From: an uncultured Candidatus Saccharibacteria bacterium
GTDB lineage: Bacteria > Patescibacteriota > Dojkabacteria > J137
Length of the DNA stretch: 64,000 nucleotides
Reading direction: 5' to 3'
Assembly: GCA_964414295.1 (NCBI GenBank)
Contig: CAYPVU010000007.1
Location: forward strand, 43,492-107,491
Shown: positions 1-64,000 of the stretch, in pieces
Numbering within the stretch: the first letter of the stretch is position 1
How the letters are laid out: the number at the start of each line of letters is the position of its first letter
Program-made: the position numbers and the translations under genes
The notes under the pieces: generated by a model
The model's database searches: none
Seen by the model: the letters and a program-made list of their open reading frames with translations, nothing else
What the model was told of the DNA's origin: nothing

Positions 1-331
1 CCATTTCTCCAATATCTACACTTCTAATAATTTGCTTATCACTCATCATTAGTTTCTGTTCAATTTCCGAAATTATGTCATCAACTACTTCTTCCGGAAT
101 ATGTCTTTTACTTGTAGCTTTAGATATCCCTCTTTTTAGTTTTTCCCTATCGAATTCCTGTACTCGACCATCTCTTTTTAATACATTTAATGTGACTGTC
201 TCTACTCTTTCGTAAGTAGTGAATCTCTTTTTACATTTTTCGCACTCTCTTCTTCTTCTTGTAGCATTATTATTGCTTTCTCTTTTATCAATAACTCTGG
301 TACAGTTGGCTTTACAATATGGACAAATCAT
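1..331 (-). CDS. nrdR: Transcriptional repressor NrdR, N-terminal part (gene runs off window start)
   Basis: Reverse-complement translation starts at ATG 329-331: MICPYCKANCTRVIDKRESNNNATRRRRECEKCKKRFTTYERVE... This matches the NrdR zinc ribbon (CPxC..TKVIDSR..RRRR.C..C..RFTT.E) followed by an ATP-cone start. No stop before position 1, so it is absent from the ORF track. Confidence 0.85.
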   Translation of the reverse strand, partial: MICPYCKANCTRVIDKRESNNNATRRRRECEKCKKRFTTYERVETVTLNVLKRDGRVQEFDREKLKRGISKATSKRHIPEEVVDDIISEIEQKLMMSDKQIIRSVDIGEM

Positions 332-546
332 TATTTTTAATAAACACAATTAATTGTATGTAGATACCAATCTACCCCCAAACAGTTGTGGTGTCAAATG
401 GTAAAGTGTTACACGAAAGAGTTTAAGAAGGCAGTAGTTTTCACAAAAAGTTTGAAGGAAAATCTCTTATTATAGGGTACTATTTTCTTCTAGAATTTAC
501 AAAATATTTTTAAAAGCAAAGTAAAAAGTTAATAAATCATACTACC

Positions 547-999
547 CTATAGCGTTAAAGTGTTGAGTATTCTGCTCTCATCTAAGTCGTTTTCCATTTT
601 GCCTTGTTCCTGCATTATTGCTATTAATTCATTTATATCCATCCAAATAAGTTCACTATCTGCATCTCTATCATTACTATTTCTTTGTGTTTGCTCTGCA
701 ATTTGGCATAAAAAGTAAAGAGTAGTTTTATTTACTAATTCATTGTTGTCAACAGGAAAATTAGATTGAATCGATCCAATATATTTAGTAGGGATAACTT
801 TGTAGCCTGTTTCTTCTTCTACTCTATTTAAAGTTTCTTCTAAGGTTTTATTGTTCGAGTGAGTCTTCTTTGGCAAAAAGTATTTATTACCAATTCTTTC
901 TAGTTTGTGGACTAAAACTTTATTTTCCTCATTTAAAATCACAGCTCCTACAGATAGGTGATTTTTATTATTGTTAGACCAAGCAAATAGGTTTTCCAT
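547..999 (-). CDS. Nudix hydrolase
   Basis: Nudix box-like segment GAVILNEENKVLVHKLERIGNKYFLPKKTHSNNKTLEETLNRVEEETG (G..E..REVxEEtG pattern). Confidence 0.6.
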   Translation of the reverse strand: MENLFAWSNNNKNHLSVGAVILNEENKVLVHKLERIGNKYFLPKKTHSNNKTLEETLNRVEEETGYKVIPTKYIGSIQSNFPVDNNELVNKTTLYFLCQIAEQTQRNSNDRDADSELIWMDINELIAIMQEQGKMENDLDESRILNTLTL

Positions 1000-1069
1000 A
1001 ATTAAATTGGTAATGTATTTACTATATTATATGTTAAATTATATATAATACTACAAAACAATCATAATT

Positions 1070-2533
1070 ATGGATTCTCAACTTAAGTGGTTTCATGCAA
1101 TAGGTGCTTGCGGCAAAGCTACAGCTAATGTTGCTAAAATGTTTAAAACAATGGGGTGGTTTGTAACTGGTACAGATGTTCAGTTTATACCGCCTGCAAG
1201 CAATATTTTAATTGAGGAAGGTATTCCAACCGAAATTGGCTACCATTATTCTCATTTAACTAAAGAATTTTGGGAAGCAAAGTTAGGTAAAATTTTAAAT
1301 ATACCTAAGTATCCTACTTTAGGATTAATAGTAGAATCTTCATCTTCAAAAAATAAAGAGTATTTATTTGCTAAAAAACAAGGTATTGATATTAGACCTT
1401 TTTCTCAAGTATTAAGAGATTACTTAGTTAAACCAGAAAGTATAGTAGTAACTGGAACTGCAGGAAAAACTACAACTACAGCCTTAATTACCTTTATGTT
1501 AAAAGAATTAGGTTTAGATCCTAGCTATATGATTGGTGCTGATGTAATAGATTTTAAGGATTCATTACAAAATACAGAGTCAAACTATTCTGTATTAGAA
1601 GGCGATGAATATTACTCAAAAGAATTATCAACTGGAGCAAAGTTTTTACAATACAAACCAAAGTATGGAGTTATTACAAAGATAAGCTGGGAACATGTAG
1701 ATGTTTATCCAACTGAAGAAGAGTATGTTAATGAATTTAAGAAGTTTGTAGAACTTATCCCAAATAATGGAGTTCTTATTGCAAAGGCAGGTGATAAAAA
1801 TATTGATAAAGTCTTAGAAAACTATAGAGGTTCATTAATAAGATATGGATTTGTAGAATCTATTAGTGATATTTCTAAAAATGATAATAGTTTTTACATA
1901 ACTTTATCTGAATCAAAAAAGAATTATATTATTATAGATTCTAAGGGTAATGAAATTGTAAATGGTACTACAAAACTTTTGGGAGAATATAATTTAGAAA
2001 ATATTTTATCTGCTTATATTATTTATAGTCAGATATTAAATAAAACTGATCTAAACAAATTTGTAGAAATTATTTTAAAGTTTAACGGTGCTAAAAAAAG
2101 ACTAGAAAAGTTATATGAGAGTAATAATCTTGTTGTAATAGATGATTTTGGTGTTGCTCCAGAAAGAGCAAAGAATTCTTTAAAAACATTAAAAGAATAT
2201 TATCCAAACTATAGGATAACAGCAGTATTTGAACCTAATTCTGGAAGTCGACCTTTAGATAACCAAATCTTTAATAAAATATACAATCATGCTTTTGATG
2301 ATGCGTATAATGTATTAATTCCAACATTAAGCGATACTCCAGATTTAATTCAAACAAATGGATTTATTAGTAATCTAAAAGAACTAGGTGTAAATTCCGC
2401 TTATATCCCTACCGATGATTTAATAGAAGAACTAAAAAAATATACAGATGGTACCAAAACATTAATAGTCTTTTTTAGTGCATATAGACTTACCCAAATT
2501 GCACATGACTTTGTAGCAGAAATATCAGTTTAA
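1070..2533 (+). CDS. Mur ligase family protein (MurC/Mpl-like)
   Basis: N-terminal IGACGKATANVAKMFKTMGWFVTGTD matches the MurC/Mpl Rossmann domain. Mur ligase P-loop VVTGTAGKTTTTALI is present, and the EGDEYY.. region resembles the Mpl/MurC central domain. Confidence 0.7.
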   Translation: MDSQLKWFHAIGACGKATANVAKMFKTMGWFVTGTDVQFIPPASNILIEEGIPTEIGYHYSHLTKEFWEAKLGKILNIPKYPTLGLIVESSSSKNKEYLFAKKQGIDIRPFSQVLRDYLVKPESIVVTGTAGKTTTTALITFMLKELGLDPSYMIGADVIDFKDSLQNTESNYSVLEGDEYYSKELSTGAKFLQYKPKYGVITKISWEHVDVYPTEEEYVNEFKKFVELIPNNGVLIAKAGDKNIDKVLENYRGSLIRYGFVESISDISKNDNSFYITLSESKKNYIIIDSKGNEIVNGTTKLLGEYNLENILSAYIIYSQILNKTDLNKFVEIILKFNGAKKRLEKLYESNNLVVIDDFGVAPERAKNSLKTLKEYYPNYRITAVFEPNSGSRPLDNQIFNKIYNHAFDDAYNVLIPTLSDTPDLIQTNGFISNLKELGVNSAYIPTDDLIEELKKYTDGTKTLIVFFSAYRLTQIAHDFVAEISV

Positions 2534-2536
2534 ATT

Positions 2537-3454
2537 ATGCAGTCAGCAAAAACAATATTATTAAACAATACACTTGTAGGGGAAGTTAATCCTCAGCCTC
2601 AAAAAAGAAGAGCTAAGGTAGAGTTTCAGGCATATGCATATAAATTAGCTAATGACTTAAATGATCTTGCACATTTGCAGATTTATTTAAAATTAGCAAA
2701 GACTATTGAAAGACCTTTAATGGAGCAAGCCTATAGTTTTGTTGCAGATTCGTCTTCTTCAGAAAAAGGAAAGTTATTTTTATGGAAACTAAAAAAAATT
2801 CGCGAGCAAATTGATAGGGAAAGAAATAAAAAAAACTTTAAATATGATTATGTAATTCAAAGACAAAAAGAATTTAAAAAAATCTTTGCGAATGAAATTA
2901 TTTTAAAGCAGGATTCAGAAATTACAGATTTAATTGTAGAGAATTTAAAAAAGTATTTAATGCCGAACAAGAAAATTCTTGTTTTAGGAAATACATCTAG
3001 AAGAATTTTTAAAGCTGTTGAAAACTCTAAACCTAAAGCAACTGTAGTAGAGTTATCTCCTGAGATTAATAAAATAAATAATTCTAAAAAAGCAAAAGTT
3101 ATTAATAAGGATTTTCTTAAAAATATTTATAAGGATAACTACTTTGATGTAATTTTAATTAATAACTTTTGGAGCCAAATTCCTACAGAATCAGAAATAG
3201 GTTTTTTAAAAGAAATTAAAAGAGTCGCTAAAAAAAATTCTCTTATTTTAGTTTTATGCAAATGCAATAGTAAGTGCGATGAACAATGGAAAGAATTTGA
3301 ATATAGAAAAAAGATTTACTTAGTCTATACTAAAACCTTTACACAAGAAAGCTTAGACGAACAGTTAGGGAAATTTGAATTAAAAATGGATAAACAGTAC
3401 TTAGATGGTGGCTATTGTTTAAATGTATATTTAAATACTCAAGAAAAAGTATGA
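2537..3454 (+). CDS. Hypothetical protein, C-terminal half resembles class-I SAM methyltransferase fold (degenerate G-loop)
   Basis: ILVLGNTSRR / VVELSPE / DVILINNFW / LKEIKRVAKKNSLILV are in motif I / post-I / IV / later-strand order. Weak. Confidence 0.35.
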   Translation: MQSAKTILLNNTLVGEVNPQPQKRRAKVEFQAYAYKLANDLNDLAHLQIYLKLAKTIERPLMEQAYSFVADSSSSEKGKLFLWKLKKIREQIDRERNKKNFKYDYVIQRQKEFKKIFANEIILKQDSEITDLIVENLKKYLMPNKKILVLGNTSRRIFKAVENSKPKATVVELSPEINKINNSKKAKVINKDFLKNIYKDNYFDVILINNFWSQIPTESEIGFLKEIKRVAKKNSLILVLCKCNSKCDEQWKEFEYRKKIYLVYTKTFTQESLDEQLGKFELKMDKQYLDGGYCLNVYLNTQEKV

Positions 3455-3488
3455 CCCGATTACATTAGAAGTAATTCGGGTCTTTGTC
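3453..3488 (+). terminator. Hairpin terminator after 2537..3454
   Basis: gacccgattac-attagaa-gtaattcgggtc stem-loop directly after the stop, followed by a T-containing tract (ctttgtcc). Moderate T-tail. Confidence 0.45.
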
Positions 3489-3493
3489 CTTGA

Positions 3494-3832
3494 TTATTGA
3501 TTGGCTTGAATATGATTCATTAGCCCTTGAAAACGGCTGAAGTCTCTGGGATCCACTTTCGAGTACGCATTTTGCGCTCTCTCTGCTTGCTCCAAAGCCT
3601 CTGCAACCTTTTCGGCGGGTATAGCATTAACCTGTTGGACAATCTTTGCCCATAGCTGCTGCTTTTCCCACGATTCCATACCAAATGACTTGATCTCGAA
3701 AATTATCTTTGCAATCTGCTCGCGATTGAGGCGAATGCTCAGGTTCGAGACTTCTACAGCCGGGATCGTGGATTTCTTTGACCGTTTAGCAAAGCTAAAA
3801 AGTCTAAAGAAAGCTTTGATAACTTTAATCAT
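3494..3832 (-). CDS. Hypothetical helical protein encoded in a GC-rich insert
   Basis: 112-aa ORF whose codon composition is far more GC-rich than its neighbours. No recognisable motif. Confidence 0.35.
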   Translation of the reverse strand: MIKVIKAFFRLFSFAKRSKKSTIPAVEVSNLSIRLNREQIAKIIFEIKSFGMESWEKQQLWAKIVQQVNAIPAEKVAEALEQAERAQNAYSKVDPRDFSRFQGLMNHIQANQ

Positions 3833-3946
3833 GAATCACCTCTGCTTGTTCAAGTACATATATATTATATACCAGCTATATAAAAGTATCAATATGGATA
3901 AGGAAACTAAAAGGAGGACACTTCTGCCCTCCTCTGCATGTTGGGA

Positions 3947-4195
3947 CTACGCTGCTTCGGAAACCCGAGACATTACGTAGTCGAGGTTTAAGATATTGCA
4001 CTCCAACCGCTTCAAGAGCCAGTTGGGAGCAATCTGCCGGGGGACGCACAGTCCACCCGCCAGAACCCACGACGTTTGAGTTGGTAGCGCTAGCAATACG
4101 AAGAAAGGGAACTGTGTTGCAATCGCAACACCTGCTACCGCCAATACTGGCAGTAGGTACCAAATCATCGTTAACGCAATGCGTAAAATCTTCAT
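3947..4195 (-). CDS. Small hydrophobic (2-TM) peptide in GC-rich insert
   Basis: 82 aa with two hydrophobic stretches (LLPVLAVAGVAIATQFPFFVLLAL, WVLAGGLCV). GC-rich. May be a spurious ORF over a structured RNA. Confidence 0.25.
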   Translation of the reverse strand: MKILRIALTMIWYLLPVLAVAGVAIATQFPFFVLLALPTQTSWVLAGGLCVPRQIAPNWLLKRLECNILNLDYVMSRVSEAA

Positions 4196-4293
4196 ACGTA
4201 CTCCTAACCTCTGGATGTCTTATTATATCATTAGTATATAGATGTTGGCTACCCTAAACTTTAATGTATAATATGTAAAATCTTATTAATCTT

Positions 4294-4956
4294 ATGAATA
4301 TAAAAATAGAAGAATCTTGGAATCAAGTTTTAAAAGAAGAGTTTAATAAACCTTACTTTCAGCAATTAATAAACTTTGTAAAAGAAGAATATGCTACCAA
4401 AACAATATTCCCTCCAGGACCTTTAATTTTTAGAGCTTTTAATGAATGCCCTTTTGATAAATTAAAAGTAGTAATTTTAGGACAAGATCCTTACCATACT
4501 CCAGGGGTGGCTAATGGATTAGCTTTTTCTGCTAACCCAGATAATAGGATCCCTCCTTCTTTATTAAATATTTATAAAGAAATTAAGAATGATTTAGGAA
4601 ATCCTATTCCTGATAATCCAGATTTAACTAAATGGGCACAGCAAGGTGTTTTATTACTTAATGCTACTCTCACAGTTAGAAAAGGAGAAGCTGGATCTCA
4701 TCAAAAAAAAGGATGGGAAGAATTTACAGATAATGTTATTAAAATAATTTCAGATAAAAAAGAAAATCTAGTTTTTATTTTGTGGGGAGCCTATGCTCAA
4801 AAAAAGGAAATCTTAATTGATAATACAAAACATTTTATAATTAAATCACCCCATCCTTCCCCGTTTAGTGCAGACCGCGGTTTTTTTGGAAGTAAGCCCT
4901 TCAGCAAAACCAATGCCTACTTAGAAGAAAAAGGTTTGACACCAATTAATTGGTAG
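4294..4956 (+). CDS. ung: Uracil-DNA glycosylase (family 1)
   Basis: GQDPYH water-activating motif, LLLNATLTV, and the C-terminal HPSPFS leucine-loop motif. Length 220 aa. Confidence 0.9.
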   Translation: MNIKIEESWNQVLKEEFNKPYFQQLINFVKEEYATKTIFPPGPLIFRAFNECPFDKLKVVILGQDPYHTPGVANGLAFSANPDNRIPPSLLNIYKEIKNDLGNPIPDNPDLTKWAQQGVLLLNATLTVRKGEAGSHQKKGWEEFTDNVIKIISDKKENLVFILWGAYAQKKEILIDNTKHFIIKSPHPSPFSADRGFFGSKPFSKTNAYLEEKGLTPINW

Positions 4957-5358
4957 CCTAAACTCAATTTATACCTAAGCAAAGAATTTTTCTGGATATA
5001 GCTAATAGATCACCTTACATACTTCCAGGTGCTCATAGTGTTGAGCAATATCAATTACCCGCTATAAAAAACTCTGAATTAATGAGTATGCCAGGGATGC
5101 TTAATGAAGGTGTACTAATATTGCCATCTGAGGGTGTAACTAATTATGAATTACCTACCTCTGAACAATTTGAGGAAGAAATGCAGTTAGGTACCATTCC
5201 TAGTCCATTTAGAAACACAGTTTAGTAATGGATTTGTAATTTTAAGTTCTACAGGAACAGATATTCATCATATAGTAAAAAGATCTTATGTTAAATCTGA
5301 TAGGCGTGTAGCAAGAGAACTTCTGCCTTTTAACGGGGCTGTAAAAGCAACTTACGAT

Positions 5359-5832
5359 ATGCTTACCGATCCTAAACAGGAAGTTGTAAATAGATATGGA
5401 GGGATGGGAAATATGTTGATTAATTTAATACCCTTAGACTACTCTTTTCATCATAGATTTATTGAAGAGCGTCCATACAATCATGAGGTAAGAATAAGAT
5501 TGGATGGTGATGAATATGCTGTTACTCTGCCTGAACTGTTAATGAGTTTTAATATATTTAATTTAAGATTTAGACTTAATCCTTTGGTGGATTATATTTA
5601 TAAAGGTAAGGCAAAATGTCAAAGAGATATTGATGGTGGTGAGGAAACTAAAGTTGTTTTGGCTCAAAGACATAATATTAATGCATGGAATCAAATGGAA
5701 ATTGAACTCCCTAGAATTGAAGTAGTTGCAGAAGAGATACAAGAAGATCATCCTCATTTATATAGAATCTGGGAATCTGCTGTAGGTTTAAGAAGCAAAT
5801 ATTTTCCAAGAATTCCTGTTGTAGAGCATTAA
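5359..5832 (+). CDS. Hypothetical protein
   Basis: 157-aa ORF. The frame is open upstream to 5191, so a non-ATG start is possible. No motif. Confidence 0.4.
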   Translation: MLTDPKQEVVNRYGGMGNMLINLIPLDYSFHHRFIEERPYNHEVRIRLDGDEYAVTLPELLMSFNIFNLRFRLNPLVDYIYKGKAKCQRDIDGGEETKVVLAQRHNINAWNQMEIELPRIEVVAEEIQEDHPHLYRIWESAVGLRSKYFPRIPVVEH

Positions 5833-6774
5833 CTACTTTGTACTTTCTATTCTAACCCAGGTTTTAACAAAATCTTTTTTTACTACTTTTCTATCCCAAT
5901 ATATTTTAAGCCAAAGCCATAATCTTATTGGATACAAAAGAAAAGACCAGAATATTTCTTTTAAGTTTTTTGCATATTTAATTGGGAACCAGAAATATTC
6001 AAGTTCTCTAAAAAATGATCTTGTTTTAGTAGAAGGTTTTACTACGTTGTATTGCCAAAGCTGAATATAGCCTCCAGTTGATCTAGCCTTTTGCTTAAAA
6101 TAATCACTTAAGTTTGTAGGGTATTTTACATAAGCTAATGCTTTTGGTGCATAACTAATTTTGCCTCCATTATTAAATACTACATAAGAGATATAAGCAT
6201 CGTCTACTAGGCAGTCATCAGGAAATCTTATATCTGTTTTTCTAACTGCATAAATATAACCACTTACAGGAAAGAATTCTCTCTTTTTAACAAACTTTAA
6301 ACCCATACCTGCAGGTTCGGATGTTAAATCAACAGTTCTTTTATGATGAGCTGCATCACTTAATAAGTGACCAAAATACCCCATCATTGAATTTCTTGAA
6401 TCAGCAGATTTGGGTCTGCCAGTTACTAACATTGTTGTAGGATCTTCAAACGGTTTTAAAAGTTCTTCTACTGCTTTTTCGCCAAAGTAAACATCTCCAT
6501 CTGTAAGTATTAAAATATCTCCTTTTGCTTTATCCATTAGCAGATTTAGAGCTACTGGCTTTCCCTTGCCCGGATCTCTTATAAAGCTAAATTTAGCTTC
6601 TAAATCTAAAACTGCAATTTGTCCCATTGCAGCATTGTAGGTTTCGTTATCAGGGCAGGCTAGTAAAATTTCAAAGTCGCTAGGAATTCCAGAATATACT
6701 GAGTTTGCTATACATTCTATGCACTTAGCTATACTCTTTTCTTCTTTGTAAGCTGTTATTAAAACTGAAATCAT
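5833..6774 (-). CDS. Glycosyltransferase family 2
   Basis: N-terminal ISVLITAYKEE (GT2 Rossmann start), DGD (DxD-like) in ILILTDGDVY, and C-terminal hydrophobic helices. Confidence 0.65.
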   Translation of the reverse strand: MISVLITAYKEEKSIAKCIECIANSVYSGIPSDFEILLACPDNETYNAAMGQIAVLDLEAKFSFIRDPGKGKPVALNLLMDKAKGDILILTDGDVYFGEKAVEELLKPFEDPTTMLVTGRPKSADSRNSMMGYFGHLLSDAAHHKRTVDLTSEPAGMGLKFVKKREFFPVSGYIYAVRKTDIRFPDDCLVDDAYISYVVFNNGGKISYAPKALAYVKYPTNLSDYFKQKARSTGGYIQLWQYNVVKPSTKTRSFFRELEYFWFPIKYAKNLKEIFWSFLLYPIRLWLWLKIYWDRKVVKKDFVKTWVRIESTK

Positions 6775-7011
6775 ATGGTTATACTAATTGTTTTAATTAT
6801 AGCTATATATTGTTATTTTGAATAACTGTTTCTATTACTTTATACTTTTTTGGAGCCAAAAAGTATACAAAAAAGCTTTGGGGACAAAAATGATGTTGAA
6901 AGTTTTTATTTGTTAGTCAACCCATTTTTCTCCCCAAACCCCTTTATCAACATTGGCTTGAAAGTTTTACTTTTGTGAGAATAGATATATAAAGATTGCT
7001 ATAATTAGTAT

Positions 7012-8004
7012 ATGAATTATCAAATACCATTAAAATACTCACAAAACTTTCTAAAGGATGTAGGATTGATTAATACCCTTATATCTATTTCTGACCTTAA
7101 TAAGAATGATACTGTCTTAGATATTGGTTCAGGTCATGGAATTATTGCTAAAGAACTGGCAAAGAAAGTAAAAAAGGTAATAGCTATTGAAAAAGATAAA
7201 GAACTATTCGAAATATCTAAAAAGAATCTGCAGTCAATTTCTAACGTAGAAGTTAGGAATCAAGACTTTTTAAACTCAAAGCTGCCAAAAGAAGAGTATA
7301 AAGTTTTTGCAAATATACCGTTTAGCATTACTTCAGAAATTACAAAAAAGCTTTTTGAAGATGAAAATCCACCAATAAGTGCATATTTATTTATGCAAAA
7401 AGAAGCTGCAACTAGATTCCTAGGGTACCCATTAGTTAAGGAATCTTTGCTCTCTTTACTATATAAACCTTTTTATACAGTGAAAATTGTTTATAACTTT
7501 AGGCGTGAAGATTTTAATCCTGTTCCATCTAAAGATGTGTGTTTAATTGAATTTAAAACTAAATCAAAGCCAGAAGTTTATGCAAATGCTTATCCCTTAT
7601 ACAGGGACTTTGTAACTTATGCATTAAATCGATGGAAGCCAAATATTAAATTAGCTTTAAAGGGACTATTCTCTAATTTGCAATTAAAAATACTATCTAA
7701 GAACCTAAATTTTGATTTAGAATCCAAACCTACAGAAATTGAATACGAAACCTGGTTAGCATTATTTAGAGAATTTAATAAGATTGTACCTAGATATAAA
7801 CAAAAACAAGTAATGGGGAGTTTTGCAAAGTTAAGTTTTAATCAGCTTAATATGAGAAGAATTAATAAGAATAATTTAGAAAATGCATTAGAACAAAGAA
7901 AGTTAAATCCCGAAAAGCCAAATGCTTGGAGAGGAAATTACAAAAATAAAAATGACAAATCTTCAAATAAACGATATTACATGGAAAAGAACAGAAGAAG
8001 ATAA
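7012..8004 (+). CDS. rRNA adenine N6-methyltransferase, Erm/KsgA family (Erm-like motifs)
   Basis: YSQNFL, VLDIGSGHG, IEKDKEL, and NQDFLNSKLPKEEYKVFANIPFSITSEI, which parallels ErmC [29 protein letters not shown]. The C-terminal Lys-rich tail may be over-read into the overlapping next ORF. Confidence 0.8.
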   Translation: MNYQIPLKYSQNFLKDVGLINTLISISDLNKNDTVLDIGSGHGIIAKELAKKVKKVIAIEKDKELFEISKKNLQSISNVEVRNQDFLNSKLPKEEYKVFANIPFSITSEITKKLFEDENPPISAYLFMQKEAATRFLGYPLVKESLLSLLYKPFYTVKIVYNFRREDFNPVPSKDVCLIEFKTKSKPEVYANAYPLYRDFVTYALNRWKPNIKLALKGLFSNLQLKILSKNLNFDLESKPTEIEYETWLALFREFNKIVPRYKQKQVMGSFAKLSFNQLNMRRINKNNLENALEQRKLNPEKPNAWRGNYKNKNDKSSNKRYYMEKNRRR

Positions 8005-8839
8005 GTTTTTTCCTGTTTTAAAACTCTGGAATAGAGAAACAAAAGAATTTTCTCCCCTACCATTAAATAATTATTTATTTAATTTTAAACTTAGTACTGA
8101 TAAGTTTTGTACAGGCTATACAAAGGATGGCCAATACGTAGAGTGCAGATTTAATAATAAAGTAGATAAAAGCTTTAGCGGTCAATGTCCATATTGCGAA
8201 AGAATCCAGGGATTTAAATCTACATTTATTATGGGTGATTTAAGTCACGAAAGATCGGAAGAAATATTATCTCAGGAATACTATATTTATTTAGGATATT
8301 TTGAACCTGGTATTTTAAAAGTAGGAACTGCAAATACTAAAAGAAGTAGTTTAAGATTAATTGAACAAGACTGCTTAGTATATTGTTATATTGCAAAAGG
8401 AATTGGTTATCAAGTACAAAAGCTTGAACATTTGATCTCAAAAAAATTTGGAATTACTGAAAATGTAAAATCAAACCATAAATTCAAATACTTAGGTATA
8501 AAACCCAATCAAAAACACGCAGAAGAACAGTTTGAATCTGCTTTTAGCAGAATTAAAAATGAATACCTAAATACCGAATACTCTTCTCTATTTTTGGAAA
8601 ATATAAAAGTAAAAAGTCTATTAGAAAAAAATGAATTATTTTTTCCAGGTAAGTATAAAAAATTTGAAGATACAAACTTGTATGGTAATTTTAAAGGATT
8701 AAGGGGACGATATCTATTTTTAGAAAATGAAAGTAATACAGCAGCCTTTGATATTAACTATTTTATAGGAAGAGATATAGAAGATTATTTAGATAAATAC
8801 AGTTATAACTTTTTAGAAGAACAATTAAGTTTAATATGA
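7922..8839 (+). CDS. Hypothetical protein (CxxC-containing)
   Basis: 305-aa ORF. The start more likely lies at an internal Met (about 7952) given the 83-nt overlap with the upstream gene. CPYCER motif. Confidence 0.4.
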   Translation: MLGEEITKIKMTNLQINDITWKRTEEDKFFPVLKLWNRETKEFSPLPLNNYLFNFKLSTDKFCTGYTKDGQYVECRFNNKVDKSFSGQCPYCERIQGFKSTFIMGDLSHERSEEILSQEYYIYLGYFEPGILKVGTANTKRSSLRLIEQDCLVYCYIAKGIGYQVQKLEHLISKKFGITENVKSNHKFKYLGIKPNQKHAEEQFESAFSRIKNEYLNTEYSSLFLENIKVKSLLEKNELFFPGKYKKFEDTNLYGNFKGLRGRYLFLENESNTAAFDINYFIGRDIEDYLDKYSYNFLEEQLSLI

Positions 8840-9600
8840 TTTATAAGTTAGATTTTATAAAAGGAATAAGAAAGTATGTAAAAGACGAATTATACTTTTA
8901 CTATAAGGATAGGTTTAAGATTCTAAAAGAAACTCAAAAAGATTTGTTAATAGATACTGATATTTTAGATATTGATGAATTTAGGGCTTTAAAAACTGTA
9001 TTACATGTTGCTTTAATTGAAGATGAAAAAGTTAAAGTTGAAAGAAATTTGTATAAAAAAGAATGGAGAAAGTTTTTAGTACCAGCTGGAATTAATCCTA
9101 CTTTAGCTTTTGTTTTGTGTAAGCTTGCTAATCTAAATGAAGACGATATATTAATGGATCCATTTTGTGGTGGAGGTACAATTCCGATAACTGCCATTTT
9201 AGACTTTAATGTAAAAAAGGTTTTAGCAAGTGATATTTCTTCTAAAGCAATTGATTATACTAAAAAGAATTTTTTAGGGGCAGGCATAAAAAAAGATAAG
9301 TATTCTATTTTTATAAGTGACTTAAAAAGGTTAAGAGTACAAAAGGAATATTTAAGTAAAATTGTTACTAATATGCCTTTTGGAATAAGAGAAGGTAAAC
9401 ATAAAAGTAATGTAGATTTGTATAAACATTTTATAGGGTTTAGTTATTCTGCATTAAAAAAAGATGGGTTACTAGTTGCATTTACTACTGAAAAAAAACT
9501 TATATTAGAAAATATAAAAGATAAGTTTGAATTAATAGAAGAAGTTAGTATTGCTCAGGGCGGACTTTATCCTTCTGCATTTGTCTTAAAAAAAGTATAA
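8836..9600 (+). CDS. Putative RNA (guanine-N2/adenine-N6) methyltransferase, UPF0020-like
   Basis: DPFCGGGTIP (motif I) and NMPFG (NPPY-like motif IV). ATGA start/stop overlap with the upstream gene. Confidence 0.6.
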   Translation: MIYKLDFIKGIRKYVKDELYFYYKDRFKILKETQKDLLIDTDILDIDEFRALKTVLHVALIEDEKVKVERNLYKKEWRKFLVPAGINPTLAFVLCKLANLNEDDILMDPFCGGGTIPITAILDFNVKKVLASDISSKAIDYTKKNFLGAGIKKDKYSIFISDLKRLRVQKEYLSKIVTNMPFGIREGKHKSNVDLYKHFIGFSYSALKKDGLLVAFTTEKKLILENIKDKFELIEEVSIAQGGLYPSAFVLKKV

Positions 9601-9640
9601 ATATCTTGGTGTATAATCTATAAATAATCACTTAGACTAA

Positions 9641-10336
9641 ATGAACAAGATTCATAACTTTCAATCAGAATTAATTAAAAAGGTTCAATTAACAGAATCT
9701 ATATATTTGCTTGACTATACTATTCCCGATACTTTTGTTTTTACTCCAGGTCAATTTGTTGGCGCAAGAGTAATTCCTACACACACAAGAGCCTACTCAG
9801 TTGCAGATATAAATAATAATGTAATGACACTATTAGTAGATGTAAAACCCCAGGGGATTGCATCGAAATACTTTGAAAAGGTACAGGTAGGTGAGTCAAC
9901 AAATTTATTAGGTCCTTACGGAATCTATAAAGTAAAAGATACAGATTTGCCAAAAGTATTTGTTTCTACAGGTACAGGAATTGCACCTTTTGTAGCTATG
10001 ATAAAAGACTTAAGAAAAAATAAACCTAATATCCCCGTTTATAATTTCTTTGGAATAAAGGTTATGGAACATGATATTGCTTTGCCCTTTTTTAAGGATC
10101 TACTGGCTAATAACTTTAAATTTATTAATTGTGTATCTAGACAAGAAATTGAAAATTTAAATGCAGTTAATAACCAAGAAATAAAAAAAGGAAGAGTTAC
10201 AGAAGTTATTCCTACATATAACTTTGATTGGATTAATACTGAATTTTACGTGTGTGGTGGGCCAGAAATGGTTACTAGTACAGCTATTCTTTTAAAAGAA
10301 CTAGGTGCAGATAAAATTTATATAGAAAAGTATTAA
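9641..10336 (+). CDS. Ferredoxin-NADP reductase-like FAD/NAD(P)-binding oxidoreductase
   Basis: RAYS (RxYS FAD-binding motif) and GTGIAPF (NAD(P)-binding motif). Confidence 0.6.
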   Translation: MNKIHNFQSELIKKVQLTESIYLLDYTIPDTFVFTPGQFVGARVIPTHTRAYSVADINNNVMTLLVDVKPQGIASKYFEKVQVGESTNLLGPYGIYKVKDTDLPKVFVSTGTGIAPFVAMIKDLRKNKPNIPVYNFFGIKVMEHDIALPFFKDLLANNFKFINCVSRQEIENLNAVNNQEIKKGRVTEVIPTYNFDWINTEFYVCGGPEMVTSTAILLKELGADKIYIEKY

Positions 10337-10337
10337 T

Positions 10338-10643
10338 ATGATTTTTACTATCAACTTTTTAAACCTTAAAATCAATTCAGAAAATTATTCTAATTTCCAT
10401 TCTAAGGTAGTTGAATTTTGTGAAGATTGTTTAGTGCACGATTGTAATACAGAAGAAGGGTTTACAATTCAGTTAAAGTCTAGAGATTTTAATAATAAAG
10501 GAAGGGTTGAGTTAAAGGCATCTTATAATCAATCTAATTCAGTAGTTGTAGAAATTGAAAAAGAATTTCAAACCCAATGGTCACTAAGTAAAATGGAAGA
10601 ATTAGTAAAATTTCTACAAGATTATGACAAATCTTTTAAATAA
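10338..10643 (+). CDS. Hypothetical protein
   Basis: 101-aa ORF, co-directional and tightly spaced. Confidence 0.35.
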   Translation: MIFTINFLNLKINSENYSNFHSKVVEFCEDCLVHDCNTEEGFTIQLKSRDFNNKGRVELKASYNQSNSVVVEIEKEFQTQWSLSKMEELVKFLQDYDKSFK

Positions 10644-11583
10644 TCTTTCTAATACTTACGGTTTAGAATTTACCCAAATAATTAGTCATTCAGAAAAAGG
10701 CTATAGAAATAAAAATCTTATCCTAAAAACAGAGAGCCACAACTATAATCTAGTTATTTATAAGCGAGAAGAAAGTATTTTAAGAACAATCAAAAATACA
10801 AATCATTTTTATGAATATTTAAATTCTAATAATATACCTACAAGAAAAGTTATTAGAACTAAGAATAAAAAAGATATTATTGTTTTAAAATCTAATAACT
10901 TAAATTACTATGCTTCTTTATATTCTTACATAGAAGGAAATACTCTTCCGTGGGAAGGATGGAATAAATCCCACTTAAAAACTATAGGCTATACCCTTGC
11001 TTTAATTCATTCTTTTAAAACTCCAGAAAAGTTAACCTATTTGAATAATGTTATAGATATAGAAATTGAACATTTAAATATAATGCAGACTTACTTTTCT
11101 AATAAAGATGTATCTAGGGCATTAAGTACTAAATTAAAACTTTTAGTAAATAAGGATTATTTAGAAAGTTTCTACTCTACTTTTACTACATTAAGATCTA
11201 AAAAAAGTGTAAGTCTTTTACATATGGACTTAGTTAGGGGAAATGTAATTTGGAATAATAAAAACTTAGCAGGAATTATAGATGGTGAAAAAGTATGTAA
11301 TGGACTACCTATTTTTGAAGTTGCAAGAACATTTTCTTTTTTATTAGTTGACTGTAAATACAAATCTGCAAAAGAAGTTTTTAAATACTTTTTAGTAAAA
11401 GGGTATTTAAAAGAAAGAAAGTTATTTAACGGTGAGTTTTTGCAAACCTTAGTAGATTTTTATTTGATTTATGATTTTTATAAGTTCTTAAAACACAGCC
11501 CGTACGAGTCTTTAGAAAAAAATGAGCATTTTTTGAGAACAAGATTTATACTATTGAAAAGAAAAATTCTAATTACTCAATGA
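10624..11583 (+). CDS. Aminoglycoside/choline-kinase-like phosphotransferase (APH fold)
   Basis: Catalytic loop LHMDLVRGNVIW (HxDxxxxN) and IIDGEKV (DFG-like). Confidence 0.55.
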   Translation: MTNLLNNLSNTYGLEFTQIISHSEKGYRNKNLILKTESHNYNLVIYKREESILRTIKNTNHFYEYLNSNNIPTRKVIRTKNKKDIIVLKSNNLNYYASLYSYIEGNTLPWEGWNKSHLKTIGYTLALIHSFKTPEKLTYLNNVIDIEIEHLNIMQTYFSNKDVSRALSTKLKLLVNKDYLESFYSTFTTLRSKKSVSLLHMDLVRGNVIWNNKNLAGIIDGEKVCNGLPIFEVARTFSFLLVDCKYKSAKEVFKYFLVKGYLKERKLFNGEFLQTLVDFYLIYDFYKFLKHSPYESLEKNEHFLRTRFILLKRKILITQ

Positions 11584-12296
11584 ACCACCTAGAAAGAATA
11601 AAAAAATTAAAGGTTTTATTTGATGACGGACAAATTCCAACCTTAGCTGTTCACGAAGTCCATCCTGATTTACCTAAGAACGATAGAATAAATTATATCT
11701 ACTTTACTCTACCTGTTAGTATTAACTTTCAAAGAAGTTCACCAGCAATGTGGCAGGCTGCTTTTGCAACCTATAATGATCCAGAAACTAATTATTTATT
11801 TTATCCAGAAGAAGTTGTAAAAAGAACCAGAGAAGAAGTAATGAGAGATTTAACTAAACACAAACTTGGACTTCAAAAAAATAAACATACTGATATTTGG
11901 ATAGCATTATCGACTACCCTATTTAATGAATATAGTTCTGATCCTAGAGAAATTATAAAAAAAGGAAGAGGTTGTGCAGTTCAAGTTAAAAATATTCTAA
12001 TAAATAATAAAAAGAAATTTCCTTATTTGAACGGACTTAAATTATCTAATTATTGGCTGTATATCTTATCTAAATATACAGACGTAAAATTGCGTAATTC
12101 TCATAAGATCTCAATAATTCCTGATACTCATGTAATTCAATCAACAATTAAATTAGGTCTTTCACCGGATAATGTAACATCAGCACAAGTAGAACAGATC
12201 TGGGAAAGTTTATTAAAAGAAAGTGGAATTTCACCTGTAGAAATGCATCCTGTGTTATGGAATTGGAGTAGAAACAATTTTTTACCTAGCGTTTAA
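11580..12296 (+). CDS. Hypothetical protein, possible HhH-GPD (endonuclease III-like) fold
   Basis: FPYLNGLKLSNYWLYIL...IIPDTHVIQSTIKLGL resembles an HhH followed by the VDTHVxRV..RLGL segment of EndoIII/AlkA-type glycosylases. Weak. Confidence 0.3.
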   Translation: MNHLERIKKLKVLFDDGQIPTLAVHEVHPDLPKNDRINYIYFTLPVSINFQRSSPAMWQAAFATYNDPETNYLFYPEEVVKRTREEVMRDLTKHKLGLQKNKHTDIWIALSTTLFNEYSSDPREIIKKGRGCAVQVKNILINNKKKFPYLNGLKLSNYWLYILSKYTDVKLRNSHKISIIPDTHVIQSTIKLGLSPDNVTSAQVEQIWESLLKESGISPVEMHPVLWNWSRNNFLPSV

Positions 12297-12313
12297 TATT
12301 TTAAAATCTATTT

Positions 12314-12868
12314 ATGAAAGCATGGAAGAAAAGATTAGTTGATCAAAGTGATTTAATGACACTTCAAGAAAAACTAAAAGAAAAAGGAAAAAAGGTAGTC
12401 TTTACTGCAGGGTCCTGGGATTTACTTCATGTAGGTCAAACAAGATATTTAGAAGAGGCAAAAAGCTATGGTGATGTTTTAGTTGTTGGTGTTAGCAGCA
12501 ATGCTGCAATTAGAAAGGTAAAAGGACCAAATAAACCGATTCTAGATGAAATGATTAGAGCAGAAATGCTTACTTATTTAAGATCTGTTGATTTTGTAAC
12601 TATTTTACCTGAACCAAGTTGTCAGCCTACTTTAGGTTTATTAAGACCAGATGTATATGTAACAGTAAAAGAAGATTGGACAGAAAATTATAAAGAATCT
12701 AAAGAATATAAAACTGTAGTTAAATATGGAGGGGAAGTAATAATTGTAGATAGACAGTCTACTACTTTATCTACAACTAAAATTGTTCAAAGAGCCATTG
12801 GCGGACACTTAGGCGAAATCTTTAAAGACTTTATTGAATTAAGAAAAGATCCTTTAAAAGAAAAATAA
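12314..12868 (+). CDS. Cytidylyltransferase-like nucleotidyltransferase
   Basis: VVFTAGSWDLLHVGQTRYL (HxGH-like nucleotidyltransferase motif, as in RfaE domain II / GCT-type). Confidence 0.6.
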   Translation: MKAWKKRLVDQSDLMTLQEKLKEKGKKVVFTAGSWDLLHVGQTRYLEEAKSYGDVLVVGVSSNAAIRKVKGPNKPILDEMIRAEMLTYLRSVDFVTILPEPSCQPTLGLLRPDVYVTVKEDWTENYKESKEYKTVVKYGGEVIIVDRQSTTLSTTKIVQRAIGGHLGEIFKDFIELRKDPLKEK

Positions 12869-12891
12869 TTAAGGTCTTAAATCACTATCAG

Positions 12892-14235
12892 TTATAAAGT
12901 CTGTAATTTGAGATTTTCTAAAAATGGCCATGGAGTTTCTTGCATATGCCAGTAATCGCTATCTAAAAAGTAAAGATTTCTATGGTCATTTAAATAGTAT
13001 TTAAGAACCAGGTAGTCGAATGGGGATTCAACTACTACCCTACGTGATGATTCTGCACCTGCTCTTAATTCTTCTATATTATTAAATACTTTATTAGAAT
13101 TTACCCAATTTAATTGAGTTAATAATAGTAAGTAAATTGCTGCACTTGTAATTATAAATTTAAGATCTTGTCTGCTTACATAAATACCAATCCATACTAT
13201 AAATACTACAGATAAGAATATTAAATATCTTGGTAAAAAGATATTAATACCAAATAAACTTACGATTGTTACTGCAACAATATTAAATAAAAGCAATTTA
13301 GAAATTCCTTTTACAACTTTATTCTTCTCATCAAACCCTTTTAAAATAAATATAATTACCAGTACTAACAATACAATGAATACGGGAGTTAGGTTTTCTA
13401 TAAAATTAAATTTAAATACCGGTTGTTTAGAAATGGCTTGGTTGTCTAACCCAAATATAAATGAGTATAAAACTTCTCCAATTTCTAATGGCTGTGCATC
13501 TGATAACCAGGAAGTATGAGTTATATTTTTAGGAAAGATTCTATAATCTCCATTACTAATCATTCCTTTAAATAATATAAGAGCTAAGATTGCTACCATT
13601 GCAATCCACATTAACTTTTCTAGTTTAGGAAATAACCTGAGTACAAAAAATACACCAAAACTTAAAATTAAAGGAATACTTAAGTAGTGTGTAAATATCA
13701 TTAAAATACTTACAACTGCTAAATATTTAAAGTATCTTAAATTAATTAGTGATTTTACATCTTTAAATTTAGTACTGTATATTTTTAAAAATAAAACAAC
13801 AGCTACTAAAACTTCTAAAGCCAGCATAATATAAGATCTTGCTTCTAAAGAATACAAAATAAAAAATGGGCTTAACGAAAATATTCCAGATGTTATTAAT
13901 GCTGCTTTTGTACCAATTAATCTTTTTATTAAATAATAAGAAGCAATAATTAACCCTACTCCAAATATAAAAGAAAACCCCTTAAGTGCAAGTTCGGTAT
14001 TCCCCCAGATTGCAGTCCATAACTTTAATAAAAGATAATAAAGTGGTGGATGTACTCTATCTTGTGCAATGATAGAAAAGATTCCATTTAAATCTTCTCT
14101 TACCATAATTCCGCTAAATGCCTCGTCGTACCATAACGAAGAATTGTTTAACACATTTAATCTAGAAATTATTCCTAAAACTAGAATAGGCAGAAAGCTT
14201 ATTAGTCCTATATTCTTAAGAATTTTTTGGTACAT
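12892..14235 (-). CDS. GT-C family membrane glycosyltransferase (PMT/ArnT-like)
   Basis: About 11 predicted TM helices. WYDEAFSG (DE motif in the first periplasmic loop of GT39/GT83 enzymes). Confidence 0.6.
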   Translation of the reverse strand: MYQKILKNIGLISFLPILVLGIISRLNVLNNSSLWYDEAFSGIMVREDLNGIFSIIAQDRVHPPLYYLLLKLWTAIWGNTELALKGFSFIFGVGLIIASYYLIKRLIGTKAALITSGIFSLSPFFILYSLEARSYIMLALEVLVAVVLFLKIYSTKFKDVKSLINLRYFKYLAVVSILMIFTHYLSIPLILSFGVFFVLRLFPKLEKLMWIAMVAILALILFKGMISNGDYRIFPKNITHTSWLSDAQPLEIGEVLYSFIFGLDNQAISKQPVFKFNFIENLTPVFIVLLVLVIIFILKGFDEKNKVVKGISKLLLFNIVAVTIVSLFGINIFLPRYLIFLSVVFIVWIGIYVSRQDLKFIITSAAIYLLLLTQLNWVNSNKVFNNIEELRAGAESSRRVVVESPFDYLVLKYYLNDHRNLYFLDSDYWHMQETPWPFLENLKLQTL

Positions 14236-14308
14236 TTTGAATAGTTGATATATATTGTAAGAGTTACGTATTAATTTTACTAAGTTTATTCTAAATTAAA
14301 CATATCCT

Positions 14309-15280
14309 ATGTCACTTTCACAGGAGGAAATGAAGAACGCCCGAACTTCAGGCAATTACGATCACATTTGGCAGAACACTGGTAAATGCGTATTTTGCGA
14401 CTTAAAAGATAAATATATTATTCATAAAGAAAATGGAATTGCTTTAACTGTAAACTTATTCCCCTATATTGATGGACAATTAATGGCTATTCCTTTAAGA
14501 CACGTAGCAAGTCCTAAAGAACTTACTCAAAGTGAATGGGAAACAATGCGTAAATTTGCTTACCTTGCTAGAAAAATGATAAAGGACATACATAAAATAA
14601 AAGGAATGTGGACTTTAATGCGGGAAGGTGGTGTAGATGCGCAAATGTCTGTGAGTGATCATTTACATATGCAGTTTATTCCTTTTGATAAAGCAGATCT
14701 ATGTACATGGAATTATAGAGAATTAAAACATACTCCAATAGAAAATGCCGATCTATATTTAAAAAACATTAAAGAGTTTATTAAGGACTATAGTAAATTT
14801 GATAATAAATATTTAAATCTTAATAGTGTTCCTGTTGTATTAGACTTAATGATAATTAACCAAGATAAAAAAGTTTGTTTCCAAGAAAGAAAAGATGAAT
14901 ATAAATTTGATCCTGACATCTTAACTTTGCCCGGCGGACATGTTGATAACTATTCAATAGATTTAAAACAATCACTAGCCAGAGAAGTAAAAGAAGAAAT
15001 TTGTTATGACTTAAATGTTGAGGAAATAACTTTAGTTGATTCTAGATTAAGTAGTTTAAACTGGCCAATTGATTTTAAAAATGTAGATCAGAGAATTAGT
15101 CAGCCAAAAACGTTTTTGTGGAATACATATTTATTAACTAACTTTAATAAAGAAGATAGTTTAATTCCTGATGATGACTGCAAAGAAATTTTATGGCTTT
15201 CTGAATCTGATATTACAAAAGCTACAAATATTTCTAAAGAACTTAAACAAATAGTTTTACAAACACTAAAAGCATTATGA
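14309..15280 (+). CDS. HIT-domain / Nudix-domain fusion protein
   Basis: N-terminal half has the histidine triad HLHMQFIP. C-terminal half has the Nudix box LPGGHVDNYSIDLKQSLAREVKEEICYD. Confidence 0.65.
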   Translation: MSLSQEEMKNARTSGNYDHIWQNTGKCVFCDLKDKYIIHKENGIALTVNLFPYIDGQLMAIPLRHVASPKELTQSEWETMRKFAYLARKMIKDIHKIKGMWTLMREGGVDAQMSVSDHLHMQFIPFDKADLCTWNYRELKHTPIENADLYLKNIKEFIKDYSKFDNKYLNLNSVPVVLDLMIINQDKKVCFQERKDEYKFDPDILTLPGGHVDNYSIDLKQSLAREVKEEICYDLNVEEITLVDSRLSSLNWPIDFKNVDQRISQPKTFLWNTYLLTNFNKEDSLIPDDDCKEILWLSESDITKATNISKELKQIVLQTLKAL

Positions 15281-16230
15281 GAATTGATTGGAACGAAATT
15301 GTATTTAAAGATAAATCAGAACTTAAGGCAAAAAACTATATTTTTATAGTTGGATTTAGAGAAATATCTTCTAAAAGACTTTTAGAATTGGTAAAAACGT
15401 ACTTACCTAAATCCAATTTGTTAATAGGGGCCTTAAGAGAAGACTACATAGAGGGCTTTGAAGAACAACCACAATTTAAGACAATGTCTAAAAGTAAATT
15501 AAATAAGTTTGTTGAAAAACTTAATAGTTCTAAATTACAAAATTCTTTAGATTTAATTGAATACTTTCAAAGAGATACTGCAGCTATTATAAGCAAATTA
15601 AAACCATCTCAAGTTATTTTAGTAAATGGCTCGTGGTCTAAAACTTTTCACTTAAGACCGGAGTTTTTTGAATTAGTTAAAAATAATATTAAATATAAAT
15701 TTGTGTCTCCATTCAGTACAGAAGAAGAAGCTAAGGAATATGCAATTAATATGGAGTCAACAATTAATAATCTTATTGAATTAGATTTTAAAAAAGAATT
15801 TACGGATAAAGAGTTAATGCAGCTTGTTAAGTCAGTTTCAAAAAAATCATTTGATTGGACTTATCAAATAGGTGCATTACTTGTAAACAATAATAAAGTA
15901 GTTCTTTCTACTTACAATAAGACTCTTCCCTATAGTACTTATGCAATGCATTTTGGATCTAATAGAGAAAAGGAATTTAGTCCGCCTGGAGATCTTAACA
16001 ACTACGATACTATACATGCAGAAGCAAACCTAATAGTAGAAGCCGGCAAAAAGAATATAGATTTAAGTAATACTTCAATCTATATAAATCTGCTCCCCTG
16101 CCCTACTTGTGCAAAGTTAATAGCAGAAAGCAATATTAAAGAAATTGTATATTCAGAAGATCATAGTGAAGGTTACGCTGTAAAGTTATTAGAGAGTATG
16201 GGTAAATTGGTTAGAAGAGTCGTTTTATAA
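15277..16230 (+). CDS. CMP/dCMP deaminase-domain protein with ~180-aa N-terminal extension
   Basis: HAEANLI (zinc-binding H(A/C)E) and PCPTCAKLI (PCxxC) in the C-terminal third. ATGA overlap with the upstream gene. Confidence 0.65.
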   Translation: MRIDWNEIVFKDKSELKAKNYIFIVGFREISSKRLLELVKTYLPKSNLLIGALREDYIEGFEEQPQFKTMSKSKLNKFVEKLNSSKLQNSLDLIEYFQRDTAAIISKLKPSQVILVNGSWSKTFHLRPEFFELVKNNIKYKFVSPFSTEEEAKEYAINMESTINNLIELDFKKEFTDKELMQLVKSVSKKSFDWTYQIGALLVNNNKVVLSTYNKTLPYSTYAMHFGSNREKEFSPPGDLNNYDTIHAEANLIVEAGKKNIDLSNTSIYINLLPCPTCAKLIAESNIKEIVYSEDHSEGYAVKLLESMGKLVRRVVL

Positions 16231-16314
16231 ACTTACACTCCCCTTACTGCACTCTACTTATACTAAAAAGTTAAACCTGCTATACTTTTACTAATATCTT
16301 TAAAAATTCTTCTA

Positions 16315-17133
16315 ATGAAAGGTAAAAATTTTTTATTGGTTTTTACAATACTAGCTGCATGTTTAACTATTAGTATTCTTCTTGTTGCAGTTACATTGCT
16401 TGCAACAAATACTATTAATCAGAATAAACAAATTGAAGAATTAAAGACTCAAATAGATTCAATGAACTTATCTCAAGGTACTTCAATGCCTACAGAAATA
16501 GAAGAAGATACTTGGTCAGTTACTACAAAATCAGATATAGAGGAAACAGCAAGTTATTCTGTAAGTATTTTATATCCTAACTTTTCTCATCCTCAACATA
16601 TGGATATAGCTTCAGATTTAAATAATTATGTATCTCAATCTATTCTACAGTATAAAAAAGATACAATGTTTACAGACACAATTAGCAGTTCTAAATCTAC
16701 ATTAGATTTAGATTATGATATTAAATTTTTAAATGATAACTTAGTAAGCTTATTAATATCAGGTAGCCAATACAGTGGAGGAGCTCATCCAAGCGGAGTT
16801 TATATTTCTATAAATTATGATTTAAAAAATAATCAACCTTTAGAGTTGCAAGATTTATTTAATCCTGCATCTGGTTATTTAAATTCTCTTTCTATTAATA
16901 CAAAAGCAGCTTTATTAGAAAAATTTGGTACAGATGCAGATGAAAGCTTTATTGAAGGTGGAACATCTGCAGAAGTTAATAACTTTAAAATATTTAATAT
17001 CTCTGATGGCAGGTTAATTATTACATTCCCTGAATATCAGGTAGCTCCTTATGCAGTAGGTTCTCAGCAAGTAGAATTAAATTTAGATGATTATAGTTCT
17101 ATGTTTAGATCTGAATTCTCAGCTCTATTGTAA
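16315..17133 (+). CDS. Membrane-anchored DUF3298/DUF4163-like protein
   Basis: N-terminal TM helix. The SGSQYSGGAHPSGVYISINYDL segment is typical of the DUF3298 (RsiV-like) fold. Confidence 0.5.
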   Translation: MKGKNFLLVFTILAACLTISILLVAVTLLATNTINQNKQIEELKTQIDSMNLSQGTSMPTEIEEDTWSVTTKSDIEETASYSVSILYPNFSHPQHMDIASDLNNYVSQSILQYKKDTMFTDTISSSKSTLDLDYDIKFLNDNLVSLLISGSQYSGGAHPSGVYISINYDLKNNQPLELQDLFNPASGYLNSLSINTKAALLEKFGTDADESFIEGGTSAEVNNFKIFNISDGRLIITFPEYQVAPYAVGSQQVELNLDDYSSMFRSEFSALL

Positions 17134-17138
17134 TGATT

Positions 17139-17168
17139 AAGCGGCGGGCTAAAGCCCGCCGCTTTTAA
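17139..17168. terminator. Bidirectional rho-independent terminator between convergent genes
   Basis: gcggcgggc-taaa-gcccgccgc perfect 9-bp GC stem followed by ttttaatt on the plus strand. Lies between the + gene ending at 17133 and the - gene ending at 17169. Confidence 0.75.
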
Positions 17169-18686
17169 TTAATGTGTATTTCTTTGGAATTCCCCAGAAG
17201 TTGAAATTAAATTAAGTGGTGAAGGATTTATATTTTGCATTTCCGTTACATCTTTTGCTCCTCTAAATACTAAAGATAAAATTGCATCTTCAATTAGTAG
17301 ATGTAAATTATAGGTTAAAGTTGGTCTTACATGTTTTATATAGCTCATTGCAGCTTTTGTAACTTCTCCTTCTACAAAGGATGGAATATCAAAAGGTAAT
17401 AGTTTCCCATCTAAGTATTTTGTTCTGGCAGATGCTTCTCCACCGTAAGGTTTAAACATCTTTCCATTACTATCTACGCAGTATAGTATTCCACCAGGAG
17501 ATTCAATTGTCCCTCCACTAACTATTCTGCTTACACTTATTCCACTAGCTCCCAATAATAAAGATACAGCAATATGATCACTTGCTCCGCCTTCAGCAAT
17601 TACAGGTATATTTATTTCTCCTCTTAATGCAAATACAAGTTCCGGCCAATCTATTGCTGAACCACTTCTTACCCCGGTAATGCATCTTCCTCCGCCTCCT
17701 ATTCCTACAAATAATCCATCTGCTCCTGCTGCTTCTAAATCTTTTGCCTGTTTTACATCTACAACTTGTCCTGCCCATATTTCTACACTATCACCTAATT
17801 CTTTTCTTAATACTTTTACAGTTTCTAGTGCTTCTGTACCAGGTTCAGGTGAATATACTCTAAAGCTTCTTACGCCTGCGTCATAAAGTGCCTGAGCTCT
17901 AACCATTACCTTTTTAGGATTTGTTTCTAATGTTCCACAAACATTTCTTTTCCACATTTCTAATATCTCTTCTTTATCTTCTCTATTTTGTAATATTTCT
18001 TCTGCCATTTGATCTAGCCATACAAAAACTTCTTTTGCTAAATCAGTTTGTCTTTCTAAAGAAGAAGTTAAACCGTTTCTTGGGACACCCGCTAAACAGT
18101 GACTTGCAGCCATTGTTGCAATTGCTGGTGCACTATTCCAAACATCTGGAGATGCAGAACTTACAAAAATGCTTCTAGCTTGTCTGCCTAATTTTACAAA
18201 TGGACCGCTAGCATATCTTTCTTTTCTACTTATTCTTTGATTCTGTGAGCCTTCAATTGAAGATCCTAAATCTCCTACAGATAATGCAATCCCATTTTTT
18301 AATGCATAATCAATTGCATTTGATTTTACTTTTTTAGGTGCTTCAAAATTTCTTTTATTAACTTCTTTTAAATAATGCATTCTTAATGGATGATTAAACA
18401 TTTCTAAAAAGAATCTTCGCATTCTTAATGTTTCTATTAATTGTTCTTGCGGAAGTAAACTTAACGATTTTATATCTAAATAATCAAATGGAGTTTGAAG
18501 TAATCCTTGACTTGGATATACATATTTTGCTTCTTTACTTAATGCATACCATTTCTCTAAATAATTATGATGATTTTTTTCGTGTTCTTCTAATGCTTTT
18601 TTTATTCTTTGAGAACCAGATTCTGGATTCATTAATTCTTCATAATCTTCACGCAGTTTATCTAATGAAATACTTTTTTTAGCCAT
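17169..18686 (-). CDS. IMP dehydrogenase/GMP reductase family protein
   Basis: GIGGGGRCITGV (catalytic Cys loop, cf. GIGPGSICTTR), IAEGGASDH (cf. IADGGI..GD), and AGADGLFVG. Position of the Cys loop near residue 330 of 505 as in full-length IMPDH. Confidence 0.65.
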   Translation of the reverse strand: MAKKSISLDKLREDYEELMNPESGSQRIKKALEEHEKNHHNYLEKWYALSKEAKYVYPSQGLLQTPFDYLDIKSLSLLPQEQLIETLRMRRFFLEMFNHPLRMHYLKEVNKRNFEAPKKVKSNAIDYALKNGIALSVGDLGSSIEGSQNQRISRKERYASGPFVKLGRQARSIFVSSASPDVWNSAPAIATMAASHCLAGVPRNGLTSSLERQTDLAKEVFVWLDQMAEEILQNREDKEEILEMWKRNVCGTLETNPKKVMVRAQALYDAGVRSFRVYSPEPGTEALETVKVLRKELGDSVEIWAGQVVDVKQAKDLEAAGADGLFVGIGGGGRCITGVRSGSAIDWPELVFALRGEINIPVIAEGGASDHIAVSLLLGASGISVSRIVSGGTIESPGGILYCVDSNGKMFKPYGGEASARTKYLDGKLLPFDIPSFVEGEVTKAAMSYIKHVRPTLTYNLHLLIEDAILSLVFRGAKDVTEMQNINPSPLNLISTSGEFQRNTH

Positions 18687-18826
18687 ACAAAAAGGTTAAA
18701 AAATAATAGCTCTTAATTGAGGAAAAAATAATAAATGGAGATGATTTAATCTTTTATTCATTATGCATTCTTATAATATAGGACAAAACAATTCTAGTCT
18801 AGTTTAGTACGGGATTTTTTATTGTT

Positions 18827-20452
18827 TTGTGTTTGGAATTTTGTAGTGTAAAATATTTAGATTTTAAAATAAATATGTCCACTTCTGATTGGCCTTTATA
18901 CTACAAGAATAAAGTTCATGTTGCTAATACAAAAAGCAATGTTGGAATTCTTACCCTCTGGACTCCAATGCAGGCAATTCTACCTAATTTAAATCAGAAA
19001 ATGTTTAGTGTAGGCGGTCAATTATATTCAAAAAGAGGTTTAAATTTTGTAATAAGAAATATTCTAGCTAATCCTATTATAGATACTTTAATTATTTGCG
19101 GAAGCAATAGAAGTGAAAGTGCCGAAAGTGTAATGAACTTTTTAGATAAAGGAATTGATGGTGATTATAATGTAATTGGAGTAGAAAAATCTCCAATTGA
19201 TAAGGAAATACCTTTAGAAGTAATTAACGAAATAAGATCTAGAATTAAATACATTAACCTAGTAAATAATTCTTCGTTTAAAGCAGTGCAGGAAGAATTA
19301 AATAAATTAAATCCTAAAGAAGAAAATGAACCTTGGGCAGAAAGTAGAATCTTTCCTGATCCAGAACCAGTAACTGCAGATAAATTTCCATCAGAAAAAA
19401 CTATTTATACAATTAGAGGAGCTTATATAAAAGAGGTATGGCCACAGGTCTTAAAAAATATAATGAAGTTTGGAAGTAAAAAAGGAATGATTAAAGTAGG
19501 AGAAGTAAAAGAATTAGTTAATGTTGTAACAGTTATAGAAGAAGAAGATCCTAATAATCCTGATATTCCGGATTGGTTTAACTTTAATAAGGATGATTTA
19601 AAACTTTACTACAAAGGTTTTTTTGAAAAAGAAGCTATTGATGAAGATTACGGTTACGGTGCAAGAATGTTTTCTCATCCTTTAGGAGTTCCTAACCCAA
19701 AATATAAATCACCTAACAATACAAAAAAAGCAGAAAAGTTTAATCAAGAAATTGCTGTACAAAATTCCTTTATAACTTTAAATCAAATAGAAGAAGTTTA
19801 TTTAAAGTTAAAGAATTATAAATACGATAGAGGTGCTGTAGTTTCAATCTGGAATCCATGGGTAGATAACATTGCAGAAGGTTGGATGAGTGATAAAGAA
19901 AAAAGCAAATCGGGTAATGTTCCTTGTATGACTCAGCTGCAGTTTGCATATAGAGAACATAAATTAATGCTTACTGCATACTTTAGAAGTAATGATATGT
20001 ACGATGCTTGGCCAAGGAATGCATTTGCATTAAGAAAACTTCAATATGATTTAGCAAAAAAGCTAGATATGAAAGTCGGTCATCTTACAATAATTTCTTC
20101 TTTAGCCCAAATTTATGATGGCAATTGGGAATCCGCTACTAAATTATTAAGTAAATATAAGAATATTACTTTTTGCAGACCTGATCCAAGAGGTACTGTA
20201 ATAATAGAACTTGATGGGGAGGATTTAGTTGTAAAGCATATGGATACAAGTGGAAATAATACTTTGCAAGAGTTTAGGACAAGTGGTAAGCAGCCCAAAG
20301 CAGCACAAATAATGAGCGATATTTTGCTAGAGAATTTAATTTTTGCAGAAATGCCTCATGCAATGGATATTGCAAGAGAACTACAAAAAGCAGAACTTGC
20401 AATTAAACATGGCTTTACTTTTGTTCAAGATAAGGAGCTAGTAATTAAGTAA
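18827..20452 (+). CDS. Thymidylate synthase (ThyA) family protein with ~190-aa N-terminal and ~100-aa C-terminal extensions
   Basis: AVVSIWNPW...NVPCMTQLQFAY (nucleophile Cys, cf. APCHAFFQFYV), YFRSNDMYDAWPRNAFALR (cf. [20 protein letters not shown]; the Asn is retained, so dUMP-type specificity), and GHLTIISSLAQIY (cf. GDFVWTGGDTHLY). Confidence 0.7.
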   Translation: MCLEFCSVKYLDFKINMSTSDWPLYYKNKVHVANTKSNVGILTLWTPMQAILPNLNQKMFSVGGQLYSKRGLNFVIRNILANPIIDTLIICGSNRSESAESVMNFLDKGIDGDYNVIGVEKSPIDKEIPLEVINEIRSRIKYINLVNNSSFKAVQEELNKLNPKEENEPWAESRIFPDPEPVTADKFPSEKTIYTIRGAYIKEVWPQVLKNIMKFGSKKGMIKVGEVKELVNVVTVIEEEDPNNPDIPDWFNFNKDDLKLYYKGFFEKEAIDEDYGYGARMFSHPLGVPNPKYKSPNNTKKAEKFNQEIAVQNSFITLNQIEEVYLKLKNYKYDRGAVVSIWNPWVDNIAEGWMSDKEKSKSGNVPCMTQLQFAYREHKLMLTAYFRSNDMYDAWPRNAFALRKLQYDLAKKLDMKVGHLTIISSLAQIYDGNWESATKLLSKYKNITFCRPDPRGTVIIELDGEDLVVKHMDTSGNNTLQEFRTSGKQPKAAQIMSDILLENLIFAEMPHAMDIARELQKAELAIKHGFTFVQDKELVIK

Positions 20453-20458
20453 TTCCTA

Positions 20459-20821
20459 ATGAAAGAAAATCTAACTTCATTATCAAATATTGATAATATA
20501 GAACTTCGCGAGTTTATTCCTAAACTGCTTATTGCTTTTAATGACTCAAAAGGTAAAAATAATATTCTTGCAGATATATTAATTGAACGGGGATTAGTAG
20601 GATATTTCTTAAGATATTGCAATGATTGTCACTTAATCAATTATTTATGTCAGGCTTTATACTCAAGGCATAGATGTGATGACTTCTTTATTGCTAGAGT
20701 TGGAGATGATTCCTCTATAGATGATCCGGAAATATTAAAGATGGTAAAAGAAGCCCTGAGTCAAACTCAGGGCAGATTAATTGGTAGATATTTTAGTATA
20801 TCTATTGATGACGAATTTTAA
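20459..20821 (+). CDS. Hypothetical protein
   Basis: 120-aa ORF. Confidence 0.35.
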   Translation: MKENLTSLSNIDNIELREFIPKLLIAFNDSKGKNNILADILIERGLVGYFLRYCNDCHLINYLCQALYSRHRCDDFFIARVGDDSSIDDPEILKMVKEALSQTQGRLIGRYFSISIDDEF

Positions 20822-21390
20822 ACTTGTTCTGTAATTACAAGTTCTAACCCCATTTTATCTAACTCTTTTGACATTTTTTCCATTAATCTTGGATTTCTAA
20901 ACTCATCGTTTAACTGTATATTCCCTATTCCTAACTCGCCAGCAGCAAGTAAAGTCTTTGCAATTAAAATACTGTAAAGTCCTTCCATAAAGCTTGCAAA
21001 AATATCAGAATTTCTATTTTTATTTAATTCAGCTCTTATACTCTCCTCTATTTTTAAATCAGAATATTCATCTGGATTTAAAGCTTTTAATGATTCTAGA
21101 TATGGTTTTAAAGTTTCTAAGAGTCTAAACTCTATTGTTTCTGTATCAATATTAGGTAAGTCTGTTGCTAATGTTTCATCAGCTTCTCTAGCGATATTTA
21201 ATAGGTCTTCAAAATTCTCCTGACTATGTTCTGCTTGAGTATTCACTAGTTCTAAATCCTTAGCGGCGTGCATAATTGAATCTAGCATATTCTCACTCTC
21301 AAGAGTCATTTGTCGGCTTTCCCCTTCTGCAGGGTAGTAAACAATTGTAGGTATATTATTTTTTATTTTTAATTCGACGTATGGATTCAT
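20818..21390 (-). CDS. Hypothetical acidic protein
   Basis: 190-aa ORF, convergent with the upstream gene. Confidence 0.4.
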   Translation of the reverse strand: MNPYVELKIKNNIPTIVYYPAEGESRQMTLESENMLDSIMHAAKDLELVNTQAEHSQENFEDLLNIAREADETLATDLPNIDTETIEFRLLETLKPYLESLKALNPDEYSDLKIEESIRAELNKNRNSDIFASFMEGLYSILIAKTLLAAGELGIGNIQLNDEFRNPRLMEKMSKELDKMGLELVITEQV

Positions 21391-21565
21391 AGTAATTGAT
21401 TAATAATTCCAACCTTAATTATACCAGATTTGTCTAGCAGGCCATTAGATTGGATTTTGTAATGACTATCAGAACCTGTTTATAGTATAATCTTGCGAAC
21501 AACCGTGTTAGATAAGAATTGTTCGCAATACAGGATTTTATCTGTAAGAGATTCCTTTTATAATT

Positions 21566-23296
21566 TTATGCTAAAGCATAAATTGATATAATCTTGTACA
21601 AGTTAATGGAGAGGTACCCAAGTGGCTCAAGGGGAGGGTTTGCTAAACCCTTAGGTCGGAGTAATCCGGCGCGCAGGTTCGAATCCTGTTCTCTCCGAAT
21701 TTCAGTACGAACAGCTTCTACAAGCTCGGATTGCATTGTTTTCTCAATGGTTATCAGCGGTTCGAAAATATTTTCTGCTACATTTGCATTTTCAAGCACT
21801 TTCGAACTTTCGTTCGTAATATCTACCACTTTCTTTAGAACCTTAAAAGGTTCCGTATATTTGTACTGCATTTTGCCGTTGTAGAGGGTTATATCTCCAA
21901 AGATGTATTTCATTAAGCCGCTTATATCCTCTGGGTCGAGAATATCGTAAATCTCGTCAGCATATTGGGCAACGAAATAAACTAACGTTCCAACCTGATA
22001 ATACTTATTGCTGTCTTTGTTTAATTTCTGAATCTGTTCTTCAATCTTTTCTTTTTCATCCTCTAATTGCTTATTCTTGACTTTGTAAATATCAAGGCTT
22101 ATAAGTTCATCCAGTTTGTCATCATAGAGTCGTGATTGCTTTTCGATTATTTGCTGTAACTCATCACTTAGGGAATCAACGGATATTTTTAAATACTGTT
22201 CTTGCTCTTTATTATCTTCCTTCAATGCTTTTTTAATCCATTCCTTTACTCTTGGCGATTGTACTTTCAAAGCTTTGAGAGCATTTGTTATAACTTCGTC
22301 ACAATCATCTTCACGACCACATTTATTTTGACTACATTCACGATGATGATTACATCTACCATAAATATGACCTTTCTTTTCAAACCAAGAGATTGAACCT
22401 TGGCATTCTTCACATCTGACTAAACCTTTAAGCATATAGAAGTGTTTACTATATTTTGCATCGGGTTTTCTGGATAATGCTTGTTGAACTCTAGTAAATA
22501 ATTCTTTACTAATAATTGGTTCATGTTTACCGTTCGTATAAACTTTCCCGTTCCATTGGAAAGCACCATAGTAAAAAGGATTGCGTAGAATTTCGTGCAT
22601 ACGGCTCTTCACTATCTTTCGACCTTGTTTATTTCGCATACCATCTGCATTCATCCTTTCGGTTAGTGTTTCAAGTGAGTAATTACCAGTTACAAATAAC
22701 TCAAAAGACTTTTTAATAAATTTTGCAGCATCTCCATCAACAACATGAATTTTACGTTTAGTACCCATTCCTTCTACAGATTTGTATCCAAGTGGAGCCG
22801 AGCCAGGATACCAACCTTGTTCAATCTTTTCGGTTTTACCTTTTCTAACTTCTTCTGATAGATTGTCAGCATAGTTTTTAGCCATTGCGACACGTATATC
22901 CCAATTTAATTTATCCTGAGACTTCGAATGTTTATGAAGTTCAAGAGAATCTTTTACGCAATGTAATTCTCGTCCTTCATCTGCTTCTAACCAGTTATAA
23001 ATATCGACACTAGAGTGTATTGAACGAGTTACTCTATCTACCTTTTCGAATACTAAAACGTCAATAGCTTCTTCTACTGCCAATTTAAGTATCTTATTAA
23101 ACTCTTTTCGTTCGTCTTTCTTGCTAGCTGATTCTGAGATAGTAAACACATGTTTTATATCCAGATTCTTTCTTTGAGCGTGTTCTGTAAGTAGTTTTAC
23201 TTGTGAAGGCAATGAGTATCCTTCAACCTCTTGGTCTTTTGAACTAACTCTAGCTACTACTATGCAACTTTTATTTGTGTTACTTTTTGTATTCAT
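21566..23296 (-). CDS. Large serine recombinase (resolvase/invertase-type catalytic domain + recombinase + zinc-ribbon domains)
   Basis: N-terminus CIVVARVSSKDQEVEGYSLPSQ (catalytic Ser motif). Central recombinase region, cysteine-rich CxxC..C..C segment, coiled-coil C-terminus. Its last ~45 codons are read antisense through the tRNA-Ser gene. Confidence 0.85.
   Translation of the reverse strand: MNTKSNTNKSCIVVARVSSKDQEVEGYSLPSQVKLLTEHAQRKNLDIKHVFTISESASKKDERKEFNKILKLAVEEAIDVLVFEKVDRVTRSIHSSVDIYNWLEADEGRELHCVKDSLELHKHSKSQDKLNWDIRVAMAKNYADNLSEEVRKGKTEKIEQGWYPGSAPLGYKSVEGMGTKRKIHVVDGDAAKFIKKSFELFVTGNYSLETLTERMNADGMRNKQGRKIVKSRMHEILRNPFYYGAFQWNGKVYTNGKHEPIISKELFTRVQQALSRKPDAKYSKHFYMLKGLVRCEECQGSISWFEKKGHIYGRCNHHRECSQNKCGREDDCDEVITNALKALKVQSPRVKEWIKKALKEDNKEQEQYLKISVDSLSDELQQIIEKQSRLYDDKLDELISLDIYKVKNKQLEDEKEKIEEQIQKLNKDSNKYYQVGTLVYFVAQYADEIYDILDPEDISGLMKYIFGDITLYNGKMQYKYTEPFKVLKKVVDITNESSKVLENANVAENIFEPLITIEKTMQSELVEAVRTEIRREQDSNLRAGLLRPKGLANPPLEPLGYLSINLYKIISIYALA
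21608..21697 (+). tRNA. tRNA-Ser (anticodon GCU), type II with long variable arm
   Basis: Cloverleaf read by eye: acceptor GGAGAGG/TCTCTCC, 3-bp D-stem, anticodon stem AGGGT/ACCCT with loop TTGCTAA (GCU), long variable arm, T-arm GCAGG-TTCGAAT-CCTGT, discriminator G. 90 nt, no encoded CCA. Confidence 0.85.
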
Positions 23297-23317
23297 TTTT
23301 ATGAATTAACAATTAAA

Positions 23318-23647
23318 TTATAATATTTTTTGTTCTAACATTCCTTTGAATTTTTGGCTTTTATAGACAAGGTTATTGCAAGTTCGACATGCCACAACGC
23401 CAGTCAAAGGATGTTTATATAGTTTTCCAATTCGTTTATTGCAGCGAGGGCAAGTAAACCAGAATCGTAATCCATATCTAGTCTTTGAGGTTGTTAGCTT
23501 TACTTCTAATCCTTCGACATTGATTTGCGACTTTATAAATGATTCCTTTGCCTGTAAATAGAATTGCTTAACTAAATCATTGATGTTGATTTGCTCAGCC
23601 GTTTCTACTAAAAAACTTCCTGAATCAATTGGCTTTATTGTTTTCAT
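23318..23647 (-). CDS. Small zinc-ribbon protein
   Basis: CPRCNKR...CRTCNN pair of CxxC motifs. 109 aa. Confidence 0.4.
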   Translation of the reverse strand: MKTIKPIDSGSFLVETAEQININDLVKQFYLQAKESFIKSQINVEGLEVKLTTSKTRYGLRFWFTCPRCNKRIGKLYKHPLTGVVACRTCNNLVYKSQKFKGMLEQKIL

Positions 23648-24239
23648 CTTGTGGTGTTGTTATTGAATTAAACTGCTGATTTTGCCCAACTATTGCTGTC
23701 TCAGCTTTTAGAGTGACCTTTAGTGACGGTGATTTAAGTTGCTGTAACGTTGTTAAAGCTGTTAGATATTGTCTGTTAGCTTTATCTATCTCTTTACTCA
23801 AGAAATTGTAGTAGTTGGTGTGGTCTGAACTTATTTTGACCGAATCGCCTGACATACAGTGCATTAACCTTCGTGAAAGTCCTAGAGACCTACAAAAAGC
23901 ATTTACAATAATTTCTACCAGTGACTTTTCTTGAATAGTTTTGCAGTTATGTTCTTTAATTAAGTCTTGCGTCATTTTGATAGCCATAGGAGCCATGTGG
24001 TCACCAACTGATTCTGCAAGGTTAAAATGCTTATCGAACTCGTAAACATGCCCAAAGATGTTTAGTACATCTTGTTCAACTCTGCTTAGCTTATCGGCAT
24101 CTTGCTCTTTGTTTTTTGCATAATCTAGTATTCGTAAGACTTTTCTAGTTATATATTCTGGTTCAAGATTATGATTACCTATACTTTCCAGTGCTGTTTT
24201 GATTCTATCGTCTAATGAAGTACTAATTTGTTTATCCAT
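23625..24239 (-). CDS. Hypothetical protein
   Basis: 204-aa ORF inside the island's minus-strand block. Confidence 0.35.
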   Translation of the reverse strand: MDKQISTSLDDRIKTALESIGNHNLEPEYITRKVLRILDYAKNKEQDADKLSRVEQDVLNIFGHVYEFDKHFNLAESVGDHMAPMAIKMTQDLIKEHNCKTIQEKSLVEIIVNAFCRSLGLSRRLMHCMSGDSVKISSDHTNYYNFLSKEIDKANRQYLTALTTLQQLKSPSLKVTLKAETAIVGQNQQFNSITTPQDENNKAN

Positions 24240-24248
24240 AAATGATTA

Positions 24249-25526
24249 TTAAGAAATAAATTTATCTAATTGCGAATCTAAATTTTTTACCCTCCCAGAC
24301 TGTTCACTATTGTTTCGTTCTAATCTTGTAGGGGTATAGCGTAAAATTCGCTTATCATTTCTATCTTGCTCAAGTTCCAAAAGCCCTGCTGTTTCTAGCA
24401 TTGGCAATATTTGCAGCCTTAGTTTGTTTTCCTCGAGTAGTTGACTTGTTTCCTCGTAATATCTCCTTCTAATGTCTTCTCGCTTAATACCGAATCGTGA
24501 AGTCTCTTTATGGCTTACATTCATTCGTATATATTCAGGAACTACAATATTCCAGTACAGGTTATAAATGTAGGGTGGAAGGTTGTATTCTTGTGGTTCG
24601 GAAAGTGAATCCCAGAGTCTATAGGCTTCACGCACATCTTCTTCTGTAGCCTCGATAGTGTTGCCGTATCTGTTTCTAAAAGGGAAATTAAGCAGACTGA
24701 TTACTTTGATTAGCGAAACAACTCTGCCAATGTCCCTCGTATGCCTTGGCTTAGGTGTTTTGCGTGTCTGCCAGAACAGTTCTACTATCAATTTCTTATG
24801 CTCGACTATATTTACATCGCTAACTCCCGATTCTTTTATGGCAATAATTCGCTCCATTAACTCACGACGCTTTGGATTTGAATTAAGTTGCTCAATGTAA
24901 TTATTAAAATCTGATTCTTTCTCGACTTTGGTGTATACAGACTCTCTAATCTTCTCACTATCAATTTCAGGCGATAAAAGCAGAAACCTTGTACCTTCCT
25001 GTTCGTCAATCTTCATGCCAGCACTACAGAAGATAACTGCTGGGTAGCCAATTAACTCAATTTCTTTCGTCTTCAACCCTGCTTTTTGTTTCTTGTCGGC
25101 AATTTGCACTCGTAGAACCTTCTCATCGTGGGAAAGTAGCGGTCTAAGTCTTTGCAGTAGTTCAGTGTGTGGCTGGTCTTGAAATATGATTATCTTATTG
25201 GATAAGTCGATAACAATGACATGCCTTGATTCGTCCCATTTACCAGTCCCATGAAAGAATGCCATGGGTGAACTGTAGGCAAGCGTCAGCACATCTTCTT
25301 TTGGAAAAAGTGTCGAAACTTCCATCGGAATAAACGACTTACCTGTAGACGAAGGTGCATTGAAGCTGATATTAAACTGAGAGTTTTCAGTGTAAATAGA
25401 GAGCATGCATAAGAACGCTACTAGCTTGTTCATGTTGTCCTTTTTGATTGTTAATTCGAGAATCTCGACTATCTCATTAAGGGTTATTGGTTCTAAAGAA
25501 GGTTTTTCGGTTGTTTGCATTTTCAT
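24249..25526 (-). CDS. P-loop NTPase, putative replication (primase/helicase-associated) protein of mobile element
   Basis: Walker A NAPSSTGKSF. Size and context (between the integrase and regulator genes) are typical of satellite/prophage replication modules. Confidence 0.4.
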   Translation of the reverse strand: MKMQTTEKPSLEPITLNEIVEILELTIKKDNMNKLVAFLCMLSIYTENSQFNISFNAPSSTGKSFIPMEVSTLFPKEDVLTLAYSSPMAFFHGTGKWDESRHVIVIDLSNKIIIFQDQPHTELLQRLRPLLSHDEKVLRVQIADKKQKAGLKTKEIELIGYPAVIFCSAGMKIDEQEGTRFLLLSPEIDSEKIRESVYTKVEKESDFNNYIEQLNSNPKRRELMERIIAIKESGVSDVNIVEHKKLIVELFWQTRKTPKPRHTRDIGRVVSLIKVISLLNFPFRNRYGNTIEATEEDVREAYRLWDSLSEPQEYNLPPYIYNLYWNIVVPEYIRMNVSHKETSRFGIKREDIRRRYYEETSQLLEENKLRLQILPMLETAGLLELEQDRNDKRILRYTPTRLERNNSEQSGRVKNLDSQLDKFIS

Positions 25527-25546
25527 ACGTAATAAAAACTAAGTTG

Positions 25547-25954
25547 TTATTTGATTCCTAGTGCTTCTTTTGAAGCAAATAATGGGAAGTCGCTTCTAAG
25601 GTAAAGTTTCGTACAATATTTCGAATCTCCTAAAATTGGGCATATGAATTGGAATTTGCCTTTCTCATCTTGTGTAATGGAAACCTCTTGCGAAACATGA
25701 ATGTTCTCGTCCCTTTCGGCAGACTCTAAGAAGTACCCAAAATGAAACTCTAAACTACCAAACCAGCCATTACTTCTCATTATGTGCAGGTCAAATATTT
25801 CATCGTTGCTAAGTTTGAGTTTAGGATGAAAGCAAAACTTCTCAGTTATTTCAAAGTCTTCATTGACAGCTAAACCCGCTTTAACTAAATCTTCTACGTC
25901 AACACTTAAAACAACCTCTGATTCCTTAATTGGTTGTAAACTTGGAACTTTCAT
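25547..25954 (-). CDS. Hypothetical protein
   Basis: 135-aa ORF. Confidence 0.3.
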   Translation of the reverse strand: MKVPSLQPIKESEVVLSVDVEDLVKAGLAVNEDFEITEKFCFHPKLKLSNDEIFDLHIMRSNGWFGSLEFHFGYFLESAERDENIHVSQEVSITQDEKGKFQFICPILGDSKYCTKLYLRSDFPLFASKEALGIK

Positions 25955-25983
25955 AAATAAATTTGTTAATAAATAAAATACTG

Positions 25984-26193
25984 TTAATCGTTTGTTTCGG
26001 ATTGCTCTTGCTTAGTATTTCGTTCAACAATCGCACTAAGTTTCCCTCGCTTTTTAGAAACCGCTTGTGTGAGTAGCGAGTACATGCCTTTGAGGCTTTC
26101 TCCAAACAGTTTTAGGTCACTGTCAGTTAGTTGAATCTGAAAGTCTTCCCAAAGAATTTGTTTTAGCTCGGCTAATAACTCATCACTTATCAT
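25984..26193 (-). CDS. Small hypothetical protein
   Basis: 69 aa. Overlaps the next small ORF in phage-like fashion. Confidence 0.25.
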   Translation of the reverse strand: MISDELLAELKQILWEDFQIQLTDSDLKLFGESLKGMYSLLTQAVSKKRGKLSAIVERNTKQEQSETND

Positions 26194-26425
26194 AGATTCG
26201 TCCTTTTATAATTCTTAATTGCTGATAAAATCGCTTAGGCTCAACTCTTAATTCGTCTTGCCAGAATTGTTGAACTAGTTGTTGTAATTCAGAGGAGTTA
26301 TCAAATGCAAATTCAACTCTACTATCATTAGACCTGTCTACGAATTTGATGGGGAAATACAAGCTGATAGTAATAGCCAAGGCTAAATCAGAAGTAGTGA
26401 ATAGGTTGGTTGGGTTCATTGTCAT
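26183..26425 (-). CDS. Small hypothetical protein
   Basis: 80 aa. Confidence 0.25.
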   Translation of the reverse strand: MTMNPTNLFTTSDLALAITISLYFPIKFVDRSNDSRVEFAFDNSSELQQLVQQFWQDELRVEPKRFYQQLRIIKGRIYDK

Positions 26426-26516
26426 AAAGTTAAAAACTTATATGACTTGATTTTACGAAGCAAGTCTTTCGCAAACCATTAGCGAAACGATGGGAAAGAT
26501 TGGGGGATTGATGGGA

Positions 26517-27119
26517 TTATGAAGTCTGAAACGATGTCACTTTGAAACCTTGACTACGAATAGAGACAATCATATTTCTTATTTGTTCTGCTATTTTCTT
26601 TGGAACACCACACCCAACTAAATCATTTACAAGTTCTGCTTTATATTGTTGTGTTGCTAAAGCGTCATCCAGTGGGGATAAATCTTTGTCTATTGACTCG
26701 ATAATATCTGAGTATTTAACCAGATTCTCTTTCTTCTTTAATAGAATTATTAGCATAGCAATCGAGCGATTCTTTATCTTGACGTTAGGGTAAACCACAC
26801 CTTCCCAGAACAAATTGCATTTATCTATATCGATTGTTAGCTTGCCACACTCAAGAATATTCGGAGGACTTTGTAATTCTCCCTCTACAACAAGTTTGGC
26901 TTTATCATCTTGTAATTTCCCGATAATGAATCTGTGGAATAATCCAAACTGTCTGTCTATCTCTTTTCTTGCTGGTATTTGCTCTCGTTTATCTAATACA
27001 TCTCCACTCAGAATGGTATTTACTTCGTTGCTGAGTTTGGAATTATCTTCGATAACTAGATTATCGGCTCCAATTTTCTGTAATCTTTCCTGATTATCTA
27101 TATCGTTATCAACAACCAT
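26517..27119 (-). CDS. Hypothetical protein (first gene of minus-strand block, divergent from XRE gene)
   Basis: 200-aa ORF facing a ~210-bp AT-rich divergent intergenic region. Confidence 0.35.
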   Translation of the reverse strand: MVVDNDIDNQERLQKIGADNLVIEDNSKLSNEVNTILSGDVLDKREQIPARKEIDRQFGLFHRFIIGKLQDDKAKLVVEGELQSPPNILECGKLTIDIDKCNLFWEGVVYPNVKIKNRSIAMLIILLKKKENLVKYSDIIESIDKDLSPLDDALATQQYKAELVNDLVGCGVPKKIAEQIRNMIVSIRSQGFKVTSFQTS

Positions 27120-27330
27120 AGTGATAAGGAAATGTTATAGAAAACTTCGAACCGCTTTTAATTAGAATATTAAACGAAACTTATTCTGATTACGAGCAGG
27201 CCGGATTACCTAAGAATGGTTACACTATTCAGATGGAGCATGACATTAAAAGACTTTATCAAATTAAAATAAAAGACTTTATAAACAGTAACAAATAAGT
27301 TACAATAATCATAACTTTAAACATTGAATT

Positions 27331-27561
27331 ATGAACGAAGAGCAAAAAATCGAAGCATTCTTAACTCACTTAGAAGATTTACTCGCAGAAAAAGGATGGA
27401 GTATCCCTACATTCGCTAAAAAAATGAAAGTTTCGAAAGTTACTGTTTATCGTTGGTTAGATGGTAAAGCAGTAATGAGTTTAGCACACTACTATAGAGC
27501 CTTAGAGGTTCTAGGATTGGAAGAAAGCTTAACTGTTAAAGAAAATAACGATGGAATTTAA
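27331..27561 (+). CDS. XRE/Cro-type helix-turn-helix transcriptional regulator
   Basis: IPTFAKKMKVSKVTVYRWLDGKAV helix-turn-helix. 76 aa. Divergently transcribed from the minus-strand block. Confidence 0.6.
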   Translation: MNEEQKIEAFLTHLEDLLAEKGWSIPTFAKKMKVSKVTVYRWLDGKAVMSLAHYYRALEVLGLEESLTVKENNDGI

Positions 27562-27916
27562 ACCTTCTAAAACCGTATTTATTGTTCAAATGATATTCGG
27601 TGTTTTAATGCTATGCCCTACTTTTGGATTATGGATTTTTGTGATGATTCCACAAATACTAAGCTATTTAAACCAATCATTACACGTTAATGAGAGTGGT
27701 TTAATTATGAGAACTGGAATATTGAATGTTACTACTCAGGATATTAAATACTCAAAGATAAATTCAATAACAGTAAGAAAAAGCCTTTTAGGTAGGTTCT
27801 TAAATTACGGAACTTTGGTAATATTTACAGGAAACGATCTAGGCGGAATTGCTTTTAAGAATCTTGATGAACCTTACAAGGTGAAATCTATACTAGACAA
27901 CAAAATCGCAGGGTAG
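27551..27916 (+). CDS. Membrane protein with bacterial PH (YdbT/DUF304-like) domain
   Basis: Two N-terminal TM helices, then ...ITVRKSLLGRFLNYGTLVIFTGND..., typical of bPH_2. Confidence 0.5.
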   Translation: MEFKPSKTVFIVQMIFGVLMLCPTFGLWIFVMIPQILSYLNQSLHVNESGLIMRTGILNVTTQDIKYSKINSITVRKSLLGRFLNYGTLVIFTGNDLGGIAFKNLDEPYKVKSILDNKIAG

Positions 27917-27977
27917 GAAAATGGTATTCCGCCGGCTTCATAACCCGGAGTAGATAGTTCGAATCTATCCCCTGCAA
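27907..27977 (+). tRNA. tRNA-Met/Ile2-like (anticodon CAU), 71 nt, island-encoded
   Basis: Acceptor CGCAGGG/CCCTGCA with a C1xA72 mismatch, D-arm GGAA-AATGGTA-TTCC, anticodon arm CCGGC-TTCATAA-CCCGG (U33, CAU, A37; C31xC39 mismatch), 4-nt variable, T-arm GATAG-TTCGAAT-CTATC. Short D-loop and variable loop. Confidence 0.45.
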
Positions 27978-27998
27978 GATATTTTTTATTAAGAATAT

Positions 27999-28235
27999 AT
28001 GTTCAACTTCTTTAAACCGAGATACATCGCATTTTTTAGTAAAGGTACTAATGATGAAGGCCAAAAAGTAGAAGTTGAAGTAACTCTTCCGGTTAATTCT
28101 TTCAGATTAGCAGAAGTTTTCACTGCAGATAAGTATTTTGTTGAATTATTAGCGCAACCGATAGGATGGGAAATTTCAAAAGAAACTTATATGAAGCTTC
28201 GAAAGTTCTTACATATTAAAAGTACAAGGCTATGA
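27999..28235 (+). CDS. Small hypothetical protein
   Basis: 78 aa. ATGA-type overlap with the next gene. Confidence 0.3.
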   Translation: MFNFFKPRYIAFFSKGTNDEGQKVEVEVTLPVNSFRLAEVFTADKYFVELLAQPIGWEISKETYMKLRKFLHIKSTRL

Positions 28236-29239
28236 AGATAGCTTTTTTAGGTAATTTCAGAGTAGATTATACTTCCGAAACACACTATTTAAAAACACTA
28301 CAAAGATTAGGCCATGAAGTTATTGCTATTCAAGAAGGAAGTGCAGAATTAGCAGTGAATAAAGAATCTTTTTTCAAGAATCTCGCAACTGTAGATATGT
28401 TCTTTTGGGTACATACTCACGGATGGAAAACAGAAGGACTTAGTAAAGTAATGCAGATAATTCGAACAAACAATATTCCGGTAGTTGGTTATCATTTAGA
28501 TTTATGGAAAGGTTTAAAACGAGAAAAAGACTTAGAAACCGATGATTATTGGAAATATCTAACCCACTTCTTTACCTGTGATAAATTATTCATTCCTGAT
28601 TTAGAAGAAAGAGGAATAAAGGCATATTTCTTACCTGCAGGAGTATTTCAAGATGAATGCTATTTAGGAGATTGGAAAGAATATTACAATTACGATGTTA
28701 TATTTGTAGGTTCGAAAACTTATCATCCGGAATGGCCATATAGAACGCAATTAATAAACTGGTTAGAAAAAAAATATGGAAAAAGATTTGCGCTTTTTGG
28801 AATGCAAGGTGTAAATAAAGCACAAATTAGAGGTAAGGAATTAAACAATTTATATGCTTCCGCAAAAATAGTAATTGGCGATACGCTATGTAAAGGATTT
28901 GATTATCCTTACTACCTTTCAGATAGAATTTTCGAAACAACCGGAAGAGGCGGTTTTATAATTCATCCTTATATCAAGGGGATTGAGAATTTGTTTAATT
29001 TAGGCCTTTATACTGCAGATGGGAAAGGTTTTAGAGCAGAAGGAAGAGAGCTAGTTACCTACAAGTTTAATAATTTTGATTATTTAGAATATTCGATTGA
29101 TTATTTTCTTAAACACGAGGATGAAAGGGAAATGATAAAACTAGCAGGCCATGAAAGAACTAAGAAAGATCACACCTACAAAAGCAGGATGTGGTTTATT
29201 ATAAATACTTTATTTCCTGATACAACGAACATTATATGA
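28232..29239 (+). CDS. Hypothetical protein (possibly glycosyltransferase-1/CgeB-like fold)
   Basis: The MKIAFLGNF... N-terminus resembles Rossmann-type GT1/CgeB starts. No firm motif. Confidence 0.3.
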   Translation: MKIAFLGNFRVDYTSETHYLKTLQRLGHEVIAIQEGSAELAVNKESFFKNLATVDMFFWVHTHGWKTEGLSKVMQIIRTNNIPVVGYHLDLWKGLKREKDLETDDYWKYLTHFFTCDKLFIPDLEERGIKAYFLPAGVFQDECYLGDWKEYYNYDVIFVGSKTYHPEWPYRTQLINWLEKKYGKRFALFGMQGVNKAQIRGKELNNLYASAKIVIGDTLCKGFDYPYYLSDRIFETTGRGGFIIHPYIKGIENLFNLGLYTADGKGFRAEGRELVTYKFNNFDYLEYSIDYFLKHEDEREMIKLAGHERTKKDHTYKSRMWFIINTLFPDTTNII

Positions 29240-29489
29240 AAATTGAAACGATTAAAGTAATTGAAAAAACAATAAGTGTACTATCTACAGTATGGTCAAG
29301 TGAAGATGTTTATAAACTACCACAGCAGCAGGAGACATCTTTAGAGCTATATTTGTTTCAGAATATTTGAAGAGTAAGAATACTGAATCATCACTAAAAG
29401 TAGCTTTGGAAACTGCGACCGAGTCAACAAGGTATAAAGGTGTTAACAATACAATTACTCAACTATTCCATCGAACTAAGAAATAACTT

Positions 29490-32400
29490 ATGGGAAAGTT
29501 AACCGAACATACTACTTCTGTATGGAATGAATCAAAAATAAAGGAAAGCAATGCTGGCTTAAAGGCGAAGTTTATTGCTTATCTGAAGCCCGATAAACTG
29601 GGCTGGAATATTTGGATAGTCAATGCCTTGATATTTGCCGTTATATTTTTCCTTACACACATTTTTCTATTCTTTCCATCACTCAAACCTTGTTCAATTT
29701 CTCCTTTTGAGGAAACAAATCACCTACAAAATCTGTTTACTCTACACGCAGCGGTGACTGCATTGATATTTCCAATGGTGTTTTTCATTGCCGAGAAGTT
29801 AAGGTCTACTGATAAGGATGAAGGACGTGTATTAATTCGAGAAAGCTCATTCTGGCATATTATCTTTTTTGGAACTGCACTATTTTTAAATTTAGTCATT
29901 GCTGGTGATGACATATGGCGAGTTGCTGCATACTTAGTGCATTTTCTATATATACTTCTGGTTCTTAATTCGATACGTTCGATAATAAACATACTCCTAA
30001 ATCCACTGGAAATGGATAAGCGCACTCAGCAACTCTATACCCAAAGGATGAATAGGTACAACAATGAACTTATATCATTGAGAATCGCTAACAATAATTT
30101 TGCAGGATACTTAAAACAAAATCCCTATACTGATTTCTCTTTTTTTAATGAGGATAAAGAGATTGTGTTTAAGTCCGAGAAATTTGGCACTATAACCGAT
30201 ATAAATATTAAAGCACTACACAAACTTATTAACAGGGTTATAAAACTATCTGCGCAAAAAGAAAAGTTATCTGATAGCAGTGCCGAATCTGAGACTCCAA
30301 AACCCGTTGAAGAGAAGCCAGCAAAACCTGAAATAAAGGTCAGTAGATTAATTGGTCATAAAGTAACGCAAGAGCATTCTAATCTGCTTACCATTAGGGG
30401 CATTAGCAATCAAGATGAGAAAGAAGTTAAGCAGCTTGTTCAGCAAGTATTTATTATCAATGAAACTAAGTCTTTTGATGAAGAGCTGGAAGTAGAGCTA
30501 GGTGCAATTAGAGATGATTTAATACAAAGTATTCGTTCTAATAGCCAATCAAAGATAAAAACAAAGCTTGACCAGATTGAGAAAGTTACATCGAGCTTTC
30601 TTAAAGCTCTTAACGCCATTAATTCTAATTACAGTGCGGAAGACGCAAACCAAGAACGAGGTAATTTGATTGAAAGATGGAACCAAATAGAATTTGTAAC
30701 AGATATTCTAGATGATGCTTTGCAAGAAAGTCTTTCTACAAATAACCAAAAGATTGTAAAAGAAATTATATATTTCCCTTTTAGGCTATCCCGTCTAGCC
30801 ATTAAATATAATGACCATTTGATATTTCAAACCTTTATTGGCTACATTGGTCGAGTCTACTTTCTAGGAAATAGCAGAGATATAGATAAGTCGGTTAAGG
30901 AATTTATCTTTGACAGGTCTTTCAGGCATCTATCTGAGTTTGCTAATTACGTTTTAGTGCCTGATGCAGAAAAGCAAGGTGGTGATGCTGACCTTTCAAA
31001 TTATTATTCATATTTCCAGTCCATAGCAAAAGTATTCGTAAACTTAATGAAGTCAGCTTACGATGCAAAAAATGAAAAACACTTTGCTAGATTTGCTACT
31101 GAGCTTAGCAAGATAGCGAAATATTTTGAAAGTCGCACATATAGGAATCACTATGATGATTCGGATACTGATATAGATTCTAAATTGAAACTTAAAAAGC
31201 ACATAGAGGAAAGCAAGCAAGATATATTTTTTGGTTTTGCATCATTTATATTGAGAGACTTCATGAGTTCCAAAGATGAAAAACTAAAGCCTTATATTCA
31301 GAAACTAGAATCGTTATTGCCTAATGATATTAAAGAATTTACAGAAATTTTTATACGGGTTCATAACTTTGATATGGGGGAAGTTTGGGGATGGGATTGG
31401 TGGCATGTTAGGGAAGACGAAGAGCATTTTTCAAAAATAGAAACACTCCCTAATCTTGAAAAGTTTTATGCTGTAAGAGGACTGGCATTAGTAGGGCACC
31501 TTGACCAAAACTACTTAGAGCGTATAGATATGCCTACAAGCAGAGACCTTTACTATTTGACAGAAGGAACGAGAGATTTATTGAATCTCTTAAATCACAT
31601 TAAGCAAAATCCAACGCAATATAGCTATCTAATAGCAGATATTACAGAAGAAAAAGTCAACAAGTTTATATCACTGCTGGATAAGGCAAAACAAAAACAA
31701 ATCGAGATTGATAAAAAAACAATAGTAGGCAGTTCATTAGATGAAGAAAAGGTTGCAGAGTTTATTAAAGATTTTAGAGATGGATATAACCGCCACACTG
31801 TACTAAGGTCAATATTCAAAGCGTATAGCAAAATTGAAGATAAGACGGATACTTACATAAAACAACCCGAAGCACGAGGAGTGAACCAAGTTGAAGATAA
31901 AGAAGCATTTATTAGGGACTGGCATGTACATTATGCAGAGTTAGGTGAACACTTTGGCAGTAACATGGCTTATTTTCAAAATCAGAAATTATTGAGTTTT
32001 GCCAAAGAAAAATCACATGCATTAACCATAGAGGAATTGCTCCAAACTGAAGAAGACCCTACTGACTTAATTGCAATACTTGCAGGTAGTAACTTATATG
32101 AGCTTAAAGAAATGTACGAAAATAATAAGTCAGTAAGACTATTCTCATCTTGGGAAGTTGCTTCCGATACAGCCGAATCCAAGTTACCAGTTCTAGGTGA
32201 ACATATTGATGGGTTTATTGAAATTAAGAACGTAAAGGTGCCAATAATTATTATTGATGGCGAAAGAGATAAACCTGAATTGATAGTAATTAAACCTTCA
32301 TCTCTGGGGAAAGCGATTCAATACAAACCGCTTGAAAGTGTTGACTCAGACAGTCTAATAGAGGGTATTTTTAGCCTTGAAATAATTGATATTGCAAAAG

Positions 32401-32573
32401 ATGAATCACTAATGAAAGAATTTCTAGAAAAGAAACCTGAATGGTTAAAGAAAGAAGCTGACCAAGAGAATTACTTGAAGCAAAAAGTCATTATCAAAAT
32501 ATTCGAAAAACTTGGTTACGAAGAATCTGGTGACGAAATAGTTTTTTTGATTGAACTTCCAAAGTTACAGTAG
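29490..32573 (+). CDS. Large (1027 aa) protein with N-terminal 4-TM membrane anchor and ~850-aa soluble domain, function unknown
   Basis: Hydrophobic helices within the first ~170 aa. The remainder is charged/helical with no recognised catalytic motifs. Confidence 0.45.
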   Translation: MGKLTEHTTSVWNESKIKESNAGLKAKFIAYLKPDKLGWNIWIVNALIFAVIFFLTHIFLFFPSLKPCSISPFEETNHLQNLFTLHAAVTALIFPMVFFIAEKLRSTDKDEGRVLIRESSFWHIIFFGTALFLNLVIAGDDIWRVAAYLVHFLYILLVLNSIRSIINILLNPLEMDKRTQQLYTQRMNRYNNELISLRIANNNFAGYLKQNPYTDFSFFNEDKEIVFKSEKFGTITDINIKALHKLINRVIKLSAQKEKLSDSSAESETPKPVEEKPAKPEIKVSRLIGHKVTQEHSNLLTIRGISNQDEKEVKQLVQQVFIINETKSFDEELEVELGAIRDDLIQSIRSNSQSKIKTKLDQIEKVTSSFLKALNAINSNYSAEDANQERGNLIERWNQIEFVTDILDDALQESLSTNNQKIVKEIIYFPFRLSRLAIKYNDHLIFQTFIGYIGRVYFLGNSRDIDKSVKEFIFDRSFRHLSEFANYVLVPDAEKQGGDADLSNYYSYFQSIAKVFVNLMKSAYDAKNEKHFARFATELSKIAKYFESRTYRNHYDDSDTDIDSKLKLKKHIEESKQDIFFGFASFILRDFMSSKDEKLKPYIQKLESLLPNDIKEFTEIFIRVHNFDMGEVWGWDWWHVREDEEHFSKIETLPNLEKFYAVRGLALVGHLDQNYLERIDMPTSRDLYYLTEGTRDLLNLLNHIKQNPTQYSYLIADITEEKVNKFISLLDKAKQKQIEIDKKTIVGSSLDEEKVAEFIKDFRDGYNRHTVLRSIFKAYSKIEDKTDTYIKQPEARGVNQVEDKEAFIRDWHVHYAELGEHFGSNMAYFQNQKLLSFAKEKSHALTIEELLQTEEDPTDLIAILAGSNLYELKEMYENNKSVRLFSSWEVASDTAESKLPVLGEHIDGFIEIKNVKVPIIIIDGERDKPELIVIKPSSLGKAIQYKPLESVDSDSLIEGIFSLEIIDIAKDESLMKEFLEKKPEWLKKEADQENYLKQKVIIKIFEKLGYEESGDEIVFLIELPKLQ

Positions 32574-32682
32574 CAATCTCATTTATAATTCTCATCAAAT
32601 TAAGTATAATTAACTCATAAGTTTTAGGAAGACCTAAACTCAGTGCTTGCATTGGGCATGGTTGAACTAAAATATACAAAAT

Positions 32683-32812
32683 CCACAACGACGATAATAG
32701 CGGCTTCCTAGCCAGCACTTCGTCGTTGTGGTCGAGAACTCCGAAAGGGTCTCGGGTACGTACGAAAGGAGGTATCGCTGGTGTGGGAAGCCACTTTTGC
32801 TTCCTGCTAACT
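32683..32812. other. GC-rich structured element (candidate ncRNA / structured leader)
   Basis: Perfect 11-bp inverted repeat ccacaacgacg(32683-32693)/cgtcgttgtgg(32721-32731), plus further hairpins (ccga-aagggtc-tcgg; ggaagc-cactttt-gcttcc). Local GC is far above the AT-rich background. Confidence 0.3.
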
Positions 32813-32853
32813 TTCCATATCAGCACTACATTATTTTAGTTATATTTACTGAT

Positions 32854-33810
32854 ATGAATGGTGACAACGACACTATTTCAAGGATTAAGCGTTTTCTAGG
32901 TGACAAAAGGAAATTAATGTTTACTTTGCCTCTAGGATGTTTAATATTACTTTGTTTCTGCTGTTTCTCAATCTTCTTACTAGGTTACTTCCTCCCGCCG
33001 ACACTTAAACTTGCTGCTGACGATAACGGTAAAGCTGTATTAGAGCCGAACTATACAATCTCACTTGAATGCTCTGGCATTACCCAACTCAAATTGAACG
33101 ACAAAGAACTATCTACGCAAGAACGAGATGCAATTTGTAGCAAGACTGGCTATAAAGCCGATTTAGTAAATGGTGATAATGCTTTTAACCTTGAAGGTAG
33201 TGATTTGAAAGGTCAGAAGGTAGAGTTAGCTTTTACAATCAAGTATGACGAAGCCGAACATGAAAGAATCCTTGCGCAGCAAGAACAAGATAGACTTGCT
33301 GAAGCTGAAAGACAAAAACAGCTCGAAGAGGAAAATAAGCGAAAGCAGGAAGAGGAAGCTAAACAAAAAGCTGAACAAGACGCAAAAGCTTTGAGTGAAT
33401 GGAAAAACAAATACTACCAATATAAATCCTCAAATATCGATGTTAACTTTGCCAAGTCCAGCGAAATGATTCAGGTATTAAGTAACGGCGTTGATTCTTA
33501 TCAGAGTAGAAATCAAGCAAAGAATTATAAGCAATACTTTGTAAGCCAATGTAAAGCTACCTTAGAAAATGACCTAAAACCGATACCATCTACAGTTAGT
33601 CAAGAAATCAAAGACCTAAACACATTCTACAGCGATTTTTGCCTGTACAACAACTCGTTAGCCAGCAAAGTTGTAAGCTACTTTGAGTCTACCTCAACAC
33701 AAGACCAGTACAACAATCTAGATATGATTACCTACTACATGGGCGAGGTTAACAATGCAAAACTCAATATGGAAGGCAAGATGTCAGCTATTGATTCTAA
33801 GTTAAAGTAA
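32854..33810 (+). CDS. Membrane-anchored coiled-coil protein
   Basis: The ORF track starts at 32728 but the first 42 codons cover the GC-rich structured element. The internal Met at 32854 precedes a TM helix (LGCLILLCFCCFSIFLLGYF) and a KQ/E-rich coiled coil. Confidence 0.4.
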   Translation: MNGDNDTISRIKRFLGDKRKLMFTLPLGCLILLCFCCFSIFLLGYFLPPTLKLAADDNGKAVLEPNYTISLECSGITQLKLNDKELSTQERDAICSKTGYKADLVNGDNAFNLEGSDLKGQKVELAFTIKYDEAEHERILAQQEQDRLAEAERQKQLEEENKRKQEEEAKQKAEQDAKALSEWKNKYYQYKSSNIDVNFAKSSEMIQVLSNGVDSYQSRNQAKNYKQYFVSQCKATLENDLKPIPSTVSQEIKDLNTFYSDFCLYNNSLASKVVSYFESTSTQDQYNNLDMITYYMGEVNNAKLNMEGKMSAIDSKLK

Positions 33811-33829
33811 GTTTTAATTAACAACAAAT

Positions 33830-34057
33830 ATGGATAAAAAATATGAAGTCAAAACAATAAAGTACAACAACGAGAGAGCAATGACGCAAGGCAAGAAGAA
33901 TATGATTAGCAAAGGTTGGGAGGTGGTAGAAACTGTAACAATAAATGGGAGATATGGCTGTTTCAATACAGCCTGTTTGGGTTGCTTATTCCTACCATTG
34001 GCACTGCTGGGTAAATCTAGTGATAGCTATCAGGTGACGTATAGAAAAGTGAAATAA
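33830..34057 (+). CDS. Small hypothetical protein
   Basis: 75 aa. Confidence 0.25.
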   Translation: MDKKYEVKTIKYNNERAMTQGKKNMISKGWEVVETVTINGRYGCFNTACLGCLFLPLALLGKSSDSYQVTYRKVK

Positions 34058-34119
34058 ACAAAGTACAAAATAGTTTACTTTGGAAGTATAATTGGTTAGA
34101 TATTTCTTACTTATTAAAT

Positions 34120-34596
34120 ATGAGTGCAGATAATCTGCTATCAGAAGGTTTGCAAAAAGGTTTTGGTGGTTCAACAAACATTGAAAAAACTTCCAGAGGT
34201 AGCTTTCAACTCACTTCAAGTCATTATGAAGGAGGTAGCGGAGTTTATCACGATGAATGGGTGACTGGCGGCGGACAAGAACTTGTAAGAACACAAGATG
34301 GTGAATCAATGACTAGAACTTATGTTGGTAATGTTATTGCGCCTGAAAAATTGGAAGAATTGGGTATAACAGAAAAAGATGTAATGACTGTACTTAAAAG
34401 AGTAATAACTGAACATGGTGACCAGATTAGATTAGGAGATGATTTCGAAATAACATTGGACGACTGGCTGTACACTTATAAAGTAACTTACAGGCGTGAA
34501 GACCCTTATATTATTAACGGAATTGAAGAAATCCTTTATAAAGACCAGTCAGTTTTTGTTCATACTTTTGGAATTAGCAAGGTAGTCGAAAGCTAA
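34120..34596 (+). CDS. Hypothetical protein
   Basis: 158 aa. Confidence 0.3.
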   Translation: MSADNLLSEGLQKGFGGSTNIEKTSRGSFQLTSSHYEGGSGVYHDEWVTGGGQELVRTQDGESMTRTYVGNVIAPEKLEELGITEKDVMTVLKRVITEHGDQIRLGDDFEITLDDWLYTYKVTYRREDPYIINGIEEILYKDQSVFVHTFGISKVVES

Positions 34597-34619
34597 TCTT
34601 ATTCATTATTAGTTAGCTC

Positions 34620-34988
34620 ATGTACCATGCAATCATAATTAACAAACAGTTTGTAGACAGCAATTATCCTAACACAAAAGATGTATTTGCGAAGAAAGTT
34701 GATGGAGATTGGGAGATTTTTGGAGTAAAAGTGGAAGATAGTGAACTGGATGACTTTATTGCAGAAGTCCAACAAAATATGAGGCCAAATCAAACTTGGT
34801 ATGCGCATGCCTACAACGATACTGAAATGCTTGTTATCTTCAAAGATAAAGTAATCAAAGTCACTCCTCACCAGTCAACTTGGACTCCAATCTTTGAGTA
34901 TGGGAAATCACTTGGTATTCCTGAAAAGCAATTAGATTTCTGGCCAAATAGATTTCAGGATGAGAAGCATTATTTTGAGGAGAAGTAG
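34620..34988 (+). CDS. Hypothetical protein
   Basis: 122 aa. Confidence 0.3.
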   Translation: MYHAIIINKQFVDSNYPNTKDVFAKKVDGDWEIFGVKVEDSELDDFIAEVQQNMRPNQTWYAHAYNDTEMLVIFKDKVIKVTPHQSTWTPIFEYGKSLGIPEKQLDFWPNRFQDEKHYFEEK

Positions 34989-35340
34989 TGAAGCGGGGTG
35001 GAGGGTAAATCTTAAATCTGAACATTCACTACAGAAAGTAGTTGAACTCCTTGCTGTATAAAAGATTCAGGGTATTTGATAATATTAACCCAGTTGGAAG
35101 TTCGAAAATCGTCCCAAGCTTCCCGCCATTTTGCTTCGGTTGCTACAAGACCCGTCTACCTCCCTCTATGTCCTTTAATGGTGTTGTAGATTGGTGATCC
35201 AGAATCGCTAGATTTGCAAAAAGCACTTTTTTACCTCAAAAGTCCTCTAAATCTAAATTTATGAAAGCCATTTGGTTCTAAGGTTTTTTGTTGTGTGTGT
35301 TGAGTTTATACAGTTGATATTTTCGGTTCGAATCTTGTCC

Positions 35341-36174
35341 TTATGATTGAATATTTGGAAATAATTTCTCATATTCATCTGTTGTCATAATATCGTTTAA
35401 AAACTGTTCGAGTTTGATCGTTCTCTTAACCTCTACTAGTCCTTCAGATAAACTTTTGTCTATATCTATACTTTGAAGATCATGATTCAATGTAGTCATA
35501 AAGATAGATACTAGGGCTACATCTTCCTTACTTGATATGTCCTTTAGATTTGAACTAGAAGAAAAAATGAAAAAAGTATCAAACTGCCTAATTCTTAATT
35601 GTGAGATTACTAGATCATGCTCATTAACTACTCCCACTTGAGCATTCAAGCTAGATACATATTGCCAAACATCACCAGGTACATCAATAGCCTGGCAAAC
35701 AAAAATATAACTATTATTTACCACAGGATCCCCATCTTTAATCGACTGTAAAATATCTTTGTCTATTTCAATATGTTTAGGTAAACTTGGGATCGCATCT
35801 CTTACAAGATTTAAGTGTGTCTTTAACAACCACCCAAGTGTTTTATTATTGAATGTTAATTTTAATGCCTGACCATCTTCACTATTCAATATTTCGTTGG
35901 CTAGTGTGCAACCTGCATCATCGAAACCATTAATACTTAATTTTGTATTGCAATCTTGGCAAACATCCTTAATAACACCCTCAAAGTTTTTTAACATCTT
36001 CCACTCACCACCCTTTTTGCCATGATGCATATTTTCGATTTTAGGTCCATATAAAACTTTTAGAACAGATGCTGAAACTAAATGTTCGGATGATAAATTT
36101 GAAGTCTTACCACAATAAATACATTTTTTAGCCATTTTTATAAAATTAGTGGGTAAATTAGTGTGAGAATACAC
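35341..36174 (-). CDS. HNH-endonuclease-like protein (N-terminal CxxC...EHLV motif) with unknown C-terminal domain
   Basis: CIYCGKTSNLSSEHLVSASVL resembles the HNH core (CxxC .. EH(I/V)xP). Last gene of the six-gene minus-strand operon. Confidence 0.4.
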   Translation of the reverse strand: MYSHTNLPTNFIKMAKKCIYCGKTSNLSSEHLVSASVLKVLYGPKIENMHHGKKGGEWKMLKNFEGVIKDVCQDCNTKLSINGFDDAGCTLANEILNSEDGQALKLTFNNKTLGWLLKTHLNLVRDAIPSLPKHIEIDKDILQSIKDGDPVVNNSYIFVCQAIDVPGDVWQYVSSLNAQVGVVNEHDLVISQLRIRQFDTFFIFSSSSNLKDISSKEDVALVSIFMTTLNHDLQSIDIDKSLSEGLVEVKRTIKLEQFLNDIMTTDEYEKLFPNIQS

Positions 36175-36206
36175 CTAGTTAACTAATTTTAGCAATATTA
36201 ATTCTG

Positions 36207-37550
36207 TCAGATAAAACTTAAACTTCTATTTATTAACTTAAATTTGGAATTAACACCCCCCAGTATTTTCAATCTTTCTTCTGGAGTACCGAATTGAAGT
36301 ATATGAAGTAAATATGATTGGAGCATCTGAGACTCAGATTCAGATAGATCTGACTGGTTTACATTACCATTTCTATGAGGAGTTAAGTTAATTGTCTCTT
36401 CACCTTGTTTATATATAATCCCTTTCAAATGATTTAGTCTTTTGACCTCTTCTTCAAACTCTTGCCATAAATATTTAATATTTAGCTTTAATTCAGGAAG
36501 CAGAACTATTAATTGTTTGATCAATTCTTCTTCAGTAATATATGGTTCCTTACAATCATAATCTTTAATTCTATTGCAGTGGTAATAGATGTGAGTATTA
36601 ATAACTCCTTTTTTTGTTCTTCTGTATTTAACTTCTGCTGTAACACTTCCACCACATCTCCCACATTTGCATATCTTTTTAAACGGGAATACTTGTTTAT
36701 TCCATTGTCTGGGAACAACTTCAAGTTGAATCTGAACCTTATCAAAAATATATTTGGAGATCAAGGGTTCATGAATTCCTTTATACCATTTCTTACCGTA
36801 TTGAAATTCTCCATAATAAAAAGGATTACTGAGAGCAACATAAATTCTACCTAAGCTTAATTTGTAACCTTTTTTTGTTTGAAAGTTTTGTTTGTCTAGC
36901 CACTTTTTAACCATTCTTCCTGAATATCCTTGGTTGGCAACTTTATAAAACATTTCTTTAATTACATGAGCTCGTTCTGGATCTAAATCAACTGAAGCTA
37001 TCCTATTTCCTTTCATTGTATTTAAGTAGCCAATTGGAGCCATTCCAGGCCGAATTCCGATACCACATTTATTCCTCAAGCCTCGCTTAACATTGATTCC
37101 TCTATTATCATTTTCAAGTTTTGCCTGAGAACACAGAATCATCAATAAGAACTTTTCATTTGGATTATTGCTGAAAGTTTGAGAATGAGTTTTAATAAAA
37201 AGTAACTTTCCTTGATCCATTAGATCTACAACTCGACCTAAATCTCCTGCATTTCTAGAAATTCTGTCTGGAGCCCAGGTGACTATAGCGTTATATTTCC
37301 CTTTAGAAATATTCTCAAGCATGTAATTGAATTGAGGTCTTTGACCAGTTTCTTTTGCAGAATGGCTTTCTGTAATTACTTCATGAATTTCAATCTTTTC
37401 TCTCTTTGCCAATTCCTTCATTTCCATTAATTGGCCATCAATACTCATTGCTTGTTTTTCATCTGATTCTGAGGATTTTCTGGCATAAAGGCAGTATTGT
37501 ATTTCTTGGTCTGTAGTTTTCATTACCAAGGACAGTACCGCCAACCTCAT
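36207..37550 (-). CDS. Large serine recombinase (second copy, different sequence from 21566..23296)
   Basis: YCLYARKSSESDEKQAMSIDGQ catalytic serine motif, recombinase domain, and a CxxC..C..C zinc ribbon (CKCGRCGGS). Confidence 0.85.
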   Translation of the reverse strand: MRLAVLSLVMKTTDQEIQYCLYARKSSESDEKQAMSIDGQLMEMKELAKREKIEIHEVITESHSAKETGQRPQFNYMLENISKGKYNAIVTWAPDRISRNAGDLGRVVDLMDQGKLLFIKTHSQTFSNNPNEKFLLMILCSQAKLENDNRGINVKRGLRNKCGIGIRPGMAPIGYLNTMKGNRIASVDLDPERAHVIKEMFYKVANQGYSGRMVKKWLDKQNFQTKKGYKLSLGRIYVALSNPFYYGEFQYGKKWYKGIHEPLISKYIFDKVQIQLEVVPRQWNKQVFPFKKICKCGRCGGSVTAEVKYRRTKKGVINTHIYYHCNRIKDYDCKEPYITEEELIKQLIVLLPELKLNIKYLWQEFEEEVKRLNHLKGIIYKQGEETINLTPHRNGNVNQSDLSESESQMLQSYLLHILQFGTPEERLKILGGVNSKFKLINRSLSFI

Positions 37551-37565
37551 TCAAAGTCCAGCAGA

Positions 37566-39110
37566 TTACCACCACCTTGGATCATCTCCATCCCAATAAG
37601 AAGGCCTGCTTCCATACCAACTTTGTCCCCCACCTCTGAGTAAAGCTGCTGCTTCTCCAGTAATGACTTGAACTCCAGGTCTGTCTTTTTCTGCAACTTT
37701 TAGTAATACCATAGTAAATGCATCGACCAAATCATCATGTTTTTCTACACCAAAATATATAAGTTGCTGTATTAAATCTTCAGCTCCATTTCTCGGAAAT
37801 AGAACTTGACCTAATCGAATAAATGGAGTGACAGAATTTAATCTTGATCTTTTATCTTGTCCATGAACTTTAAACCCTTTTGCATTCAGTCCTTTATTTT
37901 TTAATTGCTGAATTACCGATGCTTGATATCCTACCTCTTCAATATATACTTCAGGTCTTCTGCCATAATGTTGCTCACGGCCTTTTTCTTTCAATACCTC
38001 AATTGTTGTTGGAAACTCAACTCTTTTATTAAATGGATGCGGTAAAATGTAAACCTTCAATTTTTCAAGGTTCCCAAATACATGTGCCGTTACCATAGCA
38101 CTGTAGTCTGCAGAATCATTCATAGAAATAGCTAGATCAACTCCGATAATTGTATACTCGTAATCTTTAGTATTTTCAGGCAAGGTGTCATAATATTGTA
38201 TCCATTCTCGATAAACTAGCTGATCATCTTCAGGAATAATTTTAAGCATGTATTCTCTTTGCCATGCTTTATCATCTCCTATGATGTTTTTAAAATCATT
38301 AATGGCATCCATATCCTTAAATTTACTTAGCCAAAGTATGTTATTGTTGCTATCTACAATTGGATATTCTCGAAATATTGCATTCATATTTTCTTCAGTA
38401 ATTTTCTTCTTTAATCTCATAAGAAGAGAATCTTCGTGCAAAAGATTTCCAATCATTATTATTTTTGTAGTTTGATCACCAAGAGGAATAACTTCACCAG
38501 TTAACCATGAATATGTTTTATCTCTGCTTTCTTTTGTTTTAATAGTAGCTAGATCTTCAACATCATCACAGATTATTAAATCAGGTCTATGAGCTCCATG
38601 TCTAATACCTCGAATACTTTGCTCACTAGAAGCTGCAATAATTCTTGCATTAAATTTTGGAAGAACCAATGAGTATGAACCCCATTCATCAGATTCTTCT
38701 TCTAAAGCTCCTAAATCATTTCTTAAAACTTCATTACTTTCTAGCTCACGTTTTAAATTGGCAAAGTGAGTTCTAACTTGTTGTTGAGTTTGAGAAATTA
38801 TTACAACACATTTCTTTTGTTGCTTACCTAAAATTGCCCATAGAGGGTATGACATTGTCATGATTGTTGATTTAGCAGATCCTCTAAATGCAATGATTAC
38901 TGCCATCTTTATTTCATCATCTTCAGTTATTTTGAACATTTCTCTTTGAAAATCAGCTGTAGGGTAAGCAACATACTCACTAAAATATAGATGAAAAAAC
39001 CAATAATGACTTTCTCTTGTCAATTCTTTTCTAGCTCTTTTATCAACTAGAATCTTTTCAATTATTTCCATAGGCATCTCGAAATCTTTATTAATTTGTT
39101 TCTTGTTCAT
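37566..39110 (-). CDS. terL: Phage-type terminase large subunit (ATPase + RNaseH-like nuclease)
   Basis: Walker A AFRGSAKST, Walker B LIICDDVED, and C-terminal nuclease acidic residues (GVDLAISMNDSADYSAMV, KHDDLVDAFTM). Confidence 0.8.
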   Translation of the reverse strand: MNKKQINKDFEMPMEIIEKILVDKRARKELTRESHYWFFHLYFSEYVAYPTADFQREMFKITEDDEIKMAVIIAFRGSAKSTIMTMSYPLWAILGKQQKKCVVIISQTQQQVRTHFANLKRELESNEVLRNDLGALEEESDEWGSYSLVLPKFNARIIAASSEQSIRGIRHGAHRPDLIICDDVEDLATIKTKESRDKTYSWLTGEVIPLGDQTTKIIMIGNLLHEDSLLMRLKKKITEENMNAIFREYPIVDSNNNILWLSKFKDMDAINDFKNIIGDDKAWQREYMLKIIPEDDQLVYREWIQYYDTLPENTKDYEYTIIGVDLAISMNDSADYSAMVTAHVFGNLEKLKVYILPHPFNKRVEFPTTIEVLKEKGREQHYGRRPEVYIEEVGYQASVIQQLKNKGLNAKGFKVHGQDKRSRLNSVTPFIRLGQVLFPRNGAEDLIQQLIYFGVEKHDDLVDAFTMVLLKVAEKDRPGVQVITGEAAALLRGGGQSWYGSRPSYWDGDDPRWW

Positions 39111-39492
39111 CTTCTGAATTATTAACAGATAAATTAAACGCCATGCTCAACGATTTTCTAATCGTTTCTTTTTGTTCTTCAGTTAGCGGAAGATCAGCAC
39201 TTTTAGTAGTAACTTCTAACTTTGGAGAGTATTGCTTATGGTGATTTTTAAGCCAGAATATGATCCCTGTCATATTTCCATTTTTAATTGATGTTATTAA
39301 TTGGCTCTCAGCCATATCATTAACCAACTGAGAGCCCTCATTTAAAGCAAATTCCGCTTCTTCAGCAAATTTCTGATCTCTTTTCTTCCATCTATAGAAT
39401 GTCGCTCTGCCGATTCCAATCTTTTTACAAGCAACTTCAATGACTGGAGTTTTTCTTAGTTGTTCAACTAATTCTTTCTTTTTATTTTTCAT
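39091..39492 (-). CDS. Terminase small subunit-like HTH protein
   Basis: ACKKIGIGRATFYRWKK HTH. Size 133 aa. Immediately upstream of terL and overlapping it. Confidence 0.5.
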   Translation of the reverse strand: MKNKKKELVEQLRKTPVIEVACKKIGIGRATFYRWKKRDQKFAEEAEFALNEGSQLVNDMAESQLITSIKNGNMTGIIFWLKNHHKQYSPKLEVTTKSADLPLTEEQKETIRKSLSMAFNLSVNNSEDEQETN

Positions 39493-42287
39493 GATATTTT
39501 TACTCCTTTCTTACCAGTTAATTTTTCCCAACGATTCTTAATTACTTCTGCATAAACTGGTGATTTTTCCATTAAGTAACATCTTCTTTTCATTTTTGTT
39601 GATGCGATTAGTGTTGAACCGCTTCCTCCAAATGGTTCAATTATCAAATCATCCCTTTGGGTCAGAACTTTAATGTATGGAATTAGAATTTCGAGTGGCT
39701 TAGTTCCAAAAATAATTCCTTGACCAGAACTTTTTTCATCTGAAGCTTTATATTCAATAAAGTCAGTTGGCTGAATCTTTTTTCCTTTTTCATATCCTTC
39801 CCAGTGTGGTTTACCAGCAGTTGCATAGAGAGCAGATTCGTATTCATTTTGTAGAAGCTCATCTTCTGGTTCTAAGTTCAAAGTTTCTTTATTTTCAGTT
39901 GACCCAACCATAGCAATATCATGCTTCGAAAAGAATTTATATTTAGCTGCAAATCCTTGATTCCTATTTGGGAGATGCCAAACTAACATATTCTTAACTT
40001 TCCAGTATTTTTCCATTTCATTCCAAATTGTTCTAATGTTTTTCCAATTTTCATAAACGATAATATGAAAGTTGTCCTTCGAAATTTTAGATACATTCCC
40101 CATCCATAGCTCTGTAAAGTTATCCGGGAGCTCATCTAACTGATTCTCGTGTTGATAATTAATTGACCTAGAAATTAAATATTTTAAAGGCTTAGAATTA
40201 ATCCAATCAAAAATTAATATGGAATAAAATTTCAAGAGATTAATTTGCTTTTCATTTTTTGCAAGTTTAAGTATCTGATCTCTGCCTACCTCTTCTTCTT
40301 GCCAGTTATAGTATTTGTGCATAAATTTTAGCACTTCAAGAATTTCATTTGTTGTTGGGTTACTAGTGAGCTTAATAAGAGAGTTACTATCTAGTTTCAA
40401 GATTTGATTCTGATACTCTAGACTAATTGATGATGAAACCTTAAGTATATCCATTGGAACTTTATTTGAATTAGTTTCATTTTCAAGAACCTTAGCCGAG
40501 TCAGGGATTTCTGTTAGGAGTGTGTTTAAAAATACTGATCCGGTTCTTTCGATTGAGTGCAGAAGTGCGATATTTGAATAGTGATTTAAGATTTCTACTT
40601 CGTAATTGGTGTTACTTTTTCTAGTTAACTCATGGTCTCCTAGAGTTAAAAATATATTCTCATAAAACTTTTTCTGTCCATCTATAACTTGCGATTTTAC
40701 TTTCGGCGGTTTTTCTTTTGAGAAAAGATCTTCAAGTACACTTTTCTTATTCCAGTCTTTAGCATTCTTTTCTTTAACGACAAAGATGTTGCCTGAGAAT
40801 TCCTTACTAAGCCTACCAGCTCTACCAATAAGATTCAGGAAATCTACCTTTCTAAAGTTTGACATACCGATTTTCTCACTAAGTATGAATATATTTTTTG
40901 CTGGAAGATTCACTCCTTCTAATAATGTTGAAGTACAAAAAAGATAATCCAGATGACCGTTCCTAAATAAATTCTCTAGTTGGACTCTAATTCTCTGAGG
41001 TAGATCACCAAAATGAAATCCTATTCCTTTTTTAAGGCAATTTATTAAATAATATTCTTCATGAATAGTTTCTTTTATTAGCTTTATAAGTTGATTAACC
41101 TTTTCGTCATTCTTATCCAATAGTTGCTCCGAAAATTGAATAGCATAATCTCTTGTTTTATTTTTAGAATTACAATAAATTATACTTTTCCCAGTTCCAG
41201 AAATTGAAGTTATCCATTCAAATAAGCCTTTATCGTTATTCAAATGCATAGAACTTGTTTCAAATTCTCCAATAATTTTTAATTCTTGATCCTGGAGATC
41301 AAGGAAATATTTATTTTGTGATACTGGACTTTCAATAGTATAAAAAGATTCATCAGTGCTCTTATCAAAAAGTTTCAGGTAAATCTCAGGATTAGATATG
41401 TTTGGTGATGCAAAGTATAGTTTCATAGATTTCTTTTGCGCCTGCAAAATCGCATGATAATACAAAGGACTTCTTGTATCTTTTTCTGATATGACTTTAT
41501 GTGCTTCGTCAATAAACAAATATTCAATTGAAGGATTATTTTTGTCAGATATGTATGATATTAACCTCTCAGGAGTGAAAATAAATATGTAATTATTACC
41601 CTTATTTTTTATGTATTGTGGAATTTTCGGATGAACTAGTATTTCGAAATTATTAATCTCTTTAAAATTCTCCTTAAGCTTTAAAAGATTTTGATTGATT
41701 AGTGCACGTGTTGGCACTAGAATTGCAATATTATCCTTAATTTTTTCTTCAATAATTAAATATTTTATAAATGATTCAATAATAAATGACTTTCCTAATG
41801 ATGTTGGACCAGAGAAGCTAAAATGTTGATTTTTCTTTAGTAGTTCAAATATATTGTACTGGCTATCCGTAAATACAAGTTCTGAATTAGGAACAGCTTG
41901 AATTGAGCGTTTTATAGTTTCTTCATATTGATTTTCAGTAGGAATTTGAAATTCAGCATTACTTCTTGTCTTTTCAAAAAATTTAATAGCAGGGAAATTC
42001 CCAAGTTTAACTAATATTACTTTTAAGATGTTTTCTATAATTTGAGGAGATTTATGATACTCAAAAATAAGACTAACTATTTTATATGCTAAATTTCTTG
42101 CCATTTCATTTTGTGACGAAGATAATATGTCTGCAAACCTCAATAAGTGATAGAATTCTTTTTCAGATAGACCTTCATCAATTTCAGTACTCAGTATATT
42201 CTCATAGGATATATTCACCTCAAGTTTAGTTATAATTTTCGCAAGGTAGTTATCATTAAGTGCTTTTTTTGCTAACTGTTCTATCAT
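39489..42287 (-). CDS. SF2 DExH helicase fused to a C-terminal beta-class N4/N6 DNA-methyltransferase-like domain (catalytic DPPY motif not found)
   Basis: Helicase motifs: SGPTSLGKSF (I), ILVPTRAL (Ia), FIDEAHKV (II), TSTLLEGVNLPA (V), LIGRAGRL (VI). C-terminus: LVWHLPNRNQGFAAKYKFFSKHDIAMV and GTKPLEILIPYIKVLTQRDDLIIEPFGGSGSTLIAS match the PF01555-type segment ..TQKP..DPFxGSGTT. No D/N/SPPY motif upstream (VYENW occupies that position). Confidence 0.7.
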   Translation of the reverse strand: MIEQLAKKALNDNYLAKIITKLEVNISYENILSTEIDEGLSEKEFYHLLRFADILSSSQNEMARNLAYKIVSLIFEYHKSPQIIENILKVILVKLGNFPAIKFFEKTRSNAEFQIPTENQYEETIKRSIQAVPNSELVFTDSQYNIFELLKKNQHFSFSGPTSLGKSFIIESFIKYLIIEEKIKDNIAILVPTRALINQNLLKLKENFKEINNFEILVHPKIPQYIKNKGNNYIFIFTPERLISYISDKNNPSIEYLFIDEAHKVISEKDTRSPLYYHAILQAQKKSMKLYFASPNISNPEIYLKLFDKSTDESFYTIESPVSQNKYFLDLQDQELKIIGEFETSSMHLNNDKGLFEWITSISGTGKSIIYCNSKNKTRDYAIQFSEQLLDKNDEKVNQLIKLIKETIHEEYYLINCLKKGIGFHFGDLPQRIRVQLENLFRNGHLDYLFCTSTLLEGVNLPAKNIFILSEKIGMSNFRKVDFLNLIGRAGRLSKEFSGNIFVVKEKNAKDWNKKSVLEDLFSKEKPPKVKSQVIDGQKKFYENIFLTLGDHELTRKSNTNYEVEILNHYSNIALLHSIERTGSVFLNTLLTEIPDSAKVLENETNSNKVPMDILKVSSSISLEYQNQILKLDSNSLIKLTSNPTTNEILEVLKFMHKYYNWQEEEVGRDQILKLAKNEKQINLLKFYSILIFDWINSKPLKYLISRSINYQHENQLDELPDNFTELWMGNVSKISKDNFHIIVYENWKNIRTIWNEMEKYWKVKNMLVWHLPNRNQGFAAKYKFFSKHDIAMVGSTENKETLNLEPEDELLQNEYESALYATAGKPHWEGYEKGKKIQPTDFIEYKASDEKSSGQGIIFGTKPLEILIPYIKVLTQRDDLIIEPFGGSGSTLIASTKMKRRCYLMEKSPVYAEVIKNRWEKLTGKKGVKIS

Positions 42288-42288
42288 A

Positions 42289-43200
42289 TTAGGATGTTAT
42301 AGATTGAGTTATATCAGTTCTAGCTTTATCTAGTTCTGTAAAAGGTAAAATGTATAGATAAAAGCAATGGCCAGCTAAATCATGTTCACTAATCTTATTT
42401 GAAATATTTTTGAACTGACCTTCCACTTCTTTTCTTATTTTATTATTTATAGAATTTCTAAAATCATTATTTGACAATCTCTTTTCTTCGGGAGATAGCT
42501 CTATCTCATAACCTATAAATATCCCAAAAGCATCATCTACCTGGAAACTATTACTTTCTTTTGGATAAATCAAATCTTGAATGATTGAAATTTCCTCAGC
42601 TGTGAAAGATTCATTCTCTAGGTGGCTACTAATAAGGGCCTTCTCAAAATTAATCCCACTTTTTTCATCCCCTTTATTATTTACCTCATTTTTGAAATCT
42701 GATATAGATTTTAAGGCTTCACTTATGGCATTCGTAAGATCCTTTATTGTTTTGGACTCTCCAAATATGATTTGATAGTTACCATTTTCTAGTCTAAGAA
42801 AATGGATACCGTCTGAGCCATTTACATAAAATTTATTAGATGTCTTTAATTCTAGTTTAGATAATATTTTGGGAGCTTTAAGATGATTTTTTAAAAAACA
42901 ATAAAGCAAAAGCTCACCAAGTTCTCCTGTATTCATTTCCTTTATGAATCTTTCTCTAGCTCGCTTAGATAGAGTGGCCGGTTTCCCTTGTAGTTTTTCT
43001 CTTGTTTTTCCGGATAATGAAAAGTCTATTAAAGGTTCCAATAATCTTTCTTTAATAAGATCATAGTTAAATGAGTTGGCATTAATATTATGGACAAATA
43101 GACTTAGTTTAGTTTTAGGGTTTAGTGGATCTATTTCCCTACTATCTATTAAATTTACAAATGATTCTAAAAAATCATCATTCATATCTATATTTTTCAC
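42289..43200 (-). CDS. PD-(D/E)xK-like nuclease candidate (Hachiman HamA-like position)
   Basis: VNGSDGIHFLRLENGNYQIIFGESKT gives D-x18-ESK, compatible with the PD-(D/E)xK core. 303 aa. Abuts the helicase gene with a 1-nt spacer. Confidence 0.35.
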   Translation of the reverse strand: MKNIDMNDDFLESFVNLIDSREIDPLNPKTKLSLFVHNINANSFNYDLIKERLLEPLIDFSLSGKTREKLQGKPATLSKRARERFIKEMNTGELGELLLYCFLKNHLKAPKILSKLELKTSNKFYVNGSDGIHFLRLENGNYQIIFGESKTIKDLTNAISEALKSISDFKNEVNNKGDEKSGINFEKALISSHLENESFTAEEISIIQDLIYPKESNSFQVDDAFGIFIGYEIELSPEEKRLSNNDFRNSINNKIRKEVEGQFKNISNKISEHDLAGHCFYLYILPFTELDKARTDITQSITS

Positions 43201-43288
43201 TTATACCAAATAAAATTAGTTGAAATATTTTCATAATGAAATCTCATTCTGATTTTTGGTAGAATTATATCAAAATTATATATAAATT

Positions 43289-44914
43289 ATGCAATATCTT
43301 CAGAATCAACAATATTATGAAGATCGTTATGACTTATTAACTATCGAGCTTTGCCTAGATAAGATTGATTTCGTAAATAAGGTTGCAAAAGATTCTCTTG
43401 ATTCTCCTGATTTCAAAAATACTCCAATCGAAGAGGTTGATAAAGGATGGCGATATGTTCTGCATGAACAGCTTTTAAATACCGAATTACACAGATATAA
43501 GAATCGAGAAACTGAAATAAACAAATCAATAGAAGAAGCCAGACTCAGACAAGATAAGTATGATAATACTCCAGCTCCATCAGTTAAATGCACTACTTGC
43601 AGAAAATTAATGGATGTAACAATGAAGTCACTTGATTGGCATGATACGGATCCAAAGAAAATGCTATTTTTCTTTGAATGCCCTTCATGTAAGAAGCGTA
43701 AACATGTTTGGGAAGATGGAAAGGAATGGATCTATGAACCCGATCTTTGTCCAAAATGTAAGTCAGAAGTTAAGCAAAGTTATAAACGAAAAGGCGATAT
43801 AGTTACTACTATAATAAAATGTACTTCATGTAGTTATAAGAATGTAGAAGTTGATGACTATAAAAAAGATGAGGAAGAAAGATTGCTGAAAAAACAAAAA
43901 GAGAAAGATTTATTAGAAAAATATAGACCAGAGTTTTGTTTATCAAAAGAGAAAGGTGATGAGTTACTGGATGGATTTGAACAGCTCAAGTTTATGAATG
44001 AAGTATATGAATATGAACTTCAAAAATACCAAGATCCAGCTTTTGAAAAAACCTTTAATGTAAAAAAGCTAACCATTATTGAACTTGAAAAGCTACTTAA
44101 TAAAAAGTTAGTTAAATATAAGTTTAAAAAATTAATTTTAGATAAACCCGAAATTACTCGATTTGTCATAGTCCCATTCTCAGTTCAAGATAATGATACA
44201 AATAGAAACAACAAAGATAGTACTAAAGAATTAGAGAAAATAATTAAAGAAACTTTAGAGATAACAAACTGGAGACTTACACCAGATGGTACTTCGTATA
44301 GATTAGGATATATATCAGGAAGGTTAAAAGGCTATGAACGAGATGAAGACCTACATGAATTATTTGGTAAAAAGAATGAAGAACCTAAAACAGAATTAGA
44401 TCCTGAGAAACTTTCAAAGTATTCAAATACTGCTGAAATAGCAAGATTATTTGCTAAGGTAGAAATAACAGATAGGTTAAGAAAGAAGAGATTAGTAAAA
44501 GAACCTGAGGGTTTCTTTTTAGAAGATCGAGAATCTGGTTATTCATGTAATCTTTGCTCTAGAGGTCTTAAAGGCAGTGAATCATGGTGGAACTTAGACG
44601 GTATTCAATGCATAGACTGCAGAAGAAATGTAAAGGAAGGAATAATTCCTGCTGAAATTATTAAGAATCATGATCTTTGGATTGCAAATTGGCAATTTAA
44701 AAGTGAATTTCGATTACATTCTGCTACAGTTAGCAAAATGAAACGAAATGGTGAACTCGTCGGTCGAGAATTAAAAGATTTAGAAGGTAAGACTTACTTT
44801 ACTGTTTACATGGTTGAAGATAATAAAAAGTTCTTTAAGAAGCATAGAAAGACTTCAAGCAATAATAGAAAATGGGAGTTTGTTGATAAGGATGGAATTG
44901 AGATATTACTTTGA
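43289..44914 (+). CDS. Zinc-ribbon-rich hypothetical protein
   Basis: At least five CxxC pairs (CTTCRK, CPSCKK, CPKCKS, CTSCSYK, CNLCSR...CIDCRR). 541 aa. Divergent from the nuclease/helicase operon. Confidence 0.4.
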   Translation: MQYLQNQQYYEDRYDLLTIELCLDKIDFVNKVAKDSLDSPDFKNTPIEEVDKGWRYVLHEQLLNTELHRYKNRETEINKSIEEARLRQDKYDNTPAPSVKCTTCRKLMDVTMKSLDWHDTDPKKMLFFFECPSCKKRKHVWEDGKEWIYEPDLCPKCKSEVKQSYKRKGDIVTTIIKCTSCSYKNVEVDDYKKDEEERLLKKQKEKDLLEKYRPEFCLSKEKGDELLDGFEQLKFMNEVYEYELQKYQDPAFEKTFNVKKLTIIELEKLLNKKLVKYKFKKLILDKPEITRFVIVPFSVQDNDTNRNNKDSTKELEKIIKETLEITNWRLTPDGTSYRLGYISGRLKGYERDEDLHELFGKKNEEPKTELDPEKLSKYSNTAEIARLFAKVEITDRLRKKRLVKEPEGFFLEDRESGYSCNLCSRGLKGSESWWNLDGIQCIDCRRNVKEGIIPAEIIKNHDLWIANWQFKSEFRLHSATVSKMKRNGELVGRELKDLEGKTYFTVYMVEDNKKFFKKHRKTSSNNRKWEFVDKDGIEILL

Positions 44915-45007
44915 TTGATTCAAAATTTGTAATGTAATACAAAGCTACTGAATATCTATAGGTGATATAATCTTAAACATCTATTTCAGAACGAGCTTAA
45001 TTCTACT

Positions 45008-46057
45008 ATGGTGAATGTAAATTTTGATAGGGAGTACTATAAAAATTTAATAGCGAAACATGGGTATCAAGAGCTAAATATTTCTGCAATTGACTTCAAT
45101 CTTGGCAATATTAACAAAGATATACTTCAGAGAAAATGGTTATGCCATAGTAAAGGAAACATATTTGCTAAAGAACTTCTAAACACAAAATCAATTGTAA
45201 CAACTGGTATAGGAATAAGTGGTGCTCCACATATGGGCACTTTAGGACAAATTTTTAATTCTATATTCCTTCAAAATCACGGTATCAATACGCAATTTGT
45301 ATTGGGAGATTTAGATGCTTATAACGGTAAAAAGCTTTCATTATCTTACGTAAGAGAACTTTCAGAGCAGTATAAATCATTTATTACTAACTTAGGCTAC
45401 TCTACAACGAATGGAAATATATTAAGGAATCAGTTTGATGCAAATGAAGTTACTAGGACCATGTACCTAATTGCAAAGTTTATAGAAGATAAAGATTTTG
45501 ATAATGTAGAAGAAGATCTTCACAACTTTTATTCTGATAAAGGAAAAGTAGATAAGGATATGTCCTTTAGACGTAAGACTTCTCTTACTCTTATGACTGC
45601 AGATTTTATAGATCTTGTTATCAATCACAGTTTTACTAACGTGTTAGTTACATTAGGAGTAGATGAACATAGGTATGTTTTGTTTTCAGAAAAGATTCTC
45701 GAAAGAGTTATAGAATCCGGTGAAATATTACCGAGCGACAGTAATATAAATTTTGGAGCAATGTACACTCACATAATCAGAGGTTTTAATAACTATCCTA
45801 AAATGTCGAAATCATTCCCTGATTCTTCCATAAATATTGAAATGAATTCAGATGACATAAGAAATAGAATCTTGAATGAAAAAACAAACAAAATTCCAGA
45901 AGAAGACACTGTATATCAAATGATGTGTCTAGTAAGTAAATTTAATAGTGAGGACCTGTCTGAAAGATATATTGCATGCAAAGAAGATAAAGCATTATGG
46001 AAGAAATATAAAAGCGACTATTTAGAATACTTGATAGATATTTTTAAACTGTGGTGA
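45008..46057 (+). CDS. Class I aminoacyl-tRNA synthetase paralogue of archaeal-type TyrRS/TrpRS family
   Basis: Exact KMSKS motif (YPKMSKSFPDSS). GISGAPHMGTLG occupies the HIGH position. LQNHGINTQFVLGDLDAYNGKK parallels the M. jannaschii TyrRS segment [24 protein letters not shown]. Confidence 0.6.
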   Translation: MVNVNFDREYYKNLIAKHGYQELNISAIDFNLGNINKDILQRKWLCHSKGNIFAKELLNTKSIVTTGIGISGAPHMGTLGQIFNSIFLQNHGINTQFVLGDLDAYNGKKLSLSYVRELSEQYKSFITNLGYSTTNGNILRNQFDANEVTRTMYLIAKFIEDKDFDNVEEDLHNFYSDKGKVDKDMSFRRKTSLTLMTADFIDLVINHSFTNVLVTLGVDEHRYVLFSEKILERVIESGEILPSDSNINFGAMYTHIIRGFNNYPKMSKSFPDSSINIEMNSDDIRNRILNEKTNKIPEEDTVYQMMCLVSKFNSEDLSERYIACKEDKALWKKYKSDYLEYLIDIFKLW

Positions 46058-46058
46058 A

Positions 46059-55314: not shown

Positions 55315-56865
55315 TTATATATCTACACTTACTGGCATATTTATCTTGCAAATATCAGGTCTCCATCTAGGAAGATTTTCTGCTGACCATTGAGTCATTC
55401 CACCCTTTACCGTATATGCATCAATGCCTTTGTTTCTCAATATAGATGTTGCGAGTTTTGATGTATTTCCCCTATAGCAAATTGTAATAACTTTCTTATC
55501 TTTTAATTCGGGTAAATACTTTTCTGTATTATTTTCTAAATCTAGATATTCGATATTCATAGCATTAGGGATATGAAAATGTTCAAAATCTTCTTTGTTC
55601 CTTGTATCTACTATTACTACATCGTCTTTAGATTTTGCTGTTCCATTTTGTAAGAGCTGTTTCCAAACTTTTTTTGAGTTGTCGTTGAAAGAACTGCTAA
55701 ATGCTTCGTCTACGTTAATCTCATATTCAGAAACATCACTAAATTGCATCTTTTTATTTACCTGTATCTCGTTATTTAACAATTCAACATTTTCAATACT
55801 TGGGAATAAATCTTCGTCTAAATACTCAAAATATTCATTTAGGTAAGGAAATGGACTATCACATGCAATGAATACACAAACTATTTCACCATCTTGATTC
55901 CTTAAATTCTCTAATTTATCTTTTTCCTTTACTTTAGATAGATAGTTGAGTAATCCTCTCAACGCAAATCCAGAACTAGGTCCGACTAACAAACCATATC
56001 TACATAGATTTAAACTTGTCTTGTAAGAATCAATAGTCCCTACTTCTTCAACTTCGTCTACAATATTTTCCCAATCGAATGCAATTTCTCTTAAAAGATT
56101 TTTTGTTCTTGGCCCAGGCACCGGATTATTAGACAATCTAGCAACACCAATATTTTTAATATCTTTCTTTTTACTTTTCAAATATTTTCCAGCTCCAACC
56201 ATAGTACCTGTTGTACCAAGGCCTGCACAAAATACCGAGATATTACCTTGAGTTTGTTCCCAAATTTGTTTAGCAGTCCATTTTTCGTGAGCTTTTGGAT
56301 TATCGAAGTTATTGTATTGACCTGCATTTAACCATCTATTTTCATCTGCCCATACTTTCGCCTTATATATTCCACTTGATTTATCTGAGGGATCTGGACA
56401 GATTGGTTCTTTATTTACAATAATTTCTGTTCCAAATAGCCTAAGCATTTTAAGTTTTCCTGCGGATACTTCATTTGAAACAACCGCTTTTGTATGCTTA
56501 ATTCCTAAGAGTCTTCCGATAATTGCTAATGAAAATACTGTATTCCCAGAAGAGTTTTCTATAACTGTATCAATATTATCTAGATCTCCCCGTTCTTTTG
56601 CTTCCATTAACATATTGTAAGAAGGCAAGGATTTAACATTGTTTAAAGGCAATGTATTCATTAATTTTGCATAAATTCTTACGCCATCTTTTCTAAATGG
56701 ATTTAGATCATTCGAAAGCTCTACCATTGGAATAGGTGGGTTATTATCTGGATTTAAAAAATCCAACATTGCATTGTCACCAGAAAAAACATTAAGATTA
56801 TTCATACTTCTTAACAAATTCATCAAAATTAAAATCAATATCAATTTGATTAGATAAATCTCCAA
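55315..56865 (-). CDS. PLP-dependent cysteine synthase-like (CysK/CysM/CBS fold) enzyme fused to C-terminal rhodanese domain
   Basis: NPFRKDGVRIYAKLMN..AKERG, ENSSGNTVFSLA and LKMLRLFGTEIIV parallel CysK. C-terminal CYRGNTSKLA is a rhodanese active-site Cys loop. Confidence 0.65.
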   Translation of the reverse strand: MEIYLIKLILILILMNLLRSMNNLNVFSGDNAMLDFLNPDNNPPIPMVELSNDLNPFRKDGVRIYAKLMNTLPLNNVKSLPSYNMLMEAKERGDLDNIDTVIENSSGNTVFSLAIIGRLLGIKHTKAVVSNEVSAGKLKMLRLFGTEIIVNKEPICPDPSDKSSGIYKAKVWADENRWLNAGQYNNFDNPKAHEKWTAKQIWEQTQGNISVFCAGLGTTGTMVGAGKYLKSKKKDIKNIGVARLSNNPVPGPRTKNLLREIAFDWENIVDEVEEVGTIDSYKTSLNLCRYGLLVGPSSGFALRGLLNYLSKVKEKDKLENLRNQDGEIVCVFIACDSPFPYLNEYFEYLDEDLFPSIENVELLNNEIQVNKKMQFSDVSEYEINVDEAFSSSFNDNSKKVWKQLLQNGTAKSKDDVVIVDTRNKEDFEHFHIPNAMNIEYLDLENNTEKYLPELKDKKVITICYRGNTSKLATSILRNKGIDAYTVKGGMTQWSAENLPRWRPDICKINMPVSVDI

Positions 56866-57772
56866 ATCTATCTTTAATATGTCCTTGTGCTATATATTTC
56901 TTATGAAGCTTATATAATTTTTCTAATCTTTCATTGTAAGAAATATCAATACATGAAAGCTTTTTGTAAACATTAGAGAAAACAGCTTTATTCTGTTCTT
57001 CTAATTTATTAATATCTAATTCACTCTCACCTTGTTCCACCTCTCGAATATGGTCAGAATTATATAAATATCCAAGAAGTTTTGTTTTATCAATATTCTT
57101 TTCAACAAATTCCTTATCTTTGTCAGAATTAATTTTATTTCCTACGACAAATACTTCATTCCAAATACCTGCTTCTTCCGATAAAACTTTATATTGTTCA
57201 TATACTTCTAGAGATTTTTTAGTTGGTTCAACTACTAAAACAATCATGTCGAATTGTGCATGGAGTGTTCCTGCGAAAGCATCCACACCTGCAACCATAT
57301 CTACAATCACAGTAGAAGCTTTATCAATTGTATGAGAAAGCATGCTTTCTAAAACTGCTAAGTTATTGTGATAACAACTAGCTCCAATGCTGTCTGTATG
57401 ATATGAACCTACAATAGAAAGTAATAAATTGCTACGTCTTTGAGAATAGTTCTTTATAATATAGTTGTCGTAATCCTTTACTACAATAAAGTTTGACTTC
57501 TCTGTTGGTGGAGTGGATTTCTTAAAATGAGAAACTTCTTTAATTTTATTACTTTCTCCCATTAAGAATTTCTTAATATCTTTTTCGGAATCAGGATCAG
57601 AAATATGTTTTAAATTTTCAACCTTTAACCCTAATTGTTCAGCTAGGTGCATATTTAGATCTGCATCTATAGCCCAAACATTTTGATTATCTTGGTTTAA
57701 TGAATATTGTGTAAATAGAGAGGTAAAGGTTGTTTTACCACTACCACCTTTACCAACAAAAGCAATTCGCAT
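56798..57772 (-). CDS. ParA/MinD/Mrp-superfamily P-loop ATPase
   Basis: Deviant Walker A MRIAFVGKGGSGKTT at the N-terminus. 68-nt overlap with the downstream CysK-like gene. Confidence 0.6.
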   Translation of the reverse strand: MRIAFVGKGGSGKTTFTSLFTQYSLNQDNQNVWAIDADLNMHLAEQLGLKVENLKHISDPDSEKDIKKFLMGESNKIKEVSHFKKSTPPTEKSNFIVVKDYDNYIIKNYSQRRSNLLLSIVGSYHTDSIGASCYHNNLAVLESMLSHTIDKASTVIVDMVAGVDAFAGTLHAQFDMIVLVVEPTKKSLEVYEQYKVLSEEAGIWNEVFVVGNKINSDKDKEFVEKNIDKTKLLGYLYNSDHIREVEQGESELDINKLEEQNKAVFSNVYKKLSCIDISYNERLEKLYKLHKKYIAQGHIKDRFGDLSNQIDIDFNFDEFVKKYE

Positions 57773-57793
57773 AATTAGAGATTAAAAAATATA

Positions 57794-58147
57794 TTATTTA
57801 CAATCGGTACACTTACCTTTTAAGTTAAGTTCAAACTCTTCAAATTCAACATTCTTAGGAAGAATTTTTTTTATATCTTGTATTGAAATATCTACAGGTA
57901 ATATCTTTTCGCAGTTATTACAAATGAAATGTTGATGAAAATCATTTTCCTTATTAAGTTCGTAGCTAGAAACTCCTTTTTTTATATTTACCTCTCTTAA
58001 AACTCCTTCTGAAGTTAGTAGGGATAGATTTCTATAGACAGTAGCTCTATCTAAATCCTTTAGTTTTTCGCAGACTTCATTAGCGGTAAGAAGATCCCCG
58101 TTCTTGAAAACTTCAATTATTTGATTTCTTTTTTTGCTATTTCTCAT
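57794..58147 (-). CDS. Fur-family metal-responsive transcriptional regulator
   Basis: Winged-helix N-terminus, HQHFICNNCEKILPVD (HxHFxCxxC) and C-terminal CTDC. Confidence 0.75.
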   Translation of the reverse strand: MRNSKKRNQIIEVFKNGDLLTANEVCEKLKDLDRATVYRNLSLLTSEGVLREVNIKKGVSSYELNKENDFHQHFICNNCEKILPVDISIQDIKKILPKNVEFEEFELNLKGKCTDCK

Positions 58148-58476
58148 GAATATTCAATAATGCGAATTAGTTGCAAGAATGATAGTGCAAACAAGTCGCA
58201 TTTGTCAAGAATGTTTTAGGAAGTTTTGAGACTCTAAATTTGATACTCCCTTTTTAGGTGTCTCAAATGTCTCATTTGTTATAGTTAACATGAATATTTT
58301 GGCGGATTGATTCTGGGCGTGGTGGAATGGTAGACACGGTTGTTTATCAAACAATTGGATGTAAATCTGTAAGGGTTCGAGTCCCTTCGCCAAAGTATTC
58401 ATTGGTTCCAGACCCGTGTGTCCCGCTAAGTGTTTAATGAACTTTTAGCGGAGAGATTCTTATTAACTTTCTAAAA

Positions 58477-58505
58477 AGAGCAGGCTCCAAACTGCTCTTT
58501 TTTTA
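58477..58505 (+). terminator. Rho-independent terminator
   Basis: agagcag-gctccaaa-ctgctct stem-loop followed by a 7-T run. Confidence 0.7.
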
Positions 58506-58529
58506 TGGATTCTTTGCTAGAATATTTTT

Positions 58530-58910
58530 ATGGATAAAAATACACAATTTACTAATATAGATGAATATATAAGAATACAACCAGAAGATATTCAAGCTAA
58601 GTTAAAGCAATTACGTGAATTAATTAAAGAATTAGCACCAGAATCTGTAGAAGCTATTAGCTATCAAATGCCTACATTTAAATTAAATGGCAAAAATCTT
58701 GTTCATTTTGCAGCATTTAAAAATCATATAGGATTTTACCCCTTCCCATCAGGAATAGAGGCGTTCAAAGAAGAAACAAAAGACTTTGTTACTTCTACAG
58801 GAACAATTCAATTTCCTTTAGATAAACCTCTGCCATTATCCTTAATAAAAAAGATAGTTCAATTTAGAGTTAAGGAGAATCAGGAAAGTTATTCTTCATA
58901 CAAAAAGTAA
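58530..58910 (+). CDS. DUF1801 (YdhG-like) family protein
   Basis: AISYQMPTFKLNGKNLVHFAAFKNHIGFYP is characteristic of the DUF1801 fold. Confidence 0.55.
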   Translation: MDKNTQFTNIDEYIRIQPEDIQAKLKQLRELIKELAPESVEAISYQMPTFKLNGKNLVHFAAFKNHIGFYPFPSGIEAFKEETKDFVTSTGTIQFPLDKPLPLSLIKKIVQFRVKENQESYSSYKK

Positions 58911-59020
58911 ATTCACAAAATATTTGACACTTTTACAAAGTATTTATTGTTAATTTACTTAACTTTTACAAAATGTTCATAGAATAAAATATTAATTTAT
59001 TTTATTAAAAAGGAATATCT

Positions 59021-62000
59021 ATGCTCAAAAATATACTCCGTAGAGGGAGTAATCTTTTTGCAGTTTTATTAATACTGCTTGCTCCCCTCTCTATCAACTT
59101 CGAAAAAGTCTTTGCTGTAGATGGTTTAGAATATGTAACCTTAAGCTCCTTTAATGGGAAACCTGGAAACACAATACAAGTGTGGGGAGGAGGATATACA
59201 CCTAATAAATATGTAATTATTTATACTAGTGAGTCTAATAGCGTATTAGCTGAAACTAACGCTGCAGGTGATTTTGGTCCTGTAAATCTTACTATTCCAG
59301 TTAATACTCCCCAGGGTAATTTAACTATTACTTCTGCAATTAATGATGGTTCTTTGTCAGAAAAAGCTACTAATAGTTATTATGTAGAACCTTTTACACC
59401 TAGTATAACTGTAGATTCAAGTTCTAATTTACCATTTAGCAATGTAACCGTAAGTGGTACTGGCTTTAGCAGCGGAGAAGAAGTTGAACTTAAACTAGCA
59501 ACGGCTACATCTACTGTAACTGCTGATTCTAGCGGTGAGTTCGAGAATGCAAATATTGTTATACCTAATGTAGCTTCCGGTTTGTATAACTTAGTAGCTA
59601 CAGGAATTAGTTCTAATTCTTCTACACTAAGCTATTTTTATATTGGAGGTTTTTATCCTAATATATATCCTTCTTCTTACTATATATTGCCGGATGAAAC
59701 ATTAAGCTTTGGAGGATCTGGATATGCAAATGGAGAAGAAATTAAAGTATATGAGGATTTAAATCCAACAGTATTAGCTACATTTAATGCAGATTCTAAT
59801 GGATCATTCGAAAATGCAGGAGGTTTTGTAATTCCATTTAGTTATGCTGGAAGTCAAAAAACATTTAAATTGGTTGGAACAAATAGTGGCGGATCAAGTA
59901 CAGTAAATGTAACAATCGGACAATTTAATCCTAATGTATACCCATCTGCTTACTACATCACTCCAGGTCAAAATTTATCTTTTGGAGGATCTGGATATGC
60001 AAAAAATGAAATGGTTACAGTATTTGAAGGAGAAACTTCTAATGTACTAAGTACAATTGAAGCAGATGAATATGGCGCATTCGAAAGTGCTGGTGCATTT
60101 GAGATCCCTTTTGAATGGGGTGGAACTAATAAGAGCTTTAGATTAGTCGGCCAAAATAGTAATGCTCAAGCTACTGCCTCAATTGGAATTGGACAATTTT
60201 ATCCTAATGCTTCTCCATCTGAATATTACATAATGCCTGGAAAAAAGATTAACTTTACAGGTAATGGATTCGCTCCTGGAGAAACAGTAGACGTTCTTGA
60301 AGGTTTATCTACAACTCCATTAGTTAGTTTTGTAACAGATGAAAACGGTAACTTTGAAAATGCAGGTGAAGTTACAGTACCGTTTAATGAAGCAGGAGAA
60401 ACAAAAGTATTTAAATTATTTGGAAGAACAAGTAAAGGACAAGTGGAAGTTTCCTTTACTGTAGGACAACTTTATCCTCAAATTAGTCCTTCAACTTATT
60501 ACTTAAAACCAGGACAAATATTTACAGTTTCTGGTTTTGGATTTGCAGAAGGCGAAACTGTTAGCTTAAAAGTAGGAGATCTTACTCCTGTTATGAATGA
60601 ATTAGACGGAGAGGGTAACATTATCTTCACGGATTTAGAATTACCTTTTGATAATTCAGAAACTATAGATTTAGTTGCTACAGGCGATTTAAGTGGCGCA
60701 CAAGCTATAGTGACATTAACAGTAGCTAAGTATTACCCATATGTTGGTGCTACAAACTATTATGTAATGCCTGGTACTGAAATTGGCTTTACTGGTGAGG
60801 GATTTGCACCAAACGAAGATGTTACTGTACAGTTAGGGCTTAATACTATTTTAACTTTAACAACAGATGAAAATGGTTCAATAGAAACCAATTCATATGT
60901 TGTACCTTTTGGCTCTACTGAATCTTTAACATTCTTATTAACAGGACAAAAGAGTAAAGCAGCTAATACTGTTACTATTGGTATTGGTAGTTTTTACCCT
61001 TGGGTAGTATCAAGTAATTACTACACACAACCTGGTACAGTTGTAACAATTAGTGGAGGCGGATTTGCTGCTAACGAAGATGTAACTGTAGTTGCAGGCA
61101 GCTTTACAACTACTGCTCAAACTGATATGGATGGTAACTTAGAGGAAGTGGAAGTTATGTTACCTTTTGGACATAGCTCTTCTAGTTTGGACATTGTCTT
61201 GACTGGGCAAGAAAGTATGGCAAATGGAACTACAACAGTTACCCTTGCTCCATTTAATCTACAGATTACACCTAGTACTTATTATGATCAGCCGGGAAGT
61301 CAAATAGACTTTACAGGAAGTGGATTTGTTGCTGACGAAAGCATTTCGGTTAAAGTAAACGATTCTGCATTAACTTCTGTAAATGCTAATTCATTAGGTG
61401 AGTTTGAATTAACTGGAGTTACTCTACCATTTGGTACATCTGCTGTTTACACATTTACAGGCAGTGTGAGTGGTGCAGTTGGTACTGTAGAAATTGGATT
61501 AGCTAGCTTTTATGCAGGAGTTGAACTAAGCAGTTATTACGCTGTAGGCGGAACTCCAGTAACAATTTCTGGTTCCGGATTTTATGCTGGCGAAAATGTT
61601 GCTATAACATTTGGGGGTACTTCCCTTGGTAATGTTACAGCTACAAACAGCGGATCTTTTTCATTAAACACTAATGTTCCCTACTCTACTCCAGGTAGTA
61701 AAGCAGTAATTGCAACTGGCTCTATGAGTGGAGCTTCTGCAGAAACTACATTTACTCAAGCAGAGGTTTACACATCTGTTGAGCTGGGTAATTATGCTGG
61801 AGGTCCAGGTTCTACAATTACCTTTATTGGATCAGGCTTTTTAGCAAATGAACCAATTGAAATACTTACAGATAGAACTGGTTCTACTGTTGTACATACA
61901 TTTAATGCATCAGCAGATGGTTCATTTAATAATTCATCATTTGTAATTCCTAATGATTTTACTGAAGGTGAATTAACATTAACTATTAAAGGAACTTACA

Positions 62001-62041
62001 GTATGACTACTAGTCAGATTGTATTTTATGTAACTCCTTAA
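59021..62041 (+). CDS. Secreted/cell-surface protein with ~11 tandem Ig-like repeats
   Basis: N-terminal signal peptide (AVLLILLAPLSINFEKVFA). The repeated unit ...GQFYPNxxPSxYYxxPGxxxxFxGxGFAxxExVxV... of about 90 aa recurs to the C-terminus. Confidence 0.6.
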   Translation: MLKNILRRGSNLFAVLLILLAPLSINFEKVFAVDGLEYVTLSSFNGKPGNTIQVWGGGYTPNKYVIIYTSESNSVLAETNAAGDFGPVNLTIPVNTPQGNLTITSAINDGSLSEKATNSYYVEPFTPSITVDSSSNLPFSNVTVSGTGFSSGEEVELKLATATSTVTADSSGEFENANIVIPNVASGLYNLVATGISSNSSTLSYFYIGGFYPNIYPSSYYILPDETLSFGGSGYANGEEIKVYEDLNPTVLATFNADSNGSFENAGGFVIPFSYAGSQKTFKLVGTNSGGSSTVNVTIGQFNPNVYPSAYYITPGQNLSFGGSGYAKNEMVTVFEGETSNVLSTIEADEYGAFESAGAFEIPFEWGGTNKSFRLVGQNSNAQATASIGIGQFYPNASPSEYYIMPGKKINFTGNGFAPGETVDVLEGLSTTPLVSFVTDENGNFENAGEVTVPFNEAGETKVFKLFGRTSKGQVEVSFTVGQLYPQISPSTYYLKPGQIFTVSGFGFAEGETVSLKVGDLTPVMNELDGEGNIIFTDLELPFDNSETIDLVATGDLSGAQAIVTLTVAKYYPYVGATNYYVMPGTEIGFTGEGFAPNEDVTVQLGLNTILTLTTDENGSIETNSYVVPFGSTESLTFLLTGQKSKAANTVTIGIGSFYPWVVSSNYYTQPGTVVTISGGGFAANEDVTVVAGSFTTTAQTDMDGNLEEVEVMLPFGHSSSSLDIVLTGQESMANGTTTVTLAPFNLQITPSTYYDQPGSQIDFTGSGFVADESISVKVNDSALTSVNANSLGEFELTGVTLPFGTSAVYTFTGSVSGAVGTVEIGLASFYAGVELSSYYAVGGTPVTISGSGFYAGENVAITFGGTSLGNVTATNSGSFSLNTNVPYSTPGSKAVIATGSMSGASAETTFTQAEVYTSVELGNYAGGPGSTITFIGSGFLANEPIEILTDRTGSTVVHTFNASADGSFNNSSFVIPNDFTEGELTLTIKGTYSMTTSQIVFYVTP
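59390..62020 (+). repeat. Degenerate tandem repeats (~270-bp period) inside surface-protein CDS
   Basis: Protein-level periodicity of ~90 aa with the conserved Y-P..S.YY..PG...F.G.GFA..E motif in each unit. Nucleotide copies have diverged. Confidence 0.55.
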
Positions 62042-62062
62042 TAATTAATTAAACTGCTATTT

Positions 62063-62089
62063 AAGGGCGCCTAAAGGCGCCCTTTTTTA
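62063..62089 (+). terminator. Rho-independent terminator
   Basis: aagggcgcc-taaa-ggcgccctt perfect stem followed by tttttt. Confidence 0.8.
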
Positions 62090-62158
62090 TAGCAATAATT
62101 GATTTAGTTTTCACTTACTTAATACATATTCTTTACACTATTTATCTATATTAATTAT

Positions 62159-62698
62159 ATGGATGATAAAGAAATTTATAAAAAACTAAGAAGGCCATTT
62201 GATCTTAAGTTTATTAATTGGAAGATTAATAATTACAATACTGCTAAAACTAAAGCAATGATAACCTTTTACTTAGATGCTAGGGCAGTTCAGCATCGAT
62301 TAAATCAGGTGTTAGGAGTTGATGGATGGAGTTTTTCGTTTTCTGAGATTTCTAAAGATAATGGAGTTCATGGAAAGTTAACTGTGTACTTTAAATCCAG
62401 TAATCCTGATCCTAAACATAGGGAGGATTGTATTTTAAACGAAGTAACAAGAGAAGATGTGGGTTATGCAAGTACTACAGAAAAAAGTGAGTGGTATAAA
62501 GATGCAGTTTCGGATGCTTTAAAAAGATGTGCAGTCCATTTTGGAGTAGGACATTTTTTATATGCTCTCCCCTATTTATGGATTGATTTAAAAACTCCTG
62601 GTCAAAAATATTTAGATGATGACCAAAATGACTTCATAAGAAATTGGTTAGAAGACCAAATTAAAAGAATGACTTCTCCTAAAGAATTAAAATCATAA
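62159..62698 (+). CDS. Rad52/Sak-family single-strand annealing protein
   Basis: VLGVDGWSFSF (cf. Rad52 FGYNGWAHSI), and REDVGYASTTEKSEWYKDAVSDALKRCAVHFGVGHFLY (cf. Rad52 [31 protein letters not shown]). Confidence 0.65.
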   Translation: MDDKEIYKKLRRPFDLKFINWKINNYNTAKTKAMITFYLDARAVQHRLNQVLGVDGWSFSFSEISKDNGVHGKLTVYFKSSNPDPKHREDCILNEVTREDVGYASTTEKSEWYKDAVSDALKRCAVHFGVGHFLYALPYLWIDLKTPGQKYLDDDQNDFIRNWLEDQIKRMTSPKELKS

Positions 62699-62717
62699 CT
62701 TTCTATAAGTTCCTTTA

Positions 62718-64000
62718 TTATCTAGCAATTGTCATATTTACACTCTTTTCTGATATTACAGCTCCATTCAATTCTTTTGCTGTAAATTTAATTACATACG
62801 GTCCATTATTTTTCCACCACCAACCGCTTACATCTACTAATGCTTCTTTATTACTTCCATTATTATTCATTTGATTTAATTGACCTCCGTCTACACTCCA
62901 ATACATATTATAAGTATTTACTGCTCTACCTTCTATGGTAGTTCTAAATGTATTTAGTCCATTATTTACACTTTCTATTGATTGTAGAATCTTTATCTCA
63001 CTAGAAGGTTGAGGTTGAGGATCCGGCTGTGGATTTGGGTTAACTACTGGCTGATTATTAACAGTAAACTTTTTTACGTCTCCATTCCAATAAAGATTAC
63101 CCCATGTATTATTAAATATACCAGCTCTTATAGTGTATTCTCCTGTATTTGGAGTATTAAAATTTAGATTGTAAGTCTTTGCAGTATTAGCAGCTAAACT
63201 TTGACCTTCATAAAACTGCTGCAATACTTTTTGATTACTGCTGTTATATACTTCTATATCAATAATTACATTATTTAGGTTCGTGTTAGAAGTAAAGTTT
63301 GTAGAAATATTTATTGCCTGATTAACTAATGGATTATTAGATACACTAGATTGAATTGTGTAAGATGTATTTACAGGCGGTTGAGGCTTCGGATTCACTA
63401 CAGGCTGATTAACTACAGTAAAATCTTTTACTTGTCCTTCCCATTTATATAATACTGACCAATTATTATTGAATAATCCTGCTTTAATTGTATAGTTTCC
63501 TAATGCATTAGGTGTAAAGTTAGTTTTAAAATTATTATCAGTATTTGCATTTAAGTTTTGATTTTCATAAAACTTCTGAAACACTCGCTGATTATTGGAG
63601 TTGTAAATTTCAATATCAACAATTGAATTACTTACTGCAGTATTAGGTTTTATATTTATATTAACTTCAGCAGATTGATTAATTACAGGCTGGGATGGAT
63701 TTATAGATCCGGTTATGGCGATTGTAGAAGGGGGCTGAGGATTTGGATTAGGCTGCGGAGCATTATCACCAAACCACTTTTTTAATACTTCTTCTGCTAA
63801 TTTATTTTGTGGAGTATATGCAGTATTCCACCCTCCTGCATTAGGATTAGATTCCCATTCCCACAAATGTATCCCCTTTACATAATCTTTAGTATTCCAA
63901 AACTCTAAAAGACCGTCATATAGATTGGCTTGTAGTTCTTGCGATATTGTATTTTGATAATTGTAATCCCAAGGGATTTGATTTGCTCCAATTAGACTTC
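62718..64000 (-). CDS. Secreted multi-domain protein, partial (N-terminus beyond window end): putative glycoside-hydrolase-like N-domain, Pro-rich linkers, two tandem beta-domains, C-terminal domain
   Basis: The reading frame stays open upstream of the first Met (63866) to the window edge (..GIHLWEWESNPNAGGW..). PQPNPNPQPP linkers. Two similar ~130-aa units (..DIEIYNSNNQRVFQKFYENQ.. / ..DIEVYNSSNQKVLQQFYEGQ..). Confidence 0.5.
   Translation of the reverse strand, partial: SLIGANQIPWDYNYQNTISQELQANLYDGLLEFWNTKDYVKGIHLWEWESNPNAGGWNTAYTPQNKLAEEVLKKWFGDNAPQPNPNPQPPSTIAITGSINPSQPVINQSAEVNINIKPNTAVSNSIVDIEIYNSNNQRVFQKFYENQNLNANTDNNFKTNFTPNALGNYTIKAGLFNNNWSVLYKWEGQVKDFTVVNQPVVNPKPQPPVNTSYTIQSSVSNNPLVNQAINISTNFTSNTNLNNVIIDIEVYNSSNQKVLQQFYEGQSLAANTAKTYNLNFNTPNTGEYTIRAGIFNNTWGNLYWNGDVKKFTVNNQPVVNPNPQPDPQPQPSSEIKILQSIESVNNGLNTFRTTIEGRAVNTYNMYWSVDGGQLNQMNNNGSNKEALVDVSGWWWKNNGPYVIKFTAKELNGAVISEKSVNMTIAR
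63000..63690 (-). repeat. Internal ~390-bp tandem duplication within CDS
   Basis: The two protein repeat units above map to adjacent DNA segments of similar sequence (e.g. repeated ..ttcataaaactgctgcaa.. / ..ttcataaaacttctgaaa.. blocks). Confidence 0.4.

Follow-up and report, generated by a model that had tools for sequence, protein, structure and literature searches.

The canonical route from dCMP to dTMP, by dCMP deaminase, ThyA and DHFR, is represented by the Cd/Td/Frd set of phage T4 and, in a setting nearer to the locus analyzed here, by an operon of Saccharibacteria with the order DHFR, APH-like kinase, cytidylyltransferase-like protein (CT), HIT protein, extended deaminase and canonical ThyA. 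The ThyA family (PF00303) also includes an archaeal type of thymidylate synthase (TS), described by the NCBIfam model TIGR03283 ("thy_syn_methano"). Protozoan DHFR-TS and the flavin-dependent ThyX solve the recycling of dihydrofolate within the synthase, by fusion or by another reductant. Outside dTMP synthesis, the relevant comparisons are MtrA, the corrinoid subunit of methyl-H4MPT:CoM methyltransferase (PF04208; PDB 5laa, 8q3v), and the Kennedy pathway, with its pair of choline/ethanolamine kinase and CTP:phosphoethanolamine cytidylyltransferase.

We have analyzed a window of 64,000 nucleotides from an uncultured Candidatus Saccharibacteria bacterium placed by GTDB in the Dojkabacteria (contig CAYPVU010000007.1). 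The chromosomal surroundings of the genes described here include a Mur ligase, an aminoacyl-tRNA synthetase, RsmA and tRNAs. All the ORFs named by the original prediction, which had been made from the sequence alone, were found in their places and the domain calls were significant. The features are the following:

9641-10336: FNR-like reductase, upstream of the HIT-Nudix gene, confirmed by domain search
10624..11583, + strand: APH-like (choline/ethanolamine/homoserine-kinase-like) small-molecule kinase, first gene of the cluster (Pfam APH, E 2.4e-9)
11580..12296, + strand: orf238, 238 aa, an interposed ORF outside the conserved cluster
12314..12868, + strand: cytidylyltransferase-like (HUP class) nucleotidyltransferase, the CT (Pfam CTP_transf_like, E 7.8e-12)
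12892..14235, - strand: PMT_2-family membrane glycosyltransferase, interposed, outside the conserved cluster (Pfam PMT_2, E 2.8e-9)
14309..15280, + strand: HIT-Nudix fusion, 323 aa (HIT at nt 14363-14695, Nudix at nt 14846-15241)
15277..16230, + strand: extended dCMP deaminase, 317 aa (N-domain at nt 15277-15810, then the zinc deaminase domain)
16315..17133, + strand: secreted PdaC/DUF3298 protein (Pfam), interposed, outside the conserved cluster
17169..18686, - strand: IMPDH-family protein, 505 aa, a CPR-specific form, interposed (Pfam IMPDH, E 5.4e-22)
18875..20452, + strand: TS3, 525 aa; the ORF is open from 18827 and the likeliest start is the ATG at 18875, matching homologues
Domains of TS3 by domain searches, + strand: MtrA-like at nt ~18881-19321, TS core at ~19409-20161, PterinBD-DUF4346 at ~20183-20431

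TS3 joins an MtrA-like Rossmann domain (PF04208, E 3.7e-9), an archaeal-type TS core and a PterinBD-DUF4346 domain (PF14251, E 6.3e-12). The extensions on both sides of the core had been noticed before and taken as of unknown nature; their presence stands, and they now have family assignments. The best HMM for the core was TIGR03283 (E 2.8e-36, model positions 2-200 of 201), at 124.9 bits, which is under the curated cut-off of 174.55 bits and counts against TS identity. As predicted, the Cys nucleophile, the R-S-x-D motif and the uracil-specifying Asn are present, and they proved invariant in an alignment of 40 homologues. Both catalytic Tyr are also kept, so that the dUMP-binding and catalytic set is complete; Cys, R-S-x-D, Asn and Tyr are common to archaeal-type TS, with which TS3 also shares a short core. 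The folate-closing C-terminal segment of ThyA (~55 aa) is missing and DUF4346 stands in its place. Unlike in the archaeal-type enzymes, the core lies between two other domains. The Dojkabacteria clade differs in two insertions of ~40 and 15 aa and in a Q at the His207 equivalent.

The AF2 model of TS3 had a pLDDT of 88.4, and the top Foldseek matches were thymidylate synthases and MilA; entries of protozoan DHFR-TS aligned through their TS part. The homology to MtrA extends over ~145 residues of a Rossmann-type domain and includes part of the nucleotide-tail pocket (Gly57, Val61 and Asn64 are kept). In contrast to MtrA, TS3 has no membrane anchor and lacks the His84/Glu54 cobalt-ligation network: a nearly invariant Ser takes the position of the cobalt ligand His84, and Glu54, Thr53 and Asn55 are likewise substituted. 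DUF4346 is modelled as ~85 aa with three strands and two helices, and no relative was found in the PDB. The MtrA-like domain is always followed by DUF4346, directly or past the inserted TS core, and both also form a contiguous stand-alone module adjoining thymidylate kinase (Tmk). Fusions of TS3 itself to Tmk were detected (L081, P0259). In the searchable literature we found no assayed member of the TS3 family, nor an assayed archaeal-type TS with these domains.

The deaminase also conformed to the prediction of a dCMP/cytidine deaminase domain behind a long N-domain. Residues 177-293 matched dCMP_cyt_deam_1 (E 1.7e-17), with HAE and PCPTC motifs and a zinc site that is intact in the sequence, and the 175-aa N-domain matched no family in the domain search. 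This extended form is widespread in the ultra-small CPR bacteria, with 451 homologues, and its N-domain keeps W5, R28, F67, S119, W120, H125, S144, E151 and A152 invariant. The AF2 model (pLDDT 90.7) gives the N-domain a Rossmann-like (HUP-like) fold, for which Foldseek returned only weak matches to cytidylyl/adenylyl-transferases (best E 1.6e-3).

The HIT-Nudix gene ends, and the deaminase gene begins, within a shared ATGA. The proposed fusion in the latter was borne out by matches to DcpS_C (E 2e-5; motif HLHMQFIP) and to NUDIX (residues 180-311, E 2.1e-8). The best PDB match of the HIT domain was the HIT Ap4A phosphorylase (6af2/3ano); among orthologues, 27 have the motif as HxHxH and 7 as HxHxQ. 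The Nudix box shows slight degeneration in this protein (GGHVDNYS...REVKEE), while its orthologues have the canonical form; the fusion is limited to a Dojkabacteria-like clade (L003/L010, L011, L014). The kinase and the CT recall the Kennedy pathway: a kinase orthologue (L007) additionally matches Choline_kinase, and the best PDB matches of the CT, a PF01467 protein, were human ethanolamine-phosphate cytidylyltransferase (ECT, 3elb), which is its best solved relative, HldC (5x9q) and CCT. The CT resembles GCT too, scores 120 bits against NCBIfam rfaE_dom_II, under the cut-off, and in many loci is a tandem form of ~400 aa, as ECT is tandem. Unlike in the Kennedy pathway, the CT motif is HxGQ (GSWDLLHVGQ) in place of HxGH, and the kinase-CT pair is found fused to HIT and, via HIT, coupled to dCMP deaminase.

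To describe the conservation of this group we used 85 TS3 loci in all, and counted neighbours within ±10 kb of TS3 in the 57 that belong to CPR. The conserved co-directional order in CPR is APH-like kinase, ECT/HldC-like CT, HIT, dCMP deaminase and TS3. The deaminase was near TS3 in 42/57 loci, the CT in 33/57, and HIT and the APH-like gene in 32/57 each; the APH-like gene was also present in 27/27 well-flanked loci of the extended deaminase. Compact versions have overlapping ORFs (L007, L009), and several fusions link the steps: APH+CT+CT+HIT (L048, L052, L056), CT+HIT, HIT+deaminase, and HIT+N-domain+deaminase (P0133, P0142, P0233), besides the HIT-Nudix and TS3-Tmk fusions. The association spans distant CPR classes whose gene orders differ (the kinase can be divergent and downstream), and because it recurs across lineages the co-location is far beyond chance. 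The suggestion that the upstream kinase and CT belong with the nucleotide genes was right.

Four unrelated genes, none of them a conserved TS3 partner, interrupt the cluster in the window. The protein encoded by orf238 had been called HhH-GPD-like, an identity that was not supported: it has no Pfam, NCBIfam or PDB match, and none of the 85 TS3 loci contains a homologue. The PMT_2 glycosyltransferase and the PdaC/DUF3298 protein are absent from the other TS3 loci. The IMPDH-like protein is there as proposed, with a GGGGRCITG Cys loop and without CBS domains (best PDB matches Lmo0132 and IMPDHs), and has 454 homologues in CPR at 60-84% identity, annotated as IMP dehydrogenase. No orthologue was found near TS3 elsewhere, the sole match being an ordinary CBS-containing IMPDH in an archaeal locus (L005), and the protein is a candidate for ordinary purine interconversion. 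The FNR-like reductase, also correctly recognized, is likewise not a conserved partner. The original prediction was mistaken in grouping the IMPDH-like gene, orf238 and the FNR-like gene with the others.

In the Saccharibacteria operon all these genes are embedded in the secE-nusG-rplKAJL region. Of 27 well-flanked metagenomic loci, 26 had ThyA (25 of these with DHFR) and one had TS3 without DHFR; the loci from Saccharibacteria are close relatives of one another, and counts from them are not independent. TS3 takes the place held by ThyA and DHFR in an otherwise identical operon. The operon frame and the flanking genes are common to both, as is the inferred dCMP-to-dTMP chemistry; the differences from the canonical route are TS3 for ThyA, without DHFR, and the extra conserved N-domain of the deaminase. 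DHFR was near TS3 in only 1/57 CPR loci, counted within the ±10 kb flanks (the genome may carry it elsewhere). The difference in DHFR between ThyA and TS3 loci gave a Fisher p of ~6e-19, uncorrected for phylogeny.

At least 193 species-level genomes, from CPR bacteria and DPANN archaea, encode this architecture, and TS3 occurs in >120 protein clusters. In DPANN, TS3 is beside a complete canonical ThyA-DHFR pair at L065 and L073, and near Tmk-ThyX at L059, L061 and L074. In CPR it is the sole TS within ±10 kb, except in one lineage (L004/L060) with a second, stand-alone archaeal-type TS adjoining it. Given these co-occurrences, simple redundancy between TS3 and a thymidylate synthase may not hold.

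Of the two readings offered by the original prediction, one was that these are building blocks of pyrimidine hypermodification; TS3 would then be a dUMP or dCMP hydroxymethylase, and the kinase, nucleotidyltransferase and other neighbours would decorate the base further. TS-family hydroxymethylases do have the fold of TS3, MilA among them; such an enzyme yields tetrahydrofolate, which would fit the absent DHFR; and the second TS of some genomes and the kinase and glycosyltransferase near many loci could be accommodated. We nevertheless consider it very improbable. The pyrimidine-specifying position is Asn, not Asp, in 40/40 sequences, so that TS3 is not a dCMP enzyme. TS3 comes after a dCMP deaminase, is adjacent or fused to Tmk in several genomes, is in CPR mostly the only TS nearby and occupies the ThyA slot. 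The kinase, CT and HIT are found equally with canonical ThyA and DHFR, so these three genes do not point to a modified base, and the kinase belongs with the APH-like kinases and not with the P-loop hmU-DNA kinases. TS3 is a conserved gene in a housekeeping chromosomal setting and not in a phage; the adjoining island starts only at tRNA-Ser (21607), and the TS of related bacteria carry the same extensions, a result that the original prediction had itself named as contrary to hypermodification. A different proposal keeps TS3 as a synthase but makes it corrinoid dependent: DUF4346 would hold a methyl-pterin, whose methyl would go to a corrinoid on the MtrA-like domain and from there straight to C5 of dUMP, activated by the Cys, by a MetH/Mtr-like logic; the pterin would leave fully reduced, so that no DHFR would be needed. 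Among relatives of the N-domain, the only ones characterized are cobalamin binders (PMC4915002), and the retained tail-pocket residues, the operons without DHFR and the parallel between pterin-associated, corrinoid-like and substrate-activating domains and the corrinoid methyltransferase systems agree with it. However, the cobalt-ligand positions are replaced and DUF4346 is unlike the known TIM-barrel methyl-pterin-binding domains. The conserved neighbours include no genes for corrinoid uptake or repair and CPR and DPANN are not generally known to make corrinoids. We judge this idea improbable as well.

It is possible, if rather unlikely, that only the deaminase and TS3 work together, with the kinase, CT, HIT and a GT4 glycosyltransferase forming an envelope pathway of phospho-alcohol or sugar activation (Kennedy/Leloir-like) that owes its place next to the dTMP genes to an old, inherited gene order; the extra TS3 domains would then be structural or regulatory. 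The resemblances of the kinase and the CT to choline/ethanolamine kinases and to ECT, CCT, GCT and HldC, tandem forms included, point that way; GT4 adjoins the cluster in 15/57 TS3 loci and 39 extended-deaminase loci, and synteny could be frozen within secE-nusG-rplKAJL. Yet the supposed boundary is bridged by fusions that are independent of each other (two or more forms of HIT+deaminase and, on the other side, CT+HIT and APH+CT+CT+HIT), and the association persists in distant CPR classes with other gene orders. The kinase-CT link to dTMP synthesis may still be partly inherited gene order, resembling, with GT4, the activation of envelope precursors.

The fallback of the original prediction, ordinary but divergent dTMP synthesis, is the best-supported reading, given the intact catalytic set and the ThyA slot. 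The genes probably form a conserved dTMP cluster of CPR with TS3 as its thymidylate synthase: the deaminase would convert dCMP to dUMP, and TS3 would methylate dUMP to dTMP. More tentatively, TS3 might be independent of a separate DHFR. Its MtrA-like and DUF4346 module could substitute for the missing folate-closing C-terminus of ThyA and hold or recycle the one-carbon pterin carrier, a role similar to that solved within DHFR-TS and ThyX, whereas the module is unrelated to DHFR or ThyX in sequence or fold and the recycling is suggested by gene-neighbourhood complementarity alone. A supply of (d)CMP by the kinase-CT-HIT trio is doubtful; the kinase and the ECT-like CT would build a (d)CDP-linked compound, and HIT (with the fused Nudix in this clade) would act on a cytidine-diphosphate-linked compound or on dCTP and pass the freed (d)CMP on to the deaminase. 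TS3 would be an unstudied three-domain synthase, with an accessory module and a kinase-CT-HIT trio whose roles appear to be undescribed.

All the ORFs of the original prediction are present where it had placed them, and the domain assignments are significant. The main ones are the following.

Features of the window (coordinates, strand, product and family match)
14309-15280, plus strand, HIT-Nudix fusion (Pfam DcpS_C, PF00293)
15277-16230, plus strand, dCMP deaminase with a 175-aa N-domain (PF00383), its start overlapping the preceding stop codon
17169-18686, minus strand, IMPDH-family protein (PF00478)
18827/18875-20452, plus strand, TS3, a ThyA-like protein (PF04208 at the N-terminus, TIGR03283 core, PF14251 at the C-terminus)

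TS3 matched PF00303 with 53.8 bits (Pfam gathering threshold 24.3) and its core matched the archaeal thymidylate synthase model TIGR03283 with an E value of 2.8e-36, at 124.9 bits against an equivalog cut-off of 174.55 bits. In Foldseek, the AF2 model (pLDDT 88.4) aligned to many ThyA structures with E about 1e-12 and a target TM of about 0.65, and MilA, a CMP hydroxymethylase, was also among the matches. By protein search, proteins of the TS3 architecture form more than 120 clusters in Dojkabacteria, other Patescibacteria, Woesearchaeota and Nanobdellota, usually annotated in the databases as 'thymidylate synthase', and when one genome per species was scanned, 193 genomes had a relative. By record title, the best 80 TS3 loci belong to 57 CPR bacteria and 23 DPANN archaea. 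TS3 represents a conserved family and not a fusion particular to this window. Its catalytic and dUMP-binding residues align with Saccharibacteria ThyA and with E. coli ThyA. The equivalents of C146, R166, S167, D169, N177, Y94 and Y209 (E. coli numbering) showed little or no variation among 40 TS3 sequences, the Pro-Cys nucleophile, the Arg-Ser-x-Asp motif, the uracil-specifying Asn and both catalytic Tyr being kept. The last ~55 residues of ThyA, the folate-closing segment, have no counterpart in this alignment, where DUF4346 follows the core instead, and TS3 also lacks IWDEW, the motif with which canonical ThyA contacts the folate. The stand-alone archaeal-type TS model is equally short, with 201 positions and an end just past the H-x-Y motif.

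The two 'extensions' that had been noticed around the ThyA-like core do exist, and they could be resolved as recognisable families. The N-terminus matched PF04208 (MtrA; 36.9 bits vs 25, E 3.7e-9) and PDB entry 5laa (E 1.3e-5), and the C-terminus matched PF14251 (PterinBD-DUF4346, E 6.3e-12), a domain for which we found no relative in the PDB. In MtrA the cobalamin is held by His84, which is hydrogen-bonded to Glu54, and is contacted by Thr53, Asn55, Gly57, Val61 and Asn64 (PMC4915002). In TS3 the position of His84, the lower axial cobalt ligand, is occupied by a nearly invariant Ser and that of Glu54 also by Ser; Thr53 and Asn55 are substituted and Gly57, Val61 and Asn64 are retained. The TS3 N-domain is MtrA-like, with the cobalt site missing. 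A profile search with the DUF4346 domain gave 1576 representative proteins, and the architectures sampled among them included TS3, TS3 fused to thymidylate kinase, and MtrA-like plus DUF4346 without a TS core. In the 273-aa protein P0273 the MtrA-like domain and DUF4346 are adjacent, a TS core being absent, and the gene for this protein adjoins a thymidylate kinase gene. The existence of this contiguous pair, which the NCBIfam family NF002128 spans, indicates that the N- and C-domains of TS3 are a single evolutionary module into which the TS core was inserted. The 'MtrA' label has been used as a marker of methanogenesis (e.g., PMC13473441). The 'MtrA' matches in DPANN or CPR genomes may be thymidylate synthase domains, a possible source of error when metabolism or ancestry is reconstructed.

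We have searched the ORFs of all the TS3 loci with the window proteins and counted those located within +-10 kb in the 57 CPR loci. A co-directional cluster was apparent in CPR, formed by an APH-like kinase, a cytidylyltransferase-like protein (CT), HIT, dCMP deaminase and TS3. The deaminase was near TS3 in 42/57 loci, the CT in 33/57, HIT and the kinase in 32/57 each and a GT4 glycosyltransferase in 15/57. At two loci, L007 and L009 (TS3 67-68% identical), all five genes are back to back with overlapping ends. Fusions among these genes were also found, namely APH+CT+CT+HIT (726-745 aa), CT+HIT (337-347 aa), HIT+deaminase (301-318 aa), HIT+N-domain+deaminase in Saccharimonadales (about 500 aa) and HIT+Nudix in the window and at loci L003/L010, L011 and L014. 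Thymidylate kinase is often the immediate neighbour of TS3 and is fused to it at locus L081 and in protein P0259. Unbiased clustering of the neighbours revealed no conserved alternative reductase beside TS3. In a Micrarchaeota locus (L066, 2059-3093) a dCMP deaminase encoded just upstream of TS3 carries a fused P-loop kinase-like (AAA_17/18) domain; the arrangement recalls the anti-phage dCTP deaminases, although its own context is housekeeping.

The deaminase of the window matched PF00383 (63.6 bits vs 25) with its H-A-E and P-C-x-x-C motifs, and H247, E249, C275 and C278 were invariant in 44 sequences; the ComEB equivalog cut-off was not reached (47 vs 219 bits). Its N-domain has nine invariant residues and was modelled (pLDDT 90.7) as a five-stranded Rossmann-like domain. 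The best structural matches, weak ones (E 1.6e-3 and weaker), were cytidylyl- and adenylyl-transferases, whose HxGH motif is absent here. We infer a nucleotide-binding role for this domain, either regulatory or in substrate delivery. An 'NGSW...FH' stretch of the N-domain is similar to the CT and may be a shared 'GSW...H' motif. A derivation of the N-domain from the second half of a tandem CT was also considered and rejected, since both halves of the ~400-aa proteins are true CT domains (>90 bits each) and hhalign gave only 2-10% probability between the N-domain profile and the CTs. In the HIT domain of the window the motif reads HLHMQFI, with the third His replaced by Gln as in 6 close orthologues, and HxHxH was found in 27 others. 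This domain scored 25.5 bits vs 24 for DcpS_C and 17.4 vs 21.5 for HIT, and among solved structures the mycobacterial Ap4A phosphorylase is closest to it. The idea that HxHxQ marks a GalT-like phosphorylase function throughout the HIT family was dropped because the motif is restricted to the Dojkabacteria-like clade. The Nudix domain matched PF00293 (34.7 bits vs 21.1); within its Nudix box (GX5EX7REUXEEXGU) REVKEE is present and the first Glu and the spacing deviate, the box being near-canonical in the orthologues. Both HIT and Nudix enzymes free a nucleoside monophosphate from a nucleoside-diphosphate-linked compound.

The window has a G+C content of about 30%, and among its genes are the housekeeping ones for RsmA, a Mur ligase, a class-I aminoacyl-tRNA synthetase and four tRNAs. 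The proteins most closely related to those of the window come from Candidatus Dojkabacteria and other Patescibacteria. The cluster of the window is the conserved CPR one, split by four genes that do not recur around TS3 at the other TS3 loci: the ORF at 11580-12296 (plus strand), a PMT_2 glycosyltransferase gene, the gene of a PdaC/DUF3298 protein and the IMPDH-like gene. The first of them had been described as HhH-GPD-like, a label without library support, with no match in Pfam, NCBIfam or PDB. The IMPDH-like protein matched PF00478 (78.7 bits vs 25.6) and has the Cys loop GGGGRCITG, every NCBIfam equivalog score was far under the cut-off and about half of the barrel aligns. It is a highly conserved CPR family annotated as IMP dehydrogenase, ordinary in this context, and we have excluded it from the neighbourhood to which it had been assigned, since no orthologue is found near TS3 elsewhere. 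Other features of the window deserve a record. The RsmA/KsgA dimethylase ORF (7012-8004, plus strand) has a C-terminal tail of ~70 aa rich in lysine and arginine that overlaps by 83 nt the start of the next ORF, a DUF2797 one (7922-8839, plus strand). A PF00591 (Glycos_transf_3) protein, of the family of thymidine/AMP phosphorylase and anthranilate phosphoribosyltransferase and possibly involved in nucleoside or AMP salvage, is located at 46059-47186 (plus strand), 26 kb from the cluster. A PLP-dependent (PALP) enzyme fused to a rhodanese (516 aa) is found at 55315-56865 (minus strand). ARAGORN predicted at 58312-58396 (plus strand) an 85-nt tRNA-Asp with anticodon ATC, both unusual for tRNA-Asp; with an Rfam score of only 42.8 bits, its identity may be mis-assigned.

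Downstream, the region ~21500-42300 is a probable genomic island, with G+C of 0.33-0.37 vs 0.27-0.30. It has two large serine recombinases, both on the minus strand (21566-23296 and 36207-37550), a 932-aa fusion of helicase and N6/N4 DNA-methylase (39489-42287, minus strand) and a series of ORFs (23318-27119) without a Pfam match. The first recombinase (576 aa) runs antisense over the entire tRNA-Ser(GCT) at 21607-21698 (plus strand), so that its last ~45 codons overlap the tRNA, which looks like an element integrated there. Att-type direct repeats of tRNA-Ser, sought to delimit the island, were not found.

The strongest evidence for TS3 as the thymidylate synthase of these organisms is the slot that it occupies in the operon. 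The extended deaminase, with 451 matches, occurs widely in CPR, and in Saccharibacteria it appears in the same operon, with DHFR at the start and a canonical ThyA of 269-272 aa at the end. A metagenome scan with the deaminase gave 27 adequately flanked loci, and the APH-like kinase, CT and HIT were present in 27/27. DHFR was nearby in 25 of the 26 well-flanked ThyA-type loci, in none of the TS3-type loci of the same scan (n=1) and in one of the 57 TS3-type CPR loci (DHFR with ThyA vs DHFR with TS3, Fisher p about 6e-19 when loci are treated as unrelated). Both the operon comparison and the DHFR counts indicate that TS3 takes the place of ThyA plus DHFR, suggesting that it is independent of a separate DHFR. 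No second thyA, thyX or folA was found within the 64-kb window. In several loci (L086, L087, L088 and L004) the dTMP operon or TS3 lies inside the otherwise universal secE-nusG-rplK-rplA / rplJ-rplL block, an insertion that Saccharibacteria share with one or more further CPR lineages.

The original prediction had proposed a pyrimidine hypermodification pathway, with divergent dTMP synthesis in a reduced genome as the fallback. The Asp expected at the N177 position of dCMP enzymes was not seen, Asn being invariant in TS3. Instead of a phage or mobile context with dedicated modification enzymes, what 57 CPR species have is a conserved operon on the chromosome, and the partner genes of TS3 also accompany canonical ThyA plus DHFR. 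All this argues against hypermodification, and the slot of TS3 supports divergent dTMP synthesis. From this slot and the thymidylate kinase (Tmk) fusions, we predict that TS3 turns dUMP and a methylene-pterin into dTMP. Room remains for a distinct role, as other synthases co-occur with it. TS3 adjoins ThyA-DHFR at the DPANN loci L065 and L073 and is near Tmk-ThyX fusions at L059, L061 and L074, and in one CPR lineage (L004/L060) a second stand-alone archaeal-type TS and a short deaminase are located beside it. Two co-occurring synthases are known elsewhere, e.g., in mycobacteria with ThyA and ThyX. The Tmk-ThyX fusions (L088 9542-11788, L059 2388-4679, L061 5412-8426) have 748-1004 aa, with ThyX apparently duplicated.

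Our data support a CPR operon that is conserved and seems not to have been described, and whose three-domain synthase is unstudied; a literature search on DUF4346, PterinBD, the MtrA+TS fusion and HIT+deaminase+cytidylyltransferase found nothing relevant. The operon might act along an unproven route, (d)CTP to a (d)CDP-linked compound, (d)CMP, dUMP and finally dTMP, which we propose because it matches the order of the fusions. The kinase, the ECT-like CT and HIT would turn (d)CTP into (d)CMP for the deaminase through a (d)CDP-linked intermediate. The best solved relative of the CT is the human ethanolamine-phosphate cytidylyltransferase, and the ECT-like tandem form is found in many lineages; the CT motif GSWDL(L/I)H(V/A)GQ, with HxGQ and not the HxGH signature of the family, appears both in the window (12314-12868) and in a Saccharibacteria orthologue (L087, 6930-7484). 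The kinase resembles choline/ethanolamine kinases, and a search for PDB relatives of it found none. Kinase, CT and GT4 could belong to envelope synthesis instead of feeding dTMP production. As for TS3, the MtrA-like plus DUF4346 module may bind and regenerate the one-carbon carrier with no DHFR required, or alternatively may pass it on by way of another cofactor or of a corrinoid that is not His-ligated. That both a self-sufficient, DHFR-free CPR/DPANN synthase with a module of either kind and a kinase-CT-HIT (d)CMP feed exist, previously unrecognised, is a tentative proposal that we consider rather unlikely in its entirety.

Thymidylate synthesis is essential and, to our knowledge, only two types of synthase are established, ThyX and the DHFR-dependent ThyA. 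Folate recycling in many reduced genomes is an annotation puzzle. If the proposal is true, a widespread CPR/DPANN synthase that replaces the pair of ThyA and DHFR together would be a candidate third solution, directly testable. The conserved kinase-CT-HIT trio, joined to dCMP deaminase by fusions, hints at an undescribed feeding or regulation of dTMP synthesis, the organisms being ones that depend on nucleotide scavenging.

What the first reader, a model, noticed from the sequence alone, without database searches (positions are those of the whole stretch)
21566..23296. Serine recombinase gene reads antisense through the entire tRNA-Ser gene at the island edge
tRNA-Ser(GCU) occupies 21608-21697 (+). 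The serine-recombinase ORF (-) has no stop until 21566, so its last ~45 codons (..QDSNLRAGLLRPKGLANPPLEPLGYL..) are encoded opposite the full tRNA.

This is the classic signature of an element inserted at a tRNA that carries its own copy of the tRNA to regenerate it. Here, though, the integrase is a large serine recombinase, not a tyrosine integrase, and the overlap spans the whole tRNA rather than its 3' end.
Basis: seen in the sequence. Interest (0 to 1): 0.55.

Follow-up and report, generated by a model that had tools for sequence, protein, structure and literature searches.

The report
Serine integrase gene split by tRNA insertion
A 13.4-kb mobile element has inserted at the very end of a bacterial tRNA-Ser gene using a large serine integrase whose recombination site lies inside its own gene, so insertion cuts off the enzyme's last 36 codons and the remaining gene runs by accident backwards through the tRNA; about 70 related elements sit at tRNA or tmRNA genes in the same way.

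Summary
tRNA-Ser(GCU) lies at 21608-21697 (+). A 576-aa large serine recombinase (LSR) ORF, 21566-23296 (-), reads antisense through all of it.

The tRNA belongs to the host, and the element carries no copy of it. The attP site lies inside the 3' end of the LSR gene. Crossover falls in a 3-nt core, tRNA nt 71-73 (CCG; 21695-21697 and 35123-35125). Integration therefore split the gene. Codons 1-534 stay beside the tRNA at attL. The native last 36 codons and the stop lie 13.4 kb away at attR, (-) 35125-35012. Reading through the whole tRNA is incidental.

A profile of uninterrupted tails from distant homologues hits only that fragment in the window (E = 5e-13). Among 93 related loci, 68 LSR ORFs end in an antisense tRNA or a T-loop motif: Asn, Gln, Ser (four anticodons), Asp, Tyr, Trp, Val and Arg. 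More distant relatives sit at Leu and tmRNA. At least 10 loci also carry the orphan tail upstream.

A T-loop-like motif in attP sits 5 bp further from the core than the real T-loop in attB. This is the known serine-integrase attP/attB offset.

I rate it a new variant of known kinds.

The parts
21608..21697 (+). Host tRNA-Ser(GCU), intact. Its 3' part (T-loop 21677-21683, T-stem, acceptor strand) is the B half-site of the original attB.
   Evidence: ARAGORN; Rfam 52.1 bits; sequence.
21695..21697 (.). attL core, CCG = tRNA nt 71-73. The crossover dinucleotide is most likely 21695-21696 (nt 71-72), otherwise 21696-21697.
   Evidence: It is the only block identical in register between attL and attR in the window. 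The same position is shared in 11 other attL/attR pairs, and identity never extends to nt 70 or lower. The same element at tRNA-Leu versus tmRNA diverges from nt 71 inward.
21566..23296 (-). Large serine recombinase ORF as it stands in the integrated state (576 aa). Residues 1-533 (21698-23296) are element-encoded. Arg534 is the core codon. Residues 535-576 plus the stop (21566-21694) are an accidental read-through of host DNA, antisense to the tRNA and 39 nt (13 codons) of its 5' flank before the stop.
   Evidence: ORF list; Pfam; alignment with homologues whose sequences diverge exactly at this point.
21698..21722 (-). P' half-site of attP. It is also the coding sequence for the conserved ..EAVRTEI.
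   Evidence: Element-side sequence is conserved among elements at different tRNAs. The half-site length is inferred from the 25-bp half-sites of Rutherford 2013.
23318..27119 (-). Conserved core module of the element: ORFs of 109 aa (zinc-ribbon-like), 204, 425, 135, 69, 80 (DUF5659 in homologues) and 200 aa.
   Evidence: The same gene order lies next to the LSR in L001-L006, L039 and L045. L001 is 89% identical in DNA over window 21671-26397.
27120..27330 (.). Divergent intergenic control region with a 23-nt tandem repeat (27240-27285), between the 200-aa gene (-) and the HTH gene (+).
   Evidence: the repeat finder family D15; HTH repressor-type PHROG hits for 27331-27561. The regulatory role is inferred.
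27331..34988 (+). Cargo region: HTH regulator, bPH_2 membrane protein, tRNA-Met(CAU) 27907-27977, glycosyltransferase 28232-29239, 1027-aa protein 29490-32573, and ORFs of 360, 158 and 122 aa.
   Evidence: Pfam and PHROGs. The 1027-aa protein has a homologue beside an uninterrupted-tail LSR in L126, E = 2e-97. The 155-nt block 32575-32731 is shared with L001. A bPH_2 gene is also present in element L046. G+C is 0.32-0.37 against 0.26-0.30 in most of the host flank.
35012..35125 (-). Orphan 3' end of the recombinase gene: core codon CGG, 36 codons (EAWDDFRTSNWVNIIKYPESFIQQGVQLLSVVNVQI) and stop TAA 35014-35012. The P half-site of attP lies at about 35098-35122. The T-loop mimic TTCGAAC lies at 35106-35100.
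   Evidence: An HMM of 14 uninterrupted tails from distant homologues hits only this fragment in the six-frame translation of the window (E = 5e-13; next best 2.5). It is 82% identical in DNA to L039 457-606. It aligns colinearly with uninterrupted homologues.
35123..35125 (.). attR core (CCG on the + strand).
   Evidence: In-register identity with attL.
35126..35150 (+). B' half-site: the displaced native 3' trailer of the tRNA-Ser gene (CCATTTTGCTTCGGTTGC...).
   Evidence: There is no similarity to the P' side of attL, so this junction is B'|P and not a second attP. The extent is inferred.

Best explanation
The window holds a 13,428-bp integrative element, from core 21695-21697 to core 35123-35125, in a Dojkabacteria-like Patescibacteria (CPR) genome. 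Its own large serine recombinase (LSR) inserted it into the extreme 3' end of the host tRNA-Ser(GCU) gene.

In the free, circular form the LSR gene is 570 codons long and attP lies inside its last 45 or so codons. The P' arm encodes ..EAVRTEI. The crossover core is the Arg534 codon (CGG). The P arm encodes EAWDDFRT.

attB is the tRNA's 3' end. The acceptor strand and T-arm form the B arm, and the 3' trailer forms B'. The crossover lies at tRNA nt 71-72, possibly 72-73.

The universally conserved T-loop sequence (TTCGAA) most likely serves as the binding motif for the enzyme's zinc-ribbon domain in the B arm. attP carries a mimic of it 5 bp further out, as in characterised serine integrases.

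Recombination leaves the tRNA intact but splits the LSR gene. At attL the ORF loses its stop and native tail and runs on through whatever the antisense tRNA encodes, 43 junk residues here. The native 36-codon tail is stranded at attR. Excision would rebuild both the full-length gene and the native tRNA trailer.

Shown by sequence: both junctions, the split gene, the family-wide pattern and the 5-bp motif offset. Inferred: which domain reads the T-loop, that the element is still active, and any regulatory effect of swapping the tail.
For: (1) The tRNA and the LSR ORF are confirmed.

(2) The orphan tail at (-) 35125-35012 is the only window hit of an HMM built from 14 uninterrupted tails of distant homologues (E = 5e-13; next 2.5). 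The rebuilt C-terminus aligns colinearly with uninterrupted proteins P0011, P0035, P0047, P0049 and P0053.

(3) Of the 120 closest homologues, 61 end in an antisense-T-loop 'DSN' tail and 10 have the uninterrupted W-D-D-F-R-T tail. About 30 stop right at the junction; that figure is my reading of the 47 'other' tails.

(4) Close relatives (65-90% identity) sit at tRNA-Ser GCU, UGA, CGA and GGA in unrelated contexts. In JGI metagenomes the targets are Asn (20), Gln (13), Ser, Asp, Tyr, Trp, Val and Arg. In IMG/VR relatives they are Leu and tmRNA.

(5) Orphan tails lie upstream on the same strand in at least 10 further integrated loci, giving elements of about 4.7-11 kb.

(6) In 12 attL/attR pairs the shared in-register core is tRNA nt 71-73, sometimes extending to 74-76 and never to nt 70 or lower.

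(7) TTCGAAC starts 14 nt from the core base in the tRNA arm and 19 nt from it in the P arm, in the window and in the three other pairs I measured by hand. This matches the published 5-bp shift of the ZD motif between attB (bp 11-19) and attP (bp 16-24).

(8) No second tRNA fragment is present.

(9) Cargo homologues, the shared 155-nt block and raised G+C support 21.7-35.1 kb as one element.
Against: No empty attB and no circular attP junction of this particular element was recovered. The relatives found with the single genome scan lose synteny right after 20452 and have no tRNA-Ser there. None of the uninterrupted-gene contigs is circular.

The element contains a tRNA-Met with an initiator-like acceptor end, which is unusual cargo.

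In L002, L003 and L045 no orphan tail lies within the 10 kb I could read. I attribute this to long cargo but did not show it.

Two loci do not fit simply. The right junction of L039 is not a tRNA. L050 has an attP-like copy rather than an attR.

The B' arms show no consistent motif.

The choice between nt 71-72 and nt 72-73 rests only on the rule that the central dinucleotide should not be palindromic.
Confidence: 0.88

Rival explanations
1. The classic tRNA-island model. The element carries its own copy of the tRNA, or of its 3' part. Crossover occurs inside the tRNA, and the displaced host fragment sits at the far end as a direct repeat.
For: The integrase abuts the tRNA 3' end, as in tyrosine-integrase islands. 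attP does contain a short T-loop-like motif. A 17-nt T-arm-like remnant exists at 35325-35341.
Against: No repeat of the tRNA 3' end is present, allowing up to 7 mismatches in 30 nt, in the window or in L002-L004. tRNA bodies differ with the host, while the element side is conserved. attL/attR identity is only 3-7 nt and stops at nt 71. No tyrosine recombinase is encoded in 21.7-35.1 kb. The T-loop mimic is out of register with the real T-loop by 5 bp and is read in a different frame.
Confidence: 0.03
2. The tail fragment at 35.1 kb belongs to another, older or decayed element of the same family in a tandem array. The element whose recombinase abuts the tRNA would then end elsewhere, for example near 27.2 kb, before the HTH gene, the bPH_2 gene and tRNA-Met.
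For: A tRNA-Met lies inside the proposed element. L050 shows that attP-like remnants can occur upstream of an integrated copy. Nucleotide homology with L001 stops at 26397, and protein-level similarity with L003 stops at about 26860. A second recombinase/terminase block lies just to the right.
Against: The 35.1-kb junction is B'|P, with no trace of P' sequence. No other att-like junction or tail was found between 27 and 35 kb. The 27.12-27.33 kb gap looks like an internal divergent control region with repeats. The 1027-aa cargo gene, the bPH_2 gene and the 155-nt block recur in related elements. G+C stays raised up to 35 kb. L039 also has several kb of cargo between the tail and the core.
Confidence: 0.07
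3. The overlap is itself a selected function. Either the tRNA-antisense-encoded peptide, or convergent transcription and RNA pairing between the abundant tRNA and the recombinase mRNA, regulates the recombinase in the integrated state. Equally, loss of the native tail could act as a directionality or immunity switch. This is an addition to the best explanation, not an alternative to it.
For: The native tail is conserved beyond the roughly 25-bp P arm (W..I..PE....Q.LL), which suggests a protein-level role that integration removes. Truncated ORFs remain open in dozens of loci. The geometry is convergent with the tRNA gene, which lies on the opposite strand. Comparable switches are known: archaeal 'suicidal' integrases, and truncation of phiRSS0 ORF13 on integration.
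Against: Junk tails vary from 0 to about 45 residues, and their sequence is dictated solely by the tRNA, so the peptide itself is not selected. The AlphaFold model gives the native tail low confidence (pLDDT 49-64) behind a disordered linker, with no confident docking. There are no expression data.
Confidence: 0.25
4. A chance juxtaposition. A resident recombinase gene merely lies next to a tRNA and happens to lack a stop codon. No insertion junction is involved.
For: Read-through of about 43 codons has a chance of roughly 0.1 on composition alone (my estimate).
Against: The same junction, at the same tRNA position and in the same frame, recurs in at least 68 of 93 related loci, at more than 10 tRNA species and at tmRNA. 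The missing tail is found at the other end.
Confidence: 0.01

Closest known systems
Large serine integrases (phiC31, Bxb1, A118/LI, TP901-1, SPbeta SprA)
   Same: The domain order is the same: resolvase catalytic domain, recombinase domain, and zinc ribbon with a long coiled coil. The att sites are short, with a tiny identical core and no long repeats. The same motif occurs in attP and attB arms, displaced by 5 bp.
   Different: The characterised examples integrate into protein-coding genes or intergenic DNA, with attP beside the int gene; this is from my own knowledge. Here attB is the 3' end of a tRNA or tmRNA gene, and attP lies inside the integrase ORF, so the gene is split. A large LSR survey does not mention tRNA at all. 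[quoted passage not shown]
phiRSM1/phiRSM3 filamentous phages of Ralstonia (ORF14 small serine recombinase)
   Same: A serine recombinase targets the 3' end of a tRNA-Ser gene in reverse orientation. The core, TGGCGGAGAGGGT, covers the same CCA/discriminator/acceptor positions.
   Different: That enzyme is a small resolvase/invertase-type protein without recombinase or zinc-ribbon domains. Its attP is intergenic, between ORF14 and ORF15, with 13 nt of identity. Here the enzyme is a 570-aa LSR, identity is 3-7 nt, attP is intragenic, and many different tRNAs are used across the clade.
Archaeal 'suicidal' (SSV-type) tyrosine integrases
   Same: attP lies within the integrase gene. The target is a tRNA gene. 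Integration partitions the integrase gene between the two ends of the provirus.
   Different: Those are tyrosine recombinases, and the review calls them exclusive to archaea. They cut the gene into two substantial parts. Here the enzyme is a serine recombinase in bacteria, and only the last 36 of 570 codons are removed, so all the folded domains remain in one ORF.
Tyrosine-integrase genomic islands in tRNA/tmRNA genes (Islander signature; P4, pSAM2 and similar)
   Same: The integrase gene abuts the tRNA 3' end. Small cargo-carrying islands use several tRNAs and tmRNA.
   Different: Here there is no tyrosine recombinase and no duplicated tDNA fragment. The element does not regenerate the tRNA; it simply leaves it untouched.

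Membership tests
Large serine recombinase / serine integrase | N-terminal resolvase-type catalytic domain with the catalytic Ser/Arg motif | tested here: met
   PF00239 covers residues 12-161, E = 4.2e-20, 72.8 bits (cut-off 23.3). R16, V17, S18 and S19 are invariant across 16 homologues.
Large serine recombinase / serine integrase | Recombinase domain (PF07508) following the catalytic domain | tested here: met
   Residues 189-276, E = 2.9e-19, 69.6 bits (cut-off 21.1).
Large serine recombinase / serine integrase | Zinc-ribbon domain with an embedded coiled coil | tested here: inconclusive
   PF13408 scores 18.9 bits, below the cut-off of 25.3. However, C295, C298, C315 and C321 are invariant. 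The AlphaFold model of homologue P0047 shows beta strands followed by long helices 352-384 and 390-441, then more strands.
Large serine recombinase / serine integrase | Short att sites with a 2-bp crossover and no long direct repeats flanking the element | tested here: met
   The core is 3 nt in the window and 3-7 nt in 11 other pairs. No repeats flank the element.
Large serine recombinase / serine integrase | The same outer (ZD) motif in attP and attB half-sites, 5 bp closer to the centre in attB | tested here: met
   TTCGAAC starts 14 nt from the core base in the tRNA arm and 19 nt from it in the P arm. I measured this in the window and in L088, L121 and L086. That the ZD binds this motif is inferred.
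Large serine recombinase / serine integrase | Catalyses attP x attB recombination unidirectionally, with excision needing an RDF | not testable with these tools
The 109-aa zinc-ribbon-like ORF that always lies next to the LSR is only a guess at an RDF.
Tyrosine-integrase tRNA island (Islander signature) | A tyrosine recombinase is encoded on the island | tested here: not met
   No Phage_integrase hit among the element ORFs scanned. The 69-, 78- and 80-aa ORFs were not scanned with Pfam.
Tyrosine-integrase tRNA island (Islander signature) | A tDNA fragment is duplicated at the distal end, and the element-borne part restores the tRNA | tested here: not met
   No second copy of the tRNA 3' end was found. 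Only the 3-nt core is shared.
Archaeal suicidal (SSV-type) integrases | attP inside the integrase ORF, so integration partitions the gene | tested here: met
   The orphan 3' end lies at (-) 35125-35012. The same arrangement occurs in at least 10 other loci.
Archaeal suicidal (SSV-type) integrases | Tyrosine recombinase of archaeal mobile elements | tested here: not met
   This is a serine recombinase in a Patescibacteria host.
phiRSM-type small serine recombinase integration module | attB is the 3' end of tRNA-Ser, read in reverse orientation relative to the recombinase gene | tested here: met
   compared.
phiRSM-type small serine recombinase integration module | Small resolvase/invertase-type enzyme, intergenic attP, 13-nt identity | tested here: not met
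   The enzyme here has 570 aa and a Recombinase domain. attP is intragenic. The core is 3 nt.

The most novel reading that the evidence does not exclude
A large, mostly Patescibacteria-borne clade of large serine integrases has evolved to read the universal T-loop and acceptor end of tRNA and tmRNA genes as an attB half-site. This lets lineages hop between tRNA species. The clade keeps attP inside its own ORF, so that integration swaps the enzyme's C-terminal tail. On this reading the tail swap is a built-in switch: it stabilises the integrated state, or makes excision depend on a helper or on the restored gene. That would be a bacterial, serine-recombinase counterpart of the archaeal 'suicidal' integrases.
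Probability: 0.3. Interest if true: 0.8.

Novelty: new variant of a known kind. Interest (0 to 1): 0.62.

Why it matters
1. It extends tRNA and tmRNA gene targeting to large serine integrases. [quoted passage not shown] A large LSR survey never mentions tRNA. The only precedent I found is the small serine recombinase of phiRSM.

2. It offers a structural logic. The invariant T-loop may act as the zinc-ribbon-domain motif, at exactly the attB spacing. That would explain why related enzymes use Asn, Gln, Ser, Leu and other tRNAs and tmRNA, and it is directly testable.

3. It shows an integrase gene split by its own integration outside archaea and outside the tyrosine recombinases. A 2021 review calls this feature exclusively archaeal.

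4. There are practical consequences. Dozens of database recombinase proteins, 61 of the 120 closest homologues here, carry chimeric C-termini translated from antisense tRNA. Island finders that look for a duplicated tRNA fragment will miss these elements. Integrases with natural sites in highly conserved tRNA genes could be useful for engineering poorly tractable bacteria.

5. It defines a family of small (about 5-13 kb) integrative elements in CPR bacteria. These elements carry cargo such as a glycosyltransferase, a tRNA and large unknown proteins.

Tried and rejected
1. I searched for a second copy of the tRNA-Ser 3' end, with up to 7 mismatches in 30 nt, in the window and in L002-L004. None was found.

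2. I looked for island-free relatives using the flanking ThyA-like gene in genome contigs. Five Patescibacteria loci came back, but synteny ends at 20452 and there is no tRNA-Ser there, so no empty attB was obtained. That scan was the only one allowed.

3. My first model, later rejected, came from the left homology break between L002 and L003 (host|TTGCAATGTAAAGC...). I inferred a TT crossover just after the discriminator and a free-form ORF ending ..EI-AM*. The motif is absent from the window. The break is more likely a cargo boundary. The TT match was coincidental, and the 12 attL/attR pairs place the core at nt 71-73.

4. Other crossover candidates in the window were trailer +4/+5 'AA' and nt 67-68 'AG'. 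Neither position is shared in the other pairs. The latter would also give the native tRNA an A3:C70 mismatch.

5. I tested for inverted-repeat symmetry of attP using the GTTCGTA in the P' arm. Its spacing does not match that of the P arm. No consistent B' motif was found.

6. I tested contigs with uninterrupted genes for circularity. None has terminal repeats.

7. The promoter and terminator scan around both junctions gave nothing above shuffled expectation.

8. AlphaFold of an uninterrupted homologue gave a low-confidence tail, so no inference on docking is possible.

9. The exact window protein is not on record in the assembly index.

10. The non-tRNA right junction of L039 and the attP-like copy in L050 remain unexplained.
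Full report
**1. Checking the observation**

ARAGORN finds tRNA-Ser(GCT) at 21607-21698 (+). The Rfam tRNA model matches 21608-21697 at 52.1 bits, against a gathering score of 29.

The ORF 21566..23296 (-) is 576 aa long. It is a large serine recombinase (LSR). The Resolvase domain covers residues 12-161 (E = 4e-20) and the Recombinase domain covers 189-276 (E = 3e-19). There is also a sub-threshold recombinase zinc ribbon at 288-340.

From the sequence, Ile533 (21698-21700) is the last codon outside the tRNA. Arg534 (CGG) is the reverse complement of CCG at 21695-21697. Residues 534-563 are antisense to the tRNA, and residues 564-576 are encoded beyond its 5' end.

The observation therefore stands. 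Reading 43 codons without a stop is not improbable in itself; I estimate roughly 0.1.

**2. The overlap is a family trait, but its length is not**

The 120 best homologues align well up to ..EAVRxEI and then fall into classes:
- 61 continue with x-x-D-S-N, which is the translation of an antisense T-loop (GAT TCG AAC).
- About 30 stop right there. This is my reading of the tails that the script classed as 'other'.
- 10 continue with a different, conserved tail: W-D-D-F-R-T-x-x-W..I..PE....Q.LL.

I then looked at genomic context for the close relatives:
- P0007 (L002) overlaps tRNA-Ser(GCU).
- P0009 (L003) overlaps tRNA-Ser(UGA).
- P0005 (L004-L006) overlaps tRNA-Ser(CGA).
- P0006 (L045) overlaps tRNA-Ser(GGA).

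Each has different host genes beyond the tRNA. L001 is 89% identical in DNA to window 21671-26397 and ends in yet another tRNA-Ser 3' part.

More distant relatives in IMG/VR (30-40% identity) abut tRNA-Leu, tRNA-Gln and two tmRNA genes. L011 and L012 are the same element at tRNA-Leu and at tmRNA. They diverge exactly at the end of the acceptor strand.

A scan of JGI metagenomes added 80 loci. There were 93 loci whose LSR aligns past residue 480 and is not cut before the junction:
- 49 ORFs end inside an ARAGORN-called antisense tRNA. The targets are Asn 20, Gln 13, Ser 9, Asp 2, Tyr 2, and Trp, Val and Arg one each.
- 19 more show an antisense T-loop motif, at a contig end or in a tRNA that was not called.
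- 10 have uninterrupted tails.
- 15 are 'other'. Several of these carry a second type of uninterrupted tail (..VRT.., with (A/C)GAAC in the DNA).

The ORF enters the tRNA by 13-89 nt, median 40. It crosses an entire tRNA only in the window, L002 and L004-L006, all of them tRNA-Ser.

**3. No tRNA copy on the element**

Neither the window nor L002-L004 holds a second copy of the tRNA 3' end, even allowing 7 mismatches in 30 nt. The tRNA bodies differ between hosts, while the sequence just downstream, which encodes EAVRTEI, is conserved between elements. The tRNA is therefore the host's. This rules out the 'element regenerates the tRNA' reading.

**4. Finding the other end: the recombinase gene is split**

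Contig L039 (P0003, 74% identical LSR) shares a 150-nt block, at 82% identity, with window 34983-35132, in the element's orientation.

On the (-) strand this block reads ..AKW-R-EAWDDFRTSNWVNIIKYPESFIQQGVQLLSVVNVQI*, with the stop at 35014-35012. That sequence resembles the uninterrupted C-termini of P0011, P0035, P0047, P0049 and P0053.

Joining window residues 1-534 to this fragment gives a 570-aa protein. Its C-terminus aligns colinearly with those uninterrupted proteins.

As an unbiased test, I built an HMM from 14 uninterrupted tails of distant homologues, leaving out the window and L039. I searched it against all 3600 six-frame fragments of the window. It hits only (-) 35155..35015, at E = 5e-13. 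The next best hit has E = 2.5.

A similar HMM, which also included the window and L039 tails, finds orphan tail fragments in other loci. They lie upstream of the LSR, on the same strand, in integrated loci including L121, L059, L113, L086, L052, L074, L091, L088, L111 and L049. These give element sizes of about 4.7-11 kb.

Proteins with uninterrupted tails (L044, L046/47, L051, L054, L055, L100, L126) have no tRNA at their 3' end.

So attP lies inside the LSR ORF, and integration separates the last 36 codons from the rest.

**5. Where the crossover is**

I aligned attL and attR in register. The anchor in attL was the real T-loop, and the anchor in attR was the F-R-T codons.

The window shares only CGG, which on the (+) strand is CCG, tRNA nt 71-73. 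In the window this is 21695-21697 and 35123-35125.

Eleven other pairs share the same three positions: CGG for Ser, CTC for Asn and Gln. Identity often extends outward to nt 74-76 and never inward to nt 70 or lower. The L011/L012 comparison independently requires the crossover to be at nt 71 or later.

The crossover dinucleotide is thus nt 71-72 or nt 72-73. I prefer 71-72 because it is non-palindromic in every pair (CC or GA), whereas 72-73 would be the palindrome CG in tRNA-Ser.

The element is therefore 13,428 bp long. The tRNA keeps all 90 nucleotides, and only its 3' trailer changes. The native trailer, now at 35126 onwards, begins CCATTTTGC. The other tRNA genes in the window do not encode CCA.

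**6. Fit to serine-integrase mechanics**

In the tRNA arm, TTCGAAC (the antisense T-loop) starts 14 nt from the core C. In the P arm, an identical TTCGAAC, which encodes F-R-T, starts 19 nt from it (35106-35100).

The same 11-nt versus 16-nt spacers occur in L088, L121 and L086.

Rutherford et al. 2013 showed that the zinc-ribbon-domain (ZD) motif of serine integrases occupies half-site bp 16-24 in attP and bp 11-19 in attB, a shift of 5 bp. With the centre at nt 71/72, the T-loop falls at about bp 12-18 of the B arm, and the mimic falls at about bp 18-24 of the P arm.

The Arg codon of F-R-T is CGA in 13 of 22 tails, against 11.5% CGA among Arg codons elsewhere in these genes. This suggests selection on the DNA motif, though the samples are not phylogenetically independent.

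My inference is that the enzyme reads the universal T-loop as its ZD motif. That would explain how the clade moves between tRNA species and tmRNA.

**7. The element and its neighbourhood**

A core module recurs in all close relatives. It consists of the LSR and ORFs of 109, 204, 425, 135, 69, 80 (DUF5659) and 200 aa.

Next comes a divergent control region with a 23-nt tandem repeat and an HTH gene. The cargo follows: a bPH_2 protein, tRNA-Met, a glycosyltransferase, a 1027-aa protein and three unknown ORFs.

Several observations place the cargo inside the element:
- The 1027-aa protein has a homologue (E = 2e-97) beside an uninterrupted-tail LSR in L126.
- A 155-nt intergenic block (32575-32731) is shared with L001.
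- bPH_2 recurs in L046.
- G+C stays at 0.32-0.37, against 0.26-0.30 in most of the left host flank.

The host is a Dojkabacteria-like member of the Patescibacteria.

**8. What the tail swap may mean**

An AlphaFold model of the uninterrupted homologue P0047 gives a confident core (residues 1-487). A disordered linker follows (488-515), then a helical but low-confidence tail (516-551, pLDDT 49-64).

Integration thus leaves every folded domain in one ORF. It replaces a tethered helical tail with tRNA-dictated junk of 0 to about 45 residues.

The tail is conserved beyond the DNA needed for attP, so it probably has a protein role. Whether losing it stabilises integration or alters directionality is unknown. 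I give this about 0.25-0.3.

**9. Comparison with what is known**

This works like a standard serine integrase, but with two unusual features.

The first is the target. [quoted passage not shown] A large LSR survey never mentions tRNA. The one precedent I found is the small resolvase-like recombinase of the phiRSM phages. Its 13-nt intergenic attP equals the antisense 3' end of tRNA-Ser(UCG).

The second is an attP inside the integrase gene. This is described for archaeal 'suicidal' tyrosine integrases, and a review calls it exclusive to archaea.

My literature access was limited to open-access text and ten searches, so a prior description elsewhere cannot be excluded.

**10. Loose ends**

- No empty attB or circular junction was recovered.
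- L002, L003 and L045 show no tail within the 10 kb available.
- The right junction of L039 is not a tRNA.
- L050 carries an attP-like copy.
- A T-arm-like 17-mer at 35325-35341 remains unexplained.

**11. Verdict**

The real feature is a tRNA-targeting large serine integrase whose gene spans attP and is split by integration, and this feature is widespread in CPR-type metagenomes. I rate it a new variant of known kinds, with interest 0.62 and confidence in the architecture about 0.88.

Noticed in passing
window 35325-35341 (+): GGTTCGAATCTTGTCCT matches the tRNA-Ser T-arm at 15 of 17 positions. It directly abuts the stop codon of the 277-aa ORF 35341-36174 (-). The 10-mer GGTTCGAATC otherwise occurs only in true tRNAs in the window. 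It may be a remnant of an older integration or an att arm of the neighbouring element.
   Followed up: partly
window 35341-43200 (-): A second mobile block lies immediately right of attR. It holds a second large serine recombinase (36207-37550, phrog_95), terminase large (37566-39110) and small (39091-39492) subunits, a DEAD-helicase/N6-methyltransferase fusion (39489-42287) and HamA (42289-43200). This looks like a prophage remnant or satellite together with a defence island.
   Followed up: partly
window 27907-27977 (+): tRNA-Met(CAU) lies inside the 13.4-kb element and overlaps the end of the bPH_2 ORF by 10 nt. Its acceptor end has a C1:A72-type mismatch like bacterial initiator tRNA, which is unusual cargo for a small integrative element.
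   Followed up: no
window 58313-58395 (+): An 83-nt tRNA called Asp with anticodon ATC and a long variable arm (Rfam 42.8 bits). The combination of anticodon and type II shape is odd. It may be miscalled or non-canonical.
   Followed up: no
window 18827-20452 (+): A 541-aa fusion protein with MtrA-like, thymidylate-synthase-like and pterin-binding (DUF4346) domains. It is conserved at 49-72% identity in other Patescibacteria MAGs.
   Followed up: no
window 32575-32731; L001 1-155: A 155-nt intergenic block rich in hairpins, 85% identical between the window element and the end of contig L001. The flanking large genes (1027 aa versus 813 aa) show no detectable similarity. It may be a recombination hotspot or a cassette boundary for cargo exchange.
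   Followed up: partly
L039-L042 (15 contigs encoding P0003): All the contigs examined (L039-L042) end 4 nt after the recombinase stop. The sequence beyond the junction (GGCACCGAGTCATTTTTGTCACC) is not tRNA-like, yet the orphan tail preceded by TGGCGG is present at L039 434-577. This suggests a secondary site, a rearrangement or population heterogeneity.
   Followed up: partly
L050 1026-1192 versus 11496-11560: A complete attP-like copy (65 nt of the P' side plus the native tail) lies 10 kb upstream of an integrated recombinase. It could be a leftover of a tandem or dimer integration.
   Followed up: partly
Protein databases (P0001-P0120): At least 61 of the 120 closest database homologues carry C-terminal residues translated from antisense tRNA (for example ..RDSNPR..). 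These are chimeric products of gene calling across attL.
   Followed up: yes

Follow-up and report, generated by a model that had tools for sequence, protein, structure and literature searches.

Two large serine recombinase elements in tandem at a tRNA-Ser gene of an uncultivated Dojkabacteria-like bacterium

Staphylococcal SCC and SCCmec elements combine Ccr large serine recombinases with Cch, an MCM-like helicase (PMC7581432). SCC integrates into one specific site, the extreme 3' end of the conserved gene rlmH, a housekeeping gene that is not inactivated, and carries variable cargo. Serine-integrase prophages (phiC31, Bxb1 and A118-type) encode recombinases with the Resolvase, Recombinase and zinc ribbon set of domains, and the Vibrio PLE satellites bring a large serine recombinase, replication and TerS functions together in a capsid-less island of ~18 kb. 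A minimal junction overlap without long direct repeats is expected of serine recombinases. Coding sequences interrupted at the attachment site are found in systems that use tyrosine recombinases: SSV1-type archaeal integrase genes are split by integration, and the integration-dependent immunity of mycobacteriophages involves an attP inside the repressor gene. PICI, cf-PICI and P4-like satellites, which have defence hot spots, combine an integrase and packaging genes with variable anti-phage cargo, and the Hachiman defence system is encoded by adjacent, co-directional HamA and HamB genes.

The locus described here lies in a 64,000-nucleotide stretch of DNA, the window. The host chromosome is that of an uncultivated Dojkabacteria-like (CPR) bacterium. 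Positions 21,698-44,923 are an insertion hot spot, with strain-variable DNA immediately 3' of tRNA-Ser(GCU), bounded by this gene and by a conserved TrpRS-like gene cluster. The presence of two unrelated large-serine-recombinase mobile elements in tandem at the tRNA-Ser gene end, one of the possibilities raised in the initial annotation, is supported directly by a 99.97%-identical contig (L006) that lacks exactly 21,698-35,122 and yet retains the HamA-to-LSR2 block. Element 1 (21,698-35,125; 13,428 bp) inserted recently; block 2 (35,126-44,923; 9.8 kb), an accessory block found in both strains (window and L006), is older and damaged. The strand blocks of the initial annotation (minus 21,566-27,119, plus 27,331-34,988, minus 35,341-43,200 and plus 43,289-44,914) were all as claimed, the N-termini quoted for the two recombinases (CIVVARVSSKDQ and YCLYARKSSESD) were found in the window, and every listed content item was located (zinc-ribbon protein, P-loop protein, XRE HTH gene, tRNA-Met, membrane protein, GC-rich element and operon). 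The recombinases are indeed dissimilar, LSR1 and LSR2 sharing 30% identity over 326 aa, and the annotated island limits lie at most 132 bp from the true left junction (21,697/21,698) and 9 bp from the right one (44,923/44,924).

Element 1 was delimited by blastn of L006 against the window, by junction sequences and by composition. On either side L006 matches the window at 99.96-99.98% identity, which stops at 21,697 on the left flank and resumes at 35,123 on the right flank, and element 1 is a precise insertion with a 3-bp CCG overlap at tRNA positions 71-73 (attL crossover core at 21,695-21,697 and attR core at 35,123-35,125). The attB host gene, tRNA-Ser(GCU) (21,607-21,698, plus strand; ARAGORN; Rfam tRNA 52.1 bits), keeps its mature body (positions 1-73) undisturbed, and the empty site in L006 reads ...CTCTCCG-CCA. 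The proposed search for att direct repeats found none to exist, the junction overlap being 3 bp only, as in serine-integrase prophages and satellites. Neither outcome named in the initial annotation as refuting its reading was obtained: there is a boundary at tRNA-Ser, right-hand synteny with 93%-identical relatives begins at 44,924, and element 1 is distinct in composition, with a GC3 of 0.31 compared with 0.18-0.21 in the flanks (p = 2e-8); its GC content is 34.9%. The attL junction ...ATTCGG/AGAG... is also present in L011, L181 and L182, with one mismatch (ATACGG) in L010, and the attR junction CGG/GAAGC.TGG.ACGATTTT in L181 and L182. The LSR 3' end runs into the antisense tRNA-Ser 3' end at the same position in all five elements with that end available. 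The window, L181 and L182 contain the whole tRNA-Ser gene (GCU or UGA), which is cut off by the contig end in L010 and L011.

LSR1, the large serine recombinase of element 1 (21,566-23,296, minus strand; 576 aa in its integrated form), matches Pfam Resolvase (4e-20) and Recombinase (3e-19) and a PHROG integrase family (1e-77), with a Zn_ribbon_recom match below the cut-off. Reconstruction of the ORF placed codons 535-576 outside element 1, running antisense through tRNA-Ser. The attP of element 1 lies within the LSR1 reading frame, and the reconstructed circular form therefore encodes an LSR1 of 570 aa and the integrated copy one of 576 aa with an antisense-tRNA tail, integration replacing the final 36 codons with 42 that run antisense to tRNA-Ser. 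The displaced 3' end (35,012-35,125, minus strand), consisting of the shared CGG core codon, 36 codons and a stop in the circular-form ORF, is reunited with the LSR1 body only in the circular, excised form, whose product ends in the conserved tail ...PESFIQQGVQLLSVVNVQI. This tail peptide, preceded by CGG, is found at the far end of L181 (83%) and L182 (75%), and 19 of its residues are 95% conserved at the start of L010, a contig beginning inside the tail. LSR1 would recombine attP with attB within the CCG core and element 1 would excise as a circle; the circular attP junction was not found in public viral contigs. As in the SSV1-type and mycobacteriophage systems, attP lies within a coding sequence and the C-termini differ between integrated and excised forms, but the gene split in element 1 is that of a large serine recombinase, and its replacement tail is read from the strand antisense to the tRNA. 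To our knowledge, no phiC31, Bxb1, A118-type or PLE element splits its own recombinase gene at attP.

The conserved backbone of element 1 is encoded on the minus strand and includes a 109-aa zinc-ribbon protein (23,318-23,647; weak Pfam Zn_ribbon match), with homologues 59-95% identical at the same position in L009-L011, L181 and L182; a 204-aa protein (23,625-24,239), positionally conserved in the same relatives and without a family match in Pfam, PHROGs or NCBIfam; a 425-aa MCM-like AAA+ helicase (24,249-25,526); and three small genes (25,547-26,425) encoding 135 aa, 69 aa and an 80-aa DUF5659 protein (Pfam 3.9e-9). L009-L011 preserve the order of these small genes, two of which (DUF5659 and 69-aa) are also present in L181 and L182, and backbone gene order is kept throughout these relatives. 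The helicase, noted previously as a P-loop replication-type protein, was assigned an MCM-like fold from an AF2 model (pLDDT 80.6) whose top Foldseek matches are MCM2-7 and archaeal MCM (E 7e-9 to 1e-6). It has 1,834 homologues, many with Toprim or PrimPol primase domain fusions, and is presumed to be the replication protein of element 1, which may drive replication once the element has excised. A divergent pair (26,517-27,561) comprises a 200-aa protein gene on the minus strand and, across a 211-bp intergenic region, a 76-aa XRE-type HTH gene on the plus strand (27,331-27,561; Pfam HTH_31, HTH_3 and HTH_26; PHROG transcriptional regulators). This pair is a putative regulatory switch of element 1.

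The remaining genes are on the plus strand and include a 121-aa bPH_2 membrane protein with one hydrophobic segment (27,551-27,916; Pfam bPH_2 7.8e-14; PHROG membrane-flanked domain), an element-borne tRNA-Met(CAU) (27,906-27,978; ARAGORN; Rfam 55 bits), which is initiator-like because of a C1-A72 mismatch read from the sequence, and the cargo genes (27,999-34,988; Pfam and hydrophobicity profile). The cargo products are a 78-aa protein, a 335-aa glycosyltransferase-like protein (Pfam Glyco_trans_1_2, 5e-19), a 1,027-aa protein whose N-terminal part has four hydrophobic segments (29,490-32,573, the membrane protein of the initial annotation), a membrane-anchored protein of ~320-360 aa, and proteins of 75, 158 and 122 aa. 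Apart from the glycosyltransferase-like protein, none has a match in Pfam, PADLOC, PHROGs or NCBIfam, and the cargo varies, being different in L009-L011, L181 and L182. The GC-rich structured element reported earlier corresponds to a LOOT-like RNA (32,631-32,776, plus strand), which matches the whole Rfam model RF03000 (1-121) at 43.3 bits, below the gathering threshold of 46.4 (E 1.7e-5 over 15 kb), and the stretch flanking it is 85% identical in L011.

Element 1 resembles SCC in gene content, its conserved operon of small backbone proteins including both a large serine recombinase and an MCM-like helicase, in its site-specific position at the very 3' end of a housekeeping gene that is conserved and is not inactivated, and in its variable cargo; no sequence-level homology to Cch or Ccr was seen. 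It differs from SCC in targeting tRNA-Ser in place of rlmH, in having one large serine recombinase and not a CcrAB pair, in the position of attP inside the recombinase gene and in its CPR bacterium host. Element 1 is an integrative element that was mobile recently and is probably self-replicating.

Block 2 adjoins the tRNA-Ser 3' end in L006, and element 1 inserted later, between the tRNA and block 2. The right boundary of block 2 (44,923/44,924) is marked by L172-L179, which match the window at 93.4% from 44,924 onward. The minus-strand genes encode a 277-aa protein with a weak HNH-like N-terminus (35,341-36,174; Pfam HNH_5 0.006), a singleton cluster not conserved in the cassette family described below and without a PDB match; the 447-aa large serine recombinase LSR2 (36,207-37,550; Pfam Resolvase 2.7e-20, Recombinase 1.3e-13 and Zn_ribbon_recom 7.6e-8, the last above the cut-off), with the domain set of serine-integrase prophages; the 514-aa large terminase subunit TerL (37,566-39,110; PHROG_38 terminase large subunit 1e-80; Pfam Terminase_6C), whose Walker A, Walker B and nuclease acidic residues are invariant in A1; a 133-aa small terminase subunit-like HTH protein, TerS (39,091-39,492; PHROG terminase small subunit 7e-10 and 2.5e-8; Pfam HTH_Tnp_1_2); a 932-aa chimera of HamB and a ParB-type methylase C-terminus (39,489-42,287; PADLOC HamB 5.8e-246; MTase_II); and the full-length Hachiman effector partner HamA (DUF1837; 42,289-43,200; Pfam HamA 3e-56; PADLOC HamA 1.2e-107, residues 4-302). 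The plus strand encodes p541, a zinc-ribbon-rich protein of 541 aa (43,289-44,914; cluster 4). Cluster 4 occurs in 15 loci, mostly upstream on the opposite strand, and p541 relatives recur beside the cassette and beside HamAB; residues 1-359 of p541 correspond to the gene that follows HamB in L007 and L008, and L176 has an 85% homologue.

HamA and HamB are adjacent and co-directional in block 2, as in Hachiman, but HamB lacks its last ~130 residues and is fused to a methylase fragment without DPPY. HamB helicase residues 1 to ~720 continue in frame into the last 210 aa of a ParB-type N6/N4 DNA methylase, with PADLOC covering HamB profile positions 3-754 of 845, MTase_II falling on residues 717-924 and the junction lying near 40,119-40,142. 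The HamB C-terminus was not found anywhere in the window, and the methylase part, which contains no DPPY motif, shares 77% identity with the C-terminal half of a ParB_N-methylase of 444 aa in L007. A rearrangement, most simply one deletion, joined hamB at ~codon 720 to the methylase at ~codon 229, at the same time removing the HamB C-terminus and the methylase ParB domain and DPPY catalytic motif. The p541 homologue follows hamB on the same strand in L007 and L008, whereas in the window it precedes hamA on the opposite strand, and therefore one deletion alone may not explain all of the changes. The "defence/terminase operon" of the initial annotation does contain HamA, HamB, TerS, TerL and LSR2, but as a chimera made by rearrangement.

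Block 2 is a damaged copy of a widespread cassette, apparently undescribed so far, that pairs phage DNA-packaging with anti-phage defence genes. The order ParB-methylase, TerS, TerL, 0-8.7 kb of cargo and LSR recurs in ~100 metagenomic loci, viewed with 10 kb on each side. The methylase is present in 98 of the 105 TerL loci, TerS in 85 and an LSR in 67, the next commonest family reaching 15. Homologues of LSR2 (38-70% identity) are downstream of TerL in 61 loci, with a co-directional LSR in 61 of the 83 loci that extend 1.5 kb or more downstream. Defence systems account for the ten large cargo proteins that were tested; Type I, IIG and III restriction-modification, reverse transcriptase, HKD-Snf2 and PifA/QatA-like proteins are represented in the cargo. 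No capsid or portal family recurs within 10 kb of the ~100 loci, and the 25 PHROG families listed for 149 representatives of neighbour families include no head, portal or tail family. Some cassette loci adjoin tRNA 3' ends, the LSR end often being tail-to-tail with a tRNA gene, and in six loci the tRNA lies 116-224 bp from the LSR stop; a tRNA is found within 3 kb of the LSR in only 9-10 of ~50 loci, which limits tRNA targeting to a subset. Among the upstream genes are those for LexA-like and XRE repressors, Sie-like proteins and helicases, a set that is also consistent with the early part of a complete prophage having its head and tail genes further off.

The cassette family shares an integrase, packaging genes and variable anti-phage cargo with PICI, cf-PICI and P4-like satellites, as well as LexA-like or XRE regulators in some members. 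It encodes both TerS and TerL, whereas classical PICIs and P4 have no TerL and cf-PICIs have TerL with their own capsid and portal, neither of which is in view in the cassette family. Its large serine recombinase and ParB-methylase (98 of 105 TerL loci) also set it apart from PICIs and P4-like satellites, which typically use tyrosine integrases. Element 1 and block 2 together recall the PLEs, but the PLEs encode TerS without TerL, whereas block 2 has the two subunits and a ParB-methylase. Among the genes recognised in element 1 are ones for integration and replication but none for packaging; among those of block 2 are ones for packaging and integration but none for replication. The label "phage-satellite-like" given earlier to the island is plausible.

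Both recombinase genes occupy one contiguous accessory region beside one tRNA, and the whole 23-kb stretch could be taken as one composite element in which LSR1 is the integrase and LSR2 an internal invertase or resolvase, as the initial annotation had alternatively proposed. A single composite is refuted by the L006 comparison, in which only the LSR1 part is missing, with a clean 3-bp junction, and the LSR2 part is retained; it is also rendered extremely improbable by LSR1-type elements without the LSR2 cassette (L181 and L182), by LSR2-type cassettes without the LSR1 backbone in ~100 loci and by the full integrase-type domain set of LSR2, including the zinc ribbon. Element 1 is unlikely to be a phage satellite that is packaged with the help of the adjacent TerS/TerL block or of a helper phage, as opposed to a plasmid-like integrative element. 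Its size (12.3-13.5 kb), its integrase, replication helicase and XRE regulator, and its position next to a TerS/TerL cassette are all satellite-like, but it has no TerS or capsid-remodelling gene and no recognisable conjugation or packaging gene, L181 and L182 have no such cassette nearby, and no relative of its helicase was found in 2.9 million IMG/VR viral contigs.

The HamB-methylase fusion is very unlikely to be a new form of Hachiman that works and has been selected, such as a helicase coupled to a DNA-binding methylase remnant, as opposed to an accidental, inactivating rearrangement. Its 932-aa frame is intact in two strains, its SAM-binding FGGSGST motif is kept and its HamA partner is full length; these strains differ by only ~0.03%, however, so the frame had no time to decay. 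Among the best 120 of 4,224 HamB homologues, a methylase fusion is found only in the same-strain P0001, confining it to this strain lineage, and the fusion is without the DPPY catalytic motif, the ParB domain and the ~130 C-terminal HamB residues that are conserved in all homologues. It is possible, if rather doubtful, that block 2 and the cassette family are the packaging and integrase end of ordinary temperate phages, with attP between the LSR and the portal, the window copy being a decayed prophage remnant. TerS and TerL are bona fide phage proteins, the repressors, Sie-like proteins and helicases encoded upstream are what prophage early regions typically contain, several cassette loci come from IMG/VR contigs of 22-55 kb, and the cassette view spans 10 kb per side only. 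Against this, no head, portal or tail family recurs in that span across ~100 loci, the whole of block 2 occupies 9.8 kb between the tRNA and conserved host genes, L099 has at most ~17 kb between another LSR and a tRNA, the closest cultured-phage terminases are only ~26% identical, and the gap between TerL and LSR, the normal position of the portal, is filled by restriction-modification or reverse-transcriptase cargo.

Tandem elements, with element 1 a mobile integrative element and block 2 a damaged member of the cassette family, are jointly the best explanation of the locus and a likely one. For the cassette family, we infer satellite behaviour, in which intact members would integrate by their LSR and package their own DNA by TerS and TerL into helper-phage capsids. 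If this is true, intact cassette members would be defence-carrying satellites.

The accessory stretch of the window extends from 21,698 to 44,923 and is a real island of two serine-recombinase elements in tandem, one of the two readings that the initial annotation had offered; the four alternating strand blocks it described are all present, and each item on its list of contents was found in the island. Element 1 (21,698-35,125) carries the large serine recombinase LSR1, and block 2 (35,126-44,923) carries a second large serine recombinase (LSR2), TerL, TerS, HamA and a HamB-methylase chimera, together with a 277-aa and a 541-aa gene. The window DNA is of low GC content (about 30%), and the nearest species-representative genomes found via its ThyA-fusion gene (18,827-20,452) were a Candidatus Dojkabacteria MAG (72% amino acid identity) and other Patescibacteria MAGs, whose label is uncultured Saccharibacteria or Patescibacteria group. 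This gene (+ strand; 541 aa) encodes a fusion of an MtrA-like N-terminus with a thymidylate-synthase domain and, at the C-terminus, a pterin-binding DUF4346 domain, and its protein is kept at 49-72% amino acid identity in other Patescibacteria MAGs (L001-L005). Synteny with the GTDB species representatives reached through this gene (49-72%) was lost directly after it, so island boundaries could not be mapped from them.

The boundaries of element 1 come from a near-identical strain, represented by a 19.6-kb Logan contig (L006, SRR12997672) reached through HamB homologues, which has the left flank, the right flank and the HamA-to-LSR2 block of the window, with nothing between its 277-aa and 190-aa genes. 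By blastn, positions 1-13,649 of this contig correspond to window 48,770-35,123 at 99.96% identity and positions 13,647-19,282 to window 21,697-16,062 at 99.98%, so that the window holds 13,428 extra bp, 21,698-35,125, counting one copy of a 3-bp CCG overlap. This overlap consists of the last two acceptor-stem bases and the discriminator of tRNA-Ser(GCU) (21,607-21,698). The empty site reads ...CTCTCCG-CCATTTTGC and the occupied site ...CTCTCCG-AATTTCAG; the reconstructed attB is ...GTTCTCTCCGCCATTTTGC... and the reconstructed attP ...CCCAAGCTTCCCGAATTTCAGTACG... The CCG is common to attL, attR and the empty site, with no long direct repeat, and a search for direct att repeats, proposed in the initial annotation, and for inverted ones returned only chance-level AT-rich matches; a 3-bp overlap of this kind is the trace expected of a serine integrase. 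CCA is not encoded by the other tRNA genes of the window, so the mature tRNA-Ser sequence is unaffected by the insertion. Composition, a second proposed check, also sets element 1 apart as foreign, with a GC content of 34.9% against 29.8% and 31.3% in the flanks and a GC3 of 0.31 against 0.18-0.21 (Mann-Whitney p = 2e-8). Element 1 is a discrete, recently mobile insertion, and it is predicted to excise, replicate and be regulated. The reconstructed attP junction had no match in IMG/VR.

The host-side attB half beyond the CCG core, which the end of block 2 provides in the window, is entirely different among window 35,123-35,145 and two contigs with related elements (L181 660-686 and L182 1,470-1,495). 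LSR1 may recognise its target mainly via the tRNA half-site. About 200 bp into block 2, adjoining the stop codon of the 277-aa gene, positions 35,323-35,345 read CGGTTCGAATCTTGTCC, which resembles a tRNA T-arm and acceptor end and may have been left by an earlier integration at the same tRNA, as a relic att half-site or as a displaced tRNA 3' end.

Both recombinases belong to the large serine class, with an N-terminal resolvase catalytic domain (PF00239; LSR1 4.2e-20, LSR2 2.7e-20), a Recombinase domain (PF07508) and a match to the PHROG_95 integrase family. The zinc ribbon PF13408 scored 33.1 bits in LSR2, above the cut-off of 25.3, and 18.9 bits, below it, in LSR1, for which the junctions have the short core and no long repeat characteristic of serine integrases. 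The two N-terminal motifs noted initially, ARVSSKDQ and ARKSSESD in the serine-nucleophile domain, are present, and the two proteins share 30% identity over 326 residues. Neither protein was on record in an exact-protein look-up.

The attP of element 1 is located within its own recombinase gene, and integration exchanges the 3' end of that gene. The LSR1 ORF (21,566-23,296, minus strand) spans attL; it is identical in both states through the shared CGG codon (534), and its codons 535-576 run antisense through the tRNA. Joining the ends of the element gives a 570-aa LSR1 ORF in which the shared CGG is followed by the tail EAWDDFRTSNWVNIIKYPESFIQQGVQLLSVVNVQI, encoded at 35,012-35,125. The tail is found at 83% and 75% identity, each over 36 residues, in L181 and L182, where it lies on the same strand as the LSR with CGG directly before it, and at 95% over 19 residues in L010, a contig that starts within the tail-coding segment. 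Between the window and L010, the tail is the sole conserved stretch at the cargo end, and integration leaves it 12-13 kb away from the remainder of the gene. The junction ...GAAAT(T/A)CGG|AGAG... was present in all five elements with an LSR 3' end available (window, L010, L011, L181 and L182), each time running on antisense into a tRNA-Ser gene at its 3' end; the anticodon is GCU for the window and for L182, UGA for L181, and the L010 and L011 contigs stop inside the tRNA. Host flanks on the far side differ among these relatives, and element size ranges from 12.3 to 13.5 kb. In L181 (12,247-13,908) the LSR1 homologue is broken into 130-aa and 417-aa ORFs by an apparent frameshift, and this element may be immobilised; its far-end tail is nonetheless still conserved. 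The tail swap may have a functional effect: the integrated and excised states would produce LSR1 with different C-terminal tails, which could provide a built-in switch of recombination direction.

The backbone of element 1 is kept in the same order in the related elements (L009-L011, L181 and L182), comprising DUF5659, 69-aa, 135-aa, 425-aa, 204-aa, zinc-ribbon and LSR genes, with the 135-aa protein not detected in L181 or L182. The 425-aa protein had 1,834 homologues, many fused to Toprim or PrimPol primase domains, and its AlphaFold model (45 sequences, pLDDT 80.6) matched MCM2-7 and archaeal MCM helicases (E 7e-9 to 1e-6, probability 1.0). Element 1 therefore couples a serine integrase with a helicase of MCM-like fold. 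No relatives of this helicase were found in IMG/VR by single-protein and profile scans, or in PLSDB plasmids by tblastn. Sequence searches of PDB with the 425-, 541- and 277-aa proteins gave nothing useful, nor did those of ten orphan proteins against NCBIfam.

Cargo varies between relatives. In element 1 it consists of an XRE HTH gene and a 200-aa gene in divergent orientation, a bPH_2 membrane protein, a tRNA-Met that is initiator-like because of its C1-A72 mismatch, a glycosyltransferase-like protein, a protein of 1,027 aa whose N-terminal part contains four hydrophobic segments, a membrane-anchored protein with weak low-complexity TolA-like matches, and three small proteins. No packaging, capsid or conjugation gene was detected in the element. 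The GC-rich structured element of the initial annotation (32,631-32,776, + strand) matched the LOOT RNA (Rfam RF03000), which Rfam lists as a metagenome-based family (PMC7779021). The alignment by cmscan takes in the full model (1-121) and every consensus helix, and the score of 43.3 bits (E 1.7e-5 in 15 kb, 4.6e-7 in 401 nt) is 3 bits below the gathering threshold of 46.4, so that it is best called LOOT-like. It lies between the 1,027-aa gene and the following membrane-protein gene, whose annotated GTG start (32,728) overlaps the RNA, placing the true start probably at an ATG near 32,854. Related elements had no LOOT match, apart from a truncated copy at the contig end of L011.

The right boundary of the island was set by relatives that encode a 94%-identical TrpRS-like protein (L172-L179, including GCA_030834985.1), whose DNA matches the window at 93.4% identity over at least 8 kb to the right, starting at 44,924. 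To the left of 44,924 each relative holds different genes, among them MmeI-like restriction-modification, AAA_21 and PycTM proteins, a truncated LSR with a TerS-like gene, a DUF4238 fragment, and adjoining tRNA-Cys and tRNA-Ser(GGA), which marks the DNA upstream of the TrpRS-like gene as a hot spot throughout this lineage. The conserved right flank contains two class-I (Trp/Tyr-type) aminoacyl-tRNA-synthetase-like genes, 45,008-46,057 and 51,070-52,194, 5 kb apart; in CPR, archaea and Bacillus, homologues of the former (349 aa) carry no label other than 'hypothetical' or 'tryptophanyl-tRNA synthetase'. Further right, at 58,312-58,396 (+ strand), ARAGORN called an 85-nt 'tRNA-Asp' (Rfam tRNA, 42.8 bits) with anticodon ATC and a long variable arm, both unusual for tRNA-Asp, which makes the identity call doubtful.

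Within block 2, PADLOC identified HamA (1.2e-107) and HamB (5.8e-246), encoded 1 bp apart. The HamB match spans only profile positions 3-754 of 845, short of full length, and the ORF continues with a type II methylase match (residues 717-924). Among the best 120 of 4,224 HamB homologues, a methylase domain was found only in that of the same strain (P0001); the remaining listed homologues are 793-868 aa long, 844-868 in all cases except one, and their alignments cover residues 1-723. The methylase part shares 77% identity with the C-terminal half of a ParB_N-methylase in L007 (444 aa) and 66% with another in L012 (442 aa), both contigs with genes of the block 2 type. The breakpoint, ...NQLDE|LPDNF... 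(about 40,119-40,142), is downstream of the DPPY motif of these methylases (TDPPY in the full-length L007 protein), leaving a fragment without the catalytic motif and without the ParB domain. Its PF01555 match begins at profile position 20 of 221, and the chimeric ORF has FGGSGST (SAM-binding) and no [DNS]PP[YFWH] motif, falling short of a beta-class methyltransferase. Searches of the window recovered neither the missing HamB C-terminus nor the methylase N-terminus, which rules out that hamB simply received an insertion or that an inversion confined to the window took place. The fusion is probably a rearrangement scar, most simply from a deletion between a co-directional hamB and methylase gene.

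The 541-aa zinc-ribbon protein of block 2 (43,289-44,914, + strand) is also composite, with residues 1-359 matching a 344-aa gene that follows HamB in L007 (12,583-13,617) and L008, and a C-terminal zinc-ribbon and HTH-like part belonging to a family that adjoins the TerS/TerL cassette in 15 loci. In L176 (6,381-8,009) a homologue of 85% identity lies beside MmeI-like and AAA_21 genes. The 541-aa protein may act as a regulator or as a recombination directionality factor.

Block 2 is a damaged member of a wider cassette family, recovered by TerL-alignment scans of JGI metagenomes and IMG/VR, with TerL called in 105 loci. When all ORFs within 10 kb were clustered, only four families were conserved: TerL (106, the 105 loci and the window), ParB-methylase, often in two copies (98 loci), TerS (85) and LSR (67), with the next commonest family in 15. 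Among the 83 loci that extend 1.5 kb or more past TerL, 61 have a co-directional LSR, directly after TerL in 29 of the 61 (the gap in the window is 16 bp) and after 0.8-8.7 kb of cargo in 32. The cargo proteins that were sampled gave matches to restriction-modification of Types I, IIG and III, to reverse transcriptases, and to HKD-Snf2 and PifA/QatA-like proteins. In L012, Type I restriction-modification and an OLD nuclease lie upstream, and L007 has Hachiman and Shedu. In the latter (1-22,577 of a 131-kb contig), ParB-methylase/TerS/TerL, Hachiman and Shedu (SduA_C) are flanked by two recombinases 49-50% identical to LSR2, with heavy-metal ATPase genes coming after them. A tRNA lies tail-to-tail with the LSR, 116-224 bp from its stop, in six loci, and within 3 kb of it in 9-10 of about 50, a frequency well above a rough chance estimate, though not universal. 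This tRNA-adjoining pattern fits L006, where block 2 adjoins the tRNA-Ser 3' end, 1.08 kb from the LSR2 stop; element 1 inserted later, between tRNA-Ser and block 2.

The main rival explanation is that block 2 is the end of an ordinary prophage, for which a view of 10 kb either side of TerL leaves room. Over that distance, the 25 PHROG families listed for 149 neighbour-family representatives include no head, portal or tail family, and portal, major capsid, tail and lysis genes of an intact prophage had no Pfam or PHROGs match anywhere in 21,698-44,923. The closest terminases of cultured phages or plasmids are only about 23-28% identical to TerL. Under the reading of the cassettes as islands, their complete terminase would allow intact members to package themselves into the procapsids of a helper phage, and the islands would carry defence systems, among them restriction-modification, reverse-transcriptase and Hachiman, between uncultivated bacteria, CPR included. 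The joint proposal that the cassette is a new class of capsid-less island, and that element 1 represents serine-integrase elements with an attP-split recombinase and a direction switch, is tentative and somewhat doubtful as a whole; a literature search found no description of either family.

Element 1 works like SCC-like or serine-integrase islands, and block 2 like satellite-like defence islands. Phage satellites (PICI, P4-like, PLE and cf-PICI) combine an integrase and their own replication module in about 10-18 kb with no full virion set, and element 1 likewise has LSR1 and the MCM-like helicase in 13.4 kb, with no structural-protein matches. Block 2 differs in having an LSR and no replication gene. 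Of the packaging genes (TerS, Rpp, Sid or Psu, capsid), none is in element 1, and block 2 has TerS and TerL with no capsid or portal. The combination of a serine recombinase with an MCM-like helicase is known from SCCmec (PMC7581432), and element 1 resembles it in this pairing and in its insertion point, the 3' terminus of a conserved gene (position 73 of tRNA-Ser), purely as an analogy of organisation. The target of element 1 is tRNA-Ser, and that of SCC elements, which have Ccr-family recombinases, is the attB in rlmH (orfX).

Mobile elements of CPR/Patescibacteria have barely been described, and for element 1 the occupied and the empty site are both available and the att sites are exact. 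A group without genetic tools thereby gains a serine integrase and an attP/attB pair that can be tested. The displaced tail is kept in four independent elements, and the two forms of LSR1 may differ in recombination direction. LOOT RNA, known from metagenomes only, now has a likely member set in a mobile element of a Dojkabacteria-like genome. Cassette cargo is interchangeable and, where sampled, encodes defence systems; if mobilised by phage capsids, the cassette, found in about 100 metagenomic loci, would link the turnover of defence islands to packaging in uncultivated bacteria.

Follow-up and report, generated by a model that had tools for sequence, protein, structure and literature searches.

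The genes for a ParB-N6/N4 DNA methyltransferase (ParB-MTase), a small terminase (TerS), a large terminase (TerL) and a large serine recombinase (Rec) are the conserved core of a previously undescribed family of phage-derived islands, which is widespread in the tiny bacteria of the CPR/Patescibacteria and carries no virus-particle genes. The member analysed here lies in a window of 64,000 nucleotides (the whole stretch of DNA considered). Its locus is probably a composite, that is, a satellite-like integrative island with the terminase cassette, to which Hachiman cargo has been fused by a deletion. The preliminary description of this DNA had proposed that six consecutive genes constitute one new system. 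That exact arrangement is restricted to 99.96%-identical contigs of one and the same strain (L001–L003), and the novelty of interest is the terminase cassette itself, not the six-gene block.

Composition of the locus

The six open reading frames of the block were recovered on the minus strand where they had been described (Table 1). They are three separate things, namely a Hachiman pair, the terminase cassette and the unlinked gene g6. With the longest reading frames, the junctions from HamA to g6 consist of a 1-nt spacer, a 4-nt overlap, a 20-nt overlap, a 15-nt gap and a 32-nt gap, as reported earlier. Homologues and gene callers place the start of Rec at Met10 (37523) and that of g6 at Met14 (36135), and the TerL–Rec and Rec–g6 gaps would more likely be ca 42 and 71 nt than 15 and 32. 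With these later starts a single operon still fits, while the translational coupling suggested for these junctions does not. There is no excess of terminators inside the block (3 found vs 3.4 expected).

Table 1. Features of the locus and its surroundings (positions in the window).
Feature	Position	Strand	Remarks
HamA (303 aa)	42289-43200	minus	Cargo gene; DUF1837 PD-(D/E)xK nuclease effector, type I Hachiman
HamB::MTase' chimera (932 aa)	39489-42287	minus	HamB portion and MTase portion
HamB portion, chimera aa 1-~715	40143..42287	minus	PADLOC HamB1; blastp vs L164 HamB
ParB-N6/N4 DNA methyltransferase 3' half, codons ~226-442	39489..40142	minus	In-frame fusion to HamB
TerS-like small terminase (133 aa), N-terminal HTH	39091-39492	minus	Cassette core gene; PHROG terS
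TerL large terminase (514 aa), ATPase and RNaseH-like nuclease	37566-39110	minus	Cassette core gene; phrog_38, PF17289
Large serine recombinase Rec (447 aa)	36207-37550	minus	Cassette core gene; presumed integrase of the island
g6 (277 aa, probably 264 aa), near-orphan	35341-36174	minus	Outside the conserved cassette
c10 (541 aa), zinc-ribbon-rich, left-edge gene	43289..44914	plus	Divergent from the cargo slot; conserved position
tRNA-Ser(GCT)	21607..21697	plus	ARAGORN, Rfam; 3' end is an integration point (empty-site alignment L001/L003, junction sequences)
Separate integrative element (13,425 bp)	21698..35122		576-aa serine recombinase Rec2 and tRNA-Met; outside the six-gene unit

The assignment of a TerS/TerL pair and a large serine recombinase holds. 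TerL matches phrog_38 (1.1e-80), PF17289 and TIGR01630, and the TerS-like protein matches PHROG terS families (7e-10 to 4e-4). Rec matches the integrase family phrog_95 (1.6e-57), contains the domains Resolvase (PF00239, 2.7e-20), Recombinase (PF07508, 1.3e-13) and Zn_ribbon_recom (PF13408, 7.6e-08), and carries the serine motif YARKSSE. No PADLOC model matches TerS, TerL, Rec, g6 or the methylase–TerS–TerL trio.

The Hachiman pair and the deletion

By their sequences, HamA and HamB are identified as a type I Hachiman pair, an already known system, which bears out the earlier suggestion of a Hachiman-like nuclease and helicase. HamA matches PF08878 (3.2e-56, 191 bits vs a cut-off of 25) and the PADLOC model HamA1 (PDLC00156, 1.2e-107), shows the nuclease motif E-x-K as GESK, and shares 68–71% identity with HamA of L164 and L167. 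HamB matches PADLOC HamB1 (5.8e-246 over aa 1–761) as well as DEAD, ResIII and Helicase_C, and contains the ATPase motifs GPTSLGKS and DEAH, RecA1/RecA2 and an N-terminal helical bundle. The full-length protein has the architecture NAH-RecA1-RecA2-WH*-CAH followed by a C-terminal OB-like barrel (PMC12278908). In the window, the HamB homology stops at about aa 713, while the closest relatives have 853–858 aa, and the ca 140 missing C-terminal residues are probably the OB-like barrel. The pair thus resembles type I Hachiman in its adjacent genes, its GKS, DEAH and E-x-K motifs and the retained HamA-binding helical bundle, and differs in that HamB is cut at ~713 of ~854 residues and runs in frame into half a methylase.

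The 932-aa protein had been described as a helicase–MTase fusion. It is indeed HamB with a methyltransferase C-terminus; to judge from the alignments, however, it is a deletion chimera, and the ParB-methylase of the cassette had been overlooked. Residues 1–713 align with residues 1–713 of the 854-aa HamB of L164 (blastp), residues 716–932 with 226–442 of the L167 methylase, and residues 670–932 with 178–442 of the L164 methylase. Alignment with intact ParB-MTases of 441–447 aa places the beginning of the methylase homology at LDELPDNF. In tblastn, residues 226–441 of the L004/L005 methylases map to 40142–39495 with 89–95% identity, and the DNA homology to these two loci begins at 40130/40137 and ends at 36233. 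The N-terminal half of the ParB-MTase gave no tblastn match anywhere in the window. Fusion of this kind is confined to the window's own cluster, the only one to combine HamB with PF01555; the 119 non-self HamB relatives are nearly all 844–868 aa long (one has 793 aa), and an MTase domain is missing from all of them.

What was lost can be read from L164 and L170, where the order is HamA, HamB (854/853 aa), a gene of 213/217 aa, ParB-MTase (442 aa), TerS, TerL and Rec. Compared to these loci, ca 1.8 kb is missing from the window, and HamB codon ~713 is joined to MTase codon ~226. A deletion of this size would have taken the HamB C-terminus, the ~215-aa gene and, from the methylase, the 5' half with ParB and DPPY. 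The tight HamB–TerS coupling, and the fact that the Hachiman genes are now followed immediately by TerS, TerL and Rec, would then result from this lineage-specific event, and the six-gene single operon is best read as lineage-specific and accidental.

The intact L004 and L021 methylases contain ParB_N (PF02195) and N6_N4_Mtase, of which ParB_N is missing in the window protein and the N6_N4_Mtase match begins at profile position 20. All ten intact homologues aligned have motif IV (TDPPY), which lies ~33 residues ahead of the point of fusion; the window protein lacks this motif and keeps the AdoMet-binding motif I (EPFGGSGST, with FGGSGS). The window methylase is accordingly predicted to be catalytically dead, and HamB function may be impaired.

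Conservation of the terminase cassette

TerL of the cassette type occurs in at least 536 species-representative genomes, and nearly all of these belong to Patescibacteria/CPR. Clustering of the open reading frames of 83 loci recovers the methylase in 74, TerS in 80, TerL in 82 and Rec in 60, and the next largest cluster covers 18 loci. A TerS homologue lies directly upstream of TerL in 80 of the 83 loci, and Rec downstream of it in 60. The preliminary description had named a lack of conservation of the six-gene arrangement as evidence against a new system, and this is essentially what was found: what is conserved across 80 further species-level genomes is ParB-MTase/TerS/TerL/Rec, a unit without HamAB or g6. 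The comparison of TerL neighbourhoods that it had proposed recovers a conserved unit, of which HamAB and g6 are not part.

The cassette genes are under strong purifying selection. The dN/dS values are 0.04–0.07 for TerS, 0.05–0.07 for TerL and 0.03–0.11 over the cassette genes, all approximate as dS is saturated. In 17 aligned TerL sequences (alignment A1), the Walker A residues (G77, S78, K80, S81, T82), the Walker B residues (D182, D183, E185) and the acidic residues of the nuclease are invariant. The cassette TerLs are monophyletic, with 105 tips and the 43 phage tips excluded, in a neighbour-joining tree that is a simple distance tree without support values. The methylase is the most conserved of the four genes (70% mean identity), and the pairwise identities among the four correlate weakly.

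The earlier observation that capsid, portal and tail genes are absent was confirmed. PHROG searches of the neighbours in the window found none, and HMMs of the portal, protease, MCP, adaptor and tail clusters of related phages gave no hit in 125 loci (±10 kb, 2.0 Mb of cassette loci) or in the whole window. In related true phages, the portal, protease, MCP, adaptor and tail genes are located downstream of TerL. The cassette TerL is 30–39% identical to TerL of uncultivated portal-bearing phages, and in deposited phages and plasmids no match exceeds ~28%. About 27 cassette-type contigs are classed as viral in IMG/VR. Regulators similar to LexA/CI and Cro adjoin many cassette copies, with a LexA-like neighbour in 18 loci. 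We recognised no replication gene in the window, in the recurrent neighbour clusters or in the circular contig L019 described below, where several reading frames (c10, c17 and the accessory genes of L019) are unannotated, and no excisionase or RDF (AlpA) in the cassette island.

Cargo slots and flanking genes

The island has two cargo slots, the c10–methylase interval and the TerL–Rec interval. Elsewhere these contain type I R-M, PLD-SNF2 with type IIG R-M, SngA-like (Shango-like) genes with SNF2, SduA_C (Shedu-like) genes or Cu-ATPase modules. HamAB is thus swappable cargo of the island, and the cargo consists mostly of anti-phage systems. HamAB has the same direction as the cassette in L164 and L170. 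It is divergent in L167, L169 and L172, and two of these loci (L167 and L172) provide it with an HTH_17/MerR regulator of its own; the cargo block is inverted in L169 vs L170. The HamB and TerL identities are incongruent between lineages, which also differ in the sequences outward of c10 and of the tRNA. It is important to note that HamAB adjoins the cassette in five of the six closest HamB contexts, which leaves room for some functional link.

At the left edge, c10 has a 52%-identical counterpart of 544 aa in the corresponding position of L164. Unannotated genes of similar size occupy this position in L170 and L169 (88% and 43% identical to c10, respectively; alignment A3), and L005 carries a 77%-identical fragment. 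No match to c10 was found in Pfam, PHROG, NCBIfam, PDB or deposited phages.

At the opposite end, g6 is a small gene between Rec and the tRNA and is unrelated to the cassette. Its homologues form only four clusters among 5.8 billion proteins. The homologue in the L005 genome (P0242) lies in an unrelated chromosomal region ~430 kb from the cassette, and g6 is not found downstream of Rec in L004/L005. The profile and PADLOC searches that had been suggested, which matched HamA, HamB, TerS, TerL and Rec, gave for g6 only HNH_5 (PF14279) with E=0.006 over 18 residues, at 16.9 bits vs a Pfam cut-off of 27.5. The suggested structure prediction was of no help either, as the AF2 model is unusable (pLDDT 40.3) and a PDB profile search returned nothing relevant. 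The motif CxxC...EH...CxxCN is kept in three of four homologues, and the HNH-like label must be considered weak.

tRNA sites and mobility

In strains without the 13.4-kb insertion, 218 bp separate tRNA-Ser from the stop codon of g6, and the tRNA is convergent with Rec and g6. The inserted 13,425-bp element, which is absent from L001/L003, separates tRNA-Ser from the cassette island, and its junctions overlap by 3 bp (CCG); its recombinase Rec2 matches phrog_95 (1.4e-77), and the L002 contig ends exactly at 35123. The arrangement of Rec and tRNA recurs in other genomes, a convergent tRNA being present within 3 kb downstream of Rec in 18 of 52 Rec-bearing loci vs ~1.8 expected, and the cassette recombinases face at least six different tRNA identities. 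An empty site was found for the 13.4-kb element only; for the cassette island the search gave no empty site, attL/attR pair or attP junction. The cassette also exists in circular form, on the L019 contig of 17.29 kb, which has an exact 44-bp end overlap and a 412-codon reading frame that reads through the junction.

Proposed mechanism and alternatives

It is quite possible, and we propose it tentatively, that the island behaves as a phage satellite in the full sense. The serine recombinase, whose gene occupies the island end directed towards the 3' terminus of a tRNA gene, here tRNA-Ser, would integrate and excise the island. TerS and TerL of the island would recognise and cut its DNA and package it in procapsids made by a helper phage, which could be a relative of the portal-bearing phages with 30–39%-identical TerL. 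The methylase would shield the packaged DNA, and cargo such as Hachiman would help both the host and the island. Of the two roles earlier considered for the terminase, the satellite-like one is favoured, while its repurposing as an effector within one six-gene system is not supported, HamAB being swappable cargo.

The broad and often single-copy spread, the 50–70% identity across CPR classes and the local c10 synteny would also fit a vertically inherited host module. In such a scenario the cassette would be a domesticated, mainly vertical CPR function (GTA-like packaging or DNA processing) beside which defence genes accumulate. Its presence in at least 536 species of many CPR classes, the strong purifying selection with invariant catalytic residues, a monophyletic TerL clade well apart from phage TerLs, the c10 synteny in the window, L005, L164 and L170, and the LexA-like neighbour in 18 loci all agree with this. 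We nevertheless consider it rather unlikely, in view of the Rec–tRNA geometry at six or more tRNA identities, the circular 17.3-kb copy, the weakly correlated identities of the four genes and the incongruence of HamB and TerL, the lineage-dependent flanks beyond c10 and the tRNA, cargo (metal resistance included) typical of mobile islands, and the absence of structural genes from all 125 loci within ±10 kb. An ordinary decaying prophage, of which the left end of the packaging operon and an integrase are left, appears extremely improbable. The order ParB-MTase, TerS, TerL is that with which the morphogenesis operon begins in related phages, and the viral classification in IMG/VR points the same way; however, the identical stop after TerL in more than 100 loci of different CPR classes, where exactly four genes are kept, is not expected from random decay, and neither the single TerL clade nor its dN/dS of 0.05–0.07 and intact active sites speak for decay.

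Two further alternatives assign the cassette to defence. If methylase, TerS and TerL formed an immunity module, in which self DNA is methylated and related phage concatemers are cut or mis-packaged, one could understand that the cassette is consistently set among defence systems and that the methylase is its most conserved gene, and satellite-encoded packaging genes, which interfere with helper phages (PMC9618062), would provide a precedent. This is improbable all the same: there is no PADLOC model match, mobility accounts better for the linked integrase and the tRNA geometry, and the window lineage keeps TerS/TerL despite its dead methylase, a combination that would be toxic under true R-M logic. 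The original proposal of one defence system of six genes, with Hachiman as the sensor and terminase and recombinase as effectors or partners, we regard as very improbable. The genes are co-directional and tightly spaced without terminator excess, and HamAB of this clade mostly adjoins the cassette, co-directionally in L164 and L170. Against this, the cassette lacks HamAB in 80 other species; HamAB is divergent in three loci, with its own regulator in two of them; the same slot is filled elsewhere by R-M, Shango-like or Shedu-like genes; the HamB–TerS coupling stems from a deletion that truncated HamB and killed the methylase; g6 is unlinked in another genome; TerS, TerL, Rec and g6 lack a PADLOC model; and Hachiman functions as a two-gene system (PMC12278908).

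Comparison with known elements

Returning to the preferred reading of a satellite-like integrative island, its closest counterparts are phage satellites (PICI, PICMI and marine VEIMEs), for which the well-known features of PICI and PICMI were used in the comparison. Like these, it has the make-up of an integrative island, with the presumed integrase at the end by a putative att site (here the tRNA 3' end). It brings its own TerS and slots for anti-phage cargo, many copies have regulators of the CI/LexA and Cro types, and capsid and tail genes are absent. As far as gene content can tell, Rec, TerS and TerL are present and virion structural genes absent, as would be expected of a satellite. The island differs in its complete terminase (TerS and TerL), in its ParB-methylase and in having no recognised replication module or AlpA/excisionase. 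A satellite class with its own terminase genes is that of the cf-PICIs, whose gene set extends to capsid, portal, protease and connector proteins; in the 125 cassette loci, by contrast, none of these was found. Serine recombinases are found in PLEs and in some VEIMEs too (PMC9618062). In the literature we found no described satellite of Patescibacteria.

With the packaging module of tailed phages the island shares the order and homology of ParB-MTase, TerS and TerL, but it stops after TerL, continues with cargo and a serine recombinase, and has a TerL clade of its own. Finally, there is a likeness to the defence hotspots of the P2/P4 type, where a conserved core flanks a slot that is filled differently from lineage to lineage. 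Here, the core consists of the terminase cassette and c10, the cargo block may lie in either orientation, and the genomes are CPR genomes of ~1 Mb.

Results and Discussion

Composition of the locus

The preliminary description had proposed that six minus-strand genes make up one new system: a nuclease, a helicase fused to a methylase-like part, TerS, TerL, a large serine recombinase (Rec) and an HNH-like protein of 277 residues, here called g6. The positions of the six open reading frames (ORFs) match those found here, the junctions are identical when the longest ORFs are taken, and profile searches bear out five identities, all but that of g6. The 303-residue protein is HamA (PF08878, 3e-56; PADLOC HamA1, 1e-107), while the 932-residue protein matches PADLOC HamB1 over residues 1-761 (6e-246) and an N6_N4 DNA methylase over residues 713-917, HamA and HamB being the pair of type I Hachiman. 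The 133-residue protein matches PHROG small-terminase families, the 514-residue protein is TerL (phrog_38, 1e-80; PF17289; TIGR01630), and the 447-residue protein is a large serine recombinase. The HNH label of g6 is weak, its single HNH_5 match being sub-threshold and spanning 18 residues. Homologues and gene callers place the starts of Rec and g6 at Met10 and Met14, so that the final two intergenic gaps are probably ca 42 and 71 nt. Terminator-like sites in the block show no excess over chance, and none is intergenic on the minus strand.

It is important to point out that the locus is composite, and that the six genes separate into parts and are not real as a system. A scan for TerL with one genome per species found it encoded in at least 536 genomes; 80 loci were retrieved with 10-kb flanks, and all ORFs of 83 loci were clustered. 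Four clusters only are widespread: a ca 430-residue protein (74 of the 83 loci), TerS (80), TerL (82) and the serine recombinase (60), the fifth-ranked cluster being present in 18. The ca 430-residue protein, encoded directly upstream of TerS, combines ParB_N with an N6_N4 DNA methylase (ParB-MTase), and some clades have two methylases. Rec either follows TerL directly or stands 1-8 kb further downstream, beyond a stretch of variable genes. Among these loci, only three contigs (L001-L003), which are 99.96% identical to the window, have HamA, the HamB helicase and g6. Three single-base indels in L001 and L003 (see table) could stem from assembly errors or mark the onset of decay through inactivating mutations.

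As for g6, only four clusters exist among 5.8 billion proteins, searches of the PDB and of phages gave no relatives, and the structure model is unusable (pLDDT 40). Its homologue in the BroJett037 genome, which carries one of the closest cassette relatives (L005), lies ca 430 kb from the cassette amid housekeeping genes. A role for this near-orphan as cassette member or HNH packaging factor is thus unsupported.

Coordinates of features in the window and in compared contigs
Feature	Contig	Position	Remark
13,425-bp element	window	21698-35122	
tRNA-Met of this element	window	27906-27978	
DNA homology to L004/L005	window	40130/40137 to 36233/36224	methylase 3' half through Rec
Added A in L001	window	42271	HamB codon 6; HamB shortened to 909 aa
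Added G in L001 and L003	window	36262	Rec codon 430
Missing T in L001	window	44829	in c10
c10	window	43289-44914 (+)	
c10	L164	1471-3105	
c10	L170	755-2380	
c10	L169	12658-14298	
ParB-MTase	L004	8297-9622	
ParB-MTase with stop	L017	~8300-9625	in-frame 'LIFDL*VDSPEIF'
Shedu-like (SduA_C) gene	L167	13632-15014	after HamAB
Second serine recombinase	L167	15403-16725	with copper-resistance module
W/Y class-I tRNA-synthetase-like gene	window	45008-46057	weak match
W/Y class-I tRNA-synthetase-like gene	window	51070-52194	
tRNA-Tyr	window	50856-50941	overlaps 3' end of ORF 49981-50901
'tRNA-Asp' (ARAGORN, 85 nt)	window	58312-58396	anticodon ATC; Rfam tRNA 42.8 bits

Origin of the HamB-methylase chimera

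The last ca 218 residues of the 932-residue protein match the C-terminal half (residues ca 225-442) of intact ParB-methylases with 340-470 bits, and in the alignment this homology sets in abruptly at 'LDELPDNFTELWM'. The intact methylases have TDPPY ca 33 residues upstream of the fusion point and ParB_N at the N-terminus; the window protein has neither, while motif I (FGGSGS) is kept. DNA homology to the closest cassette relatives likewise covers only the methylase 3' half through Rec (see table). A search with the helicase part (residues 1-716) returned 119 non-self relatives of 793-868 residues, nearly all of 844-868, and none of them has a methylase domain; the combination occurs only in the window's own cluster.

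Two relatives, L164 and L170, show what appears to be the ancestral layout: c10 (a left-edge gene, minus strand), HTH, type I restriction-modification (R-M), HamA, HamB (854/853 residues), a 213/217-residue gene, ParB-MTase (442 residues), TerS, TerL and Rec. Residues 1-713 of the chimera align with the same residues of the L164 HamB, and residues 716-932 with 226-442 of the methylase of L167, another HamB-bearing relative. A single deletion of ca 1.8 kb would account for the fusion. With the L164 methylase, the alignment pairs residues 670-932 of the chimera with 178-442. A designed HamB-methylase fusion is ruled out: no other strain cluster has this protein, and the DPPY motif is lost at the junction.

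By sequence the window's HamAB belongs to type I Hachiman, and its HamB is not full-length. The order of parts in HamB is NAH (which binds HamA), RecA1, RecA2, WH*, CAH and a C-terminal OB-like barrel (PMC12278908); the OB-like end is thus probably among the ca 140 missing residues, and the motor and the part that binds HamA are kept. The methylase of the window's copy is predicted to be dead. As a natural truncation of the HamB C-terminus, the chimera could serve in testing the role of that region.

Hachiman as exchangeable cargo

The window and L005 share c10 at the left edge (77% amino acid identity), and in place of the window's HamAB, an 8.6-kb stretch of other genes separates c10 from the methylase in L005; it includes a SNF2 helicase and a TerB_N/SngA-like protein (Shango-like). 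There are two cargo slots, one ahead of the methylase gene and one between TerL and Rec, and their content differs among copies: type I R-M, a PLD-SNF2 helicase with a type IIG R-M enzyme, a Shedu-like SduA_C gene, or a copper-ATPase/DsbD module. Five of the six closest HamB contexts examined adjoin the cassette. There, HamAB is co-directional with it in L164 and L170 and divergent in L167, L169 and L172, and in L167 and L172 HamA has its own HTH_17/MerR gene upstream. Identities to the window are incongruent, HamB and TerL being 67% and 47% in L167, and 58% and 65% in L164. Slot turnover, varying orientation and incongruent identities all argue that HamAB is exchangeable cargo of an island hotspot and not part of a fixed multi-gene system.

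In L167 the Shedu-like gene shares the cargo slot with HamAB, and the second serine recombinase is found past it, an arrangement that suggests tandem or nested islands. The c10 protein has ca 541 residues, among them several CxxC zinc ribbons that are invariant. Its gene forms the left boundary of the slot in a number of lineages, with the same orientation even where the cargo block is inverted (L169 vs L170). Neither c10 nor the 213-residue gene has any match in Pfam, PHROGs, NCBIfam, the PDB profile search or tblastn of deposited phages.

The terminase cassette and its relation to phages

We now turn to the four widespread genes, ParB-MTase, TerS, TerL and Rec. TerL relatives at 50-65% identity number in the thousands, with Patescibacteria/CPR as source labels, and the nearest deposited phage or plasmid TerL has at most ca 28% identity. 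An archaeal provirus, considered on account of psiM2 terminase domain and ATPase_2 matches, is ruled out because every close relative is from Patescibacteria. In a neighbour-joining tree, 105 cassette-type TerLs form one clade that excludes 43 portal-linked ones. The ATPase and nuclease residues of TerL are invariant in the alignment, and dN/dS is 0.03-0.11 for all four genes (window, L004 and L005 compared, with dS saturated).

ParB-MTase is the best-conserved of the four genes, with 70% mean pairwise identity against 49-53% for TerS, TerL and Rec in 25 diverse CPR loci; for a DNA methylase this conservation (genes in L004-L083) is unusually high. In L017 a full-length methylase carries one in-frame stop, which could reflect a pseudogene, a sequencing error or recoding. 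A shared truncation point or recombination hotspot is ruled out there, the apparent truncation being an ORF-calling artefact.

The absence of virion genes noted in the preliminary description stands: the neighbouring ORFs have zero matches to virion families in PHROGs, and HMMs built from the structural clusters of related phages gave none, either in the window as a whole or in the cassette-bearing loci (2.0 Mb). Virion genes hidden in the unannotated 1027-, 425- and 360-residue ORFs were also considered; these have no PHROG or custom-HMM match and belong to a 13.4-kb insertion missing from the sister contigs. In a scan of IMG/VR, contigs with TerL at 42-54% identity bear the same portal-less cassette. 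True phages (TerL 30-39% identity) have the PHROGs-confirmed order ParB-MTase, in some cases a second methylase, TerS-like gene, TerL, portal, protease, major capsid, adaptor and tail. This shared order argues that the cassette matches the start of such a packaging operon and stops after TerL.

About 27 'viral' IMG/VR contigs (among L084-L110, L146, L147 and L151) carry only the portal-less cassette with R-M or other cargo, and are probably CPR chromosomal or island fragments labelled viral through TerL. The short cassette-only IMG/VR contigs have no terminal repeats; only L019 (17.3 kb) and the phage contig L160 have them. Full-text literature searches found no account of a CPR terminase cassette, and the four-gene backbone appears to be undescribed; Hachiman itself is already known.

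Association with tRNA genes and probable mobility

The window contains a separate 13,425-bp element, for which L001 and L003 provide an exact empty-site comparison. Its insertion point is the 3' end of tRNA-Ser(GCT), exactly where the discriminator base meets the encoded CCA, and has a 3-bp CCG core. It encodes a 576-residue large serine recombinase, whose ORF crosses the junction into the antisense tRNA, as well as tRNA-Met, a bPH_2 protein, a glycosyltransferase-like protein, and the three ORFs without family match. Contig L002 ends exactly at the insertion junction, which suggests that forms with and without the element are both in its sample.

With this element taken away, the 3' end of tRNA-Ser and the g6 stop are 218 bp apart, and the tRNA gene is convergent with Rec. 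A convergent tRNA gene is found within 3 kb downstream of Rec in 18 of 52 Rec-bearing loci, against ca 1.8 expected from tRNA density; it is tRNA-Ser nine times, and also Gln, Asp, Tyr, Arg and Glu. A divergent LexA/CI-like S24 repressor occurs in 18 loci and a Cro-type HTH in 12. The ends of the complete contig L019 (17,334 bp; JAFGMD010000010.1, from a Falkowbacteria MAG) overlap exactly over 44 bp. An ORF of 412 codons, with a signal peptide at its start and an Ntox44 toxin domain at its end, reads across the junction; the contig is thus probably a circular molecule of 17.29 kb. It carries two methylases, TerS, TerL and two ca 580-residue serine recombinases, and no structural or replication domain was recognised among its other genes. 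For the cassette island itself, a search by flanking-gene contexts found neither an empty site nor an attP.

Interpretation

CPR genomes, of only ca 1 Mb, are regarded as having few mobile elements and few defence systems. We tentatively propose, at slightly less than an even chance, that the portal-less cassette is the core of new, phylum-wide packaging-competent integrative islands in Patescibacteria: satellites with a complete terminase and no capsid, inserted at tRNA genes by a serine integrase, which shuttle Hachiman, R-M, Shango-like and Shedu-like cargo between these ultra-small bacteria. In such a satellite-like island, Rec would integrate and excise the DNA at tRNA 3' ends, the island's own TerS and TerL would cut it and load it into the procapsids of a helper phage akin to the portal-bearing phages above, the methylase would shield the transferred DNA, and the cargo would protect host and island. 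In the window, transcription of TerS, TerL and Rec now probably starts at the Hachiman promoter, in the 88-bp spacer between c10 and HamA.

The closest likeness, judged from genes, is to packaging-redirecting phage satellites (PICI, PICMI and VEIMEs, with PLE for the serine integrase; PMC9618062) together with mobile-element cargo hotspots. The island differs from these in its complete terminase and ParB-methylase, its lack of a recognisable replication module and its CPR hosts.

Among the competing explanations, we rank highest a module that has been domesticated and is inherited vertically, possibly a GTA-like one whose head genes lie elsewhere. The selection on all four genes would suit such a module as well; the pairwise identities of the four genes correlate weakly (Spearman 0.2-0.55), and the tRNA association and L019 point to mobility. 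An immunity or interference role of the methylase-terminase trio is next in rank: defence genes are frequent companions of the trio.

The integrated defence system of the preliminary description follows in third place, the closely spaced gene order being set against the exchange of HamAB and the unlinked position of g6 in a related genome. Least probable is simple prophage decay. The absence of structural genes, taken together with the single TerL clade, the invariant active sites, the low dN/dS and the lack of a close characterised relative, argues that the cassette is not a normal prophage and not one in decay either.

Four phage-derived packaging and integration genes are under strong selection in hundreds of CPR species, and the CPR terminase island merits follow-up. 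If the packaging-island reading is true, the islands would be the first satellite-type elements to be described in CPR, and a main path for gene flow and immunity in these bacteria. A satellite-like vehicle would also account for the movement of defence systems among CPR bacteria, make the TerL clade a simple marker of CPR defence islands, and mean that pipelines of the IMG/VR type mislabel many CPR chromosomal fragments as viruses.

Finally, two further tRNA genes, one of them a 'tRNA-Asp' with an unusual anticodon, lie elsewhere in the window, with tRNA-synthetase-like genes near them (see table).
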